Of a stretch of DNA of 41,263 nucleotides, positions 1-41,263 are shown piece after piece. Under the pieces are notes generated by a model that was given only the letters and a program-made list of their open reading frames with translations, was not told the origin of the DNA and did no database searches. The position numbers and the translations under genes were made by a program. Numbering within the stretch: position 1 is the stretch's first letter; each line of letters begins with the position of its first letter. Source of the stretch: an uncultured Candidatus Cloacimonadota bacterium (GTDB taxonomy: Bacteria > Cloacimonadota > Cloacimonadia > Cloacimonadales > TCS61); the NCBI GenBank assembly GCA_964419355.1, contig CAYQOZ010000003.1, forward strand, positions 1 to 41,263, in the 5' to 3' direction.

Positions 1-81
1 TTTGCGAGCGGGATTTATTTTTATAAATTATCCGGAAATGGAAAGACAATTGCGACTAAAAAGATGCTTTTGCTGAAATAA
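1..81 (+). CDS. 3' end of a secreted protein with a T9SS type A-like/FlgD-Ig C-terminal sorting domain (partial)
   Basis: Frame 1 translates FASGIYFYKLSGNGKTIATKKMLLLK*, matching the C-terminus of the 30327..33929 protein (FSSGIYFYRL...KTKKCLLIK). Not in the ORF track because it is truncated. Confidence 0.85.
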   Translation, partial: FASGIYFYKLSGNGKTIATKKMLLLK

Positions 82-103
82 TTTTATTCGGCATTGTGTA
101 AAA

Positions 104-169
104 TTGCTATTAATGTTTGGCGTGTGCCACGATTCTTCTTGCTTAGATTTAACAACTGTTATACACACG
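104..169. repeat. attC-like site 1 (degenerate)
   Basis: AATGTTTGGCGTGTGC (112-127) matches AATGTTTGGTGTGTGC (1371-1386) at 15/16. GTTATAC lies at 158-164. CGTGTG (121-126) and CACACG (164-169) form an inverted pair. Confidence 0.45.
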
Positions 170-190
170 ATAATTTAAAGGAGATTTATT

Positions 191-1363
191 GTGAGAAAGA
201 TTGAAAACACTCAAAGCAAACCGATTAAGCTATGGTTAGATGACATTGAAGATGGAGCCTTAGAACAAGCAAAAAACCTTGCAAACTTGCCCTTCTTGCA
301 TAAATGGGTTGCAATAATGCCAGACTCACATCAAGGTTATGGAATGCCAATCGGTGGAGTAATTGCTTGTGATAAGGTTGTAATTCCAAATGCAGTTGGG
401 GTAGATATTGGTTGCGGAATGTGTGCAATCAAAACAAGCCTTACAGAAATAAACACGGAAACGCTCAAAAAAATAATGGGAGAAATCAGAAAAGCTATTC
501 CTGTTGGCTTCGATCACCATAAAGAAATGCAAGATTTTGAATTAATGCCAAAAGCAGGAAAATCATTAATAGATTTCTATCCAGTAGTTTACAGTCAATA
601 TGATTCAGCATTAAAACAACTAGGGACTCTTGGGGGTGGAAATCATTTTATTGAAATTCAAAAAGGGAACGATGGTCATGTTTGGATAATGATTCACTCA
701 GGCAGTAGAAATCTTGGTTTCAAAGTGGCAAAACATTACAATGACATTGCGAAGAAAATAAATAAGCAATGGTTTGTTTCTGTTCCTGAAAAATACGATC
801 TTGCATTCTTACCAATCGAAACGGACGAAGCAAAAAACTATATGACTGAAATGCAATACTGTGTAGATTTTGCTTATGCAAATAGAAAACTGATGATGGA
901 TAATGTGACTAATATATTTTGTAAGTATTTTCAAAATGTAGAATTTGATGATATGATAAACATTGCTCATAATTATGCAGCGTGGGAAAATCATTTCAAT
1001 AAAAATGTGATAGTTCACAGAAAAGGTGCTACACTTGCAAGAAAAGGAACTATCGGGATTATACCAGGAAGTCAAGGGACTAAAAGTTATATTGTTGAAG
1101 GTCTCGGCAATAAAGACAGCTTTGAAAGTTGCTCACATGGGGCAGGTCGAACAATGGGAAGAAAACAGGCTTGCAGAACTCTAAACCTCAAAGAAGAAAT
1201 TACAAAACTAGATGACCAAGGAATTGTCCATGGAATTAGACATCAAAATGATTTAGATGAGGCAAGCGGAGCCTATAAAGATATAAGCGTAGTAATGGAT
1301 AACCAAGGAGATCTTGTAAAAATATTAGTTGAACTTATTCCGTTAGGTGTAATAAAAGGCTGA
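191..1363 (+). CDS. rtcB: RtcB family RNA ligase (3'-phosphate/2',3'-cyclic phosphate to 5'-OH)
   Basis: Motifs MPDSH, GVDIGCG, GTLGGGNHFIE, HSGSR, HNY, HRKGAT, PGSQG, SHGAGR, DE..AYKD and terminal IKG. SD AAGGAG precedes the GTG start. Confidence 0.96.
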   Translation: MRKIENTQSKPIKLWLDDIEDGALEQAKNLANLPFLHKWVAIMPDSHQGYGMPIGGVIACDKVVIPNAVGVDIGCGMCAIKTSLTEINTETLKKIMGEIRKAIPVGFDHHKEMQDFELMPKAGKSLIDFYPVVYSQYDSALKQLGTLGGGNHFIEIQKGNDGHVWIMIHSGSRNLGFKVAKHYNDIAKKINKQWFVSVPEKYDLAFLPIETDEAKNYMTEMQYCVDFAYANRKLMMDNVTNIFCKYFQNVEFDDMINIAHNYAAWENHFNKNVIVHRKGATLARKGTIGIIPGSQGTKSYIVEGLGNKDSFESCSHGAGRTMGRKQACRTLNLKEEITKLDDQGIVHGIRHQNDLDEASGAYKDISVVMDNQGDLVKILVELIPLGVIKG

Positions 1364-1495
1364 TGTGCACAATGTTTGGTGTGTGCGGTGGTATCAGAAT
1401 GATTCAGCCCGTAAAAACCGCTAAACTCTGAACCGGTACGGTTCAGGACAAAGCCACCGACCGACTGAACCGAAGACACGTTTGTTAGTGGCATT
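1364..1495. repeat. attC-like site 2, GC-rich imperfect palindrome
   Basis: Begins TGTGCACAATGTTTGGTGTGTGC right after the rtcB stop and ends GTTAGTGGCATT. Outer arms GTGT..GGTATCAG / CTGAACC..ACAC pair imperfectly. Internal perfect 8-bp hairpin CTGAACCG-gta-CGGTTCAG at 1428-1446. Confidence 0.55.
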
Positions 1496-1814
1496 TCTGT
1501 ATCTCTTCGGTTACAACATTTATTGCAACAAATTGAATTTTATCAATCATTTCTGACAAACTTTTAAAATAATCTCTGATTATTAAATCTGGATTTTCTT
1601 TTATCAATTTTTGAATTTGTAATGTACTTTTGAAAAGCTCATCCAGTTTTGAAATTAACTTTAGCTCTTGATTAGAAGGATTTGGAATTGTTAACAACGC
1701 ATTTTTTAAATCAAGAGCAAATGGTTTTACTATTCGAATTATAAAACTATAAAAATCATCGTAATTACATTTGCCGTTTTTATTAATATGTTGCTGTTTC
1801 CATTGAATATTCAA
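1485..1814 (-). CDS. Hypothetical 109-aa protein (cassette-like)
   Basis: SD AGGAGA before the TTG start. The stop TAA lies within CACTAAC. Flanked by an 11-bp inverted repeat (1485-1495 / 1837-1847). No recognisable domain. Confidence 0.6.
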   Translation of the reverse strand: MNIQWKQQHINKNGKCNYDDFYSFIIRIVKPFALDLKNALLTIPNPSNQELKLISKLDELFKSTLQIQKLIKENPDLIIRDYFKSLSEMIDKIQFVAINVVTEEIQKCH

Positions 1815-1836
1815 ATCAATCTCCTGATTTCAACTT

Positions 1837-1928
1837 AATGCCACTAATGCCTGTATCCCCGACAAATTCATCTGATTTTGTCGTATATCACTCCACTATG
1901 AGTGTGTATGTGACAATTGTCGTGGATA
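1837..1928. repeat. Cassette-boundary site 3 (inverted repeats)
   Basis: AATGCCACTAAT followed by TATCCCCGACAA (1854-1865) / TTGTCGTGGATA (1917-1928), an 11/12 inverted repeat. Nested CGACAAA/TTTGTCG stem at 1860-1883. Confidence 0.45.
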
Positions 1929-1962
1929 TTTCTTTTACATTTATCTCTCTTCACCTCGCTAT

Positions 1963-1992
1963 CGAAAAAAATAATCTCTCTTTTGTTGTCAA
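1963..1992 (-). promoter_or_regulatory. Putative promoter pointing into the cassette block
   Basis: Minus strand TTGACA-N18-TTTTCG, the same layout as nine other intergenic sites in the window. Confidence 0.5.
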
Positions 1993-1996
1993 ATAA

Positions 1997-2887
1997 TTAC
2001 CCTAACTTTGAGCGTTTAATAAGGTACTGCAATAAATTTTCTTCGAATGGGGTTGCGGTCGTTATCGGATTGTATTCGATGAAAGATTCGTGGCATTTTG
2101 TTTTGAGGTATTTCACGTTATTGTCGTATTCATTCAAATAATCTTTTTTAATTTGCCACGGGTTTACAGTGATTTTTTCGTTAGTTTCGGCATCGATAAA
2201 CTGAGTTTCTCTCTTAAAATCAAATTTAGTTTCCTGCTTATCTTGGATGTGGAATAATATCACTTCGTGCTTATTATGTCTGAAATGTTGTAGTCCATTC
2301 AAAATATTTTTTGGCTCATCGATCATATCAGAAATGAGAATAATGAGACTTCTCTTTTTTATTTTATCTGCTAAAGTATGCAGAATGTCCAAAGTTTCAG
2401 TCTTATTTTGTGGCTGTAGATTGTGAACATTTTTAAGAATCTCATTCAGGTAAGTTCGCATTGAGCGAGGTGGAATGTAATTCGTAATTTTGTTTGTGTA
2501 GGTTAGCAAACCAACTGCATCTTGTTGGGAAATCATTAAATAAGAGAGTGCAGAAGCAAGAGCTTTTGCATATTCCAATTTAGATATTTTTTCAGAAGTA
2601 TAACCCATAGAAGCACTATGATCAAGAATGATATATGATTTTAGATTTGTCTCTTCTTCGAATCTTTTAATGTAATATCTTTTGGTTTTGGCATAAACTT
2701 TCCAATCCAAATTTTTGATAGAATCACCCGGAATATATTGCCGATGATCAGAGAATTCAGCGCTAAAACCGTGGTAAGGCGATTTGTGTAAACCTGTGAT
2801 AAATCCTTCTACAATCAGGCGTGCTCGCAAATTAAATTTATCCAAGTTGACGATAAATTCATTAGAAAGAAAATCTTTTTTTGTCAT
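1997..2887 (-). CDS. DUF58 (MoxR-associated vWA-like) protein
   Basis: G.HKSPYHGFSAEFSDHRQY.PGD, DWKVYA, KRFEEETN, ILDHSASM, ILISD. Confidence 0.93.
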   Translation of the reverse strand: MTKKDFLSNEFIVNLDKFNLRARLIVEGFITGLHKSPYHGFSAEFSDHRQYIPGDSIKNLDWKVYAKTKRYYIKRFEEETNLKSYIILDHSASMGYTSEKISKLEYAKALASALSYLMISQQDAVGLLTYTNKITNYIPPRSMRTYLNEILKNVHNLQPQNKTETLDILHTLADKIKKRSLIILISDMIDEPKNILNGLQHFRHNKHEVILFHIQDKQETKFDFKRETQFIDAETNEKITVNPWQIKKDYLNEYDNNVKYLKTKCHESFIEYNPITTATPFEENLLQYLIKRSKLG

Positions 2888-2902
2888 CAGTTATTTGTAA
2901 AA

Positions 2903-3088
2903 TTACTCATCATTATGTTTATTCATTCCAATAATTATCGCCATCGGAAATAAAACCACATAAGAAATTATTAACAATATCGGTGAGATTGTTTTGTCGC
3001 CAGTTCCCATAATTATATAACCGATTATAGTTACGATTATGGCGATGATTAACAAAGTTGCGTTGGTTTTTGTAAAAACGAATTTCAT
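2903..3088 (-). CDS. Small two-TM membrane protein (DUF3098-like)
   Basis: Two hydrophobic helices (IIGYIIM; TISPILLIISY). Start moved to ATG 3088 because GAGGT lies upstream of it. Confidence 0.7.
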   Translation of the reverse strand: MKFVFTKTNATLLIIAIIVTIIGYIIMGTGDKTISPILLIISYVVLFPMAIIIGMNKHNDE

Positions 3089-3098
3089 AATTACCTCT

Positions 3099-4985
3099 TT
3101 ATTCTTCATTAAAATATTTTTCGATTAATTCGATTGAGTTTTTCACAGCATTTTCGTTATTATCAATTAAAATTGTTTTTCGAAAATATTTTTCTGCTTC
3201 TTCCATATTATTTAATTTTAGATAAATTTTTCCTAAATGAAAAGTGATTTCGCTGTGTTGTAAATTTTTTTCGAGTGGAATTTTCATCGTCGAAAGAGCT
3301 TCTTCAAAACGGTTTGTTCGATATAAAAGCCAAGCATAACTATCCCAAATCATCGCATCTTCTGGTTTAATTTGAGTAGCTTTTATCAGCATTTCTTCCG
3401 CCATTTCATATTTGGAAGCGATTTCATTATCGGCAATTGTATAAGCAAGGCTATTCATTATTGCGGCATTATTCGGATAAAGTTTTAAACTTTCTTCAAG
3501 AATTTGGATAATTTTATTTAATTCAAGAAATTCTTTTGAAATCATCGAAAATAACAAAAAAGTTTCAGAAGTGGGCTTTTCAGCATTTTCTATTTCATTG
3601 AGCAAAATTTCAAATGCGATTTTATCTTTTCCGACATCCAATAATATTCTGGAAATAACTTCATTTACAGGAATTTCTAAATTGTTAGAGTTTTCTAAAA
3701 TATTTCTTGCTTTATCAATTTCGGAAGAATTTATAAGGTAAATCATTGCCACAAATAATTGCAAATTATTTTCCTGAATATAGTCTTCCGACAGCATTTC
3801 CAAATGCTCGATGGCTTTGTTATTTTCCTCAAAATCTGAATAAAAATTGGTGAGAATATAATTAGCATTATCAGATTGTTTTGTATTTTGCTTATATTTT
3901 AAGAAAAGATTTTCCAATTTATCCTTACTAAAATTGCTATCAAAATATGACATAAATCTATCTAAATAATTAATATCATTAACTTTGTCAAGCGTGTGAA
4001 ATGCTTCTTCATCAGAATTATTTAATAATAACATCGCAGAATAGGAACTGTAAAAAAAATGTAGAAATTGACCTGATAAATCATTAATTTCTTCTAATTT
4101 TTTTGCGATTTTAATTCCTAATTCCGCATTTTTCACCATTGTAGCGGATACAAACATATGTTTCAAAATAGATTTATTTCCAATATTAAAACATCTTTCG
4201 GCATTTTGCAAAATTTTATCAAAATACAAAAATTCGAATAAGCGTTCGACATAATAAGTCATCAGTTGGTCTGGCACATTTTCGTTATTTGCCAATCGAT
4301 TATCAATAATTTCTATAATCTCATCAATCTTTTTTTCTTTATCAAAATAGCGAATCAATTCGATTAATGTATCTTCGTTATTCCAAATGAGATGAGCTTT
4401 TTTTAGAATTTCATATTCAATTTTAGGATCAATTTCGTGATAAAAATGGGCCATTTGCAAAACGCTATCTTGGTTATTCCATGTTAATTTTCGGGCTCGA
4501 TTTAAAAGTGATGTATCTTGTATTGCAAGAACCTCTAATTGAAATTGATAGTAAGAGAGCAGGTTTACAAGATTAGCTTCAAGATCAATTGCCAGTTTGA
4601 AATATTTTTTGGCTTTTTTATTGTTTTCAGATTTCCAATTTATATGTGCCAAAATCTTAATCATGTTAGCAGAATAGAGTTTTTCAGCATAATATTTATC
4701 GCCAAGTTCTATCAATTCTTTTTCAATATTTTTATCGAACAGAGCTTGAAGATAGAGAATTTCCACTAATTTTTCTTTGATGTAAATATTATTCGGTGCA
4801 GCAGCATCTGCTTGTTTGAAATATTTAATAGCTAATTCAAATTCACCATTTTGCATCGCTGTTTCAGCAAAAGTAAAGTAGTTGATAGACGCGAGATTAA
4901 CTTGAGCAGGATTGTCTATTTCGGCTGATAGAGCTACACCTCCGAAAAAAATCGGAATTAGTAAATATAGAAATCCTTTTTTCAT
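3099..4985 (-). CDS. Exported TPR-repeat protein
   Basis: Signal peptide. TPR-like C-terminus NSLAYTIA...WDSYAWLLY...FHLGKIY. Confidence 0.85.
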   Translation of the reverse strand: MKKGFLYLLIPIFFGGVALSAEIDNPAQVNLASINYFTFAETAMQNGEFELAIKYFKQADAAAPNNIYIKEKLVEILYLQALFDKNIEKELIELGDKYYAEKLYSANMIKILAHINWKSENNKKAKKYFKLAIDLEANLVNLLSYYQFQLEVLAIQDTSLLNRARKLTWNNQDSVLQMAHFYHEIDPKIEYEILKKAHLIWNNEDTLIELIRYFDKEKKIDEIIEIIDNRLANNENVPDQLMTYYVERLFEFLYFDKILQNAERCFNIGNKSILKHMFVSATMVKNAELGIKIAKKLEEINDLSGQFLHFFYSSYSAMLLLNNSDEEAFHTLDKVNDINYLDRFMSYFDSNFSKDKLENLFLKYKQNTKQSDNANYILTNFYSDFEENNKAIEHLEMLSEDYIQENNLQLFVAMIYLINSSEIDKARNILENSNNLEIPVNEVISRILLDVGKDKIAFEILLNEIENAEKPTSETFLLFSMISKEFLELNKIIQILEESLKLYPNNAAIMNSLAYTIADNEIASKYEMAEEMLIKATQIKPEDAMIWDSYAWLLYRTNRFEEALSTMKIPLEKNLQHSEITFHLGKIYLKLNNMEEAEKYFRKTILIDNNENAVKNSIELIEKYFNEE

Positions 4986-4991
4986 ATAATT

Positions 4992-5765
4992 TTAGAAAGT
5001 CATATTGTAGAGCAATGTCAATGACCTGTCACTACCAGAAAAATTAGTTTTATTGTTTTGGAGAATGTCTAAAAAAGAGATTTTTAAGATTATGGATTCA
5101 GTGAAATGAATATCAGCTGAAGCATTTAGATAGCCTTTCCCGTCAGCACAACCAAGGTTTTCATCTATTTGGTCAATGAATTTTTCCTCATCATCGTTCC
5201 AAGCAAAATCATATTCACATAAAAGATTTATGACATCACCGATTGTTTTATCAATTCCTAAGAATACATTTATATCTTTATCATCACCATCTTCTCTGCT
5301 CTCGATATTTTTATTTAACCCCAAATGTGTTCCTAAATTTCCAAAAAATGCCCAATTTTTACTGGCAACCAAATAAGCCCCTTTTGATTTAATATCGTAT
5401 CGGTTTATCTCGTCAATATAATTTCCGTGACCTTGTGAATCATATCCCAAAGCAACTGCCGGATATTTTGCAGATTCGTCTAAAATGCGTAATTTGGCAT
5501 TAAATTCCACTCGTTTATGCCATTCTGGAGATATATTTCCAACAAGTTGTTCCGCACCATAACTTACCCCAAACATAAAACGCGGAAATAAACCAACTTT
5601 AGCTCCGAGCAAAAGTCCATTATTTTTGTAAATTTTAGCTGATATTTCGTATTCACCTTTTTGCAGGATTCCGGCGGTGGGGGTATTAATTAAATTATTT
5701 AATTCAAACGAATATGCAAAACGGGAAATAACCAGAACAAGAACGAATAAAATGATTTTTTTCAT
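4992..5765 (-). CDS. Putative outer-membrane beta-barrel (YjbH-like)
   Basis: Signal peptide, LINTPTA.IL motif, amphipathic strands, PAVALG, terminal Y..TF. Confidence 0.65.
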   Translation of the reverse strand: MKKIILFVLVLVISRFAYSFELNNLINTPTAGILQKGEYEISAKIYKNNGLLLGAKVGLFPRFMFGVSYGAEQLVGNISPEWHKRVEFNAKLRILDESAKYPAVALGYDSQGHGNYIDEINRYDIKSKGAYLVASKNWAFFGNLGTHLGLNKNIESREDGDDKDINVFLGIDKTIGDVINLLCEYDFAWNDDEEKFIDQIDENLGCADGKGYLNASADIHFTESIILKISFLDILQNNKTNFSGSDRSLTLLYNMTF

Positions 5766-5839
5766 ACTACACTCCTCGATAATTTTTTGCTAAATTTAAA
5801 CAACAATGTTTACAAAATTTCATCATAAATATTTGTAAC

Positions 5840-5893
5840 CCAAAAAAAGAATCTTGAAAAAGCTTGCAATAAATTTATTGAAAAATCTTTTAG
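5840..5893. promoter_or_regulatory. Putative divergent promoters sharing a palindromic TTGCAA (5864-5869)
   Basis: Plus strand TTGCAA-N18-TTTTAG. Minus strand TTGCAA-N18-TTTTGG. Confidence 0.45.
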
Positions 5894-5985
5894 GATTGAT
5901 TGTTTTTTTGAAATATGAAAGTAATATTTTGTAGATTAATTGGCGAGGAAAAATAAGAAAATAGATTATTTTTAAAGGAGAAATT

Positions 5986-7995
5986 TTGAAAAAATATTTG
6001 ATGATAACATTAATTTTGTTGAGTGGATGTGTCTATTACAACACCTTTTACAATGCGGAGCAGTATTTTGCAGAAGCCCAGAAAATGGAATTGCAAGATA
6101 GCGGAAAACCTACTTCTGGTGCGATTCAAAAATATAATAAAACGATAAAAAAATGCGAAATAGTTTTGGAATATTATGAGAATAGTGAATATTCAGATGA
6201 TGCAATTTTTTTGATGGCAAAATCATTTTTTTATATTGGAAATAATTATACTCAAGCAGTCTCAAATTTTGAAAATTTGATGAAATATTACCCCAAAAGT
6301 GAATATTTTTCGGAAGCAAAATTATTTCTTGCTCAAGCAAAATTCAGATTAAATGATAAAGAAGAAGCATACGATATTTTGCAAAAATTCATAGTAAATG
6401 ATTACTTTAAAGATTTGCATCCTTTGGCTTTGAAAATTTTGGCAAATTTTAATTTAGAAGAAGAAAATTATATTGAGTCTGAATATTATTTAAGAAAAAT
6501 AATCGAAGAATATCCAGAATCTGCCGAATATGAATCTGCTTTTTTTATGCGCGGAAAAACACAAACAGATGCCAAAAATTTTCCAAAAGCAATCGAAATA
6601 TTTTCTTCTCTTTTGGAAACAGAAATCAAGAGATCTATAAAATTGGATGCACGCTATTTTCTTAGTTACAACTATTTGCAATTGGAAAATTATGCGAAAG
6701 CAAAGGCGATATCCGAAGATTTGCTAAAAAATGAATATCGTGAAAATAAGATTTCAAAAATACAAATGGTTCTGGCTCGAGCACAGGCAAGATTGGAAGA
6801 AGTTGAGGAAGCAAAGGAATTATTTGAGGTAATTATTAACGATAATAAACGAACTGATTTGGCGGCTGAAGCCAATTTTTATCTGGGCGAAATGTATTAT
6901 CTTGTCCTAAAAGATTATGAAAAAGCAATTGAATCATATATTGAAGTTGTGATGAAATTTAAAAATTCCAAGTTTGTTGAACCTGCAATTGCCAGAAGTA
7001 TTGTCGCCAACCAAATTGTAAAATTTCACAATCCAGATAAAAATACAGATATTGAAGATCTTATTCTGCAACATTTCAAGCTGGCTGAATATTATATTGA
7101 TATTTTAGAACAGCCAGATTCGGCAATTATTATTTATGATAAAATTTTGGAAAGAAGGATTAATATTCAATTTCAGGCTGATTCTTTGGATAGTAAGATT
7201 GTCGAAATCGATACCGAAATAGATTCATTAAATATCATTATTTCCGAAATACAAGCGGGTGAAGATTCTTTAAATGTTCGAAAAAAATATGACGATGAAA
7301 AAAAAATATTTTCTGATGAAAAAGAAGAATTTTTGGATTTTAAAAATAACCTTGATGAAGCACTGAAATTGTATCATGAAGAATTTATTCCTTATGCAAA
7401 ATTTGTGAAAATTTGGATTTATAACGAATTGAAACAAGATAGCAGTATGACAATCGCAATTTTTGATGAATTGCTGCGAGATTTTCCTGAAAATAAATAT
7501 ACTTGTGCGGCACAAAAACTTTTGAATGATGAAGAGGTAATTATTTCGACTACGAGCGACCTGCAAGAGATTGCAACTTATGAAAATGCACTTGAGTATT
7601 TTTCTGATAATCCGCAAAAAACTGTCGAAATATTAGAGCCAATTTCAGAAAATAAGAATGGTAAATTCGCTGAAAAAGCTAAATTTGTTATAGGCTATCT
7701 CTACTATTTTTCTTTGTCAGATAGTTTAAAAGCAAAAACATATTTGGATACTTTACTCGTAAATTCTGTCGACAATGAAATAAAAAATGCAATTGGAAAA
7801 TTTTATACAAATTCTATCTTCAAAAAATTGGATAGATTGCCAACTTTGGTAGAGTTTGAAAAACAAGAAGAAAAAGAGGAAAAAGAAAGAGAAGAACAAG
7901 AAAACGAGGAAAAAAACTCTGAAGAAGAAACCAATGAAAATCCTCAAAAAAATGTGAATACAACTTCTGATGACCCAGATTCTGGCAAGCAATAA
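5986..7995 (+). CDS. TPR-repeat lipoprotein
   Basis: Lipobox LSG-C followed by VYYNTFYNA, multiple TPRs (YP.S motifs) and an acidic tail. SD AAGGAG before TTG. Confidence 0.85.
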   Translation: MKKYLMITLILLSGCVYYNTFYNAEQYFAEAQKMELQDSGKPTSGAIQKYNKTIKKCEIVLEYYENSEYSDDAIFLMAKSFFYIGNNYTQAVSNFENLMKYYPKSEYFSEAKLFLAQAKFRLNDKEEAYDILQKFIVNDYFKDLHPLALKILANFNLEEENYIESEYYLRKIIEEYPESAEYESAFFMRGKTQTDAKNFPKAIEIFSSLLETEIKRSIKLDARYFLSYNYLQLENYAKAKAISEDLLKNEYRENKISKIQMVLARAQARLEEVEEAKELFEVIINDNKRTDLAAEANFYLGEMYYLVLKDYEKAIESYIEVVMKFKNSKFVEPAIARSIVANQIVKFHNPDKNTDIEDLILQHFKLAEYYIDILEQPDSAIIIYDKILERRINIQFQADSLDSKIVEIDTEIDSLNIIISEIQAGEDSLNVRKKYDDEKKIFSDEKEEFLDFKNNLDEALKLYHEEFIPYAKFVKIWIYNELKQDSSMTIAIFDELLRDFPENKYTCAAQKLLNDEEVIISTTSDLQEIATYENALEYFSDNPQKTVEILEPISENKNGKFAEKAKFVIGYLYYFSLSDSLKAKTYLDTLLVNSVDNEIKNAIGKFYTNSIFKKLDRLPTLVEFEKQEEKEEKEREEQENEEKNSEEETNENPQKNVNTTSDDPDSGKQ

Positions 7996-8630
7996 TGGGC
8001 ATAACTTTTTTTGAAAAACAGAATTTTTTATTGAAGTTATTGTGGGTTTTTCTCGGTATTATTTGCTCGGCTTTCGCCGATATTCACGCCATTCTACTCA
8101 TTTTTCTGACAACATTTATCTATCTATTGTTTGCCCCAAAATTAATTTTATTTTGGCTTCGTGGTTTTTTAAAAATAAGCCCATTTTTTATCTCAATATT
8201 TCTTTTTGGAATTTTTTTTAATATTTCATTTATTTCACAACTTGTTTTGGTCGGAAAAATTTTATTAATTTTGTTATTTTCGGTCTATTTTACCGCAACA
8301 ACAAAAGTTGAAGATTTTCTTTCTGACATTATTTTTTTACCTCAAAATAATTTTATGAGAAATTTGCGCATTTTTTTAATTTCGACATTTCGATTTGTTC
8401 CACTTTTTTTGGAACAGTATAAAATAGCATCCGCGAATTATGAAAATTATTTTCAGATTGCCAAAATAGCACTTCAAAACAGTTTTTGGAAAATTCATGA
8501 AGTAGAAATTTATACATTACAAAAGTTAGAGAATATAAAAATTCGAGAATTTCAGATATTTCCGAATTTGGTTCTTGTCTTTATTCTCATTTTGTATGGA
8601 ATAATTATTTGCAATTTTGATTTATTTTAG
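7995..8630 (+). CDS. Polytopic membrane protein, possibly EcfT/CbiQ-like
   Basis: About five hydrophobic segments. FTATTK and STFRFVP resemble EcfT motifs. TAATG coupling to the upstream gene. Confidence 0.55.
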   Translation: MGITFFEKQNFLLKLLWVFLGIICSAFADIHAILLIFLTTFIYLLFAPKLILFWLRGFLKISPFFISIFLFGIFFNISFISQLVLVGKILLILLFSVYFTATTKVEDFLSDIIFLPQNNFMRNLRIFLISTFRFVPLFLEQYKIASANYENYFQIAKIALQNSFWKIHEVEIYTLQKLENIKIREFQIFPNLVLVFILILYGIIICNFDLF

Positions 8631-8633
8631 GAA

Positions 8634-10853
8634 TTAAAATGTTGTTCCAAATTGGAAATGTGGTTCCCAAGTTCTATCTCTAAAGTTGCGAGCATAATCA
8701 AATCCAATAAGTCCAAGTGGGCTTTGGACGCGAATTCCGAAGCCAGCACCCTTCTTCATTTCCAAAAAATTAAATTCTTCCAAATGGTTGTAACTATCTC
8801 CAGAATCGAAAAATATTAAACCGATAATTTGGTCGCTACCAATTGGAACGCTGTATTCGGTGGAAAATAAAATTTCTCGAAGTCCACCACCGTCTGGTCC
8901 GACAGATCTATCAGCGTAACCTCTAATTCCATCTGCTCCAGTTCCACCGAGATAAAATCTCTCATCTGGCGGAGCTTCTTTTCCATCAAATCCGTTCACG
9001 AATCCGAATCTCCATTTTGTTCGTAGTACAAATTTCCAAAAAGTGCGAGTGAACCAACTCACCTGTGCAATATGTTTGTAATAATTAAAATCACCAGACA
9101 AGATTCCACCAGCATATTCAGAGAATAGTGTGAAGCTTGAGCCGGAAGATGGAAAGAAAATATTATCTCTGCTATCACGTGAAAAAGTAACGGAAATGGA
9201 ACTTGTGTTTTGCCATCCTAATGAATCTAATTCCGTGAGAGCATCAGATACATCCTCATCGTATCCGCTTAAAATCTGATATTTTTTTGCGTAAAAAGAA
9301 TAACTGGTAATCAATTTGGAATAATTGAGAAATGATAATGGACGACCTAAACGAAAAGAACCACCATTTGACTGAACATCATATTTATCCCACTCTTTGG
9401 TCGTATGATAAATATCGTAGCCAACCAAAGTATTGGAATCAAAGAGATAAGGGTTGGTAAAATTCAAGGTAAAATTTTGAGTTTTTCCACCGAATTCCCA
9501 CTGAATGCTACTCTTCCAGGCATTCCCAAAAAGATTGTTGTGGCTTACGGATATTTGACCGACTAAACCTTCCTGAGCATTCAAAGCTATTCCACCATTT
9601 GCACTGCCAGAAACCTTGTCATTGACATTAATTGTAAGGTCAATATCACCATTATCGTTAATTACTTCAGGATTATCCAAGTGAATATCTGGTTCAAAAA
9701 ATCCCAAATTATAAATATTTTGCTGGCTCTTCATTATTTTGGATTGTTGGAAATAATCTCCGGGAGAAATCACCAGTTGTCGTCTGATAATTTTCTCTTT
9801 AGTTTTACGGTTTCCAACGATATTGATTTTTCTTACGCGAGCTCGATTATTTTCAATAATTTCCAATTTTATATCGATGGTTGATTTTGATTTTACTAAA
9901 TTATGGTCAAAATTAGAGTAGATGTAACCTTCTTCGTAATACATCGAAGTAACCGCACCGAGTTGTTCATTGAATTTTTCTAAATTAAATATTTCATCTT
10001 TTGCAAATTTAAATTGAGAAATTATCATTTCATCCGTAAATTTATCATTTCCAGAGACCTCAATTTTTCCAAAATGATAAATATCACCTTCAAAAAGATA
10101 AATTTCGATGACAAAACGGTTATCTATCAATCTTTTATCCCAAGAAATTATGTTGGCATCGATGAATCCTTTTTTGTTGTAATATGAAACGAGAAGATTG
10201 AGATCATTCTCGAATTCCTCTAATTCAAATTTTCCAGATCGGAACAAACTTTTGCATTTTGTTTTCATTTTACCGAGTAGTTTTTTGGTGCGAATGAGTT
10301 TATTTCCGTGAAGGTTAATCTCTTCTATTACAACTTTTGCATTTTCTTTAATTTCCAATTTCAGATTAATTCTGTTGTTTTCCAATCGTTCAACTGTAAA
10401 TTCCGTTTCCGCAAGATGGTAATCCTTTATTTTATATTCATCAGAGATTATATTTTTGGTTTCTATTCTCAGGAATGGTGACCAGTAACTTCCCTTTTTC
10501 ACATCCAAAAGTTCGTTAAATTTCTCATCGCTTATCTTTTTGTTTCCTTTAATTTCAATCTCATTAACAACAGGAAATTCTTTGATTTCAACGTTGATTG
10601 AAATGCCTTGTTGAAGTTCATTTTTGTTAATGGAAATATCTTCAAAAACACCTAATTGATAAAGGTTTTTAATAGATTTTGAAATCATTTCGGGATTGAG
10701 ATTATCTCCAATTTCAAAAGTCAAAAGAGACTGAATTAGTTCAGTCTCAATATTAGAATTTCCACTGATTTGTATGTCTAAAATTATGGAATCTTGTCCA
10801 TAAATTAAAGCAAATGTTAAAATTAGTAACAAAGTGATTATCACTTTTTTCAT
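8634..10853 (-). CDS. bamA: Outer membrane protein assembly factor BamA
   Basis: Five POTRA repeats (I.I.GN), FYLGG...IRGY, SPLGLIGFDY and C-terminal FQFGTTF. Start moved to ATG 10853 (GGAG upstream). Confidence 0.95.
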   Translation of the reverse strand: MKKVIITLLLILTFALIYGQDSIILDIQISGNSNIETELIQSLLTFEIGDNLNPEMISKSIKNLYQLGVFEDISINKNELQQGISINVEIKEFPVVNEIEIKGNKKISDEKFNELLDVKKGSYWSPFLRIETKNIISDEYKIKDYHLAETEFTVERLENNRINLKLEIKENAKVVIEEINLHGNKLIRTKKLLGKMKTKCKSLFRSGKFELEEFENDLNLLVSYYNKKGFIDANIISWDKRLIDNRFVIEIYLFEGDIYHFGKIEVSGNDKFTDEMIISQFKFAKDEIFNLEKFNEQLGAVTSMYYEEGYIYSNFDHNLVKSKSTIDIKLEIIENNRARVRKINIVGNRKTKEKIIRRQLVISPGDYFQQSKIMKSQQNIYNLGFFEPDIHLDNPEVINDNGDIDLTINVNDKVSGSANGGIALNAQEGLVGQISVSHNNLFGNAWKSSIQWEFGGKTQNFTLNFTNPYLFDSNTLVGYDIYHTTKEWDKYDVQSNGGSFRLGRPLSFLNYSKLITSYSFYAKKYQILSGYDEDVSDALTELDSLGWQNTSSISVTFSRDSRDNIFFPSSGSSFTLFSEYAGGILSGDFNYYKHIAQVSWFTRTFWKFVLRTKWRFGFVNGFDGKEAPPDERFYLGGTGADGIRGYADRSVGPDGGGLREILFSTEYSVPIGSDQIIGLIFFDSGDSYNHLEEFNFLEMKKGAGFGIRVQSPLGLIGFDYARNFRDRTWEPHFQFGTTF

Positions 10854-10998
10854 TAATACTCCTTTTTTCAATAAGTTTATCAGAATCTTATTCCAAAATT
10901 AATTTTTTAATTTTGAAGTAAAGTTTTTTATTCGACATTTTAAAGAATGTTTTGAATTTCGAGTTCTCAGCATATCAAAAAAAACATTAAAAAGCAAA

Positions 10999-11028
10999 CA
11001 AATCTTTAAAATATTAGCATTTTTGCAA
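10999..11028 (-). promoter_or_regulatory. Putative bamA promoter
   Basis: TTGCAA-N18-GATTTG on the minus strand. Confidence 0.4.
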
Positions 11029-11036
11029 AATCTTAG

Positions 11037-11066
11037 TTGACGCATTTAAGCAGATTCATTTTTTGT
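11037..11066 (+). promoter_or_regulatory. Putative promoter of the dapA remnant and downstream ORF
   Basis: TTGACG-N18-TTTTGT. Confidence 0.45.
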
Positions 11067-11093
11067 ATAAACGAATGCTATCGGGGAGGTAGT

Positions 11094-11216
11094 ATGATTC
11101 AAGATTCGTATGTTGCATTAGTTACGCCTTTCAAAAAGAATGGCATTGATTATTTAGCACTTGAAAATCTAAAAAGACTAATAAAAGCGATGAAAAAATA
11201 TAAATTGAAAAAGTAA
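11094..11216 (+). pseudogene. dapA: dapA (4-hydroxy-tetrahydrodipicolinate synthase) remnant, 40 codons
   Basis: Strong SD GGAGGT. Translates MIQDSYVALVTPFKKNGIDYLALENLKRLIKAMKKYKLKK*. The N-terminus is the DapA-family VALVTPF..G.IDY.AL signature. The catalytic core is absent. Confidence 0.7.
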
Positions 11217-11222
11217 AGAAAA

Positions 11223-11609
11223 TTGAGAAAGAGAAATTTAAGACAAAACAAAAATGTAATCATTTGCCCGAAGTCAAAACAATTTACAGATATAATTGTT
11301 TGTGCGGCAAATTGTGCTGAAAACAGATATTGTGAAGAATATCGAAAGAAAATTTCGCTCGATATTCTATTAGATTTTGTGGAAGCACATCCAAATTACA
11401 AGTTAATAGGAGAACTTATGGCTACCAAAGAAACTAAGAGTAAAGAGACGAAACTCTGGATTATGAACAAAGATAACCAGGTTGAAGAGATTACGGAAAA
11501 AGAAGTTTTGAATAATCCGCAAAAATATATCAAAGCTCAAATTTGGGACAAACCTACTTTCAAATATGAAGTTATCATCAAGCTGAAGCGCGTGCGAGTA
11601 GAAGATTAA
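11223..11609 (+). CDS. Hypothetical protein with a 4-Cys N-terminal region; possible internal start at 11418
   Basis: CP...CAANC...YC. In-frame ATG at 11418 is preceded by AGGAGA. Confidence 0.65.
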   Translation: MRKRNLRQNKNVIICPKSKQFTDIIVCAANCAENRYCEEYRKKISLDILLDFVEAHPNYKLIGELMATKETKSKETKLWIMNKDNQVEEITEKEVLNNPQKYIKAQIWDKPTFKYEVIIKLKRVRVED

Positions 11610-11626
11610 AAAATAATATTGAATAA

Positions 11627-11968
11627 TTAGTAATTCTTGCGGAATTTGAAGTATAAAAATACTATCAAAAATCCCAGGATATCAGCTATTAGGTCGAAGT
11701 AGGAGAACATTCTACCCGGAATGGGTATTTGGTGTAATTCATCAAATAATGGAACAAAGATAGCAAGAATTAAAAGTCTTTTTAGAACGAAAAATTTCTT
11801 TTTATACATCTTCACAAATAGAAATGCAAAAAGTGTATAAACGAACAGATGTGCCACTTTATCTAAATTTAACTCATCGTTAGTTGGTATATCCAATTTT
11901 GGAATCGAGGTGAGTGTGAACAAGATAATCGTCCACAAAATGAACAGAATTAAATATTTTTTTCTCAT
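11627..11968 (-). CDS. VanZ family membrane protein
   Basis: LTSIP, DKVAHLFVY, DELHQ..IPGR..S..DLIAD.LG. Start set at MRKKY (ATGA overlap with the upstream gene). Confidence 0.88.
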   Translation of the reverse strand: MRKKYLILFILWTIILFTLTSIPKLDIPTNDELNLDKVAHLFVYTLFAFLFVKMYKKKFFVLKRLLILAIFVPLFDELHQIPIPGRMFSYFDLIADILGFLIVFLYFKFRKNY

Positions 11969-12687
11969 TTTTGATATTCTTGCAAATGCCAAACAACTGG
12001 GAATGGTTTCATCGAATAAACAGCTTTTATTGGCAACTTTCTTTCGTCAGCGGTAAACCAAAAATACAATTCATTTTCTTCATTCACCAGATTATTGGTA
12101 AGCATATCACTTCTCTCTTTTTTTCCTTTTGAAATTTTTTGAAAAGATATTTTCACTTTTTTAGATTTTATCTTCCCAATTTTTGTGTTTAGAATTTCCT
12201 CTTTAACAATTTGAAAACCAGCTTTCCAAACAAGTTTATTAGCATCTATCCACAAAATTCCATCTCCATTTTTTAGGTTATTTCTCATAAAAAGTAGAGC
12301 TGTAAAAAAATCACGACTTTTGTTATTTATTGGATATTCGCAAGATTTGTCATCATCGTCGAAACTGATTCTCTTTGCTTTTTTGCTTTCTCTTTCGTAA
12401 CGAATAATTCGATTTTCTGAATAATCTTTTTGCACAATTTTTTTTTGGTAAAAGTGGGGAAGAAGTTCATCATCAAATTTAGAAAAATAGTAATTATCCA
12501 TTTTGGCGGTTAAATTGCCGAGAGCAGTTGATTTTGCGGTTACTGAAATTGTGCTGTCGGTAATTGCCATAACTACATCTATAACTTTTAGTCCCAAATA
12601 ATCAATGGAAAAATTTATTATTTCTGCTGTAAGAAAATTTGCGGATAAAATTATGACAATTAAAAATAGAAGTTTATTATTCATCAA
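11965..12687 (-). CDS. Exported protein, DUF3108-like
   Basis: Signal peptide, D.FTAL..MR, T.IG.I and WFTADERKLPIK. Confidence 0.7.
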   Translation of the reverse strand: MMNNKLLFLIVIILSANFLTAEIINFSIDYLGLKVIDVVMAITDSTISVTAKSTALGNLTAKMDNYYFSKFDDELLPHFYQKKIVQKDYSENRIIRYERESKKAKRISFDDDDKSCEYPINNKSRDFFTALLFMRNNLKNGDGILWIDANKLVWKAGFQIVKEEILNTKIGKIKSKKVKISFQKISKGKKERSDMLTNNLVNEENELYFWFTADERKLPIKAVYSMKPFPVVWHLQEYQK

Positions 12688-13939
12688 TTTTACTAAGAAT
12701 ATGCATCAAAACATATTGAATTCGTTGACCATCAACCTCGATAATTGTGAATTTTACTTTATTATTATGGATAAAATTTTCATTTTTTTCTGGCACTTTA
12801 TTGAATTGGTCGAACAAAAAATTGGCTACATTATCATATTCGGCATCAATTTCCAATTCAAAATCTTCATTAAGTTCAGCGATTGAATACATTCCATTAA
12901 TTACATAATCGTTTTCATTTTTCTTATGAATCATTGGTTCTTCTTTATCAAGTTCATCGCGTATTTCTCCAACCAATTCTTCCAAAATATCTTCCAAAGT
13001 AATTAAGCCAGAAGTTCCACCATATTCGTCAACTACAATCGCGATTTGAATTTTTTGTTTTTTGAATTGATTGAAAAGATTAAATATTTTCATATTTTCC
13101 GTAACAATTATCGGAGGTCGAAGAAGCGAACTAATGCTCTTTTTTTGCATATTTAGAATGATATCTTTTGCATACAAAATTCCGATTATATTATCAATTG
13201 TTTTATTGTAGATAGGAATTTTTGAATGACCGGATTCATTAATTATTTTTTTGACGGTTTTTATGCCGTCAGTGTGATTAACAGCATTTATATCAACTCT
13301 AGGAGTCATAATTTCTTTTGTCAAAGTCGAAGAAAATCGGAAGATACTAGAAATTATTTTTTTCTCATTTTCTTCTAGAGAATTCTGAGCAACATCCGAT
13401 TTGATGATATTTTTAAAATCCTCAGTTGTGAGTCTTGCTAAATTTCCGATGGATTTTTTTGTTGAAAATAGCAAACTGATAAAATCCAAAATTTTTATCA
13501 AAGGCCACAAAGCATATTTGATAATTTCCAAAGCAAAACTAGAAAAACGAGTAAATTTTTGAGGTGAAGAGAAAGCAATTAATTTGGGAGTAATTTCTCC
13601 TAAAATCAGCAAAAGTGCAGTTATAATCGCAATTTCACTTATTAATAAAATGGATTTTGAAACAGAAGTTAAGTAATTTTCACCCAAATAAAGAGAGATT
13701 AAAGCCGCTGTAGATGCCGCTGCCACATTTACGATGGTATTTCCCAAAAGTATGATGATAAGCAGTTCGCGAGGTTTTTTGAGCAAACGAATTATTCGTC
13801 TGGAATATTTTGTGTCCTCTTTTTCTATTTTTTTTAATTGAAGTTTGGAAAGCGAAAAAAAAGCAGTTTCAGAGCCAGAAAAAAAAGCTGACAAAAACAA
13901 GAAGCCTAAAATTGAAAATAACGAAAAACTAATATTCAC
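12677..13939 (-). CDS. Hemolysin/CorC-HlyC family (CNNM-CBS-CorC) transporter
   Basis: SAFFSGSETAFFSL, GEITPK, IMTPR, HSKIP, VDEYGGTSGLITLEDILEELVGEI. Confidence 0.93.
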   Translation of the reverse strand: MNISFSLFSILGFLFLSAFFSGSETAFFSLSKLQLKKIEKEDTKYSRRIIRLLKKPRELLIIILLGNTIVNVAAASTAALISLYLGENYLTSVSKSILLISEIAIITALLLILGEITPKLIAFSSPQKFTRFSSFALEIIKYALWPLIKILDFISLLFSTKKSIGNLARLTTEDFKNIIKSDVAQNSLEENEKKIISSIFRFSSTLTKEIMTPRVDINAVNHTDGIKTVKKIINESGHSKIPIYNKTIDNIIGILYAKDIILNMQKKSISSLLRPPIIVTENMKIFNLFNQFKKQKIQIAIVVDEYGGTSGLITLEDILEELVGEIRDELDKEEPMIHKKNENDYVINGMYSIAELNEDFELEIDAEYDNVANFLFDQFNKVPEKNENFIHNNKVKFTIIEVDGQRIQYVLMHILSKIDE

Positions 13940-14372
13940 GAAGTTTATCCTCCTTTAAAATTTTTAAATATTTATGTTCTTTTGTGCGCATAATTTCACC
14001 TTGTTTTTTGGAAAGGTGATCATAACCCAAAAGGTGCAGAATTCCATGTAAAAACAAAGTTTGAATTTCTTCTTCTAAAGTTCTATTCTCTTTTTGCAGA
14101 TTGGCTATTTTGGTGTCAATAATAATATCACCGAGTAAAGGAATATTGGGGATTGACGCAGAAAAAGAGATTACGTCGGTAAAATAGTTTCTTCCAAAAT
14201 ATTTATTGTTTAGAATTTTTATAGTCTCATCTTCTGTAAGTTTTAATGAGACGAAAGTGTCTTTTGGTAAAGTCTCTTCCAAAACAACAATTTCCAAAAT
14301 ATCAGAAAATATTTTTGTTGGAAAATTATGTTTCGTGCAATTATCAATCTGTATTTGGTTCTGGGTATTCAA
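13929..14372 (-). CDS. ybeY: rRNA maturation endoribonuclease YbeY
   Basis: LN..Y, TDVISF, LGDIII, HGILHLLGYDH. Confidence 0.93.
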   Translation of the reverse strand: MNTQNQIQIDNCTKHNFPTKIFSDILEIVVLEETLPKDTFVSLKLTEDETIKILNNKYFGRNYFTDVISFSASIPNIPLLGDIIIDTKIANLQKENRTLEEEIQTLFLHGILHLLGYDHLSKKQGEIMRTKEHKYLKILKEDKLREY

Positions 14373-16464
14373 GGCGTTTTCTATATACTCCTAATAAAAT
14401 TGGCATCATTTGAGATTTCACAATATTAATTTCTCTCAATGTGATAGGTGCTTCATCGAGCTGTTTTTCATCCATTAAATTTTTTACTGTTTTTTCGAGA
14501 ACTTCTTTTATTATTTCTTCATTAATAACATCTAAAGATTTCGTCGTAGATTCCACAATATCTGCAATCATCACAATTGCGGTTTCTTTGGTTTGCGGTT
14601 TTGGACCGGAATATTGAAAATCTGTTTCATTAATTTTTAGATTCGATTCTATAGCTTTGTTGTAAAAATATCTGATAAGGCTAGTTCCGTGATGTTGACG
14701 AATAAATTGCAAAATGGCTTCAGGAAGATTAATTTTTTTTGCAAGAGCAATTCCATCATTGATATGTTTTTTGATAACATGAGCACTTTCGCTGGCTATC
14801 ATTTTATCATGCGGATTCTCATTATCAGTTCCGTTCTCAATAAAAAATTGCGGATTCTCTATTTTTCCAATATCGTGATAATAGCTACCCACACGAGCCA
14901 GAAGATGATTTGCTCCAATTGCTTCAGCTGCACTTTCTGCCAGATTTCCAACGATGATGGAGTGATGATATGTTCCAGGGGCAATTTTAGCAACTTTCTG
15001 CATCAGCGGATTATCAAAATCCAAAAGTTCCAACAGAATTTGTTTGGTTGCCATATTCAGTTTGTGTTCAATAATGGGAGAGAATAGTATGAAGCCGACA
15101 ATTGATAAAATGCATGACCCGATTCCCCAAATTAAATGTCTGGAATAGATTGAAAAGCTATCTAATTTTATCAAACTTATCAGAGAAATAATCACGAAAA
15201 AAGAGGCTATCAAATAAAATGCTTGCGGATAATATTCTTGGTTATTTTTTATTTTCTTTAAAGCTAAAATTCCACCAAGAGTTCCCAAACTCAAAATTAG
15301 TGGATTGACAAAACTCCAATTGAGAAACAGCGATACAAAAAAAAGGCTAAAAAAATTGAAAATAATGCCGATATGCACATTAAAAATTACTGCGACTAAC
15401 AAGACCGCAAAACTAAATGGAATGAGGAGAGATGAAACTTGCAATACATTATGGACGGCAATTGTAAAAATAATTGTTAAAAGAAAACTTCCTAAAATAA
15501 CGAGTAGGCGAGATGTGGTAGAATATTTTTCATGAAAAAGAGCTGTTAAAATAAAATTGAAAAGAACCAATAAAACCAGACTGAAAATAAATACACCGAA
15601 TATAGATTGTATCATTTGATATTTGTTTTTTGTCGCAGAGTAATTTTGCGTAGCTTTCATCAAAGATTGTAATTTTAGCAATTCTATAGATGTAACTTTA
15701 TGACCCTGCTCAACGATAACTTCATTTTTTTGCACTTTTCCCATAATCGTAGGAATTTTTTCGCGTGCTTTTTCTCGCTCCAATTTGGTCATATCCTCGT
15801 TTATGATGATATTTGGAATCAAAACATAATCAGACATTTTTGAGACAATTTTTGCTTCGATTGGATTATCTCTTTTTTTGGACAAAGTTTCAAGTAACTT
15901 ATTTTTTGCTTCCTGCAATGAATATCGACTTTTTAATCTGTAAGGTGTTATTCTTCCAAATTTTTCAATTTTAATGGGGTCATTGAGATAAAGAGCATCT
16001 GGATAAATTCCAATATCAAGAATAGCGGAAATTTCATTCGACAAAAATTCATAAACAATCTGTCTTTTTGGAGTATCCATCAAATATTTAATGCAATCAT
16101 CAGAAAAATCGTAATCTTTATTTAGAAAATTGGCCTTAATTTTTTCGAATGATTCCTCATTATTGAAGTGTTGGAAAATGTAATCGAGATTTTTTTGAGA
16201 GTTAAATTTTAGATTTTCAGAAACCATATAGACTGGTTTCACATCCTTTGCGGCTTCTTCTTGCTCTGACTGTAGTTTTTTCAAATCTTTATGAACATCA
16301 AAATCAAAAGGTGCAATGAAATCTCTATCCGGAATTTCACTTAACTTCAAATTGAATTCATTGGAAGATGTGCGATAAAGCGATGCGATAAAGTATAATA
16401 ATGCTATCAGAATAGCGGTTAATAAAATAAAATAGGTTTTTAAATTTTTCAATTTACTATTCAA
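14344..16464 (-). CDS. 7TM-HDIG phosphohydrolase (PgpH-like, putative c-di-AMP phosphodiesterase)
   Basis: N-terminal TM, extracytoplasmic domain and 7 TM block. APGTYHHS, YYHDIGK, QHHGT, GPKPQTKE..IVMIAD. Adjacent to ybeY. Confidence 0.88.
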   Translation of the reverse strand: MNSKLKNLKTYFILLTAILIALLYFIASLYRTSSNEFNLKLSEIPDRDFIAPFDFDVHKDLKKLQSEQEEAAKDVKPVYMVSENLKFNSQKNLDYIFQHFNNEESFEKIKANFLNKDYDFSDDCIKYLMDTPKRQIVYEFLSNEISAILDIGIYPDALYLNDPIKIEKFGRITPYRLKSRYSLQEAKNKLLETLSKKRDNPIEAKIVSKMSDYVLIPNIIINEDMTKLEREKAREKIPTIMGKVQKNEVIVEQGHKVTSIELLKLQSLMKATQNYSATKNKYQMIQSIFGVFIFSLVLLVLFNFILTALFHEKYSTTSRLLVILGSFLLTIIFTIAVHNVLQVSSLLIPFSFAVLLVAVIFNVHIGIIFNFFSLFFVSLFLNWSFVNPLILSLGTLGGILALKKIKNNQEYYPQAFYLIASFFVIISLISLIKLDSFSIYSRHLIWGIGSCILSIVGFILFSPIIEHKLNMATKQILLELLDFDNPLMQKVAKIAPGTYHHSIIVGNLAESAAEAIGANHLLARVGSYYHDIGKIENPQFFIENGTDNENPHDKMIASESAHVIKKHINDGIALAKKINLPEAILQFIRQHHGTSLIRYFYNKAIESNLKINETDFQYSGPKPQTKETAIVMIADIVESTTKSLDVINEEIIKEVLEKTVKNLMDEKQLDEAPITLREINIVKSQMMPILLGVYRKRLEYPEPNTD

Positions 16465-16490
16465 AAAAAGCCTCTCAGCTGAGAGGCTTT
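16463..16490 (-). terminator. Intrinsic terminator after the LysM operon
   Basis: 24-bp palindrome AAAGCCTCTCAGCTGAGAGGCTTT (16467-16490), extending into T7 on the minus strand. Confidence 0.75.
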
Positions 16491-16510
16491 ATATTTATGA
16501 TTTTGGAGGA

Positions 16511-17404
16511 TTAATCTCTCGGAATTTCAAAAACTTGATTTGGGTAAATAAGGTCTGGGTCTTTAATTTTGTCTTTATTTGCTCTAAAAATCAAAGGCCA
16601 TTTTGCGCCATTTCCATAAACTTCTGGATAGGAAGCAATTTTCCACAAAAATTCACCTTTATACACTTTCCATTGATTCGGCAATCCACGAGGTATTTTT
16701 ATAACCTGGTTTGGATATATCAGATTAGGATCCTTAATTTGGTCGCGATTTGCTCGCCAAATTATTGGCCATTTAGAGGCGTCATCGTAAATAAATGAAT
16801 ATTGGGCAATTTTAGAAAGCCAATCACCTTTCACAACGGTGTATGAATCTTCATAATATTTTGGTTTGGCAGCATCTAAACTAGCTTTGAGATTAACAAC
16901 TTTGTTATCAAGGTCAGAAAACTCACTTTGAAAATCAGGAACTTTACCAAATTTGCTTCCACGATATTCTTGGTATTCTGTCGTTAAAGCATGCACAGCC
17001 TTTTTGTCCTTCCACAATTGTTTGTCAGTTAAATTATTCCAATTATTTATGTTATTATTGAAATAATTAATTTTTCTTTTGATGTTGGGAAGATCGGCTT
17101 CGGTAAGATCAAGATAGGAAATAATATCTGCATAAGTCTGTTCGTGTTCAGCATTTACTCTTGCAAGTTCCATCTTAATTTCTTCAATTTCGTTACTAAG
17201 TTTTTCTTGATTGGCGAATGCATCAGCTTTTCTTTGCTGAAGATTTACCAATTCAGTTTCAAGATTATCCCAATAAACCAATCTCTCTTTCTTCTTCAAA
17301 TCTTTATAGTCTTCTTCATTGAGATAAGCTATTTCTGCCACCAAAAATACAGGTAATACGAACACGATTGCTAAAGTTATTATTATTAAATTTTTCATAT
17401 CCAC
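16511..17404 (-). CDS. Exported coiled-coil protein with two LysM domains
   Basis: Signal peptide. [13 protein letters not shown]...[16 protein letters not shown] and [11 protein letters not shown]...[16 protein letters not shown]. Confidence 0.92.
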
Positions 17405-17406
17405 TC

Positions 17407-17658
17407 CTATTCGCTAGCCTTAAGCTTTTGTTGATAATCTTTCAAACTTTTTAGTTTTGCTTCTGTTTTAGAAAGCTCCGTTTCCAAATCGCCTTTGCTT
17501 GCTTCCAATTGAATAGCTTTTTTCTCTTCTTTAATAGCTTCGTCTTCTGCCGTATCCAGTTGAATTTTTGTAACTGGAGGTGGAGGAGGCGTGCAAGCTG
17601 TCAAAAGAAAAGATGCTATGATCACTAAACCGAACAATACATTCATTGTCTTTTTCAT
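17407..17658 (-). CDS. Small coiled-coil lipoprotein
   Basis: Lipobox LTA-C, PPPPP linker, heptad-like helix. SD GGGAGA. Confidence 0.85.
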
Positions 17659-17695
17659 AAAATCTCCCTTTTTATTTTTTTTAATTTCAGTTTAC

Positions 17696-17725
17696 ACGAA
17701 TTGAAAGGAATGCTTATACTGTCAA
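17696..17725 (-). promoter_or_regulatory. Putative promoter of the lipoprotein-LysM operon
   Basis: TTGACA-N18-ATTCGT. Confidence 0.5.
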
Positions 17726-17754
17726 GAATAAATATCTTTTGAATCAAATTAATA

Positions 17755-20700
17755 TCAAACTTTTACTTCCAAAAACTTTGTTTTTACACAATAATTATCA
17801 TATATAGTTACGAATAAATTCTCAATAATAGTTTTATATTGGTCAAGTTGCTCTTGTTCATAATTACTTCCAGTTTTGTAATCCAAGATTAGAATTTTCC
17901 TATTTTTTGTATCTATCATCAATCTATCTATTCGATATTCTTTACCAAATTCATCAAATATAGAATGTTCATTAAACACTCTATCCCACACCTTTTCATC
18001 AAAATATGAACTGTTATTATCAATGCAATGATTAACTTCGAAAATAATCTTTCTTATTTTTTTGATGTTCATCAAACCACCATATTTAGCGATGGTTTTT
18101 TCAAAAGCAGAATCTAATATTTTAGTTTGAAAATACTTTATGTGAGAAAGATATTCGTGCACGATATTACCAATCAAGATACTTTGATTTTCCAAAAATT
18201 CTTTCTTCACTTGTTCAATTTTTGGGGATTCAACCAGCTTTGCATCAAATTTACTAAATATTTTGAATGCTTTATTCATCGAATATTTTGCTTTATTTTT
18301 TTTGCCCAATTTTACTTTCTCTTTTGAGATTTTGCCATATTCTAATTTATGACTAACAACGGATAGTTCCTGCAGGTCATCAGCAAATTCATGACAGATA
18401 ATTTTTGCGATATTTTTCATCACGGAAGATTGCTGATTGATGTCTTCAATTAATTTTTTCAACTCACCCTTTTTGCTGTAATGCAGATAAATAAATAAAT
18501 TATTTTGTGCTCTGGTTAGTGCTACATAAAGGTTGTTCAGCTCATCACCTTGATCTCGTTTTATCACAGAATCAATCAATAATTGTTTTTGAGATTTCTT
18601 TAAAATTTTATCATAATTGAAAGTGAAAGCATAATCTTTTAATTGTGCAAAATTATCCGCAAAATCATAATACATTTTTAGTCCAGTTTGATTTCCACCT
18701 TGTTTTCCTGTAACATCAAAAATTGTAAAAACAGTTTCGAATTGCAAACCTTTTGCTTTATGGATTGTGAGAAGTTTGAGCGAATTATTGACAGTTTGTC
18801 CAATTTCTGAATATTCATCTTTTTTTGTTATGGCTCGACAATATTTTAAAAACCCTGAATTATCAATCGTATATTCGTTGTTTGAATGTTCAAATTTAGT
18901 AGCAATTTCCAAGAAGCGCAATAGATTTTTTAATTCTATTTCGCTGGGAAAAATTTGAGTGAAACCAAATTCCTCAATAATCATTTTAAGCGTATTTTGC
19001 AAAGTATTTTCACTTTTTTTTATCTTCAGAATAGAAGCAAAAATATCATTTTTGGAATTTTTTAGAAAATCATCAATATTTTCTGAATTGTTATAGTTAT
19101 CCAAAATTTTATCAAGCTCGTCTGGATGCATCAAAACAAGATCGGAACGCAAAAATTTGACCAATTCAACAACATCTTCATAAACTATGAAATTCAGCAG
19201 AAAAATAATTGGTTTTATCGCTCGATATTCAAATAACGAACCCGAAGTTTCCAGCGTGTATTCGATATTTTGCTCATCTAAAATTTTTGCCATTAATTTT
19301 AATTCTTTATTTTTGCGCATCAAAATTGCAGTATTAGCTGGACTGATAATATTTTTAATGATTTGTTTTTGAAGAATATTCTGCACGAATTCTTTGTATA
19401 TTTGAGCATTAGATTTTTTATCCTGAACACCGTCAATTTGTGCATTATTTTGCAAGTTAACCTGCACAAATCCACCTTTAGAAAAATTGCTATTGATTTT
19501 ATCATATTGCCAATTTTGAATGAGCTTTAAATAATTGGAGCAGAATAACTTATTTAGCCAATTCATCATCACCGGTTTGCTACGGTAAGAAGTAGAAAGA
19601 GGCGGCACGGATTTTATCTCAGAATTTATGATTTGGTCAAATTTGGTCAGTAATCTGCTTTCTCCACCACGCCAGCCGTAAATTGCTTGTTTTTCGTCGC
19701 CGACCACAATGATATTTCCATAATTTTTTTGTCCGAAACCGCTGATAATTTCCTTCAACATCGGTTCGAAAATTTTCCACTGCAAAATGCTGGTATCCTG
19801 AAATTCATCGATGAGAACAAAACGAGTATTGTAAGAAAGTTGTTCATAAAAAATGTTCAAAACATTGTCGTTATCAATTATAGAAAGTTTGGGGTCGTAT
19901 AAAAAACGGAAAGTGTAATAACTGATATCGGAATGGGTAAAAATCTTGTCGCGGAATTTTATTTCATCGTAAATATGCAAAATTTCTCCAGCCATAGAAA
20001 TGATATTAAATTGTTCTATCAGTGCTTTATTGAAATACAGAAAATTTGCCAGAAAGTTTCGAACTTCTGCATATAATTCTTTCAGATCTTTATTTGTGAG
20101 TCTTTTTCCATTCCAAAAGTTTTTGTCATCTAAAAGTCTCTTGAAATATTTATTTATAAATTCTGAATTGGTGAAAATATTCAAAAATGTCTGCGAAATA
20201 TCACGAACTTCAAGTTTTTCAAAATCAAGGTAGGAACTCAATATCCCCTTAAAATCTTTTTGTAACAATAACGAAACGGAGACATTCTTTTTAATCATTT
20301 CTGTTTGCAGAACTTCAAAAAATATTTGAAGCGAATTTTTATATTTTGCAAAAGCTATTTTTTTTTTGGAATCGATATTTAAATTTTCCATTTTTGAAAA
20401 ATTGATGAATTCAAAAAGCCAGCGATTTTCAATAATATCGGTGATAAATTTCTCAAATTGCTCTAAATTACGTCCTTTTGCCTGCAAAAAGATATCTGCA
20501 AATATTTTCAGTTTTTTGTCTTGCAGAATGTGTTCATAAATTTCAGGCAATATTTCTGAATTGATATTGTTATCAATTTTGAAATCGAGAATATTTTTAT
20601 ATGGTGCAATAATTCCGCTGAAAATGGTATTCACAAAGGAATCTATCGTGTTGATATGAACCGAAGTTTTATCGCTCAACATCTTTTGATGAACGTCCCT

Positions 20701-20976
20701 TAAGAAGGCAATCTCTTTTGAATTAAATTGTACTTTAGAATTAATTTTTTCTTGAAAGCTACGCTTTATTTTTCTACCTTCATCCGTGTTCTGGACAATT
20801 TCCGCAAGTTGCTCAAATATTCTTTCACGAATTTCTGCAGTTGCTTTTTTGGTGAATGTAATCACCAATATTTCATCAAAATTAATTCTATATTTTAAGA
20901 GCAGATTGATAAATTCCAAAGAAAGGCGATAAGTTTTTCCGGTGCCAGCACTGGCACGTATCATGATTGGTTTCAT
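17755..20976 (-). CDS. UvrD-like helicase-nuclease, AddA/RecB-like
   Basis: ASAGTGKT, TFTKKA, IDEFQDTS, VGDEKQAIYGWRGG, TIHKAKGLQF, YVALTRA. Nuclease motif RIDRL...LDYKTG. Confidence 0.92.
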   Translation of the reverse strand: MKPIMIRASAGTGKTYRLSLEFINLLLKYRINFDEILVITFTKKATAEIRERIFEQLAEIVQNTDEGRKIKRSFQEKINSKVQFNSKEIAFLRDVHQKMLSDKTSVHINTIDSFVNTIFSGIIAPYKNILDFKIDNNINSEILPEIYEHILQDKKLKIFADIFLQAKGRNLEQFEKFITDIIENRWLFEFINFSKMENLNIDSKKKIAFAKYKNSLQIFFEVLQTEMIKKNVSVSLLLQKDFKGILSSYLDFEKLEVRDISQTFLNIFTNSEFINKYFKRLLDDKNFWNGKRLTNKDLKELYAEVRNFLANFLYFNKALIEQFNIISMAGEILHIYDEIKFRDKIFTHSDISYYTFRFLYDPKLSIIDNDNVLNIFYEQLSYNTRFVLIDEFQDTSILQWKIFEPMLKEIISGFGQKNYGNIIVVGDEKQAIYGWRGGESRLLTKFDQIINSEIKSVPPLSTSYRSKPVMMNWLNKLFCSNYLKLIQNWQYDKINSNFSKGGFVQVNLQNNAQIDGVQDKKSNAQIYKEFVQNILQKQIIKNIISPANTAILMRKNKELKLMAKILDEQNIEYTLETSGSLFEYRAIKPIIFLLNFIVYEDVVELVKFLRSDLVLMHPDELDKILDNYNNSENIDDFLKNSKNDIFASILKIKKSENTLQNTLKMIIEEFGFTQIFPSEIELKNLLRFLEIATKFEHSNNEYTIDNSGFLKYCRAITKKDEYSEIGQTVNNSLKLLTIHKAKGLQFETVFTIFDVTGKQGGNQTGLKMYYDFADNFAQLKDYAFTFNYDKILKKSQKQLLIDSVIKRDQGDELNNLYVALTRAQNNLFIYLHYSKKGELKKLIEDINQQSSVMKNIAKIICHEFADDLQELSVVSHKLEYGKISKEKVKLGKKNKAKYSMNKAFKIFSKFDAKLVESPKIEQVKKEFLENQSILIGNIVHEYLSHIKYFQTKILDSAFEKTIAKYGGLMNIKKIRKIIFEVNHCIDNNSSYFDEKVWDRVFNEHSIFDEFGKEYRIDRLMIDTKNRKILILDYKTGSNYEQEQLDQYKTIIENLFVTIYDNYCVKTKFLEVKV

Positions 20977-23660
20977 ATTGAAGTCTTTATTTTACTAAAT
21001 AAATCACGACGGGTTATTTCGACTTCCTCGTAAGCATCTTTCTTCTCTGAAATATGGAAATCAGTTTCAATAATCTTCTGTATTGTCTTTGTGATTTCTT
21101 CTTTCAGATTAATTTTTTTAGAAATGCTTCTTAAATCTTTTTGTTCGACAAAAAATAGAAATGAATTAAGCTCGTTACTCGTTGTCGGTGAATCGATTAG
21201 GTAGCAAATTGATTCATAAAATTGCAATTGTTGACTATATTTTTTTAATTTTAAAAAATTCAATTTTCCAGTTTTAAAATCGAAAATATACTTATTATTT
21301 ATATGATGAATACGCAAATCTGGACGACCACAAAAAAAGATATCCAAATCATTAATGGAAAAATATCTTTTCCTCATCGTTTTATCTGTCTCAGGAAAAA
21401 GTGTAATCGTTTTATTGGATAATTTCAGATTATTATGCAGGCGATAAAAAAAGTTTTCGATTCCTTCTTTCAAAATAAAAAGAAAGATATTTTCAAAATA
21501 TTTATTAGAAAAATTGTGCGGAGAAATGTACTTAAAATTGCGATTATTTTGGAGATGATCTCGCACCGCTTTGTCAATATCTTGCTTCGAATTATGAATA
21601 AAATTGTGCTTTACTTTGTTTGACTGATGAATCTCTATAATTCGCTCTATGATTGCGTTGATAACATTATGGGCGATGGAACCAATCAATTTGTTACTAA
21701 AATCGTTATCAATTTCAGGGCTTCTTGATTTCAGTTTTTTTGCATATTCCAGATAATATTCAAAAGGATTATTTTTCAGCTTTTCCCATTTATAAAAACT
21801 CAGATTCAATTTATTTTCAGGAAAAGCATTATATTTGAATCTAAAAAAATCGTCTTCAATTTTCCTGTTTTTGGGAAGTTGTTTCTCTTCAATCAATTCG
21901 CGAAAAATATTTTGTTGCAGAAAATCAAAATTATCATTTTCAATTTCTTCCACTAAACCTACGATTTTTAACTCTTCCAAAAATGAACTAATCTCAATAT
22001 TTTCCTGCAGATTTTTCATCGTAAAAACCGAAATCTGTCTGCTACAAGCAAGTAGACGATAAAAATAATATTTATCTCGCAAAGTTATATCTTCGTAAGT
22101 TTTCAAACCCAATTGCTTTCTCTGATTTTCACTCAGCAAAAATTGAGCGTGCTTTTTATCTGGCAAAATCCCTTCCACCACATTCAAAATGGAAATATTT
22201 TCAAAACGCAAATTGCGAGTATCTTGAAGTGTTGTGATGGAAAATTGGTTTTTTTGATAATCGAGATTGTATTTTATCTCTTTTGCTTTGAGGTAGTCAA
22301 GCCACAATTTCAGCAAATTAGCGTGGCTATTTTTCGGAAAAATAACTTTCCAATCGGGAACAAGAGCAATATCTTCTAGCGAGGAAAAATCTGCCAAAGC
22401 GGTGAAAAATACCTCCACCACATTGGTTTTATCTTTATCAGAAGCGAGCAAAAAATCGTAATCAATATCATTTTTTAAAAGTGTAAGAAGTTTTTTTAAT
22501 TCATTTATTTGCAGAAAATTTTGTAAAAAATTAAAAATTATCTCAAAATCTTGTTTGAATTCTGAATTATCAAAACAATCAAAATCAACAAATTTGAAAT
22601 CGCGATCGATTAGATTAAAAAGAGAAGCTCTGAGTTTTTCGCGTTTTCCAGTCTCCTTTACAAAATATTGCAAAAATTCATCGTTTGAAAAAGCATCTAT
22701 CAAAGATTGCAAAGAAAATAAAAATGGTTTTTTGTTAACAGAATTTATGATATTAAAGATAGATTGAAAAAAGCGAAAAACTCTGGTTGTGGAAAAATTT
22801 GTTTTAGTTGGAATGGCAAATTTGTGTTTGGAAAGCAGGTTTGTGTAAGGTTGCTTTCTAAATTGAAAATCGATAATCGTCTCATTTTGATTCAAATTAG
22901 AGATGAGCTGAGTAATCATTTGCATCGGTTCGGCTGAGGTGTATAATTTCATTTTATTTTGACAAAATTTTGTAATATGTTTTGCATTGAAATCTGTGAT
23001 TGTGAGGGTTTCTTCATTAAAATATTCTGGTGGTATTTGAGATAGAATAATTACTTTTTTGTTGGAATTTTTCAGCAACTTTTTTTCGAAATTGGTAAAA
23101 TAGAATTGGTTTACAACAACAATTTTCTTGATATCGTTTGAAAAAACGAGTGAATTTCGAATAAAAAGCTGGTCAATAAAATTCGTATTTTCCAAATATT
23201 TTTGATAGTCATTTTTGATTTTGGTTAAAAAATCAAATGTAGTTAATTGCCAATCGCCAGCAGTTTGTTTTTGAAAAAGCACATCTTTAATATCTTTTTC
23301 AGCAACTAATTCTTCGGTCATCTCTTTCCAAAATTTGAAAAAATTCTGGGCAAATGTAATCGATTGACTGTAATTTCCAATTTTGAAATATTTTTTTGCA
23401 TCTTCAGGTAAAGATTGATAGAAAGCGAGAGTGCGTTTTTCCTCTCTCAATATCGGTTTATTGGAAATAAATAAAGATTCTTTCCATTCGTCCATCGTCA
23501 GAAATTTATGCTCAGAAAAATCCCATTTTTCTTGATATAATTTTTGTGCTTCATACTTGCTTTTGCGAGTAGGGAAAAGCAGGAGAGTTGATGTATTCTC
23601 AATTTCAGCCAAAGCAACTTGCAAAATATTTTGATGGAGCAATATGTTTTTTATTTTCAT
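20973..23660 (-). CDS. AddB-like PD-(D/E)XK nuclease partner
   Basis: ATGA overlap with the helicase. Degenerate helicase region, GSIAH, GRPDL, DFKTG, QLQFY. Confidence 0.8.
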   Translation of the reverse strand: MKIKNILLHQNILQVALAEIENTSTLLLFPTRKSKYEAQKLYQEKWDFSEHKFLTMDEWKESLFISNKPILREEKRTLAFYQSLPEDAKKYFKIGNYSQSITFAQNFFKFWKEMTEELVAEKDIKDVLFQKQTAGDWQLTTFDFLTKIKNDYQKYLENTNFIDQLFIRNSLVFSNDIKKIVVVNQFYFTNFEKKLLKNSNKKVIILSQIPPEYFNEETLTITDFNAKHITKFCQNKMKLYTSAEPMQMITQLISNLNQNETIIDFQFRKQPYTNLLSKHKFAIPTKTNFSTTRVFRFFQSIFNIINSVNKKPFLFSLQSLIDAFSNDEFLQYFVKETGKREKLRASLFNLIDRDFKFVDFDCFDNSEFKQDFEIIFNFLQNFLQINELKKLLTLLKNDIDYDFLLASDKDKTNVVEVFFTALADFSSLEDIALVPDWKVIFPKNSHANLLKLWLDYLKAKEIKYNLDYQKNQFSITTLQDTRNLRFENISILNVVEGILPDKKHAQFLLSENQRKQLGLKTYEDITLRDKYYFYRLLACSRQISVFTMKNLQENIEISSFLEELKIVGLVEEIENDNFDFLQQNIFRELIEEKQLPKNRKIEDDFFRFKYNAFPENKLNLSFYKWEKLKNNPFEYYLEYAKKLKSRSPEIDNDFSNKLIGSIAHNVINAIIERIIEIHQSNKVKHNFIHNSKQDIDKAVRDHLQNNRNFKYISPHNFSNKYFENIFLFILKEGIENFFYRLHNNLKLSNKTITLFPETDKTMRKRYFSINDLDIFFCGRPDLRIHHINNKYIFDFKTGKLNFLKLKKYSQQLQFYESICYLIDSPTTSNELNSFLFFVEQKDLRSISKKINLKEEITKTIQKIIETDFHISEKKDAYEEVEITRRDLFSKIKTSI

Positions 23661-23683
23661 AAAATTTTAAGAGATACTGTTTT

Positions 23684-25120
23684 TTATTTTTTTCCAAACA
23701 AACTAAAAATTGGAACCAAAGCAAGTGATACAATCATTCCTACACTGCCAGCTTGCGGTACCATTTTGGAACCCCACAAAATAAACAAGATTAGACAAAC
23801 TGCTAAACCACCAATAGAACCTGCAATTGCCCCAAACAGGTTAACCTTTTTATTGAAAAGTCCCCAAATGAATGGACCCAAAAATACTGAAGCAATCGCT
23901 CCCCACGAAATGGAAAGTATCGTTACAATAACAGCCGGTTTTAGAAATGCTAACAGCATCGATAAAATTATGAAAAATGCACTTCCAATTCTAACGGTTA
24001 TGGTTAAAGTTCTATCGGAAGCGTCTTTTTTGACGTAACCTTTGAAAATATCTTTCGTGATAGAGGAAGAGGAAATTAGGACTAAAGCCGCCAAAGTCGA
24101 CATCGAAGCAGAAAGTATCAACAGCAAAATTACTATTGTGAGGGCAGGCGGAATTACTGTAACCAATATTTCGGGCATAAAAGAATCAAAGTTAAGTTTA
24201 CCAGATTCCAAAATAAATTTTGTTGGATTAGATTGAGGACTAATGAAAATTCTTGTTAAAGCACCAGTAAAATAGGCAATTCCTGTAACCAAAAGTGCAA
24301 AAATTGTTGATGCAAACATTCCAATTTTTATCGATTTAGCATCTTTGATAGCGTAAAATTTTTGAACCAATTGTGGCATTGCAAAAGGTGCTATTGAAGT
24401 TAGGAATACGAGCGAGAGAAGTGGTATGATTCCAGGTGGTCCCACAAATTCCGTCAGTTCTGGTTTTATTGCTCTTAGGTCTGAGATAATTTTACCGATT
24501 CCACCGCCTTCTTTCAGTCCAAAAATCAGCAAAATTATTACTCCAATCACCATAATCACACCGAAAATTACATCAATCATTGCCATAGATTTGTAACCAC
24601 CCAAAATTAAGTAAATTCCGGTAAACACTCCCATAAAAATCAGCACATAAGTGTATGGCATATTAAAAGTTATCTCGAAAAGGTAGCTGAGTCCCATAAA
24701 AACTGCGGCTGTGTAGGGAATGAAGAATATGAAAATAGCAATTGACGTAAATATTTTTAGAAAAGAACTTTTATAGCGAGCTTCCAGAAATTCAGGCATG
24801 GTTTGAACTTTGTATTTTATTGTCTCTTCTTTGATTTTGTTTCCGAGTAAAAACCAAACACCCAAAACGCCTACAAGTGTGTTTCCAAGTGCAATCCAAA
24901 GTCCAGATAACCCAAAAGCCCAACCAATCTTACCAGCAAAACCGATAAATAGTACTGCAGAAAAATAAGCCGTTCCATAGGAAAATGCCGTCATCCAAGG
25001 TCCTATCTTACCACCACCAACCGCAAAATCGGCAAATGATTTTGTTTTACTCGAACCCTTAATACCAATAAAAATTACCATTACAGCATATAAAAAAATA
25101 GCTAAATATCTAGCGAACAT
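23684..25120 (-). CDS. Sodium:solute symporter (SSS family)
   Basis: About 13 TMs. DF.VGG..IGPW, TMPEFLEARY, MPQLVQKFY, SASMST. Confidence 0.92.
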   Translation of the reverse strand: MFARYLAIFLYAVMVIFIGIKGSSKTKSFADFAVGGGKIGPWMTAFSYGTAYFSAVLFIGFAGKIGWAFGLSGLWIALGNTLVGVLGVWFLLGNKIKEETIKYKVQTMPEFLEARYKSSFLKIFTSIAIFIFFIPYTAAVFMGLSYLFEITFNMPYTYVLIFMGVFTGIYLILGGYKSMAMIDVIFGVIMVIGVIILLIFGLKEGGGIGKIISDLRAIKPELTEFVGPPGIIPLLSLVFLTSIAPFAMPQLVQKFYAIKDAKSIKIGMFASTIFALLVTGIAYFTGALTRIFISPQSNPTKFILESGKLNFDSFMPEILVTVIPPALTIVILLLILSASMSTLAALVLISSSSITKDIFKGYVKKDASDRTLTITVRIGSAFFIILSMLLAFLKPAVIVTILSISWGAIASVFLGPFIWGLFNKKVNLFGAIAGSIGGLAVCLILFILWGSKMVPQAGSVGMIVSLALVPIFSLFGKK

Positions 25121-25142
25121 ATTTTCTCCTAATTAATTATTC

Positions 25143-26129
25143 CTAACCCGATATTGAATTCAGAGTATCCATCATTTCTTTTTTTATATCTTTCACATCT
25201 TCAAAAATGATGCGAGTGATGCAGGAAATAAGAGGAATGGAAAGATTGAATTTGGCAAGTTTATTGATTGTTTTGGCCATAGAAACGCCTTCTACTACCA
25301 TTCCAACTTTTACCAAAGACTTTTCTCTGGAATATCCTTGTCCCAAAAGTTTCCCAAATTTTCTATTGCGGCTATTTTCGGAAATACAGGTTGTGATGAG
25401 GTCGCCAACACCGGCAATACTGTAAGCAGTTTTGTGATAGACACCTAAAAATTTCATAATTGTTACAAATTCATCGACCCCGTAAGTCATAATTATTCCA
25501 AAAATATTTGTTTTAAATCCAAGCCCGTCAGCAATTCCAACCGCGATTGCGATAAGTCCTTTCAAAGCGGAAGCAAGTTCCACACCTTTGATATCTCGGC
25601 TGAATTCAAACTTCAATAAATCGTTTTCTAATTTTTGTTGAAGTTGGAAAAGAAGAGCAATATCCCGCGCTGCTAAGATTGCTTTTGCCGGAATTCCTTC
25701 TGCAATTTCTCGAGCAATTGTAGGACCGGAAAGATTAGCAAATTTTACTTCTGGTAATTTTGCCATAACTGTTTCCCACACGGTTTTTAGAGTTGAATGT
25801 TCAACTCCTTTCGAGGCGTTCACGATAATAAATTTTGTTGTTTCATGTGCAATAAATTCATCAGTAAGACCTTCAATAAAACGGGAAGGAATGGCGGTGA
25901 TAACAATGTCATTTTTCTCTATTTTGCGGGAAAATTTTTCTTCAACGATTATGTTTTTCGGTAATTTTATATTTGGCAAAAATTTAGATTCTCGAGTTTT
26001 GTTTATCTCTTGTGATTCCTGTTCATTTATCGTCCAAAGATATACTCTATTTTCTTTGGAAAATATCATTGCTAAAGTAGTTCCCCAATTTCCAGAACCG
26101 ATTACAATTATTTTTCCTAATTCGTTCAT
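25143..26129 (-). CDS. gpsA: NAD(P)H-dependent glycerol-3-phosphate dehydrogenase
   Basis: GSGNWGT, ASKG, LSGPT.A.E, GVEL..ALK, GDLITTC, SRN, VEG. Confidence 0.85.
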   Translation of the reverse strand: MNELGKIIVIGSGNWGTTLAMIFSKENRVYLWTINEQESQEINKTRESKFLPNIKLPKNIIVEEKFSRKIEKNDIVITAIPSRFIEGLTDEFIAHETTKFIIVNASKGVEHSTLKTVWETVMAKLPEVKFANLSGPTIAREIAEGIPAKAILAARDIALLFQLQQKLENDLLKFEFSRDIKGVELASALKGLIAIAVGIADGLGFKTNIFGIIMTYGVDEFVTIMKFLGVYHKTAYSIAGVGDLITTCISENSRNRKFGKLLGQGYSREKSLVKVGMVVEGVSMAKTINKLAKFNLSIPLISCITRIIFEDVKDIKKEMMDTLNSISG

Positions 26130-26153
26130 ATTTTCTCCCTTTTAAAAATAAGA

Positions 26154-26230
26154 TGGTGGGTGATACAGGATTCGAACCTGTGACCTCTACGATGTCAACG
26201 TAGCACTCTAACCAACTGAGCTAATCACCC
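26154..26230 (-). tRNA. tRNA-Val (GAC)
   Basis: Reverse complement GGGTGATTAGCTCAGTTGGTTAGAGTGCTACGTTGACATCGTAGAGGTCACAGGTTCGAATCCTGTATCACCCACCA. Anticodon GAC, encoded CCA. Confidence 0.97.
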
Positions 26231-26240
26231 GTTAAAAATT

Positions 26241-27260
26241 TTATTCAAACATTTGTAATTGCCCTTGATTTGGCTTTATCTTAAAATGTTTATATGTTTT
26301 CAAGGTTGCCTTTCTACCTTGAGGTGTTCTGTCCAGAAATCCTTGTTGGATAAGATAGGGCTCATAAATTTCTTCTACTGTTCCGGCATCTTCTCCCAAA
26401 GCAACAGCAAGAGTTTTTATTCCAACAGGTCCGCCATTATAGTTTTCTATTATCAATTTTAGCAATCGTTTATCCATATCATCTAATCCAGCAAAATCGA
26501 CATTTAACATTTTGAGTGCTTTGATTGCAATTTCCTGCGTGATAATTCCATTTCCTTTTATTTGAGCGTAATCCCGAACACGCCGTAAAAGGCGGTTTGC
26601 TACACGTGGGGTTCCACGACTTCGTCTTGCAATCTCTTTTGTGCCATCTTGTTTTAATGGAATATCAAGCAGTTTAGCAGACCGTTCGATAATGGATTCA
26701 ATGCTTTTTAAATCATAATAATCGAGCCGTAAAACTAAACCAAATCTAGCTCGAAGTGGAGATGTGAGTAAGCCAGCACGAGTGGTAGCTCCGATGAGTG
26801 TGAATGGTTCAACATCAATAGAAAGCGAGCGTGCAGATGGACCGCTATCTATGATTATTTCCATTTTAAAATCTTCGATTGCTGGATACATATATTCTTC
26901 CACAATGTGATTTAATCTGTGAATTTCATCGATGAAAAAGACATCATTTCTTTGCAGATTTGTTAATATTCCTGCCAAATCGGGAGCTTTTTCTAAAACT
27001 GGACCAGCACTCACTTTAATCTCGACATCCAGCTCGTTGGCAATTATGTAAGCCAAAGTAGTTTTCCCCAAGCCGGGTGGACCATAAAGTAGAATGTGAT
27101 CGAGTGGCTCTTTTCGCAACTTTGTAGCTTGAATGGAAATATCCAATATCTCTTTGATACTTTCTTGTCCAACAAACTCTTTTAATGTTTTTGGACGCAA
27201 ACTGCGATCAAAATCTTTTTCTTCCGCTATTTCGGAAGGATTTGTAATTCTTTCTAACAT
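26241..27260 (-). CDS. ruvB: Holliday junction branch migration helicase RuvB
   Basis: SLRP, GPPGLGKTT, FIDEIHR, GATTRAG, SRGTPR.ANRLLRRVRD, EPYLIQ.G...RTPQGR. Confidence 0.97.
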   Translation of the reverse strand: MLERITNPSEIAEEKDFDRSLRPKTLKEFVGQESIKEILDISIQATKLRKEPLDHILLYGPPGLGKTTLAYIIANELDVEIKVSAGPVLEKAPDLAGILTNLQRNDVFFIDEIHRLNHIVEEYMYPAIEDFKMEIIIDSGPSARSLSIDVEPFTLIGATTRAGLLTSPLRARFGLVLRLDYYDLKSIESIIERSAKLLDIPLKQDGTKEIARRSRGTPRVANRLLRRVRDYAQIKGNGIITQEIAIKALKMLNVDFAGLDDMDKRLLKLIIENYNGGPVGIKTLAVALGEDAGTVEEIYEPYLIQQGFLDRTPQGRKATLKTYKHFKIKPNQGQLQMFE

Positions 27261-27458
27261 CTATTCCTCTTTTGTTTCAGTTTGTTTTTGAATGATTAAT
27301 CCAAGAAGATATACAACAATTCCAATTTCCAAAATTATGGATGAAGATAAATAATGTGCTCCGTAAGAATATCCAAAAAGTCCAATTACAAGTTTAATAA
27401 AGCCAGATACTAAAGTTAGCAAACCTATCAATTTAATGTAATCGTATGTTTGAGCCAA
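27261..27458 (-). CDS. Small two-TM hypothetical protein
   Basis: Two hydrophobic helices. Start moved to TTG 27458 because GGAGG lies upstream. The stop abuts the ruvB ATG. Confidence 0.6.
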   Translation of the reverse strand: MAQTYDYIKLIGLLTLVSGFIKLVIGLFGYSYGAHYLSSSIILEIGIVVYLLGLIIQKQTETKEE

Positions 27459-27542
27459 AGCAACCTCCCAATAAATAATTATGAATCCTTTTAGTTGAGG
27501 CATACAATTTCTTGCAAGCAATTTTTTAGATTCTTTTTCTTC

Positions 27543-30020
27543 TTAAATTTTTTCACCAATCACATCTTGGTAAATTCTATAAATATCATCATTGAAGCAG
27601 ATAAAAATAACTTTCTCAATTGTAACATTCTCTTCCAAAAAGGATTTAACATTTTTCACTGCTATTTCTGTAGCTCTACGAACTGGAAATCTATAAACAC
27701 CGCAACTGATTGCAGGAAAAGCAATTGTGGAAAGATTATTCTTTATAGCCAGTTGCAAACTTCTCTGATAACAATTCGTAAGCAATTCATCTTCTCTATT
27801 TGAACCGCCGTGCCAAACAGGACCAACAGTATGGATTACATTTTTTGCGGGCAGATAATATCCTTTCGTGATAACCGCATCACCGGTTACACAGCGTCCA
27901 ATTTTTCTACACTCTTTTCGCAATTCAATTCCAGCGGCACGGTGAATGGCTCCATCAACACCACCACCACCCATCAAGGTATTATTGGCGGCATTTACAA
28001 TAGCATCTACTTCTAATTTTGTAATGTCTCCTTTGATAATTTGAATTCTATTTCTAAGTGCTTTTTTCATCTCTTTGTAATAGATAAGAACTTCTTTTCC
28101 TTTTGGAGTAATCCTATATTTTTGATTGGAACTTTGCGGTTTTCTTGGAATTGTGTAAGTTGCCAACTTTTTTCTGCGAATAGAAGAAAGAGCTCTTTTG
28201 AGATTTCCTGCTTTTTTATCTTTACCCAAAATATCTGTTATTTGTGCACTAGAAAGCATATTATCTTGAATTGCTTGCAAAATATTTATTTGAATACTCG
28301 GTAACTCTGGAAAAACTACAAATTTGTTTTGATGACCAATTTTTTTAAGAATTTGGTTTGTATCTCTTGTGTTGCTCATTTTTTTGTAATAATTTATCAA
28401 GCCGTTTGTTGATTGGTCATGAGTTTTTACAGTCTTCTCATTTTTTAGTTCGGGTAGGATATTTTGTGCAAGCTGTTTTCCCAATTCCACTCCCCATTGA
28501 TCAAAACTGAAAATATTCCAGATAACTCCTTGCACAAAGATTTTGTGTTCATACATAGCGATTAAACTTCCCAATGTATGCGGAGTTAGTTGATTAAATA
28601 AAATGGAATTTGTAGGATTATTTCCCGCAAAAGTTTTGTATGGAATTAGAATGTCAGCATCTTCTTGCTTCATTCCTGAACTGTATAATTTTGCTTTAAC
28701 TTCTTTTGCTGTTTTGCCCAACATTAGAGCTTCGGTTTGAGCAAAAAAATTTGCCAAAAGCTTTTGATGATGGTCGCCGACAGGATTATGAGTAGAAATA
28801 GATGCCAGAAAATCACATGGAATCATCTTTGTGCCTTGATGAATAAGCTGGTAAAAAGCGTGTTGTCCGTTTGTTCCCGGTTCACCCCAAACGATTGGTC
28901 CCGTTTCGTAAGAAACTTGATTACCACTTCGGTCTATAGATTTTCCATTACTTTCCATATTTCCCTGTTGGAGATAAGCAGTAAATCGATGCAAATATTG
29001 GTCATATGGTAAGATAGCTTCAGTTTCCGCTCCAAAAAAATTGTTATACCAAATGCCAATCAAAGCAAGAATGACAGGAATATTTTTATTGAAATCGGTA
29101 TTTTTAAAGTGCTGATCCATCGCATAAGCACCTTCCAATAATTCCTTAAGATTTTCAAATCCAATCGAGCAAGAAATTGCCAGACCAATCGCACTCCAAA
29201 GTGAATAACGACCTCCTACCCAATTCCAAAAAACAAACATATTTTCGAGATCGATGCCAAATTCCTTCACCGCTTTTTCATTGGTGGAGATAGCCACGAA
29301 ATGCTTCTTAATAAACTCTTCTTTTTTGGCGTGCAATAAAAACCATTTTCGGGCAGTTCTAGCGTTTGTCATAGTTTCTTGCGTGGTGAAAGTTTTAGAA
29401 GCTATTAAAAACAGCGTGGTTTCCGGATCAATTTTTTTTAGAATTTCCACAATATGCGTGCCATCAATATTGGAAACAAAATGGGATTCGATGTTTATTT
29501 TTTTATAGGGTTTTAATGCTTCTGTTACCATCAGAGGTCCTAAATCGGAGCCACCAATTCCAATATTTACGATGTCGGTAATTGCTTTACCAGTAAAGCC
29601 TTTCCAATGTCCGCTCGTAATTTTTTCGGAAAATATTTTCATCTGCTGAAGCACTTTTTGTATTTTTGGTTTGATATTATTATGGTCAACAATTGTTGGC
29701 GTGTCCGAACTATCTCGCAAAGCTGTGTGCAACACGGCTCTCTTTTCAGTTTCATTAATTTTTGCACCACAAAATAGGTCGTTAATTGCATTATCAAGCT
29801 CAACTTCTCGGGCTAATTTGATGAGAAGTGAAAGTGTCTCTTTGGTGACTATATTTTTGGAAAAATCTACCAAAATGTCTTCAAAAATGAGTGAAAATTT
29901 TTCAAATCTCTTTTTGTCATTTTGAAAAATATCTTTCATTTGAACATTTTTCATTCGCTGAAAATGTTCTTCCAAGTTCATCCAAGCCATTGTTTTAGTG
30001 GGGTTAATCTTCTTTAACAT
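27543..30020 (-). CDS. pgi: Glucose-6-phosphate isomerase fused to winged-HTH and MacroD macrodomain
   Basis: aa 1-548 PGI ([54 protein letters not shown]). aa ~549-650 wHTH-like ([16 protein letters not shown]). aa ~651-825 macrodomain ([36 protein letters not shown]). Confidence 0.9.
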
Positions 30021-30033
30021 ATAGTTTTACCTT

Positions 30034-30195
30034 TTAATTGATTTTAGAAAAGGATATCCTACTTTCACTAATTACATTTTCTTCAGCATCAGTAACTTGG
30101 GGAACTGTTTTTGAATCTCTTTCTACACCATCGATTGCACCAGTCAAAACAGTCAAGAGTAAGATAACAAGAATCAACAATAATACCTTTTTCAT
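30034..30195 (-). CDS. 53-aa small exported or membrane protein (not in ORF track)
   Basis: SD AGGAGA. Translates MKKVLLLILVILLLTVLTGAIDGVERDSKTVPQVTDAEENVISESRISFSKIN*. The stop is 13 nt before the pgi ATG. Confidence 0.7.
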   Translation of the reverse strand: MKKVLLLILVILLLTVLTGAIDGVERDSKTVPQVTDAEENVISESRISFSKIN

Positions 30196-30223
30196 TTAAA
30201 TCTCCTAATTTTTACATCTTCAC

Positions 30224-30296
30224 CGAAAAAAATGTGCCCTAACTTTTTGGCAAGAATTATTTTTATTTGACCAAATTAGCTTAATTCAAAATCTGT
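30224..30296. promoter_or_regulatory. Putative divergent promoters (pgi operon and C25 peptidase)
   Basis: Minus strand TTGCCA-N18-TTTTCG (30253-30224). Plus strand TTGACC-N18-ATCTGT (30267-30296). Confidence 0.5.
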
Positions 30297-30326
30297 CATC
30301 AAAATTAATAAATTTGGAGATTTAGA

Positions 30327-33300
30327 ATGAAAAAAATATTTTTATTATTATTGTTGCTACCAATTTTTATTTCGGCAATTAATGTTGAAATTGAACGACC
30401 ACAACTTTTTGGAAATCACTTCACGAATGAATTACCAAAAATGATGAATATTGGCGAGCCAGCGATGCCATTTGTACCCATCAAAATTTTATTGCCGATG
30501 GGCGAAGAGTTGGCTGAAATTTTTGTTGAATTTGGTGATGAAAAAACTTTAGCAGGTTCGCATTACATTGATTTTGCACGTCAGCCGCAACCATTTTCAC
30601 AACCAACTTTTGATGCGACAGAGCCAAATAACGAAATTTACAAAAGCGAAAAATATTTTCCAAATAATAATTATGAAATTCTTGGAACGCAAACTTTTAA
30701 AGGCTATAATTTGCTTTTGGTAAATTTGTTTCCTTACAAATATTCGCCGAAAAATGGAAACATTATTTGGTTTGAAAATGTGGAAATTTCGTTTTCGACA
30801 ACACCAAATTTAGATTTGAAAAACCAACAAAATGAGATGCTAATTTCTAACGACAAAACAAAATCAAAAATCAAAAATATTATTATAAACTCAGAAAACA
30901 TAAGAAGTTACCAAAAAGAATATTTTTCTAAAAACCGTAGTTTGGTGAGTTCGGAAAATCCGTTTGAGATGATTATTATCACCGATGCGGAATGTGAACC
31001 ATATTTTGCGGATTTCATCGATTGGAAAGCAACTCACGATATCTCTGCCACCACTTTTTTAACTTCCGATATTTACGCAGAATATGAAGGCATTAACAAT
31101 CAAGAAAAAATCAAAAATTTTATTCGAGATGCGTTCATCACATTTTCCGCTACTGAAACACCTCTTGAATATGTCATTTTGGGCGGTGATGATGAAATTG
31201 TTCCCATTCGCACAGTTTGGATAGATACGGGTTTTGGCTACACCGATGCCAGTATGCCTTCCGATTTGTATTATGGTTGTCTCGACGATAATTGGGATGA
31301 TAATGAAAATGGAACTTATTGTGAGTTGGAAGATGAACCCGACATCATTCCAGATGTTACGGTTGGCAGATTTCCGGCTGAAACCGAAACAGAATTTGCC
31401 AATATTTTCAATAAAACATACGATTACATTGAAACGACAAATGTGAGCAACGACATCGCTTATATGGTGGGTGAAAATTTGAATTGGGATCCGGTAACTT
31501 GGGGTGGTGATTACAATGATGAAATTTTGGATTCTCTCCCTACTTTTGAAGATGATTATCATGTTTTCAAACTTTATGGACGCGAGGGAACTTACAGTCC
31601 ACAAAATGTAAAAGATGCAATAAACAACGGCTTGAGCATCATAAACCATATGGGACATTCCAACGAATCTATCGTTTTTGGACAAAACATAGGCTCAGTG
31701 AATAGCTACACAAATACAGAATTTGGGTTTGCTTACACCCAAGGTTGTTACCCTGCCGCCTTTGATGAAATGACAAGTCAGCAAGGTGAAAGTATTGCGG
31801 AAAATTTGGTGAAAGGTGAACGTGGTTTGTACGCTTTTGTTGGCAATACGCGTTACGGTTGGTACATGCCCGGCAGCACTGATGGACCTTCTCAACCTTA
31901 CGATATAGAATTTTTCGTGGCAATTTTTAATAATAATATTCGCCAACTTGGAAAAGCACTTGATGAATCGCGTATAATTTTGGCAAATACGGCTTTACAA
32001 TATGGATGTAATCGCTGGGTACATTTGGAATTAGTGCTTTTTGGTGATCCCTCTATTGCCGTAAAAGAACCGATTGGTGCGTTCCCGTTTATCCAACCAT
32101 ATTTGGTGGAATTTGATGATTCCCAAACTGGTGATAGTGATGAAACGTCAAATCCGGGTGAAAATATTGAAATCAATGTAGTTTTGGAAAATTTGGAAGG
32201 TTGGGCGGATGCGACTGATGTTGGTGCGATTCTTACCTTCGAAGATAATACAATTCAAATTTTGACGGGTGAAGTTTCTTATGGCAATATTGAGAATGGA
32301 ACGCTTGGCACTGCTTCTCCATTTCTCATCTCAATTCCGCAAGATTGCAATTATGACTCTTATAAATATACTGTTACCGTTGCCGCACCCGTTACCGAGA
32401 ATTCCTACTTTGAACGCTCTTACGATTTTGATTTGCAGATTTCACTATTTCAACAAAATTGGCCTTGGGCAGCATCTTCCACAGTTCTTGGAAATCCAAT
32501 CATCACCGATTTTAATGAAGATGGAACGAGTGATATTTTAATTGTTGATGCAAATTCAAACATAAATTTATTGAATATTGATGCAGAACAACATTCTGGT
32601 TTTCCGCTGAATGGCGACTCTGGTATTTGGAAAAGCATCGCATTTGGGGATATCAATAATGATGAAAGTTCAGAAATTATTATTGCAAATCGTGATGGTG
32701 AAATCATCGCAATCGATAATTATGGAAACGAAATTTTTAATAATGCCGAATGTTGCGAACAACTTCTCACTCCGATAATTGCCGATGTGAATGGTGATGA
32801 AAATATGGATATCATTAGTTTTGGCATGAATAAAATGTTGAATGTTTTGGATAATTCTGGGAATATGTTGCCGAATTTTCCAATTGAATTTTCTTCCATC
32901 TCTTTGAATGAAATGGCTTCTGTCGACTTCGATGAAGATGGTAAAAATGAAATTTTAATTGGTATCTCTTCTCCAGGAATTTTGCACGCTATAAATCATT
33001 TAGGCGAAAATATTGCCGATTTTCCGGTCGAATTTTCAGCCTCACTTTGCTCGGCACCGATTGTGTTGGATAATCTGAAAATTGCGGTGGGAACTTCTGA
33101 TAACAAAATTCATCTCATCGATAATTTGGGCAACATTCTGTTTACAAAAAATTTGAATGGAAGAGTCGTGAAATCTGCCATTGCAACCGATTTCGACAAT
33201 GATGAAGTCTTGGAAATCGCTTTTGCAACAACAAATGGTGAACTTCATATCATCAATCAAAATGGCGAATATTTGAACGGTTGGCCAATTGACATTGATT

Positions 33301-33929
33301 CTTCAATTCCAAATGCACCAATTTCTGCCGACATAAATAATGATGATTTTGCCGATTTACTCTGCTTCAATTCATTGAGCGACTTTTTTGCATTTGATGC
33401 AAATGGTATCGAATTTGATTTCGCACCAGTCCCGATAGGTCTCATCGGAAATACGCCTGCCAGTATTGAAGATATTGATGGAGATGGCGATTATGACATC
33501 ATTGCCGGCACCACGACGGGAGCGATTATTATCGATTGTAAACTTCCTAAAGGTGAGAAAATTCCGTGGAATACATATCGTGGGAATTTGTGCAGAACTG
33601 GATTTTATGGTGATAATGAAATATTCACAAATGTAAATAATAACGAATTGGAAATAACGAATTTCAATTTGCAAAACTATCCAAATCCATTTAATGATGC
33701 AACTACTATTTCGTTCACATTAAATGCTGAAAATACTAAAAAAGCCGAAATTGAAATTTACAATATAAAGGGACAGAAAGTGAAAACTTTTCCCAATCTC
33801 CAAATCACGAATTCACCAAATTTCCAAATAGTTTGGAACGCCAAAAAATTCTCATCTGGTATCTATTTTTACCGTCTAATTGCAGATGATAAAATTATAA
33901 AAACAAAAAAATGTTTGTTGATAAAATAG
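30327..33929 (+). CDS. C25 (gingipain-like) cysteine peptidase with FG-GAP-like repeats and a T9SS-like C-terminal domain
   Basis: Signal peptide, propeptide GEPAMP, YVILGGD..IVP, SDLYY, VGRFP, NHMGHS, QGCY, LFGDP. Repeated D(I/F/V)(N/D).D motifs. NYPNPFN...YNIKGQKV...SGIYFY. Confidence 0.9.
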   Translation: MKKIFLLLLLLPIFISAINVEIERPQLFGNHFTNELPKMMNIGEPAMPFVPIKILLPMGEELAEIFVEFGDEKTLAGSHYIDFARQPQPFSQPTFDATEPNNEIYKSEKYFPNNNYEILGTQTFKGYNLLLVNLFPYKYSPKNGNIIWFENVEISFSTTPNLDLKNQQNEMLISNDKTKSKIKNIIINSENIRSYQKEYFSKNRSLVSSENPFEMIIITDAECEPYFADFIDWKATHDISATTFLTSDIYAEYEGINNQEKIKNFIRDAFITFSATETPLEYVILGGDDEIVPIRTVWIDTGFGYTDASMPSDLYYGCLDDNWDDNENGTYCELEDEPDIIPDVTVGRFPAETETEFANIFNKTYDYIETTNVSNDIAYMVGENLNWDPVTWGGDYNDEILDSLPTFEDDYHVFKLYGREGTYSPQNVKDAINNGLSIINHMGHSNESIVFGQNIGSVNSYTNTEFGFAYTQGCYPAAFDEMTSQQGESIAENLVKGERGLYAFVGNTRYGWYMPGSTDGPSQPYDIEFFVAIFNNNIRQLGKALDESRIILANTALQYGCNRWVHLELVLFGDPSIAVKEPIGAFPFIQPYLVEFDDSQTGDSDETSNPGENIEINVVLENLEGWADATDVGAILTFEDNTIQILTGEVSYGNIENGTLGTASPFLISIPQDCNYDSYKYTVTVAAPVTENSYFERSYDFDLQISLFQQNWPWAASSTVLGNPIITDFNEDGTSDILIVDANSNINLLNIDAEQHSGFPLNGDSGIWKSIAFGDINNDESSEIIIANRDGEIIAIDNYGNEIFNNAECCEQLLTPIIADVNGDENMDIISFGMNKMLNVLDNSGNMLPNFPIEFSSISLNEMASVDFDEDGKNEILIGISSPGILHAINHLGENIADFPVEFSASLCSAPIVLDNLKIAVGTSDNKIHLIDNLGNILFTKNLNGRVVKSAIATDFDNDEVLEIAFATTNGELHIINQNGEYLNGWPIDIDSSIPNAPISADINNDDFADLLCFNSLSDFFAFDANGIEFDFAPVPIGLIGNTPASIEDIDGDGDYDIIAGTTTGAIIIDCKLPKGEKIPWNTYRGNLCRTGFYGDNEIFTNVNNNELEITNFNLQNYPNPFNDATTISFTLNAENTKKAEIEIYNIKGQKVKTFPNLQITNSPNFQIVWNAKKFSSGIYFYRLIADDKIIKTKKCLLIK

Positions 33930-33938
33930 AAGGATGAT

Positions 33939-34157
33939 GTGAAAGGAAAAGTAAAGTGGTTTGATGAATCCAAGGGTTACGGTTTTGTGCTGACTGAAAA
34001 TAATGAGGAATATTTTGTTCATTGGAAATCAATCGTAACCGCTTCCGACCGAAACAGAAAGTTTTTAGTCGAGGGCGAAGACATAAATTTTGATCTATTT
34101 GAAACAGAAAAAGGGATGCAGGCTATCAATGTGGTGCGACTGCTTCCACAAGAGTAA
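33939..34157 (+). CDS. Cold-shock domain protein
   Basis: GKVKWF...KGYGF, FVHW, L.EGE.I.F, KG.QA.NV. Confidence 0.93.
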   Translation: MKGKVKWFDESKGYGFVLTENNEEYFVHWKSIVTASDRNRKFLVEGEDINFDLFETEKGMQAINVVRLLPQE

Positions 34158-34224
34158 TTTTAGTCTCAATTCAGCATAATTACAAACAATTATAACAATT
34201 AAATCCAACATTTAAATTGTAAAA

Positions 34225-34251
34225 TTAGCACTCATATGTAAAGTCTGCTAA
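34225..34251. promoter_or_regulatory. CIRCE element 1
   Basis: TTAGCACTC-N9-GTCTGCTAA versus consensus TTAGCACTC-N9-GAGTGCTAA. Confidence 0.85.
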
Positions 34252-34259
34252 AAAATAAT

Positions 34260-34289
34260 TTGACAATTAAGATTAGTTTATTAAATTGT
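34260..34289 (+). promoter_or_regulatory. hrcA operon promoter
   Basis: TTGACA at 34260-34265 between the two CIRCEs, then N18-AATTGT (or N16-TAAATT). Confidence 0.65.
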
Positions 34290-34295
34290 CCTCAG

Positions 34296-34322
34296 TTAGC
34301 AAATAATGAATTGGAGTGCTAA
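34296..34322. promoter_or_regulatory. CIRCE element 2
   Basis: TTAGCAAAT-N9-GAGTGCTAA. Confidence 0.85.
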
Positions 34323-34338
34323 TAAAAAAAGGTGAAAA

Positions 34339-35391
34339 ATGAAAAAAACAGAATTAAGAAGAAAACAGGTTTTGATGCATTTGGTGGAGGATTATATCCA
34401 GAATGTTGAACCTATTCCTTCTCAAATGATAAGTGATAAATATATTACAGATATTAGTCCAGCAACTATTAGGATAGACTTGAGCAAACTTGAAAAAGAG
34501 AGTCTTATTTTTCAACAACATACTTCCGGTGGAAGAATTCCTACCATAAAAGGATATCGACAATATATCAAAAATATTACCCCGCAAATCGAAAATGTGG
34601 GTTACGATAAAGTGGATATTTTACGCAATCTACTGATAAAATATTACAAAGATACTCCGCTGGCACTTCACTATATAATGCAGCTTTTGGCGAAAGAGAC
34701 AGACCAGCTTAGCTTTGTAGCAGAACCAGAAATTTCGCACGGTTCACTAAAAAAATTAGATGTTTTCAAAATTTCAGAAGATAAATTATTATTTGTGATA
34801 AGTTTGGATTCGGGACTCGATAAAACTGTGATTTTAAAATGCGATTACAATATTAGCGAGCAACAATTGCGAGCATTGGTTAGGTATGTAAATGAAGAAT
34901 TTGCCGGATTGAGAATTTTTGATATTCAGGATAGATTTCTTGATAAAATTTCCGAAGATTTGAGTGAAGAGAATAAATTATTGAAAGCGTTTTTAGACGA
35001 ACTTCAAAATGCATTTTCCGAAATAAGTAGCTTTTTCATCCATTTTGATGGCAATATAAGTTTTTTGGAACAGCCTGAATTTGATGATAAAAGTTCTATT
35101 TTAAGTTTTCTCGGTTTTATGCAAAGACAAGACCATCTCATCAAAATAATGCAGAAAAATGAAAGCGATAAAAAGTTCAATGTTCTGATGGGAGAAGAAC
35201 TTGGGCAACCCAGCCTTTCCAATTATTCACTAATATTTTCCAAATATGAGCTTTTTGGAGTTCCGGGTTATTTGGGTGCGTTGGGTCCGATTCGAATGGA
35301 TTACAAAAAAAATATTCCAATTATTCGCAATATTGCGGAAGTAATAACAAATACAACGAGAAAAGGAATGGTGGTTCCAGAAAATGGCTAA
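34339..35391 (+). CDS. hrcA: Heat-inducible transcription repressor HrcA
   Basis: SPATIR, HTSGGRIPT.KGYRQY, LGPIRMDY. CIRCE upstream and grpE downstream. Confidence 0.95.
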   Translation: MKKTELRRKQVLMHLVEDYIQNVEPIPSQMISDKYITDISPATIRIDLSKLEKESLIFQQHTSGGRIPTIKGYRQYIKNITPQIENVGYDKVDILRNLLIKYYKDTPLALHYIMQLLAKETDQLSFVAEPEISHGSLKKLDVFKISEDKLLFVISLDSGLDKTVILKCDYNISEQQLRALVRYVNEEFAGLRIFDIQDRFLDKISEDLSEENKLLKAFLDELQNAFSEISSFFIHFDGNISFLEQPEFDDKSSILSFLGFMQRQDHLIKIMQKNESDKKFNVLMGEELGQPSLSNYSLIFSKYELFGVPGYLGALGPIRMDYKKNIPIIRNIAEVITNTTRKGMVVPENG

Positions 35392-35926
35392 AAAGAAAAA
35401 AGATAAGGTGTTAGAAGAAAAAAAAGAACTTTCTTTAGAAGAGAAGTATGAAAATTTGGCTGAAGAAAATAATGAACTGAAAGATAAACTTCTGCGTCAT
35501 GTTGCTGAGTTTGAAAATTTTCGCAAAAGGTCTTTCACAGAAAAATCAGATTGGATTAAAAATGCGAATGAAAGGTTGGTTTTGGAAGTTTGTGATGTGC
35601 TCGATAATTTTGAGCGTGCACTCCATCCCAATCTAGAAGAAATGGAGACAGAAGCATTCCAAAAAGGTATTGAATTAATTTATCAGCAACTTGATAATTT
35701 AATCAAAAAAGAGGGTGTGAAAAAAATTGAAACAAATGGTCAACTGTTTGACCCAAATGTGCATGAAGCTCTTGCTCACATACCTTCCGAACTTAAAGAA
35801 AATGAAATTGTCGCCGTTATTCAAAATGGTTACAAGATGAATGAAAAGATTATCAGACCTGCACGCGTTGCAGTTTCAAATGGTGAAAAACAACAAATAG
35901 AAAAAAAACAAAAAGGTAAAAAATAG
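35384..35926 (+). CDS. grpE: Nucleotide exchange factor GrpE
   Basis: AEFENFRKR, LDNFERAL, FDPNVHEA, Q.GY.....IRPARV. Confidence 0.96.
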   Translation: MAKKKKDKVLEEKKELSLEEKYENLAEENNELKDKLLRHVAEFENFRKRSFTEKSDWIKNANERLVLEVCDVLDNFERALHPNLEEMETEAFQKGIELIYQQLDNLIKKEGVKKIETNGQLFDPNVHEALAHIPSELKENEIVAVIQNGYKMNEKIIRPARVAVSNGEKQQIEKKQKGKK

Positions 35927-35935
35927 GAGGATATT

Positions 35936-37900
35936 ATGGGAAAAATTATTGGCATTGATCTCGGAACAACAAACTCATGTGTAAGTGTGATGGAGGGCGG
36001 AAAGGCGACCGTTATCCAAAATGCAGAAGGAACAAGAACGACTTCATCGGTGGTGGCGTTCACGAAAGACAAAGAAAGATTGGTTGGGCAAATTGCCAAA
36101 AGGCAAGCAGTTACTAACCCAAAAAACACAATTTCTTCCATCAAAAGATTTATGGGAAGACAGTTGAACGAAGTTGGTTCGGAAGTAAAAAGTGTGAACT
36201 ATCAAATCAAAGGTGGAAAATCTGGTGAAACAGTAGTTCATATTGATGTAGAAAATAAGGATTTCACACCGCAAGAAATTTCGGCAATGATTCTTGTAAA
36301 GATGAAAGAAACTGCGGAAGCGCATCTCGGTCAAAAAATTACGGAAGCAGTGGTTACGGTGCCAGCATATTTTAACGATGCACAAAGGCAAGCGACAAAA
36401 GATGCAGGCAAAATCTCCGGTCTTGATGTGAAAAGAATTATCAATGAGCCGACTGCTGCCGCTCTTGCTTATGGTCTCGAAAGTAAAAAAGAGGAAAAAA
36501 TTGCAGTTTACGATCTTGGTGGTGGAACTTTTGATATTTCCATTCTCGAAGTTGCAGAAGGTGTGGTAGAAGTGCTATCTACAAATGGCGATACTCATCT
36601 TGGTGGAGATGATTTTGATAAAATCGTTATGGATTGGATTCTTTCTGAATTCAAAAAACAAGAAGGTGTGGATATTTCTAACGACCCGATGGCTCTTCAA
36701 AGAATTAAAGAAGCGGCAGAAAAAGCTAAAATTGAACTTTCTGGAACGCAAACCACAAACATCAATTTACCGTTTATTACAGCAGATGCGAGTGGTCCAA
36801 AACATTTGAATTTGAATCTTTCACTCGCCGAATTTAATAGAATGACAGCAAATCTTATCGCTCGTTCTATCGAACCTTGCAAAAAAGCTCTCAAAGATGC
36901 AAAACTCAGCGTTGGTGAAATTGATGAAATTTTGCTCGTAGGTGGAAGCACAAGAATTCCAGCAGTTGTGGAAGATGTGGAAAAATTCTTTGGCAAAAAA
37001 GCGAATAAAAGTGTGAATCCAGATGAAGTTGTAGCAGTTGGTGCGGCAATTCAAGGTGGCATTTTAGCTGGCGATGAAAATTTGAGCGATATTTTACTTC
37101 TTGATGTAACTCCACTCTCTCTTGGAATTGAAACTTTGGGTGGTGTGATGACATCTCTCATCGAAAGAAATACTACTATTCCAACTAAAAAGAGCCAAAC
37201 TTTTAGCACTGCTGCCGATAATCAACCAGCGGTCTCAATCGTTGTTTTGCAGGGTGAGCGTTCGATGGCAAAAGATAATCGCAGACTTGGAAATTTTGAA
37301 CTTACTGGAATTCCACCAGCACCACGCGGAATGCCACAAATTGAGGTAACTTTTGATATCGATGCAAACGGTATTTTGCATGTTCATGCCAAAGATAAAG
37401 GAACCGGAAAAGAGCATTCTATCAAGATTGAGCGAACTGGAACTTTAGATGAGAATGAAATCGACAGAATGGTAAAAGATGCAGAAGCACACGCAGATGA
37501 AGATAAAAAGCAGAAAGAATCTATTTTGGCTCAGAATGAACTTGATACGCTGATTTTCTCGACCGAAAAAAGTATAAAAGAATACGGTGATAAACTGAAA
37601 GACGATGAGAAAAAACAAGTGGAAGACGCTATCGAAGATGCAAAAAAGAAGCTTGAAGAACTCACAAAACAGTCTGCTTCCAAAGAAGAATACGAAGCTG
37701 TTCGTGATGAATTGGCAGAAAAAGCGAAGAAAATTGGCGAAATCATTTATGCGGAAATGCAAAAACAGCAATCAGCCCAAGGTGCTCCAAATATGAATGA
37801 TGCTAATTTTGATCCAAGTAAAATGGCTGGACAGCAAGAATCAAAGAAGGATGACGGTGCTGTCGATGCAGATTTTGAAGTAGTTGACGAAGATAAATAA
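35936..37900 (+). CDS. dnaK: Chaperone DnaK
   Basis: [48 protein letters not shown]. Confidence 0.99.
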
Positions 37901-37908
37901 AATTTAAA

Positions 37909-37942
37909 AAATCCTTCCCGATAATTTTTTCGGGAAGGATTT
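37909..37942 (+). terminator. Stem-loop between dnaK and dnaJ (terminator or mRNA stabiliser)
   Basis: 13-bp stem AAATCCTTCCCGA / TCGGGAAGGATTT with a weak U tail. Confidence 0.7.
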
Positions 37943-37967
37943 ATAATCTTAACAACAGGAATTTTAA

Positions 37968-39125
37968 ATGGCAAAAAGAGATTATTATGAAGTTTTAGGT
38001 GTTGGGAAAAACGCTGATAATGCTGAAATAAAAAAGGCATATCGCAAGCTCGCAATGAAATATCATCCCGATAAAAATAAAGATAATAAAGCGGCTGAAG
38101 AGAAGTTCAAAGAAGCTTCCGAAGCTTATGAAGTGCTCAGCGATGCAGACAAAAAACAGCGTTATGACCAATTTGGTCATGCCGGAATGGAAGGTGCTTT
38201 TGGCGGTGGTGGTTTTAGCTGGGATAATTTTTCCCATGCTTCCGATTTTTCTGACCTTTTTGGTGGAGAAGGTTTGGGCGGAATTTTTGAACATCTTTTC
38301 GGTGGTGGATTTAGTGGTGGTGGAAGAAGTAGGCAACAAACAAATCGTGGGGAAGACCTGCAAATTTCTCTTTCATTAACTCTAGAAGAGATTTCTAAAG
38401 GTATCGAAAAAAAAATAAAAATAGGAATTCAAGACGTTTGTGATAGTTGTAATGGAAGTGGCTCGCAAGATGGAAATATCGAAACTTGTGGACAATGTCA
38501 CGGCTCGGGACGGGTGCGACAAATGACTCGTTCACTTTTTGGTCAGATGCAAACTATTGTAGAATGTCCTTCCTGTAATGGGAAAGGAAAAATTATTAAA
38601 AATAAGTGTAATAAATGTCGCGGAGATGGAAGAATTAAGAAAATCAAAACTGTAAAAATTACGATTCCAGCTGGAGTTTCTGAAGGTCAATATATTCGTC
38701 TGAGAGGAAAGGGAAATGTTGGTATGCAAAATGCTCCAAAAGGCGATATTCTCGTTTACATCAAAGAAAAAGAGCACAAAATTTTTGAGCGCAATGATGC
38801 AAATATTGTCTGTGAATTTCCGATTAGTTTTTCTCAAGCCGCTCTTGGAAGCGATATAGAAGTTCCTACTTTATCTGGAAAAATAAAAATGAAAATTCCT
38901 GCCGCTACGCAATCGGGCAAAATTTTTCGATTGCGAGCTCAAGGGTTACCACATGTTAATAGCACTTATCGTGGTGATCTTTATGTGAAAGTGATAGTGA
39001 TAACTCCCACAAGATTGAATGCGGAAGAAAAAAAATTATTGAATCAGCTATCAAAATTTGATTCGGATAAAAAATTGCATCCCGAAAAAAGTTTCTTCAA
39101 TAAAATGAAAGATTTTTTTGTGTGA
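37968..39125 (+). CDS. dnaJ: Chaperone DnaJ
   Basis: J domain with HPD, G/F-rich region and four CxxCxGxG repeats. Confidence 0.98.
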
Positions 39126-39142
39126 TGATTAATTTGTTGATT

Positions 39143-39169
39143 AAAGCGACTGAACGGTCGCTTTTTTTT
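39143..39169 (+). terminator. Intrinsic terminator of the dnaK operon
   Basis: AAAGCGAC-tgaacg-GTCGC followed by T8. Confidence 0.8.
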
Positions 39170-39185
39170 GTGCACAAAAAAAAGG

Positions 39186-39215
39186 TTGCAATAAATATTA
39201 GCATTTTAATTTTCG
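39186..39215 (+). promoter_or_regulatory. Putative promoter of the M1 peptidase
   Basis: TTGCAA-N18-TTTTCG. Confidence 0.45.
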
Positions 39216-39241
39216 GATAAGATAATAAATCTGGAGGAAAG

Positions 39242-41263
39242 ATGAGAAAAATAGCTCTGATTTTTTTGTTTATTTTGGTGGTCGAAATTGCTTACAGTTG
39301 TCCGCGTTGTGATAGATTGAAAAATGCGGTGGTCGAAATGCCACATTATGAAGCGGTAAGAGCCGATTCTGCCCATGGTTTTGATGTTTTACATTATGAT
39401 ATTTCTATGGAAATTGATGATGAAAATGGGTATATTTCTGGTGCGGTAACTACAATTGTGGAAGCGGAAGAGATGATGACCGAAATTTCTTATGAGCTCG
39501 ATGAAATGGTCGTTAGCAATGTTTTCCTAAATGGCAATTTGGCAGATTATGAGTATGAAAATAATCTAATTATAATTCAATTAGGCGAAATAAATGTTGG
39601 CGAACAATTCACAACTTCTGTGGTATATTCAGGAAATCCTATTTGGAATGGACTCGGAATGTCTTTTTCTGCAAATCATATGTTCACAATTTCCGACCCC
39701 AATGCTTCACGTTATTGGTGGCCATGTTACGATCATCCGTGGGATAAGGCAACTGTCGATTTACACATAACTTGCCGCGAAGATTGGGAAGTAGCAAGTA
39801 ACGGCATTTTAGATTCTATTGTGGAAAATGATAATGGAATGCGAACTCACAATTGGCTTGGCGAAAATCCGATGGCTACTTATTTAGTGTCACTTGTTGT
39901 CAGGGATTTGACCGAGTTAAACGATAGTTTTGAAGACATTCCAATTCAAAATTTTGTACCACCAAATATGGTTTCCAATGCGACGGAAGATTTCTCGAAT
40001 TTACCATTTATGATGGAAGTGTTTTCTCAACTTTACGGCGAATATCCTTTCGAAAAATACGGTAATGCTGTTACTAATTTTGCTACTTACAGTGCGATGG
40101 AACATCAAACGATGACAACTTTAGGAAATCAAAACATAAATGGAAATCACGGTGGCGAAGCGGTGATTGCCCACGAACTTTCGCATCAATGGTTTGGGAA
40201 TAGTCTCACCTGTCTAACTTGGAAAGATATCTGGCTTTCGGAAGGTTTTGCCACTTATTCAGAAGCACTCTACATGGAACAATGGCAAGGTTTTGATGCG
40301 ATGGTAGATTACATCGAAGCGAGCATTCACAGCTATTATATGAATTGGGCAGGAAGTGGTGCATACATAGTTTACGACCCACCTTCACCGAACGATTATT
40401 TCACACCGGCAACCTACGAAAAACCCGCTTCTGTTTTGCACATGTTGCGTCGTATTGTGGGTGATGATGCTTTTTTTGAAATTTTGCAAACATATTTCCA
40501 AACTTTTCACAATGGAAATGTGGTAACTGCAGATTTTATGCAAATTTGTGATGAAATTACCGAAAATGATTATCTCCCAACTTTCTTTGAAGATTGGATT
40601 TTTAAATCTGGTTTACCAACTTTTGAATACACCTATTTTGTGAATGATGACGAAACACAACTTTTAACTTTAGTAAAATCTACTTCAAACGGAACCGCCG
40701 AATTTTATTGGTTACCTGTTCCTATTCATCTGAATTATGGTATTTATTCCGACTCATTATTAGTTACATCCGGTCCGACTGGTAGCTCGGCTGTGCAATC
40801 AATTTCAGTGATTTCAGATGCCAACTTTGAATTCCAATTTGATCCTAATAGTTGGATTTTATTGCGAGGTGCAACCTTCAAAACTGCAGAAATAAACAAT
40901 GCCTATTCGGCTGACGGAAAAGTGGTAATTTTTTGGAATGAGTTTTGGGAAGGAGTTGAGGTGGACGGATACAATGTTTACCGCAGTTTAGATGAGAACG
41001 GCGAATTCATAAAACTAAATGATGAACTAATTACTGCCACGTATTTTGAAGATGATTTAGTGGAAAATGGCACTACCTATTATTACAAAATAAAAGTTAT
41101 AAAAGATGAAAATTTTGCATCAGCATTTTCTAATATTTACGCAGCAACTCCCATCGAATTTCCAATGAATCAAGGGATTTTAGTAGTTGACGGAACAAAT
41201 AATGGTAACGGAAATCAGGGCTTTCCAAATGATGAAATGGTTGATGAATTTTATCAAAATGTA
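39242..41263 (+). CDS. Secreted M1 family zinc aminopeptidase with a downstream Fn3-like domain (partial, runs off the window)
   Basis: SD GGAGG and signal peptide MRKIALIF. In-frame SAMEHQTM (from 40091), HELSHQWFGN (from 40172), WLSEGFATYSE and later YNVYRS. Confidence 0.9.
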   Translation, partial: MRKIALIFLFILVVEIAYSCPRCDRLKNAVVEMPHYEAVRADSAHGFDVLHYDISMEIDDENGYISGAVTTIVEAEEMMTEISYELDEMVVSNVFLNGNLADYEYENNLIIIQLGEINVGEQFTTSVVYSGNPIWNGLGMSFSANHMFTISDPNASRYWWPCYDHPWDKATVDLHITCREDWEVASNGILDSIVENDNGMRTHNWLGENPMATYLVSLVVRDLTELNDSFEDIPIQNFVPPNMVSNATEDFSNLPFMMEVFSQLYGEYPFEKYGNAVTNFATYSAMEHQTMTTLGNQNINGNHGGEAVIAHELSHQWFGNSLTCLTWKDIWLSEGFATYSEALYMEQWQGFDAMVDYIEASIHSYYMNWAGSGAYIVYDPPSPNDYFTPATYEKPASVLHMLRRIVGDDAFFEILQTYFQTFHNGNVVTADFMQICDEITENDYLPTFFEDWIFKSGLPTFEYTYFVNDDETQLLTLVKSTSNGTAEFYWLPVPIHLNYGIYSDSLLVTSGPTGSSAVQSISVISDANFEFQFDPNSWILLRGATFKTAEINNAYSADGKVVIFWNEFWEGVEVDGYNVYRSLDENGEFIKLNDELITATYFEDDLVENGTTYYYKIKVIKDENFASAFSNIYAATPIEFPMNQGILVVDGTNNGNGNQGFPNDEMVDEFYQNV

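Follow-up and report, generated by a model that had tools for sequence, protein, structure and literature searches.

An rtcB-containing block in an uncultured marine Cloacimonadota bacterium is probably a decayed, integrase-less integron cassette cluster

Integron cassettes away from their integrase

Clusters of attC sites (CALINs) and single attC sites (SALINs) that occur without an integron integrase are described by Cury et al. (2016, PMC4889954) and Neron et al. (2022, PMC9024848), and a preprint (bioRxiv 10.1101/2022.09.11.507474) describes how integron integrases insert cassettes at GWT genomic sites, giving rise to SALINs and small CALINs. [quoted passage not shown] The window, the whole 41,263-nt stretch of DNA that was analysed, carries near its start a block of ~1.9 kb with rtcB and a truncated small gene, which in our reading (probability about 80%) is an integron-type gene cassette cluster that was inserted at a secondary site and then decayed.

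The block is a CALIN/SALIN-like cluster, classed as such with a home-built covariance model, R1, because the integron integrase (IntI) of the genome is encoded on a contig, C99, that does not adjoin the block, while the contig of the window (C3) and the one to its left (C70) are without a tyrosine recombinase. Placed strictly, it lies between SALIN and CALIN. With these elements it shares a grouping of attC-type sites on a single strand over less than 4 kb, the lack of a neighbouring intI, cargo for which databases hold few homologues, an integrase encoded at a distant place in the genome and a plausible insertion at a G/A-TT genomic site; unlike them, it has one intact site out of three, one truncated gene and one gene in reverse orientation.

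Two chromosomal integrons offer further comparisons. As with the VCR sites of the Vibrio cholerae superintegron (L114), the site comes after a gene, is ~125 nt long and opens with TAAC AAACG on the gene-sense strand, the TAAC box contains stop codons or has them close by, and the start of the cassette is complementary to the box of its own site; the far box is ATT here and GTT in VCRs, and there is no array beside an integrase. The sites of a Balneola MAG (L081) share an unequal central spacer (6 versus 2 nt) and the end ACGC TT GTTA, but they retain AAC/GTT, are bulged on the 3′ arm and form an array beside intI.

The block, its flanks and an empty allele

All sequences listed in the first-pass annotation were found at the coordinates it gave, and the block does lie, as it had stated, between two host genes. 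The features of the region are as follows.

1 to 81, plus strand: 3′ end of a large gene for a secreted protein (fn3 and type IX secretion sorting tail) that starts on C70; left host flank
89 to 1996: probable cassette cluster between two convergent host genes, in integrase-free surroundings
108 to 164, minus strand: site 1, a decayed attC half-site
114 to 1372, minus strand: putative cassette 2 of 1259 nt, made up of site 1 and of rtcB, which runs antisense to the gene-sense strand of the site
191 to 1363, plus strand: rtcB, RNA 3′-phosphate/5′-OH ligase, 390 aa, GTG start with AAGGAG upstream
1367 to 1490, minus strand: site 2, an intact long-type attC of 124 nt; the plus strand is the presumed bottom (folding) strand
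1373 to 1847, minus strand: putative cassette 1, 475 nt, a leader from TTAGTGGCATT, the 109-aa ORF and site 2
1485 to 1814, minus strand: 109-aa ORF, a 5′-truncated copy of a 298-aa gene
1842 to 1938, minus strand: site 3, a divergent hairpin with the layout of the site family
1940 to 1996: 55-nt element between site 3 and the DUF58 stop codon, recurrent in the genome
1997 to 2887, minus strand: DUF58/VWA gene; right host flank

On the left side, the last 55 nt of C70 are the first 55 nt of C3, and the C70 ORF at 5188-9039 matches Por_Secre_tail and fn3. C70 spans 9 kb with three large, ordinary plus-strand genes and holds neither an attC-type site nor a recombinase. On the right side, the DUF58 gene (Pfam DUF58, E 1.6e-48) has orthologues of 73-81% identity in all five relatives searched. 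The element at 1940-1996 recurs with 79% identity over 58 nt at C2:46954-47011 (E 4e-7) and with 84% over 44 nt at C159:2352-2395; the 3′ arm of site 3 is part of a recurrent leader-like element. The host bacterium has type IX secretion.

An empty site, which the first-pass annotation had proposed to seek in relatives, exists in two sources. In G004, a genome of the same genus, the stop codons of the flanking genes lie 27 nt apart and the block is absent; a 113-nt contig in two of four metagenome runs joins window position 88 to 1997 through the same 20 letters as in G004. The latter differs at 7 of 63 nt and is therefore the empty allele of a related strain rather than an excision product. 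The junction on the DUF58 side lacks the TT expected of a clean insertion, which counts against insertion of a cassette. Synteny downstream of DUF58 is not conserved in G003, G002, G005 and G001, and the clean empty site is found in G004 only.

A scan of positions 1-2100 returned nine promoter-like sites (7.9 expected) and no terminators. The sole Rfam match in the whole window at gathering score is a tRNA at 26157-26230, and in region 1-2100 matches at E ≤ 10 are at chance level; the GC-rich stretch between the two genes is therefore not a known RNA such as Y-RNA.

An integron integrase elsewhere in the genome

A gene at C99:3910-4845 aligns to positions 2-313 of the 315 in model TIGR02249 with 416 bits (cut-off 265), and its product is 44% identical to V. 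cholerae IntIA and 51% to the Balneola MAG integrase. Judged by its sequence, it is a true integron integrase and the only one of the genome, in which PF00589 matches are confined to C34, C137, C46, C135 and C99. Neither PF00589 nor TIGR02249 has a match on C3 or C70. The description of the block as integrase-less, with a genome-wide search for a tyrosine recombinase as a suggested check, hence holds for the locus and fails for the genome; an intI gene adjoining the array, as in a complete integron, is seen nowhere at the block.

Could the integrase-less state be an artefact of assembly, the block being the far end of a complete integron joined to C99? The integrase is intact, its upstream side runs off C99 after 196 nt and the assembly consists of 203 contigs, which would leave room for such a join. 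Nevertheless, we consider it extremely unlikely: C70 overlaps C3 by 55 nt and extends for 9 kb without a site or a recombinase, the other side is DUF58 followed by 39 kb without a recombinase, and the flanks are adjacent in G004. The polarity of the gene-sense strands makes the closed end, at DUF58, the upstream one, a misfit with a join to C99, and the end of C99 neither overlaps any contig end nor resembles sequence on other contigs.

The preferred reading is a decayed cassette cluster at a secondary site. Its unit would be a gene followed by an imperfect-palindrome site (attC) that folds, as single-stranded DNA, into a hairpin and in this form would be the substrate of the integron integrase. 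Most likely, the block originated by insertion into a secondary genomic site, catalysed by the integrase encoded on C99 or by that of a relative, with the core AAT/GTT visible in the empty allele as the presumed target, and would have decayed after insertion. In its present state, cassette 1 (1373-1847, minus strand) would consist of a truncated small gene and the intact site 2, and cassette 2 (114-1372) of an rtcB that appears functional and lies in reverse, a rare orientation, with its own site reduced to a half-site; rtcB would be transcribed from the plus strand, through read-through or from a local promoter.

A family of attC-type sites in this genome and in relatives

The inverted repeats that had drawn attention to the locus are present. 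GTTATACACA at 158-167 and TGTGCACAAT at 1364-1373 are complementary at 7 of 10 positions, and TTAGTGGCATT (1485-1495) and AATGCCACTAA (1837-1847) form a perfect 11-nt pair. Alone, these repeats are not beyond chance, because three further perfect 11-12-nt inverted pairs occur in the same 2.4 kb and the 7/10 pair is weak; their weight comes from the whole genome. The 16-mer that was said to open sites 1 and 2 (112-127 and 1371-1386) is identical at 15 of 16 positions, and while 6 of 100 window shuffles give at least three matches to its pattern at ≤3 mismatches, a genome-wide search at ≤2 mismatches gave nine matches against none for the reversed control pattern. These genomic matches, the further copies that the first-pass annotation had suggested looking for, open a structured repeat family.

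R1 was built from nine sites of this family, site 2 included, and finds 10 sites in the genome at E ≤ 3.3e-4, one of which (on C2) lies outside the training set. The genome, 1.72 Mb in size, thus contains 10 or more copies of the family, and relatives have as many as 69. An attC-like fold, another of the proposed checks, is backed by covariation: 89.9% of cells in the family hairpin are paired, compared with 25-47% when the partners are slid, and nine of 16 pairs show compensatory changes, values that none of 500 shuffles reached. By definition (PMC4889954), the R and L boxes of an attC site are paired, its central spacer is unpaired and its terminal part is variable, with a length of 20-100 nt. 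Family members, 71-124 nt long, are imperfect palindromes of this kind, with a 4-bp R box, an unpaired spacer of 6/3 nt and a 12-bp L helix.

In two details, the family departs from the canon. The gene-sense strand starts nnnTAAC but ends ATTAnnn, which differs from the conserved AAC/GTT end triplets, and the T of the plus-strand AAT is found in nearly all sites listed. Canonical attC sites have their extrahelical bases on the R″/L″ arm. Here, a single G is bulged on the arm that carries AAT, opposite to both VCR and Balneola sites; VCRs have three extra bases on the arm ending CGTTTGTTA. R1 itself is lineage-specific and misses even VCRs, its only hit on 34 integron loci of other lineages being marginal (E 0.075).

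The signature of circular cassettes, namely a cassette start complementary to the box of its own site, is found in the arrays of relatives. When the decamer that follows a site is compared with the reverse-complemented decamer in front of the next site, the mean agreement is 6.96/10; 17 of 25 adjacent pairs reach at least 7/10, as opposed to 70 of 1236 pairs that are not adjacent and to 1 of 37 comparisons of a site's own two flanks. The flanks of the two cassettes in the window are complementary at 11/11 and 7/9 positions. On 85 kb of DNA from relatives, 38 sites separate single genes of unrelated function, among them TIR, HNH, KilA-N and GIY-YIG as well as an MmeI-type enzyme and secreted proteins. 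In 24 of 26 intervals in relatives, the unit has one co-oriented gene, which is antisense to the site as written on the plus strand; the 109-aa ORF conforms to this rule and rtcB breaks it.

It is important to weigh whether these repeats merely resemble attC sites and belong to a hairpin family outside integrons (REP- or MITE-like elements, 3′-end stabilisers or terminators), a reading that we regard as very improbable. Most solitary copies do lie 10-22 nt after stop codons, of 24 genomes from the same taxonomic family, 18 have sites but only three an integrase that scores above cut-off, the box and the bulge depart from canonical attC, and site 2 by itself is thermodynamically unexceptional. 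However, the complementarity joins the flanks of neighbouring sites and not those of one site, as circular cassettes predict and REP-type repeats do not. The arrays, moreover, are co-oriented single-gene units of unrelated functions, a terminator-like T run is absent, as are terminator-like sites from 1-2100, a genuine IntI is encoded in the genome, and the end motif CGTTTGTTA/ACGCTTGTTA is shared with the attC sites of V. cholerae and Balneola. R1 gives nothing below E 2.5 on the integrase contigs of G010, G011 and G014, so that the orientation of sites relative to intI is not readable in this family.

Three sites in different states of preservation

The three sites of the block, all on the same strand and within 1.9 kb, comprise one intact site, one half-site and one divergent hairpin; the notion of attC-delimited cassettes therefore stands for site 2 and has to be toned down for the other two. 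Site 2 scores 103.2 bits with R1 (E 1.7e-27), although it is one of the nine training sites. The palindrome reported between the two genes, CTGAACCGGTACGGTTCAG, is present at 1428-1446 inside a GC-rich stretch (GC 0.46-0.50 between 1351 and 1500, and 0.23-0.38 in the adjoining segments), and such GC-rich palindromes are the variable terminal part of site 2. The summed contig depth of the site is 5-14 times that of its flanks. Taken singly, site 2 is no more stably folded than shuffled sequence (z-scores -0.4 and -0.8), and the structural case therefore rests on the family.

Site 1 is recognisable only at 110-139, by TAAT, GTTTGG and CGTGTGCCACG, where an nhmmer profile of 18 short-type sites, site 1 left out, matches with E 7e-5 at model positions 3-32 of 71. 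R1 gives it 13.6 bits (E 0.25), and it does not fold (z-scores +0.4 and -0.5). GTTATAC at 158-164 is the likely other end; the borders 108-164 were kept because GTTATACAC recurs at three other sites. An alternative extent of 108-180, with ACACG at 166-170 as in the R1 alignment, was dropped, and the site is decayed under either reading.

Site 3 is missed by R1 at E up to 10 but has the family order: TAAT, a 5-nt spacer, two stems (TATCC/GGATA and CGACAA/TTGTCG) with a single base left unpaired on either side, and finally TTT and CTTTTAC, the last in place of GTTAnnn. Its DNA fold z-scores are -3.9 and -5.3.

Site 2 travels with the small gene

The stop codon of the 109-aa ORF (TTA at 1485-1487 on the plus strand) lies, as annotated, within CACTAAC of the minus strand, in the TAAC box of the site. 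The ORF has no match in Pfam, PHROG or PADLOC, three homologues in a set of 5.8 billion proteins and counterparts in four of the 202 other genomes from its order. Its sequence matches residues ~197-298 of a 298-aa ORF on contig C93 of G022, a genome of another genus, with 85% identity. The stretch of identity between the two genomes sets in within the small gene, spans the entire site, at 88%-class identity to the site that follows the homologous gene, and ends exactly at the ATT end of the site. The perfect 11-nt complement also ties the start of cassette 1 to the box before the TAAC of site 2. From the sequence comparison, site 2 travels with the small ORF and not with rtcB, an assignment made because both the family rule and the homologous cassette in another genus point to it. 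The inverted orientation of the two genes had thus been noted correctly, but it is rtcB that is the unusual one, and site 2 belongs to the small ORF. The opposite polarity, with the plus strand as top strand and rtcB as a regular cassette, was rejected on the gene orientation in relatives and the comparison with G022.

rtcB and its route into the block

rtcB matches Pfam RtcB (E 4e-115, profile positions 1-426) and PHROG 1075 (E 1e-120). The motifs DIGCG, GNHF, HSGSR, AHN and SHGAGR align with P. horikoshii RtcB (1uc2); they contain what we take to be the metal-binding Asp, Cys and His residues and the guanylylated His. With its catalytic motifs intact on this alignment, the gene is apparently functional. 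It belongs to the same ligase family, with all catalytic motifs, as the genes of rtcBA and rsr-yrlBA-rtcBA operons and of phages (PHROG 1075), but it is short and stands alone, without rtcA, rtcR, archease or Y-RNA.

Close RtcB homologues are absent from all four same-genus genomes, in which the only match (G002) is 35% identical, and none of 24 same-family genomes has a match above 40%, those present showing 35-40% identity; neither rtcB nor the small ORF is a syntenic core gene of the relatives. The closest relatives of the protein, at 88, 78 and 77-79% identity, are encoded in tight operons, in one case followed by a DnaB-like gene, and R1 finds no site at any of 18 loci with RtcB relatives. 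Homology to these relatives stops at the borders of the gene. The borders of cassette 2 assume a crossover between the A and T of the AAT box, and its flanks, TTATACACA (159-167) and TGTGCACAA (1364-1372), are complementary at 7 of 9 positions, or 6 of 10 (hand count) by the measure used for the arrays. We infer that rtcB is a reverse-oriented cassette, a rare orientation, beside a decayed half-site, and that it is probably fixed in place now, since its own site is reduced to a half-site.

Alternatively, only the small ORF with site 2 would be a cassette, forming a SALIN, and rtcB would have come otherwise, for example by illegitimate or flank-homology recombination from phage-like DNA, to land beside a leftover half-site. 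This is rather unlikely, yet it accords with several observations: the orientation of rtcB violates the rule of 24/26 intervals, site 1 is a half-site, the 7/9 or hand-counted 6/10 complementarity of the unit's flanks compares with a background mean of 3.65, the nearest RtcB relatives sit in tight operons with sites at 0 of 18 loci, and among the protein families it is one from phages, PHROG 1075, that matches best. On the other hand, site sequence brackets rtcB tightly, with GTTATAC 26 nt before the start codon and site 2 directly after the stop codon, homology ends at the gene borders, and the empty allele lacks the whole block, rtcB included. Reverse-oriented cassettes, furthermore, are a known minority.

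Implications

The block, read as a decayed cassette cluster, adds one further member to a known element type, and suggests that the AT-rich chromosome of an uncultured marine bacterium is dotted with small integron cassette clusters that lack an integrase, an RNA-repair ligase being among the cassettes. According to Neron et al. (PMC9024848), there are few records of complete integrons from the Bacteroidetes/Chlorobi group. For annotation, rtcB should be regarded as accessory here, the 109-aa ORF as a gene fragment and the GC-rich 'palindrome' as a predicted recombination site and not an RNA gene. The locus is a natural before/after pair, with an empty and a filled site, in a family with a non-canonical crossover triplet; the strand-choice and target rules of the integrase are therefore directly testable.

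More speculatively, and on balance doubtfully, the integrons of this lineage may use a variant rule for strand choice and crossover point, the rtcB cassette being an occasional wrong-strand product. The crossover box is ATT and not GTT, and the R box closes with a T-G wobble in the hairpin of one strand only, the other having a C-A mismatch. The cargo of the site family is unusually large, reaching a secreted protein of 2185 aa in a 6.6-kb unit of a relative.

A structured site family in the genome

The motifs listed in the first-pass annotation are all present where it placed them. The 16-mers that open sites 1 and 2 (112-127 and 1371-1386) are identical at 15 of 16 positions, AATGCCACTAA (1837-1847) is a perfect inverted repeat of TTAGTGGCATT (1485-1495), GTTATACACA is complementary to TGTGCACAAT at 7 of 10 positions, the stop codon of the 109-aa ORF sits within CACTAAC, and GC rises to 0.46-0.50 across 1351-1500. 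The inverted repeats are unremarkable by themselves, because three further perfect 11-12-nt inverted pairs occur within the same 2.4 kb; the signal comes from the genome (G000), in which the 16-mer has nine matches with at most two mismatches, versus none for the reversed control.

The 16-mer forms the first arm of the sites in a structured family. On the + strand of the window its copies open with nnnTAAT, GTTTGG and CGTGTGC and close with GACACG, TTT and GTTAnnn, and the middle is of two kinds, short (71 nt in total) or long (106-124 nt). The hairpin drawn on an alignment of nine sites has an outer box of 4 bp, a spacer of 6/3 unpaired nt and an inner box of 5 bp, followed by one bulged G and seven more pairs. 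In this alignment 89.9% of cells are paired, versus 25-47% with the partners slid by 1-3 columns, compensatory changes occur in 9 of the 16 pairs, and none of 500 shuffles reached the observed values. R1, a covariance model made from the nine aligned sites, detects ten sites in the genome at E <= 3.3e-4, including one outside the training set (C2:46065-46147). When the window was scanned with filters off, site 2 (1367-1490), itself among the training sites, scored 103 bits and site 1 13.6 bits (E 0.25), and site 3 gave no match. Site 1 does not fold, and site 2, taken as a single sequence, is no more stable than its shuffles (z -0.4, -0.8).

Cassette arrays in related genomes

The site family is present in 22 of the 41 genomes searched (G000 counted), among them 18 of the 24 other same-family genomes. 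Large arrays occur in two genomes (G017 and G016, loci L157-L170; 69 and 58 R1 matches), where 85 kb of arrays hold 38 sites between single genes of unrelated function. The cargo includes TIR, HNH, KilA-N, GIY-YIG, MmeI-type enzyme and methyltransferase genes, several of them defence-like (TIR, MmeI-type enzyme, HNH, GIY-YIG), as well as numerous secreted proteins bearing a type IX sorting tail; at 1006, 1071 and 2185 aa, some of the latter far exceed usual cassette sizes. No integron integrase was found in either genome at E <= 1e-60.

The decisive integron signature lies in the flanks. When the 10 nt that follow a site are compared with the reverse complement of the 10 nt preceding the next site, on average 6.96 of the 10 positions agree; values of at least 7 are reached by 17 of 25 adjacent pairs versus 70 of 1236 non-adjacent pairs, and between a site's own two flanks in one case out of 37. 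This is the complementarity expected of circular cassettes that open within the outer box, and not of ordinary intergenic repeats. Both inverted repeats that had been read as attC hallmarks in the window are instances of it. An identical 14-nt flank also recurs before several sites near contig ends, in one version in G017 (L157:103-116, L161:106-119, L164, L165) and in a different one in G016 (L168, L169), which points to a repeated cassette or leader where assemblies break.

Polarity and departures from textbook attC

Of 26 intervals between neighbouring sites in the relatives, 24 have their longest ORF antisense to the site in its + strand form, as do all 17 with an ORF cover of at least 0.6; of the two exceptions, one has no ORF and the other a 71-aa ORF in the opposite direction. 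The order along the gene-sense strand of a cassette is therefore gene, stop, nnnTAAC AAACG ... CCAAAC ATTAnnn. The V. cholerae VCR has the same reading direction (TAAC AAACGCC...). Unlike textbook attC, the far box carries ATT rather than GTT (+ strand AAT, not AAC). The single bulged base of the family lies on the arm carrying AAT, whereas in the VCR, and likewise in the sites of a Balneola integron (integrase 51% identical), the arm ending ...TT GTTA holds the extra bases; the unequal spacer (6 nt versus 2-3 nt) is common to the Balneola sites and the family. A T-G wobble closes the outer box in the + strand hairpin only, being a C-A mismatch on the other strand, and would favour the + strand as the one that folds and recombines.

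Organization of the rtcB block

Features of the block and its flanks
1-81, 3' end of a large secreted-protein gene whose start is on contig C70
110-139, recognised part of site 1, a half-site
191-1363, + strand, rtcB (Pfam E 4e-115)
1367-1490, site 2, intact
1485-1814, minus strand, 109-aa ORF, truncated; stop inside the TAAC box of site 2
1842-1938, site 3, significant hairpin (z -3.9, -5.3)
1940-1996, 55-nt element with two further copies elsewhere in the genome
1997-2887, DUF58 gene

Site 2 belongs to the small ORF, which is a 5'-truncated copy. Both points follow from G022, a genome of a different genus, in which the last ~100 residues of a 298-aa gene are 85% identical to the ORF and a site resembling site 2 follows; DNA identity runs from within the gene through the entire site, ending exactly at ...CCAAACATT, beyond which G022 carries a 67-aa zinc-ribbon gene, not rtcB. 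The full-length form resembles a C39-like peptidase at a sub-threshold level only (18 bits against a cut-off of 24, E 0.0045). By the boundary rule, cassette 1 would span 1373-1847. In metagenome contigs, summed depth over site 2 is 47, 34 and 54, versus 7.4, 5.7 and 3.7 beside it, and other contigs join the site arms to other DNA. In G001, TGTGCACAATGT, which opens site 2, occurs without the rest of the site ~80 nt past the DUF58 stop (C142, locus L067); it may be chance (TGTGCACA is a palindrome) or a scar.

Site 1 is a half-site: a profile of 18 short-type sites from which it was omitted matches only 110-139 (E 7e-5). The same boundary rule would place cassette 2 at 114-1372, a unit that holds rtcB reversed and ends in the half-site; rtcB is indeed inverted relative to the small ORF, as first annotated. 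Aligned with P. horikoshii RtcB, the product retains all of the Asp/Cys, Asn-His, His, His and His-Gly-Ala-Gly-Arg motifs, whose residues we take to have the roles assigned in RtcB, and its best match among phage protein families is PHROG 1075 (tRNA-splicing ligase). That the two genes are cargo rather than core fits their distribution. No close RtcB counterpart was found in the four same-genus genomes or any same-family genome, just longer RtcBs of 33-40% identity; RtcBs 58-62% identical occur in four genomes from other families of the order, and metagenomic relatives (77-88%) lie in tight operons without such sites. For the small ORF there are three homologues among 5.8 billion proteins, and 4 of the order's 202 other genomes carry it. 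RtcB joins the RNA ends that ribonuclease cleavage leaves behind; an accessory RtcB would most plausibly serve to mend tRNA or rRNA cleaved by toxins or phage-defence nucleases. A literature query for integron, gene cassette and RtcB jointly, and no wider, found no printed report of rtcB as an integron cassette.

The block has an empty counterpart in relatives. In G004, of the same genus, the secreted-protein and DUF58 genes converge on a 27-nt spacer between the two stop codons, which contains AAT and then GTTATC; in G000 the block starts at TAAT/GTTTGG and the flank picks up at TTTT/GTTGTC. Contigs from four marine-metagenome runs of one study, two of which may be the source of the window, agree with this: in two runs, a 113-nt contig connects window position 88 with 1997 via the same 20 letters as G004. 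Given seven differences in the 63 nt aligned on the window, it represents the empty allele of a related strain, not an excision product.

Site 3 has the family layout, with CTT in the expected place of GTT, and together with the 55-nt element may be a landing pad or promoter leader, or else a decayed cassette. A leader-like element of ~55-110 nt with a TTGACA-like motif occurs at three loci (window 1885-1996, C2:46954-47011 and C159:2352-2395); the C2 copy lies upstream, in gene sense, of a SIMPL-domain gene that precedes an attC. Candidate roles for the element are promoter, leader and attI-like pad.

Integrase and proposed route of insertion

The description of the block as integrase-less holds for the locus, not for the genome. 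The last 55 nt of C70 are the first 55 nt of C3, the contig of the window; neither contig has a tyrosine recombinase, and R1 finds no attC-type site on C70. Hence the lack of an integrase close to the block is real rather than a window-edge artefact. Elsewhere in the genome, C99:3910-4845 encodes a genuine integron integrase, which scores 416 bits on TIGR02249 (cut-off 265) across model positions 2-313 of 315. Its identity is 44% with V. cholerae IntIA and reaches 52% with other integron integrases. The intact gene (C99:3907-4875, locus L027) adjoins nifS-like and recG genes. C99 ends 196 nt upstream of intI, with a + strand ORF starting in its last 55 nt, and this end overlaps no other G000 contig; the cassette array of this integrase is absent from the assembly. 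Integrases above cut-off occur in 3 of 24 same-family and none of four same-genus genomes, drafts that are 61-99% complete, so that absence is not thereby established; among same-family genomes the site family is far commoner.

The block is best accounted for by the route known for CALINs and SALINs (PMC4889954; bioRxiv 10.1101/2022.09.11.507474): an integron integrase whose gene lies elsewhere would have inserted the cassettes into the genome at a secondary site, and decay would then have halved one site and truncated one gene. The bioRxiv paper reports double-stranded targets with a GWT consensus.

Overlaps of 55 nt also link the ends of other site-bearing contigs (C90 to C37, in reverse; C2 to C64 to C111), and on C37 two cassettes whose ORFs (156 and 200 aa) match no family adjoin an ArsR/ArsP-type pair. 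The only Rfam match in the window at gathering score is a tRNA gene (26157-26230, minus strand). Three more tyrosine recombinases of 291-368 aa, below cut-off, lie on C135 and C46; they fit the integron-integrase model at its N- and C-terminal ends, not in the middle, and two of them are adjacent on C135.

Follow-up and report, generated by a model that had tools for sequence, protein, structure and literature searches.

A TTGACA box and, at a constant distance behind it, a T-rich stretch that ends in G mark what are probably the housekeeping promoters of the Cloacimonadota, read by an ordinary long RpoD; we put the probability of this reading at about 0.7. The pattern had been proposed in a preliminary description of ten sites in a single stretch of 41,263 nucleotides (hereafter the window) from an uncultured Candidatus Cloacimonadota bacterium (GCA_964419355.1, contig CAYQOZ010000003.1). 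With the first T of the -35 box taken as position 1, the consensus is (c)TTGACA, A24, T26-28, G29 or G30 and often C31, with no enrichment of TATAAT or TAnnnT. This pattern is a clade-wide promoter type, midway between the E. coli and Bacteroides types.

Genes were called with our own crude ORF caller and TTGAC served as the anchor for collecting sites, so that promoters with other -35 boxes lie outside the description. In 324 co-directional upstream regions, TTGACA was the strongest oriented hexamer, with 106 sense and 8 antisense occurrences. Its density was 2.44/kb on the sense strand of upstream regions and 0.13/kb on the antisense strand, compared with 0.22 and 0.14/kb, respectively, in coding DNA. 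The box was found in 176 of 512 upstream regions, i.e. one third, at a median distance of 67 nt from the start codon, and only 2 near-duplicates were present among the 182 TTGACA sites. The weight-matrix columns of the -35 box (T100, T98, G93, A86, C95, A75) describe a near-invariant (c)TTGACA, which is followed by an A-rich and then a C/G-containing spacer. Genes of this genome also carry strong Shine-Dalgarno sites. The same script applied to a Bacilli control MAG gave sense:antisense counts of 11:13 for TTGACA and 102:35 for TGnTAnnnT, with TAnnnT present in 11 of 21 TTGAC sites (52%).

Downstream of the box, G29 or G30 was present in 110 of the 182 TTGACA sites (60%), whereas composition predicts 27% (p 5e-21) and other offsets gave a mean of 24% and a maximum of 36%; T28 was present in 126 sites (69% vs 35%). 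Among the 259 TTGAC sites, T26, T27 and T28 reached 51, 57 and 65%, G29 and G30 31 and 41%, and C31 33%. The TT.G string had its peaks at two offsets, with 36 and 49 of the 259 sites (at most 9 elsewhere), and A..TT peaked at A24 (65 of 259, runner-up offset 36), A24 itself being conserved in only 50-55% of the sites and T23 being at background. Conversely, TAnnnT at spacers of 16 to 18 was found in 18 of 182 TTGACA sites (10%), which is background, and TATAAT was not enriched upstream (29:36 sense:antisense); the initial observation that TATAAT is missing thus holds as a population trait. The complete TAnnTTTG box was not enriched either (45 sense vs 50 antisense): TA..TT[TG]G behind TTGAC never exceeded 2 of 259 sites, whatever the offset, and only its TT(T)G part was position-specific. 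The -10 motif did not become sharper in two EM runs, and the information summed over positions 24-31 of the matrix is about 1.8 bits. From the proposed hybrid of an E. coli-like -35 box with a Bacteroidota-like TTTG element, the T-rich/G signal at fixed distance is therefore retained and the full TAnnTTTG is not. The enrichment of G had been suggested as a test for both TTGACA and TTGCAA; it was found behind the former, and no downstream signal was detected behind TTGCAA genome-wide (T28 33%, TTTG 5%).

The signature recurs in two further genomes of the phylum (G003 and G002, respectively), giving a total of three genomes from two orders. The sense:antisense counts were 30:3 and 30:1 for TTGACA and 19:35 and 10:10 for TATAAT, and G29 or G30 was present in 33 of 48 and 28 of 54 sites. 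By our own count, TTGAC lies at most 120 nt upstream of 12 of the 23 tRNA/tmRNA transcription units, and in 10 of these 12 the box is placed 37-59 nt ahead of the mature 5' end; the one located at 37 nt leaves no space for a -10 box farther downstream. Matching promoters are carried by the tRNA genes of G002. The occurrence of the signature in relatives and ahead of tRNA and tmRNA genes identifies it, probably, as the housekeeping promoter. The tmRNA promoter contains TTGAC in 27 of 30 genomes, and T28 was found in 21 of these 27, G29 or G30 in 18 and TAnnnT at 16-bp spacing (positions 23-28) in 16, figures which describe one orthologous site in related, non-independent genomes.

The RpoD protein is 579-581 aa long with its N-terminal region present in five of five phylum genomes. 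In this genome it has 581 aa and passes the NCBIfam RpoD model (584 vs a cut-off of 555 bits). Its alignment with E. coli sigma-70 constructs revealed two conservative differences in the region 2.3-2.4 core, a region 4.2 (VTRERIRQIE) identical to that of E. coli sigma-70 and a region 1.2 (DPVRMYLSEMG) similar to that of E. coli (DPVRMYMREMG); the conservation of regions 2.3-2.4 and 4.2 extends across the five genomes. The divergent primary sigma factor postulated earlier was thus not found: the inspection of region 2.3-2.4 suggested along with it gave a negative result, this region being near-identical to that of E. coli sigma-70. A weak A24 beside a background T23 is an odd companion of a canonical region 2.4.

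A more fitting reading of the T-rich..G hexamer would be the 3' portion of a weak -10 element with 16-bp spacing (A24, T27 and T28), followed by G at -6/-5. Sigma region 4.2 would bind TTGACA and, after a 16-bp spacer, a weak -10 would place A24 at -11 and T28 at -7, with -12 unconstrained. This putative -11/-7/-5 register is derived solely from the distance to the -35 box and from the tmRNA footprint. The G at -6/-5 may act as an added contact, of the sigma region 1.2/G-rich discriminator kind, and would coincide with the terminal-G position of the Bacteroidota TAnnTTTG. Transcription is predicted to start near position 35, and the promoter population would rely mostly on its -35 box, leaving the -10 free to stay weak.

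The T-run and G could also be a compositional or discriminator bias without any role in recognition, in ordinary sigma-70 promoters whose strong -35 box leaves the -10 free to drift and in which nothing is Bacteroidota-like. This explanation is unlikely, but it is compatible with the canonical RpoD, with the TAnnnT kept at 16 bp by the tmRNA promoter in 16 of 27 genomes, with the low information of positions 24-31 and with the unenriched TAnnTTTG. It also agrees with the RNase P RNA genes of family f3, which have TATAAT-like boxes 6-10 nt ahead of the RNA, most RNase P RNA copies directly following a gene. These boxes indicate that RpoD can evidently read a canonical -10 there and that the scarcity of TATAAT is a trait of the population, not an inability. 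However, drift should lead toward the background (A 38%, T 35%, G 15%), whereas G 41% and T 65-72% were observed. T28 and G29/30 are moreover position-sharp and repeated in three genomes of two orders, and TT.G peaks at its two offsets.

Recognition by a second, short sigma factor, counterpart of the short Bacteroidota primary sigma, appears very improbable. Such a protein of 287-293 aa with regions 2-4 is encoded by four of the five genomes (here 287 aa, contig C21), and its region 2.4, WWIKQKILFALAEK, presumably resembles that of the Bacteroidota primary sigma. Nevertheless, the complete genome G002 lacks it, and there the TTGACA bias, the G29/30 signal and the tRNA promoters all persist. 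In addition, the 287-aa protein falls under all NCBIfam primary-sigma cut-offs (best match: RpoS model, 208 vs 379 bits), in contrast with the 581-aa protein.

In the window, the letters of the ten reported strings were confirmed exactly, with the 18-nt gap and a G at 29 or 30, and all ten are oriented to a gene start in our ORF-based gene calls. They correspond to nine independent -35 boxes only, as the 5864(+) and 5869(-) sites are one box entered twice because TTGCAA is its own reverse complement. When a weight matrix trained on the rest of the genome was applied to them, six sites scored 12.7-19.4 bits and four scored 0.7-8.2 bits. The threshold of 12 bits was reached by 4 antisense, 2 shuffled and 2 coding controls (324 regions each), and that of 6 bits by 40, 21 and 30, respectively. 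At 10 bits or more, 115 of 324 sense regions were retained, a circular count; the controls, which are not circular, gave 11 (antisense), 2 (shuffled) and 5 (coding).

The top score of the window (19.4 bits) belongs to the promoter-like site at 1963..1992(-), with TTGACA at 1992-1987 and TTTTCG at 1968-1963, directed to the gene 1485-1814(-) whose start codon is 178 nt away. The site at 30267..30296(+) (TTGACC 30267-30272, ATCTGT 30291-30296; 16.9 bits) faces the gene 30327-33929(+), coding for 1200 aa with a T9SS sorting domain, and that at 30224..30253(-) (TTGCCA 30253-30248, TTTTCG 30229-30224; 12.7 bits) faces a pgi-macrodomain fusion gene (27543-30020(-)). The site at 11037..11066(+) (TTGACG 11037-11042, TTTTGT 11061-11066; 13.6 bits) is directed to a short ORF whose ribosome site, GGGGAGG, lies at 11095. 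At 17696..17725(-), TTGACA (17725-17720) and ATTCGT (17701-17696) precede the gene 17407-17658(-); the score of 13.5 bits comes almost entirely from the -35 part, the -10 part being -1.2. The promoter of the hrcA-grpE-dnaK-dnaJ operon (34260..34289(+), 14.6 bits) consists of TTGACA (34260-34265), 16 nt, TAAATT (34282-34287) and then GTC, and the caveat first attached to it, TAAATT at 16 nt, was in the right register, that of the putative 16-bp-spaced weak -10. By letters, it is flanked by two inverted repeats that we take to be CIRCE-like from the CIRCE consensus, TTAGCACTC-N9-GTCTGCTAA at 34225..34251(+), directly upstream of the -35 box, and TTAGCAAAT-N9-GAGTGCTAA at 34296..34322(+), which begins about 2 nt past the start site that this register predicts. 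These repeats give local support to the promoter reading.

The ten sites had been presented as one class, which stands genome-wide for the TTGAC type and does not extend to the four TTGCAA sites. TTGCAA is not enriched upstream (0.54/kb vs 0.99/kb in coding DNA), and these sites, with their 0.7-8.2 bits, have no genome-wide backing as promoters. The weak candidate at 39186..39215(+) (TTGCAA 39186-39191, TTTTCG 39210-39215; 8.2 bits) faces the aminopeptidase N gene at 39242(+); its -35 part scores 1.0 and its -10 part 6.0, which exceeds the 99th percentile of 4.28. The single palindromic hexamer at 5864..5869 gave 6.5 and 7.3 bits, and a TTTACA site at 5809(+) scored 9.1 bits. TTGCAA...GATTTG at 10999..11028(-) was not supported as the bamA promoter (0.7 bits); a better candidate is found at 10893..10922(-), with TTTACT at 10922-10917, then AATTTTGG (11.9 bits).

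Selection by eye in AT-rich DNA could have produced the pattern artificially, and for the TTGCAA sites this is the case: they are palindromic, unenriched and devoid of a downstream signal, with scores in a range where 6-12% of control regions reach 6 bits. As an account of the TTGAC class it is almost certainly wrong: the strand bias and the signal at fixed distance refute it, as do the antisense, coding and shuffled controls, the control genome and the recurrence in relatives. Least probable of all is that the motif serves a global DNA-binding regulator as its operator instead of being a promoter. Intergenic motifs that are short and oriented can have this function and nothing more specific favours the idea, whereas the motif occurs in one third of upstream regions, lies 37-59 nt ahead of mature tRNA/tmRNA ends and is the known target of sigma region 4.2, which is intact in this RpoD.

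Bacteroidota and Cloacimonadota belong to the same superphylum, and type IX secretion is found in both groups. According to passages of PMC7366714 and PMC9723704, which cite Bayley 2000 and Vingadassalom 2005, primary-sigma promoters of Bacteroidota have TTTG or TTG at -33 and a -7 box TAnnTTTG, which the text of PMC9723704 places at -12 to -5. The housekeeping promoters described here share the lack of TATAAT and a -10 region in which a run of T ends in G. Their G stands 30 nt from the first T of TTG, matching TTG-N19-TAnnTTTG, and N19 falls inside the TTG-N17-23 range given for Flavobacterium in a passage of the preprint 10.1101/172254. The Flavobacterium variant box TAnnTTGY is also fitted by the tmRNA promoters here, TAGTTTGTC or TAACTTGTC. 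In contrast, the -35 box here is a full TTGACA and the dominant signal, its counterpart in Bacteroidota being weak or undetectable. The TA of the -10 box lacks genome-wide conservation, the primary sigma is long and canonical instead of short and unusual, and the Shine-Dalgarno sites are strong.

With the canonical sigma-70 system of E. coli and Bacillus (TTGACA-N17-TATAAT), these promoters share the -35 consensus and, in RpoD, regions 2.3-2.4 and 4.2; leaders are likewise short, the DNA ahead of the -35 box is AT-rich, and the tmRNA promoter keeps TAnnnT. They differ by a TAnnnT at background (10% vs 52% in the control genome), an apparent spacer of 16 bp and not 17, T for A at -9/-8 and the enrichment of G at -6/-5. 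Sigma region 1.2 is reported to contact a G-rich discriminator, as GGGA behind the -10 of Thermus promoters and as G at -5 in studies of E. coli rRNA promoters. The G proposed here as an extra contact straight after the -10 hexamer is of this kind, and region 1.2 is close to that of E. coli; the G is nevertheless a population-wide consensus here, whereas those systems use it only occasionally, as reinforcement next to a strong TATAAT. In Chlorobaculum tepidum, a Bacteroidota relative, a passage of the preprint 10.1101/172254 gives TTG-N-TA[ATC][ATC][AT]T as the RpoD motif found by dRNA-seq and clusters this RpoD with Bacteroidota sigmas. The upstream TTG is kept there too and the -10 resembles neither the E. 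coli nor the Bacteroides consensus, but TA is kept and the terminal G is missing, and the RpoD of our genome is of the proteobacterial type.

It is possible, and we advance it only tentatively, that in a whole phylum whose RpoD is fully canonical, a Bacteroidota-like A-nn-TT-(T)G, with its G at -6/-5, is preferred to TATAAT. In that case, the TTTG preference of Bacteroidota would not be due to their unusual short sigma; it would be older, common to the superphylum and set by region 1.2, by the core RNA polymerase or by the conditions of DNA melting. The Cloacimonadota would then stand, as a living intermediate, between promoters of the E. coli type and those of the Bacteroides type.

The 41-kb contig belongs to a genome of 1.72 Mb (203 contigs, approximately 33% G+C) and carries bamA, ybeY, a recB-like helicase gene, ruvB, a pgi-macrodomain fusion, hrcA-grpE-dnaK-dnaJ and the aminopeptidase N gene, as well as a gene whose large product bears a type IX secretion sorting domain. 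The ribosome sites before the genes are strong and GGAG-type; type IX secretion genes and Shine-Dalgarno sites together fit a relative of the Bacteroidota that stands outside the Bacteroidota. The pgi ORF (27543-30020, minus strand) encodes, as a single frame of 825 aa, glucose-6-phosphate isomerase with a C-terminal macrodomain; residues 655-823 of the frame match an O-acetyl-ADP-ribose deacetylase model.

Genes were called across the genome with a simple scorer of ORFs, codon usage and ribosome sites (1551 genes, 92.6% of the genome covered), and gaps of at least 40 nt were retained as the upstream set (n = 512; 324 co-directional and 188 divergent). In the co-directional regions, TTGACA was by far the most strand-biased hexamer (sense:antisense 106:8). 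Its density reached 2.44 per kb in upstream sense DNA against 0.13 in upstream antisense DNA and 0.56 in convergent gaps; coding DNA contained 0.22 per kb in sense and 0.14 in antisense, the hand-computed expectation from composition being about 0.34 per kb. The hexamer was present in 176 of the 512 upstream regions, its median distance to the start codon being 67 nt, and only two near-duplicates were found among the sites. No upstream sense bias was observed in this genome for TATAAT (29:36), TA...T (1266:1525) or TA..TTTG (45:50).

The sequences downstream of the hexamer were then aligned on TTGAC, which gave 259 sites in the genome (background T 35%, G 15%, C 12%); positions are counted from the first T of the -35 box. 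The base composition departed from background at positions 26 to 31, with T26 at 51%, T27 at 57%, T28 at 65%, G29 at 31%, G30 at 41% and C31 at 33%. In place of TATAAT, these promoters thus show a T-run followed by G (T-run-G). Of 182 TTGACA sites, 110 had G at one of positions 29 and 30 or at both, versus 27% expected by composition (p = 5e-21), and the same pair frequency at other offsets of these 182 sequences averaged 24% with a maximum of 36%. TTT(n)G fell inside positions 25-31 in 54 of the 182, compared with 14 and 6 at two control offsets. TAnnnT at spacers of 16-18 followed TTGACA in 18/182 sites, which is the background level, and TA showed no positional peak after the 259 TTGAC sites. 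The sole A-containing pattern with such a peak was A..TT at A24-T27-T28 (65/259 sites; next offset, 36). The genome-wide profile also showed enrichment of C/G at spacer positions 13-16. Free-offset EM of the -10 region gave likelihoods of 177 versus 31 for shuffled sequences and of 215 versus 33-49, but the motif remained fuzzy and fixed-offset counts were therefore adopted.

A weight matrix was built iteratively from all upstream regions of the genome, those of the present contig being left out, and was compared over 324 regions or chunks of equal lengths per class. Scores of at least 10 bits were obtained 115 times in sense, 11 in antisense, 2 in shuffled and 5 in coding sequences, and scores of at least 12 bits 94, 4, 2 and 2 times, respectively; since the matrix was trained on sense regions, the sense counts are circular, and the false-positive rate was taken from the antisense, shuffled and coding controls. 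Identical scripts were applied to a control genome, approximately 390 kb of a Bacilli MAG (25% G+C, reached via locus L007). The sense:antisense counts, 11:13 for TTGACA, 97:63 for TATAAT and 102:35 for TGnTAnnnT, were the opposite of those above, and TAnnnT followed 11 of 21 TTGAC sites, indicating that the method is able to detect a canonical -10 box where one is present.

The preliminary description had proposed ten intergenic promoters in the window, and their letters are exactly as written there; the gap is 18 nt in every case, and either position 29 or position 30 is a G. They are not ten independent sites, since 5864(+) and 5869(-) are one self-complementary TTGCAA hexamer. Six of them, 1992(-), 30267(+), 34260(+), 11037(+), 17725(-) and 30253(-), scored 12.7-19.4 bits, and the remaining four, 39186(+), 5869(-), 5864(+) and 11028(-), all TTGCAA, scored 0.7-8.2 bits. 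In the genome, TTGCAA is not enriched upstream of genes (0.54 per kb versus 0.99 in coding DNA) and no signal follows it (T28 33%, TTTG 5%). The TTGAC-type sites are consequently retained as real and the TTGCAA-type ones set aside as spurious. For bamA, the candidate promoter is TTTACT at 10922(-), whose 11.9 bits are far above the score of 11028(-). Sites of at least 12 bits in the whole window number ten, namely the six intergenic ones and four intragenic ones at 3991(-), 7988(-), 27165(+) and 31846(-) (12.4-15.0 bits), the latter representing internal promoters or else false positives.

Promoter 1992(-), the top score in the window, lies 178 nt ahead of the next start codon (1814), within a segment covering 1815-1996. 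A search of the whole window against Rfam returned tRNA-Val alone, and no known RNA family in the leader behind 1992(-). Immediately 3' of promoter 11037(+), a 40-codon ORF (11095-11217, plus strand) follows a strong GGGGAGG ribosome site. Its start, MIQDSYVALVTPF..., presumably resembles the N-terminus of dihydrodipicolinate synthase, and the ORF may be a gene remnant.

To extend the analysis within the phylum, 400 kb were taken from each of two complete genomes, G003 from another family and G002 from another order. TTGACA was again strongly sense-biased (30:3 in G003 and 30:1 in G002), TATAAT giving 19:35 and 10:10; G at 29 or 30 was found in 33/48 and 28/54 sites and T28 in 25/48 and 30/54, respectively. 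The tRNA genes of both genomes have the same layout as those of the source genome. Among 30 phylum genomes, 27 had a TTGAC no more than 130 nt ahead of the tmRNA gene. These 27 promoters contained T28 in 21 cases, G at 29 or 30 (as GTC or GGT) in 18, and TAnnnT at 23-28, a 16-bp spacing, in 16 (TAGTTT, TAACTT, TATTTT, TATATT); the counts concern a single orthologous site in related, non-independent genomes. From this conserved promoter, position 23 likely corresponds to -12, 24 to -11, 28 to -7 and 29/30 to -6/-5. Sequencing runs matching positions 30001-40000 of the window were searched for, and no RNA run was among those listed.

In the source genome, 33 tRNA and tmRNA genes were counted as 23 transcription units. 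TTGAC was present within 120 nt of 12 of these units, in 10 of them 37-59 nt ahead of the mature 5' end, and T-run-G occupied positions 26-30 of these sites, as in the tRNA-Lys example ...AGTTTGGC. One TTGAC stands just 37 nt before its tRNA, which leaves no room for a -10 box farther downstream. The stable-RNA promoters share two additional features, an A-run then CC in the spacer (e.g. AAAACC, at about positions 8-15) and a CTCG(T) motif close to the predicted start; both were seen on contigs C14, C18, C44, C50, C81, C86 and C88 of the source genome and at tRNA loci of G002 and G003. The hrcA promoter is bracketed by two inverted repeats, TTAGCACTC-N9-GTCTGCTAA and TTAGCAAAT-N9-GAGTGCTAA (34225-34251 and 34296-34322), which we take to be CIRCE-like; one of them starts about 2 nt past the transcription start predicted from the register. 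A further TTGACA promoter, on contig C15, has its T-run/G position overlapped by a TTAGCACTC arm.

RNase P RNA loci had TTGAC within 90 nt in only 3 of 30 cases. In most of the 30 genomes (L102-L131) the RNA gene immediately follows a small gene whose product ends in CxxC...CGRI; such copies are probably co-transcribed with this neighbour and processed, and they make a poor proxy for transcription starts. Several genomes of family f3 have TATAAT, TATATT or TATTAT 6-10 nt before the RNase P RNA without TTGACA, indicating that the polymerase can use a canonical -10 box when the -35 box is poor.

Five sigma-70-family genes were found in the source genome. The 581-aa product passes the NCBIfam RpoD model (584 bits for a cut-off of 555). 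A second sigma of 287-293 aa was present in four of five genomes examined: in the source genome it has 287 aa, comprises regions 2-4 with WWIKQKILFALAEK as region 2.4 and is encoded on contig C21 (L002:973-1836, minus strand), and its counterparts in G003, G019 and G045 have 289-293 aa. This short sigma was not found in the complete 1.58-Mb genome G002, which retains the promoter signature, and the TTGACA/T-run-G motif is thus assigned, by inference from these sequences, to RpoD. A divergent primary sigma, as had been put forward, is not compatible with the inspection of RpoD region 2.3-2.4: region 2 is canonical, with conservative differences only from E. coli sigma-70 chains and with the core, including (S/A)ITR(A/S), kept. 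Region 4.2 (VTRERIRQIE) is identical to that of E. coli sigma-70, region 1.2 reads DPVRMYLSEMG, and the segments of regions 1.2, 2 and 4.2 are conserved across five phylum genomes. The hybrid promoter of the preliminary description is a fair account of TTGACA plus T-run-G, whereas its explanation by a divergent sigma was wrong. A search for loci related to RpoD yielded two, labelled as Oscillospiraceae and Bacilli MAGs; the Bacilli genome served as the control above. The RpoD of the other locus (L006, uncultured Oscillospiraceae) is 61% identical to the query in its best segment, with matches spanning residues 8-575. Such similarity is surprising in a Firmicute, and the contig may be mis-binned.

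In the proposed mechanism, TTGACA would be bound by sigma region 4.2, and G at -6/-5 would supplement a weak -10 element in which roughly every second site has A at -11, T is favoured at -8/-7 and -12 is unconstrained. The -6/-5 position can contact sigma region 1.2, as known from Thermus and E. coli work. The promoter population would then depend mainly on the -35 box. An unconstrained T-12 is odd for a sigma with a canonical region 2.4.

The primary-sigma box of Flavobacterium is given as TAnnTTTG at -12 to -5, with the variant TAnnTTGY (PMC9723704), and that of Bacteroides as TAnnTTTG with a -33 TTTG and without classical boxes (PMC7366714). A Chlorobaculum preprint quotes the Flavobacterium spacing as TTG-N17-23-TAnnTTTG and reports TA[ATC][ATC][AT]T for Chlorobaculum itself (10.1101/172254). 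The present motif has in common with the Flavobacterium and Bacteroides boxes the T-run-G and its register, but its -35 box is complete and dominant, its TA is not conserved and the RpoD is canonical; in full, it matches the definition of neither a Bacteroidota-type nor a canonical sigma-70 promoter. Literature searches found no publication on promoters of Cloacimonas or Cloacimonadota, nor on those of Fibrobacter, and in a start-site survey of 49 genomes (PMC12641261) 'Cloacimon' is absent from the main text and the phylum from the lineage key. A clade-wide variant of the sigma-70 promoter, with a predicted start register, is well supported computationally.

To our knowledge, the Cloacimonadota have no genetically tractable member. 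With a usable consensus, operon starts could be annotated in these bacteria, which abound in digesters and sediments, and expression tools could be designed by rule. As regards transcription biology, the interest lies in the mismatch between a canonical sigma region 2 and promoters that favour T-run-G without T-12 or TATAAT, and it would grow if a canonical RpoD were experimentally proven to prefer T-run-G. If experiments confirm this, the cause of a Bacteroidota-type -10 element would be separable from a Bacteroidota-type sigma.

Follow-up and report, generated by a model that had tools for sequence, protein, structure and literature searches.

[quoted passage not shown] The question is raised by a gene on the minus strand, 27543..30020, of the stretch of DNA that was analysed (the window; 41,263 nucleotides of contig CAYQOZ010000003.1, assembly GCA_964419355.1, from an uncultured Candidatus Cloacimonadota bacterium). 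The open reading frame list and the translation give it an ATG start, 825 codons plus a stop codon (27543-27545) and 0 internal stops. The order in the 825-aa protein is PGI (residues 1-548), a tether of 24 aa, a wHTH of the Fic-like_C family (573-657) and a YmdB/MacroD macrodomain (658-825), the corresponding Pfam matches being PGI at 52-542 (E 1.4e-236), Fic-like_C at 579-638 (E 6.2e-5) and Macro at 675-787 (E 2.4e-44). On the original prediction of a single uninterrupted frame with a complete PGI, its catalytic motifs intact, the reading frame, Pfam and NCBIfam, and an alignment of 37 fused proteins agree, and its naming and ordering of the three parts proved correct by Pfam, NCBIfam and fold search. 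It had also known of no described PGI with such an architecture, and a literature search found no relevant paper; databases already contain such fusion proteins, named only 'glucose-6-phosphate isomerase'. The fusion is a new arrangement of known domains. In its own genome, a fragmented MAG of 203 contigs that is 95% complete, the fused gene is the only match to PF00342 and the only match to PF01661.

How intact are the two enzyme parts? Residues 1-548 (28377..30020, minus strand) form a complete glucose-6-phosphate isomerase of the long type. The NCBIfam profile for that enzyme, NF001211, scores 861 bits against a cut-off of 492 over residues 4-548, taking in 3-542 of its 544 positions, and PF00342 is covered in full (profile 1-486 of 486; 786 bits, cut-off 22). 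With E. coli PGI (3nbu, 549 aa) the match is end-to-end, query 2-546 to chain 1-545 at E 2e-255, and the motif regions of the two are identical in the alignment. Throughout the 37 fused proteins, whose PGI parts have a mean pairwise identity of 0.73, R271, E356 and H387 are invariant and K515 is nearly so; these are presumably the Arg, Glu, His and Lys that carry out the isomerisation. PGI of the long type is an obligate homodimer. That conservation, taken with the status of sole copy, suggests that the PGI part is an active isomerase and is itself homodimeric.

The macrodomain, residues 658-825 (27546..28049, minus strand), is of MacroD/YmdB type by NF001664 and by YmdB structures. NF001664 (O-acetyl-ADP-ribose deacetylase, NCBIfam) matches residues 658-823 with 214.6 bits, the cut-off being 200; PF01661 gives 150.5 bits against a cut-off of 22; and E. 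coli YmdB (5cb3/1spv) matches over its full length at E 7e-53. Taking the YmdB residues N22, N25, G32, D35, H39 and Y126 from PMC8120803, their aligned counterparts are N676, N679, G686, D689, H693 and Y776, which show little or no variation across the 37 fused proteins (mean pairwise identity of this part, 0.69). In place of a second motif, G-[VIA]-[YF]-G, the fusion reads G-V-Y-R, and R777 is invariant in the 37. A fusion-specific inactivation by that G-to-R change was considered and rejected, as at the equivalent position the free macrodomains of relatives have R, H, S, C or G; since they share the change, GVYR reflects variation of that final position within the lineage rather than decay. 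Residue conservation, together with dN/dS of 0.05-0.13, points to a macrodomain that would bind ADP-ribose and act as a hydrolase. Database architectures also have YmdB-like macrodomains fused to ARH, prephenate dehydrogenase, aminotransferase, GH43 and pyrophosphatase, and because they join so many unrelated enzymes, the mere fact of fusion may not require any particular functional link.

Is the macrodomain there for clearance of O-acetyl-ADP-ribose made by sirtuins? That cannot be its whole role, since half of the fused genomes are without a detectable sirtuin: SIR2 is found in 14 of the 29 fused genomes of the family versus 30 of the 33 others, which leaves 15 fused genomes lacking a detectable one. 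In two genomes where SIR2 was not found (G003 and G004), dN/dS for the macrodomain is still 0.07. As for other ADP-ribose chemistry in the genome to which the window belongs, family searches gave no SIR2, SIR2_2, Tpt1 or TIR_2; searches with the DarT and PARP families gave no match, their positive controls being silent too; and the one Nudix protein had no family above cut-off, ADP-ribose pyrophosphatase included.

Between the two enzymes lie a tether and a wHTH domain of quite different character. The tether, residues 549-572 (28305..28376, minus strand), is variable, with a mean pairwise identity of 0.25 in the 37 fused proteins, and predicted to be disordered, pLDDT being below 50 for residues 545-567 in the domain model and 551-569 in the full-length model. 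That full-length AF2 model (mean pLDDT 67.4, pTM 0.46, residues 330-432 poorly modelled) was used only for linker confidence; in it 551-569 is the only low-confidence stretch between domains, and a helix, 639-658, enters the first strand of the macrodomain at pLDDT ~80. Complex prediction with PGI (1-548) and wHTH-macro (573-825) as partners returned "no answer", with ipSAE 0.00 and 0.00, which speaks neither for nor against contact.

The wHTH itself (28050..28304, minus strand) comprises residues 573-645 and a C-terminal helix to ~657 that runs into the macrodomain, its assignment resting on PF21247 (Fic-like_C), AF2 and Foldseek. For the window's own copy the PF21247 score straddles the cut-off of 27, with 23.2 bits by hmmscan of the protein and 28.2 bits in the genome search, and among the matches listed a precomputed annotation assigns 5 of the 42 fused clusters to the family. 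A profile of the middle domain finds 2,419 proteins at E<=1e-3. Among 33 scanned relatives, taken from the best 150 of the 2,419 and picked mostly by length, 31 match PF21247, 18 have HATPase_c_4 and 6 have AlbA_2; for one relative of the middle domain, L054, PF21247 gives 31.8 bits. The suggestion that the tail motif [15 protein letters not shown] is one recognised from Fic-like and ATP-binding proteins is thereby upheld, and the motif sits in the most conserved part of the middle domain. The AF2 model of the wHTH has a core pLDDT of 82-92 and the order H-b-H-H-b-wing-b-H; Foldseek and VIA-align place it with PadR, MarR, HxlR and RosR regulators (probability 1.00, Z 11-12.8, 85-97 residues), and the best sequence match to PadR-type regulators is 4esb at E 0.043. 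The PadR/MarR/HxlR likeness is accordingly one of predicted fold, and the domain is not filed as a member of those groups. Against solved Fic proteins, too, the sequence similarity is weak at best (4rgl_A, E 0.022). Fic-protein chains are missing from the best rows of the fold searches, similarity to them still being possible, and the scores of an ESM Atlas features search stood at just 0.85, pointing weakly to small wHTH proteins. Across the 37 fused proteins the domain has a mean pairwise identity of 0.57, nine invariant residues and, in every one of them, a pI between 9.7 and 11.2. Its invariant positions include G605, N606, R609, Q633 and T638. Two of the 42 clusters among the matches listed (P0049 and P0044) have lost it by in-frame deletion with PGI-macro kept; judging from these, it is dispensable in rare lineages.

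Might such a gene be a peculiarity of one assembly? The fusion is present in 29 of 62 genomes of the family, in four genera (g1, 5/5; g7, 3/4; g14, 14/14; g17, 7/9), as 26 near-full-length matches and 3 partial matches that cross the junctions. G050, of a fused genus, had been a candidate for an unfused genome and was dropped, as its contig runs out at the final PGI codon that was matched. With the middle-domain pattern, PGI, middle and macro were in one frame at 16/16 of the named Cloacimonadota loci found, and at least 42 metagenome-derived protein clusters with PF00342 plus PF01661 are among 120 matches listed. The carriers are one group of uncultured marine and sediment Cloacimonadota. Of the 26 near-full-length copies one, G070, has an in-frame TAG, which is within the PGI part, and the other 25 have no stop between domains. 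G070 is probably the same genome as L046.

Contigs from public runs bridge the junction at 28377 in X1 and X2, and that at ~28070 in X1, X2 and X3, and the sequences agree letter for letter, without indels; the runs are four, all from one study, and X1 is possibly the source sample. The eight closest pairs of 16 genes give dN/dS of 0.07-0.15 for PGI, 0.07-0.22 for the middle domain and 0.05-0.13 for the macrodomain, by which measure purifying selection acts to a similar degree on each of the three folded parts; across the 37 fused proteins identity is only 0.25-0.26 in the linkers, versus 0.73 for PGI, 0.57 for the middle domain and 0.69 for the macrodomain. Both junctions were rightly placed in the original prediction and are free of stops and misassembly in the bridging contigs, the independent genomes it looked for exist, and the added domains are not decaying. 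PGI-wHTH-macro is a genuine three-domain protein kept by selection in one Cloacimonadota family, and it can be said with high confidence that the 825-aa fusion is real and selected, with all three parts functional.

Where did it come from? In four unfused relatives (G007, G009, G011 and G013) pgi and the macrodomain gene are separate, adjacent and co-oriented. A tree in which the fused PGIs were forced into one clade was not rejected (p-AU 0.586), and in the best tree the fused macrodomains are one clade (SH-aLRT 73), beside free macrodomains of the same family; the trees are compatible with a single fusion event inside this Cloacimonadota family. A donor of the wHTH was sought in the pgi-macro gaps of the unfused relatives and no source was found there, the gaps containing unrelated small ORFs, and in G011 the AlbA_2+HATPase_c_4 ORF that lies upstream of pgi gave no match to Fic-like_C. 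A database protein of 284 aa, P0272, is a stand-alone wHTH-macro; it was rejected as an ancestral intermediate, being 87% identical to the tail of the fused P0010 and 85% to the fused gene of G042, and is, on these identities, either a fused gene that later split or a call made on a broken one. Downstream in the window, and co-oriented on the minus strand, are an 86-aa ORF from the ORF list (27261-27521) with no Pfam match, at whose place relatives have an MnmC-like methyltransferase ORF, and ruvB (26241-27260; NF000868, 495.5 bits). The neighbours of the fused gene are housekeeping genes, not those of a defence or mobile region; usually it is part of a housekeeping operon, 3-87 nt from the preceding ORF. 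With that spacing inside such operons, nothing points clearly to classic autoregulation at the gene's own promoter; no operator-like repeat conserved upstream was seen by eye across 17 loci, and the window has only weak AT-rich inverted repeats there.

What, then, could the arrangement be for? The original prediction offered two hypotheses, that the protein could link hexose-phosphate flux to NAD+/ADP-ribose signalling and DNA binding, or that it could shield PGI from ADP-ribosylating toxins or phage enzymes. Two Fic enzymes with a wHTH of the same Pfam family are instructive. The C-terminal HTH of CccR is reported to bind, as a dimer, a palindrome in its own promoter, binding being weakened 250-fold by deletion of the HTH and 148-fold by a dimer-interface mutant, and CccR's work as an enzyme and its work as a regulator do not depend on each other (PMC9755527). 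For SoFic, a preprint reports that its own promoter is bound by the dimer and not the monomer (bioRxiv 10.64898/2026.07.09.737422). The reading that we favour, as an inference and at a probability of roughly 0.45, is that the PGI part stays the housekeeping isomerase and, as a homodimer, doubles as a dimerisation platform. A flexible tether of ~20 aa would hang one wHTH-helix-macro unit off each subunit, and the two strongly basic PadR/MarR-like wHTH domains may then bind nucleic acid as a pair, since the family members in CccR and SoFic reportedly need dimerisation of the enzyme part in order to bind palindromic DNA. This would put an ADP-ribose-binding and -hydrolysing macrodomain on DNA or RNA, where it might be either the ligand-handling head of an ADP-ribose-responsive regulator or a hydrolase taking ADP-ribose off nucleoid proteins or nucleic acids. 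What fusion likely brings is presentation as a dimer, along with constitutive expression in amounts equal to those of an essential enzyme; in chemical terms, the activities of PGI and macro probably do not depend on each other. Against this reading count the want of a conserved operator-like repeat upstream, the two clusters that have lost the wHTH, the window's wHTH score below the Pfam cut-off in hmmscan and its weak match to a solved Fic protein, the Arg at the end of GVYR (shared though it is with free macrodomains), the many unrelated enzymes to which macrodomains are joined, and the failure of the family searches to turn up a maker of ADP-ribosylated substrates in the own genome. A stronger version would have a 'trigger enzyme', in which the PGI dimer is the dimerisation core of a DNA-binding factor gated by the macrodomain, with occupancy of the macro pocket by ADP-ribose or a related molecule, or hydrolysis there, shifting the DNA binding of the two wHTH domains. 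We regard this as unlikely, and if it were true, NAD+/ADP-ribose turnover would be wired to gene expression, possibly to PGI activity as well, and the protein would be without precedent, both as a bacterial regulator that has a macrodomain for its sensor and as a PGI acting directly on DNA.

The most serious competitor of the scaffold reading is a plain one. Neighbouring pgi and YmdB-like macrodomain genes may have merged without any coupling, the wHTH being mainly a folded spacer, with each enzyme working as its free form does and the fusion persisting since splitting an essential gene is hard. Adjacency of the two genes in the four unfused relatives, the many unrelated enzymes to which macrodomains are joined elsewhere, the two clusters of 42 among the matches listed that have deleted the wHTH and retained PGI-macro, and the flexibility of the tether in the models all suit this. 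However, a dN/dS of 0.07-0.22, nine invariant residues and a pI above 9.6 in 37/37 exceed what a spacer would call for, and the genuine spacers next to the wHTH are only 25% identical; in addition the macrodomain is still under purifying selection in lineages without a detectable sirtuin, and the fusion has been retained across four genera and 29 species genomes. Merger without coupling is, on balance, a less probable account that deserves to be kept in view. Protection or regulation in cis is more doubtful. Here PGI would be ADP-ribosylated, by a transferase of a competitor or phage or non-enzymatically by free ADP-ribose, and the tethered macrodomain would remove the mark, or sense ADP-ribose and so tune PGI. 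A flexible tether would allow it to reach the PGI surface, the enzyme at stake is the cell's only PGI, and there is a distant parallel in that mammalian PARP14, which has macrodomains, is reported to bind and stabilise PGI (PMC13224862, PMC6501648). Yet no ADP-ribosyltransferase was found in the own genome (controls being weak for two of the families), there is no hint of PGI modification in bacteria, the conserved basic wHTH is left unexplained, and the neighbourhood is one of housekeeping and not of defence.

Two further possibilities concern the gene itself. An internal start at Met549 could yield a free wHTH-macro protein beside PGI, and P0272 (Fic-like_C + Macro) begins exactly at the counterpart of Met549. 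But a Shine-Dalgarno-like motif precedes codon 549 in 0 of 14 genes and the codon is not a start in 4 of the 14; P0272, at 87% identity to a fused tail, is nested in the fused clade; and the single TAG among the near-full-length copies is inside the PGI part. Two products from one gene are thus very improbable. Least credible of all, and in effect already refuted, is an artefact, whether misassembly, a chimeric contig or a stop codon lost in one MAG. The fragmentation of the MAG into 203 contigs, and read-level support that comes from one study with one sample possibly the source, give it some footing; against this, many assemblies share the architecture (29 of the family's 62 genomes), as do at least 42 clusters from several sources, contigs of other samples bridge both junctions without differences, and the domains flanking both junctions are under purifying selection.

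That a fusion of the sole PGI with wHTH-macro is stable and selected suggests that these organisms couple the handling of ADP-ribose either to the nucleoid or to an enzyme of core metabolism. With it, the role of free-standing YmdB-type macrodomains in bacteria could be studied in a compact natural setting, and one may also ask if an enzyme dimer can dimerise a DNA-binding domain outside the Fic family. Should the parts turn out fully independent, it would be a clean example of neighbouring genes fusing and staying fused.

How does the protein compare with systems already known? Free PGIs like E. coli Pgi end at ~549 aa, whereas the fused protein runs on for 277 residues. In the bifunctional transaldolase/phosphoglucose isomerase of NF007080, to which the fused protein has a weak partial match, PGI is likewise in a fusion, but the partner there, transaldolase, is its pathway neighbour, which macro and wHTH are not; to our knowledge neither of these has a part in sugar-phosphate metabolism. 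With E. coli YmdB/MacroD the fused macrodomain shares the full-length match and all six catalytic counterparts, though YmdB is free-standing and has GVYG where the fused domain has GVYR. NrtR-type regulators (NF050029), which combine a Nudix domain with a wHTH, are ADP-ribose-responsive repressors. Joining an ADP-ribose-handling domain to a winged helix follows a logic similar to that of the fusion, an analogy only, in which the ligand domain is Nudix and the domain order is other, the fusion having a macrodomain and an attached PGI. The closest relatives of the middle domain occur most often in the SLFN_AlbA_2/HATPase_c_4 'ATP-binding proteins', which have a C-terminal Fic-like_C and share nothing else with the fusion. 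The best precedent for that domain is provided by CccR of Yersinia pseudotuberculosis and SoFic of Shewanella oneidensis, in which, as in the fusion, an enzyme is combined with a wHTH of the same Pfam family, and in which dimerisation from the enzyme part is reportedly required for DNA binding; there the enzyme is Fic and the wHTH is C-terminal, whereas in the fusion the enzyme is PGI and the wHTH is internal, with the macrodomain following it.

The three-domain protein encoded by the fused gene of the window is real and kept by selection; it supplies the cell's sole glucose-6-phosphate isomerase (PGI) and sole macrodomain, and has all catalytic residues. Its frame of 825 codons on the minus strand (27543..30020), which has an ATG start and no internal stops by ORF list and translation, holds Pfam PGI at residues 52-542 (E 1.4e-236), Fic-like_C, the winged helix (wHTH) or middle domain, at residues 579-638 (23.2 bits, sub-threshold for a cut-off of 27) and Macro at residues 675-787 (E 2.4e-44). 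NCBIfam assigns residues 4-548 to glucose-6-phosphate isomerase NF001211, at 861 bits against a cut-off of 492, and residues 658-823 to O-acetyl-ADP-ribose deacetylase NF001664, at 214.6 bits against 200. The 549-aa E. coli PGI, 3nbu, aligns end to end with the PGI part (query 2-546, chain 1-545, E 2e-255), so the C-terminal extension begins exactly at the usual end of free PGIs, and E. coli YmdB (5cb3/1spv) aligns over its whole length with the macro part (E 7e-53). The three-domain description and coordinates of the original prediction are therefore correct. The fused gene's own genome, 95% complete, has one match to PF00342 and one to PF01661, both in this gene, and each of the eight fused genomes found in a search of 41 related genomes has a single match to the query.

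Is the fusion an assembly artefact? It is not, and the support from other genomes is stronger than that from run contigs. The latter, from four public runs of one marine-metagenome study, were mapped on the gene: in X1, possibly the source sample, the entire fused-gene stretch is covered with zero differences, both domain junctions are bridged in X2 (records 6 and 8), and the wHTH-macro junction is bridged in X3 (record 15). Over the gene these contigs show neither a differing letter nor an indel, and both junctions, for which spanning reads had been proposed as a check, are bridged without differences. In each of the four runs, very deep contigs from other organisms align to a 33-nt stretch of the PGI part (window 28830-28862; word depth 489-1693, 3 mismatches), which is a strongly conserved PGI motif, not a peculiarity of the genome.

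The related-genome search gave 8 full-length stop-free copies. Among all 62 genomes surveyed of the window's family, f1, 26 have fused matches near full length, one with a single in-frame TAG, and 3 further matches are cut by contig ends yet cross the junctions. The presence in independent genomes on which the original prediction had also hung is thereby established in 29 of 62, every one within four genera: 5/5 in g1, the genus of the window's genome, 3/4 in g7 (the fourth, 74% complete, has no match), 14/14 in g14 and 7/9 in g17, where one further genome has a contig that stops at the last PGI codon and another has no match. The TAG lies inside the PGI part, at the position '...QTEA*', in L046:366-2852 and G070:C226:3992-6475, possibly one genome, in a copy that otherwise matches collinearly from end to end, and comes from a nonsense mutation or from a MAG error. 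A middle-domain pattern scan of species-representative genomes, which overlap those above and so give no independent count, yielded 17 loci, 16 of them named Cloacimonadota, and at all 16 PGI, middle domain and macro are in one frame (5 cut by contig ends); L046, with its TAG, is among them. The lone other locus, with a Gammaproteobacteria label, encodes AlbA_2, HATPase_c_4 and Fic-like_C in one protein. Of the 120 matches to residues 545-825 listed from a large protein collection, 42 have both PF00342 and PF01661, and these are from Cloacimonadota where named. The fused sequences are already in databases and all three domains are of known families. The usual sole annotation is 'glucose-6-phosphate isomerase'; one JGI name is 'glucose-6-phosphate isomerase/O-acetyl-ADP-ribose deacetylase'. 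A full-text literature search, beyond whose reach most subscription journals lie, found no description of the architecture, and in the accessible part of a review of bacterial ADP-ribosylation systems (PMC8120803) the words 'isomerase', 'fused' and 'fusion' are absent.

Conservation was assessed as mean pairwise identity in an alignment of 37 fused proteins, the window's and 36 clusters (P0002 was left out as identical, P0008, P0014 and P0023 as fragments, P0044 and P0049 as short), and selection as Nei-Gojobori dN/dS for the eight closest pairs among 16 fused genes. Identity is 0.73 for PGI (residues 1-548), 0.25 for linker 1 (549-572), 0.57 for the middle domain (573-645), 0.26 for linker 2 (646-657) and 0.69 for macro (658-825), which is the signature of three folded domains with two variable stretches between. 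Decay of the added domains, the outcome earlier named as counting against the fusion, is absent, dN/dS being 0.07-0.22 for the middle domain and 0.05-0.13 for macro; it is 0.07-0.15 for PGI. The YmdB catalytic residues given in the part of the review available (N22, N25, G32, D35, H39 and Y126; PMC8120803) have by alignment the counterparts N676, N679, G686, D689, H693 and Y776, all invariant or nearly so in the 37 proteins. The sole deviation in the macro motifs is GVYR in place of GVYG, and as relatives' free-standing macro genes have R, H, S, C or G at that position, it is a lineage variant unconnected with the fusion.

Built from eight fused genes and searched against 1.84 billion representatives, a profile of the middle domain matched 2,419 proteins at E<=1e-3. 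Within the window's genome no gene but the fused one has the domain (28.2 bits, genome search). From the best 150 of the 2,419, 33 were scanned for domains, picked mostly for length enough to hold others, and 31 have Pfam Fic-like_C, with HATPase_c_4 in 18, SLFN_AlbA_2 in 6, up to seven tandem copies of the middle domain in some, and an AraC-type regulator, DUF4062 and NAD-dependent epimerase as rare partners. AlphaFold2, from the eight-sequence alignment, gives a core of pLDDT 82-92 in the order H-b-H-H-b-wing-b, then a long helix, with pLDDT <50 for residues 545-567, the first 23 of the domain model. Foldseek finds PadR- and MarR-family regulators, DNA complexes among them (probability 1.00, TM 0.55-0.73), and VIA-align gives Z 11-12.8 over 85-97 residues to RosR, YodB/HxlR, PadR and MarR proteins, though its rows are all tied, so that the fold class alone is identified. 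In 37/37 fused proteins the domain is strongly basic, with pI 9.7-11.2 and net charge +5 to +15 over 73 residues, whereas the linkers are near neutral. In a weak full-length model (mean pLDDT 67.4), residues 551-569 are the only low-confidence inter-domain stretch, and the last wHTH helix (639-658) runs on at pLDDT ~80 into the first macro strand. From this we read the protein as PGI, then a flexible tether, then a wHTH-helix-macro unit of greater rigidity.

Four unfused relatives, G007, G009, G011 and G013, have pgi and macro separate, adjacent and co-oriented, with gaps of ~290, 300, 650 and 36 bp respectively; in G023 the two are 4 kb apart on one contig, and elsewhere among unfused genomes they are on different contigs. 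The gaps hold no trace of the wHTH, and have unrelated small ORFs instead. That of G009 is an intact ORF of ~100 aa (MKKYNVICELVCVTYDIGPSLSPFV..., L014:2144-2440) that by eye resembles MTH1187/YkoF-type small proteins, and its homologue in G007 (L013:2740-3020) is disrupted by stops and frameshifts. In the PGI tree six of the eight fused genes form one clade (support 93/88), the other two being in a polytomy; a tree constrained to group all eight is not rejected and fits slightly better (p-AU 0.586). The macro tree unites the eight fused domains in a single clade, with a weak SH-aLRT of 73, inside a larger group that also contains free macros from this family (G011, G016 and G019). The trees and the relatives' neighbouring genes thus place the origin of both halves within the family, and one single fusion event is the simplest reading. 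In the related-genome search, only f1 had the long E. coli-like PGI (~549 aa, with 58-76% identity to the window's); for 16 genomes spread over 12 other families of the order, the best PGI matches reach 27-31% identity, in open frames of 389-474 aa, one genome having none. The PGI type of f1 may have been acquired or switched before the fusion. In genus g11 none of four genomes (G014, G047, G048 and G049) has a long-type match at E<=1e-100, and G014 has a free YmdB-like macro gene.

Later variants also occur. Among the matches listed, 2 of 42 fused clusters have in-frame deletions that leave PGI and macro joined: P0049 (748 aa) lacks the wHTH core, and P0044 (762 aa) lacks the first ~60 wHTH residues and retains the wing and last helix. 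P0272 is a stand-alone Fic-like_C + Macro protein of 284 aa, annotated 'O-acetyl-ADP-ribose deacetylase [Candidatus Cloacimonadota bacterium]', that begins at a Met aligned with residue 549. Its 87% identity to the tail of fused P0010 marks it as a secondary split, or else as a gene called on a broken copy. As a general rule, translation starting internally at codon 549 is unlikely, since a Shine-Dalgarno-like motif before it is absent in 14/14 genes examined and the codon is no start codon in 4 of the 14.

The surroundings are ordinary chromosome: rtcB, bamA, a recB-like helicase, a Na+/solute symporter, gpsA, ruvB, hrcA-grpE-dnaK-dnaJ, a pepN-like gene and, divergent from the fused gene, that of a 1200-aa secreted protein (30327-33929, plus strand) with weak T9SS-dependent cargo and PorU-like matches and a T9SS-type C-terminal tail. 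In relatives the fused gene is within housekeeping operons, where at several loci a ~248-aa ORF ends 3-87 nt upstream; its slot in the window is held by a 53-aa ORF with a signal-peptide-like N-terminus (MKKVLLLILVILLLTVL..., 30034-30195, minus strand) ending 13 nt before the fused start codon. Downstream, an ORF for a MnmC-like methyltransferase (assigned by Pfam in L002 only, Methyltransf_30) or glpK overlaps or abuts the relatives' fused stop codon and ruvB follows; the window has, in place of the methyltransferase gene and before ruvB, an 86-aa hydrophobic ORF (27261-27521, minus strand) with no Pfam match. No conserved operator was seen at the fused loci of the window and relatives.

What might supply the macrodomain with ADP-ribose? 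Its own genome has one Nudix protein, which matches no specific family above cut-off, and zero matches to SIR2, SIR2_2, Tpt1/KptA, ADP-ribosylglycohydrolase and TIR_2. Searches with the DarT and PARP families were blank in this genome and in their controls alike. SIR2 is in 14/29 fused versus 30/33 other family genomes, relatives that are not independent, and six fused genomes without it are >=90% complete. Sirtuin (PF02146) in 4/14 g14 and 2/5 g1 genomes, the window's own being one of those five, suggests repeated loss in fused genera. For G003 and G004, both without SIR2, macro dN/dS is 0.07; as purifying selection persists where no sirtuin was found, disposal of sirtuin-made O-acetyl-ADP-ribose is not the macrodomain's whole role. 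Among the matches listed, YmdB-like macros 50-62% identical to the window's terminate many unrelated proteins, most commonly ADP-ribosylglycohydrolase, in Myxococcota, and also prephenate dehydrogenase, aminotransferase, GH43, NfeD-type, vWA, inorganic pyrophosphatase, HD phosphohydrolase, SnoaL-like, FHA and CHAT partners.

Long-type PGI is an obligate dimer. The PGI part would retain its housekeeping role, and the dimer would display two tethered wHTH-macro units; dimerisation could, by analogy with the Fic enzymes CccR and SoFic, render the paired wHTH domains competent for nucleic-acid binding. The macrodomain would thereby be placed on DNA or RNA, perhaps as the part of a regulator that handles ADP-ribose, or else as an enzyme that hydrolyses ADP-ribose from nucleic acids or nucleoid proteins. 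To this mechanism, a PGI-dimer scaffold with a nucleic-acid-targeted macrodomain, we give a probability of about 0.4-0.5. Its main rival is that neighbouring genes fused without functional coupling, for which the joining of YmdB-like macros to many unrelated enzymes among the matches listed, and the loss of the wHTH in the rare P0049 and P0044, both speak; we consider it unlikely. That the tethered macro protects or regulates PGI in cis seems quite improbable, the parallel being a distant one only, with mammalian PARP14, a macrodomain protein that, in the parts of two papers available (PMC13224862, PMC6501648), binds and stabilises PGI.

For the reading in which a PGI dimer targets the macrodomain to nucleic acid, the comparison is with CccR and SoFic, which share the wHTH family and whose DNA binding needs dimerisation through the enzyme part. 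As far as the available text of the CccR paper goes (PMC9755527), that protein binds a palindrome in its own promoter with a KD of 2.56 uM, 250-fold more weakly without the HTH and 148-fold more weakly when the dimer interface is mutated, and it acts as enzyme and as regulator independently. SoFic, in the accessible portion of a preprint (bioRxiv 10.64898/2026.07.09.737422), likewise has its own promoter bound by the dimer and not by the monomer.
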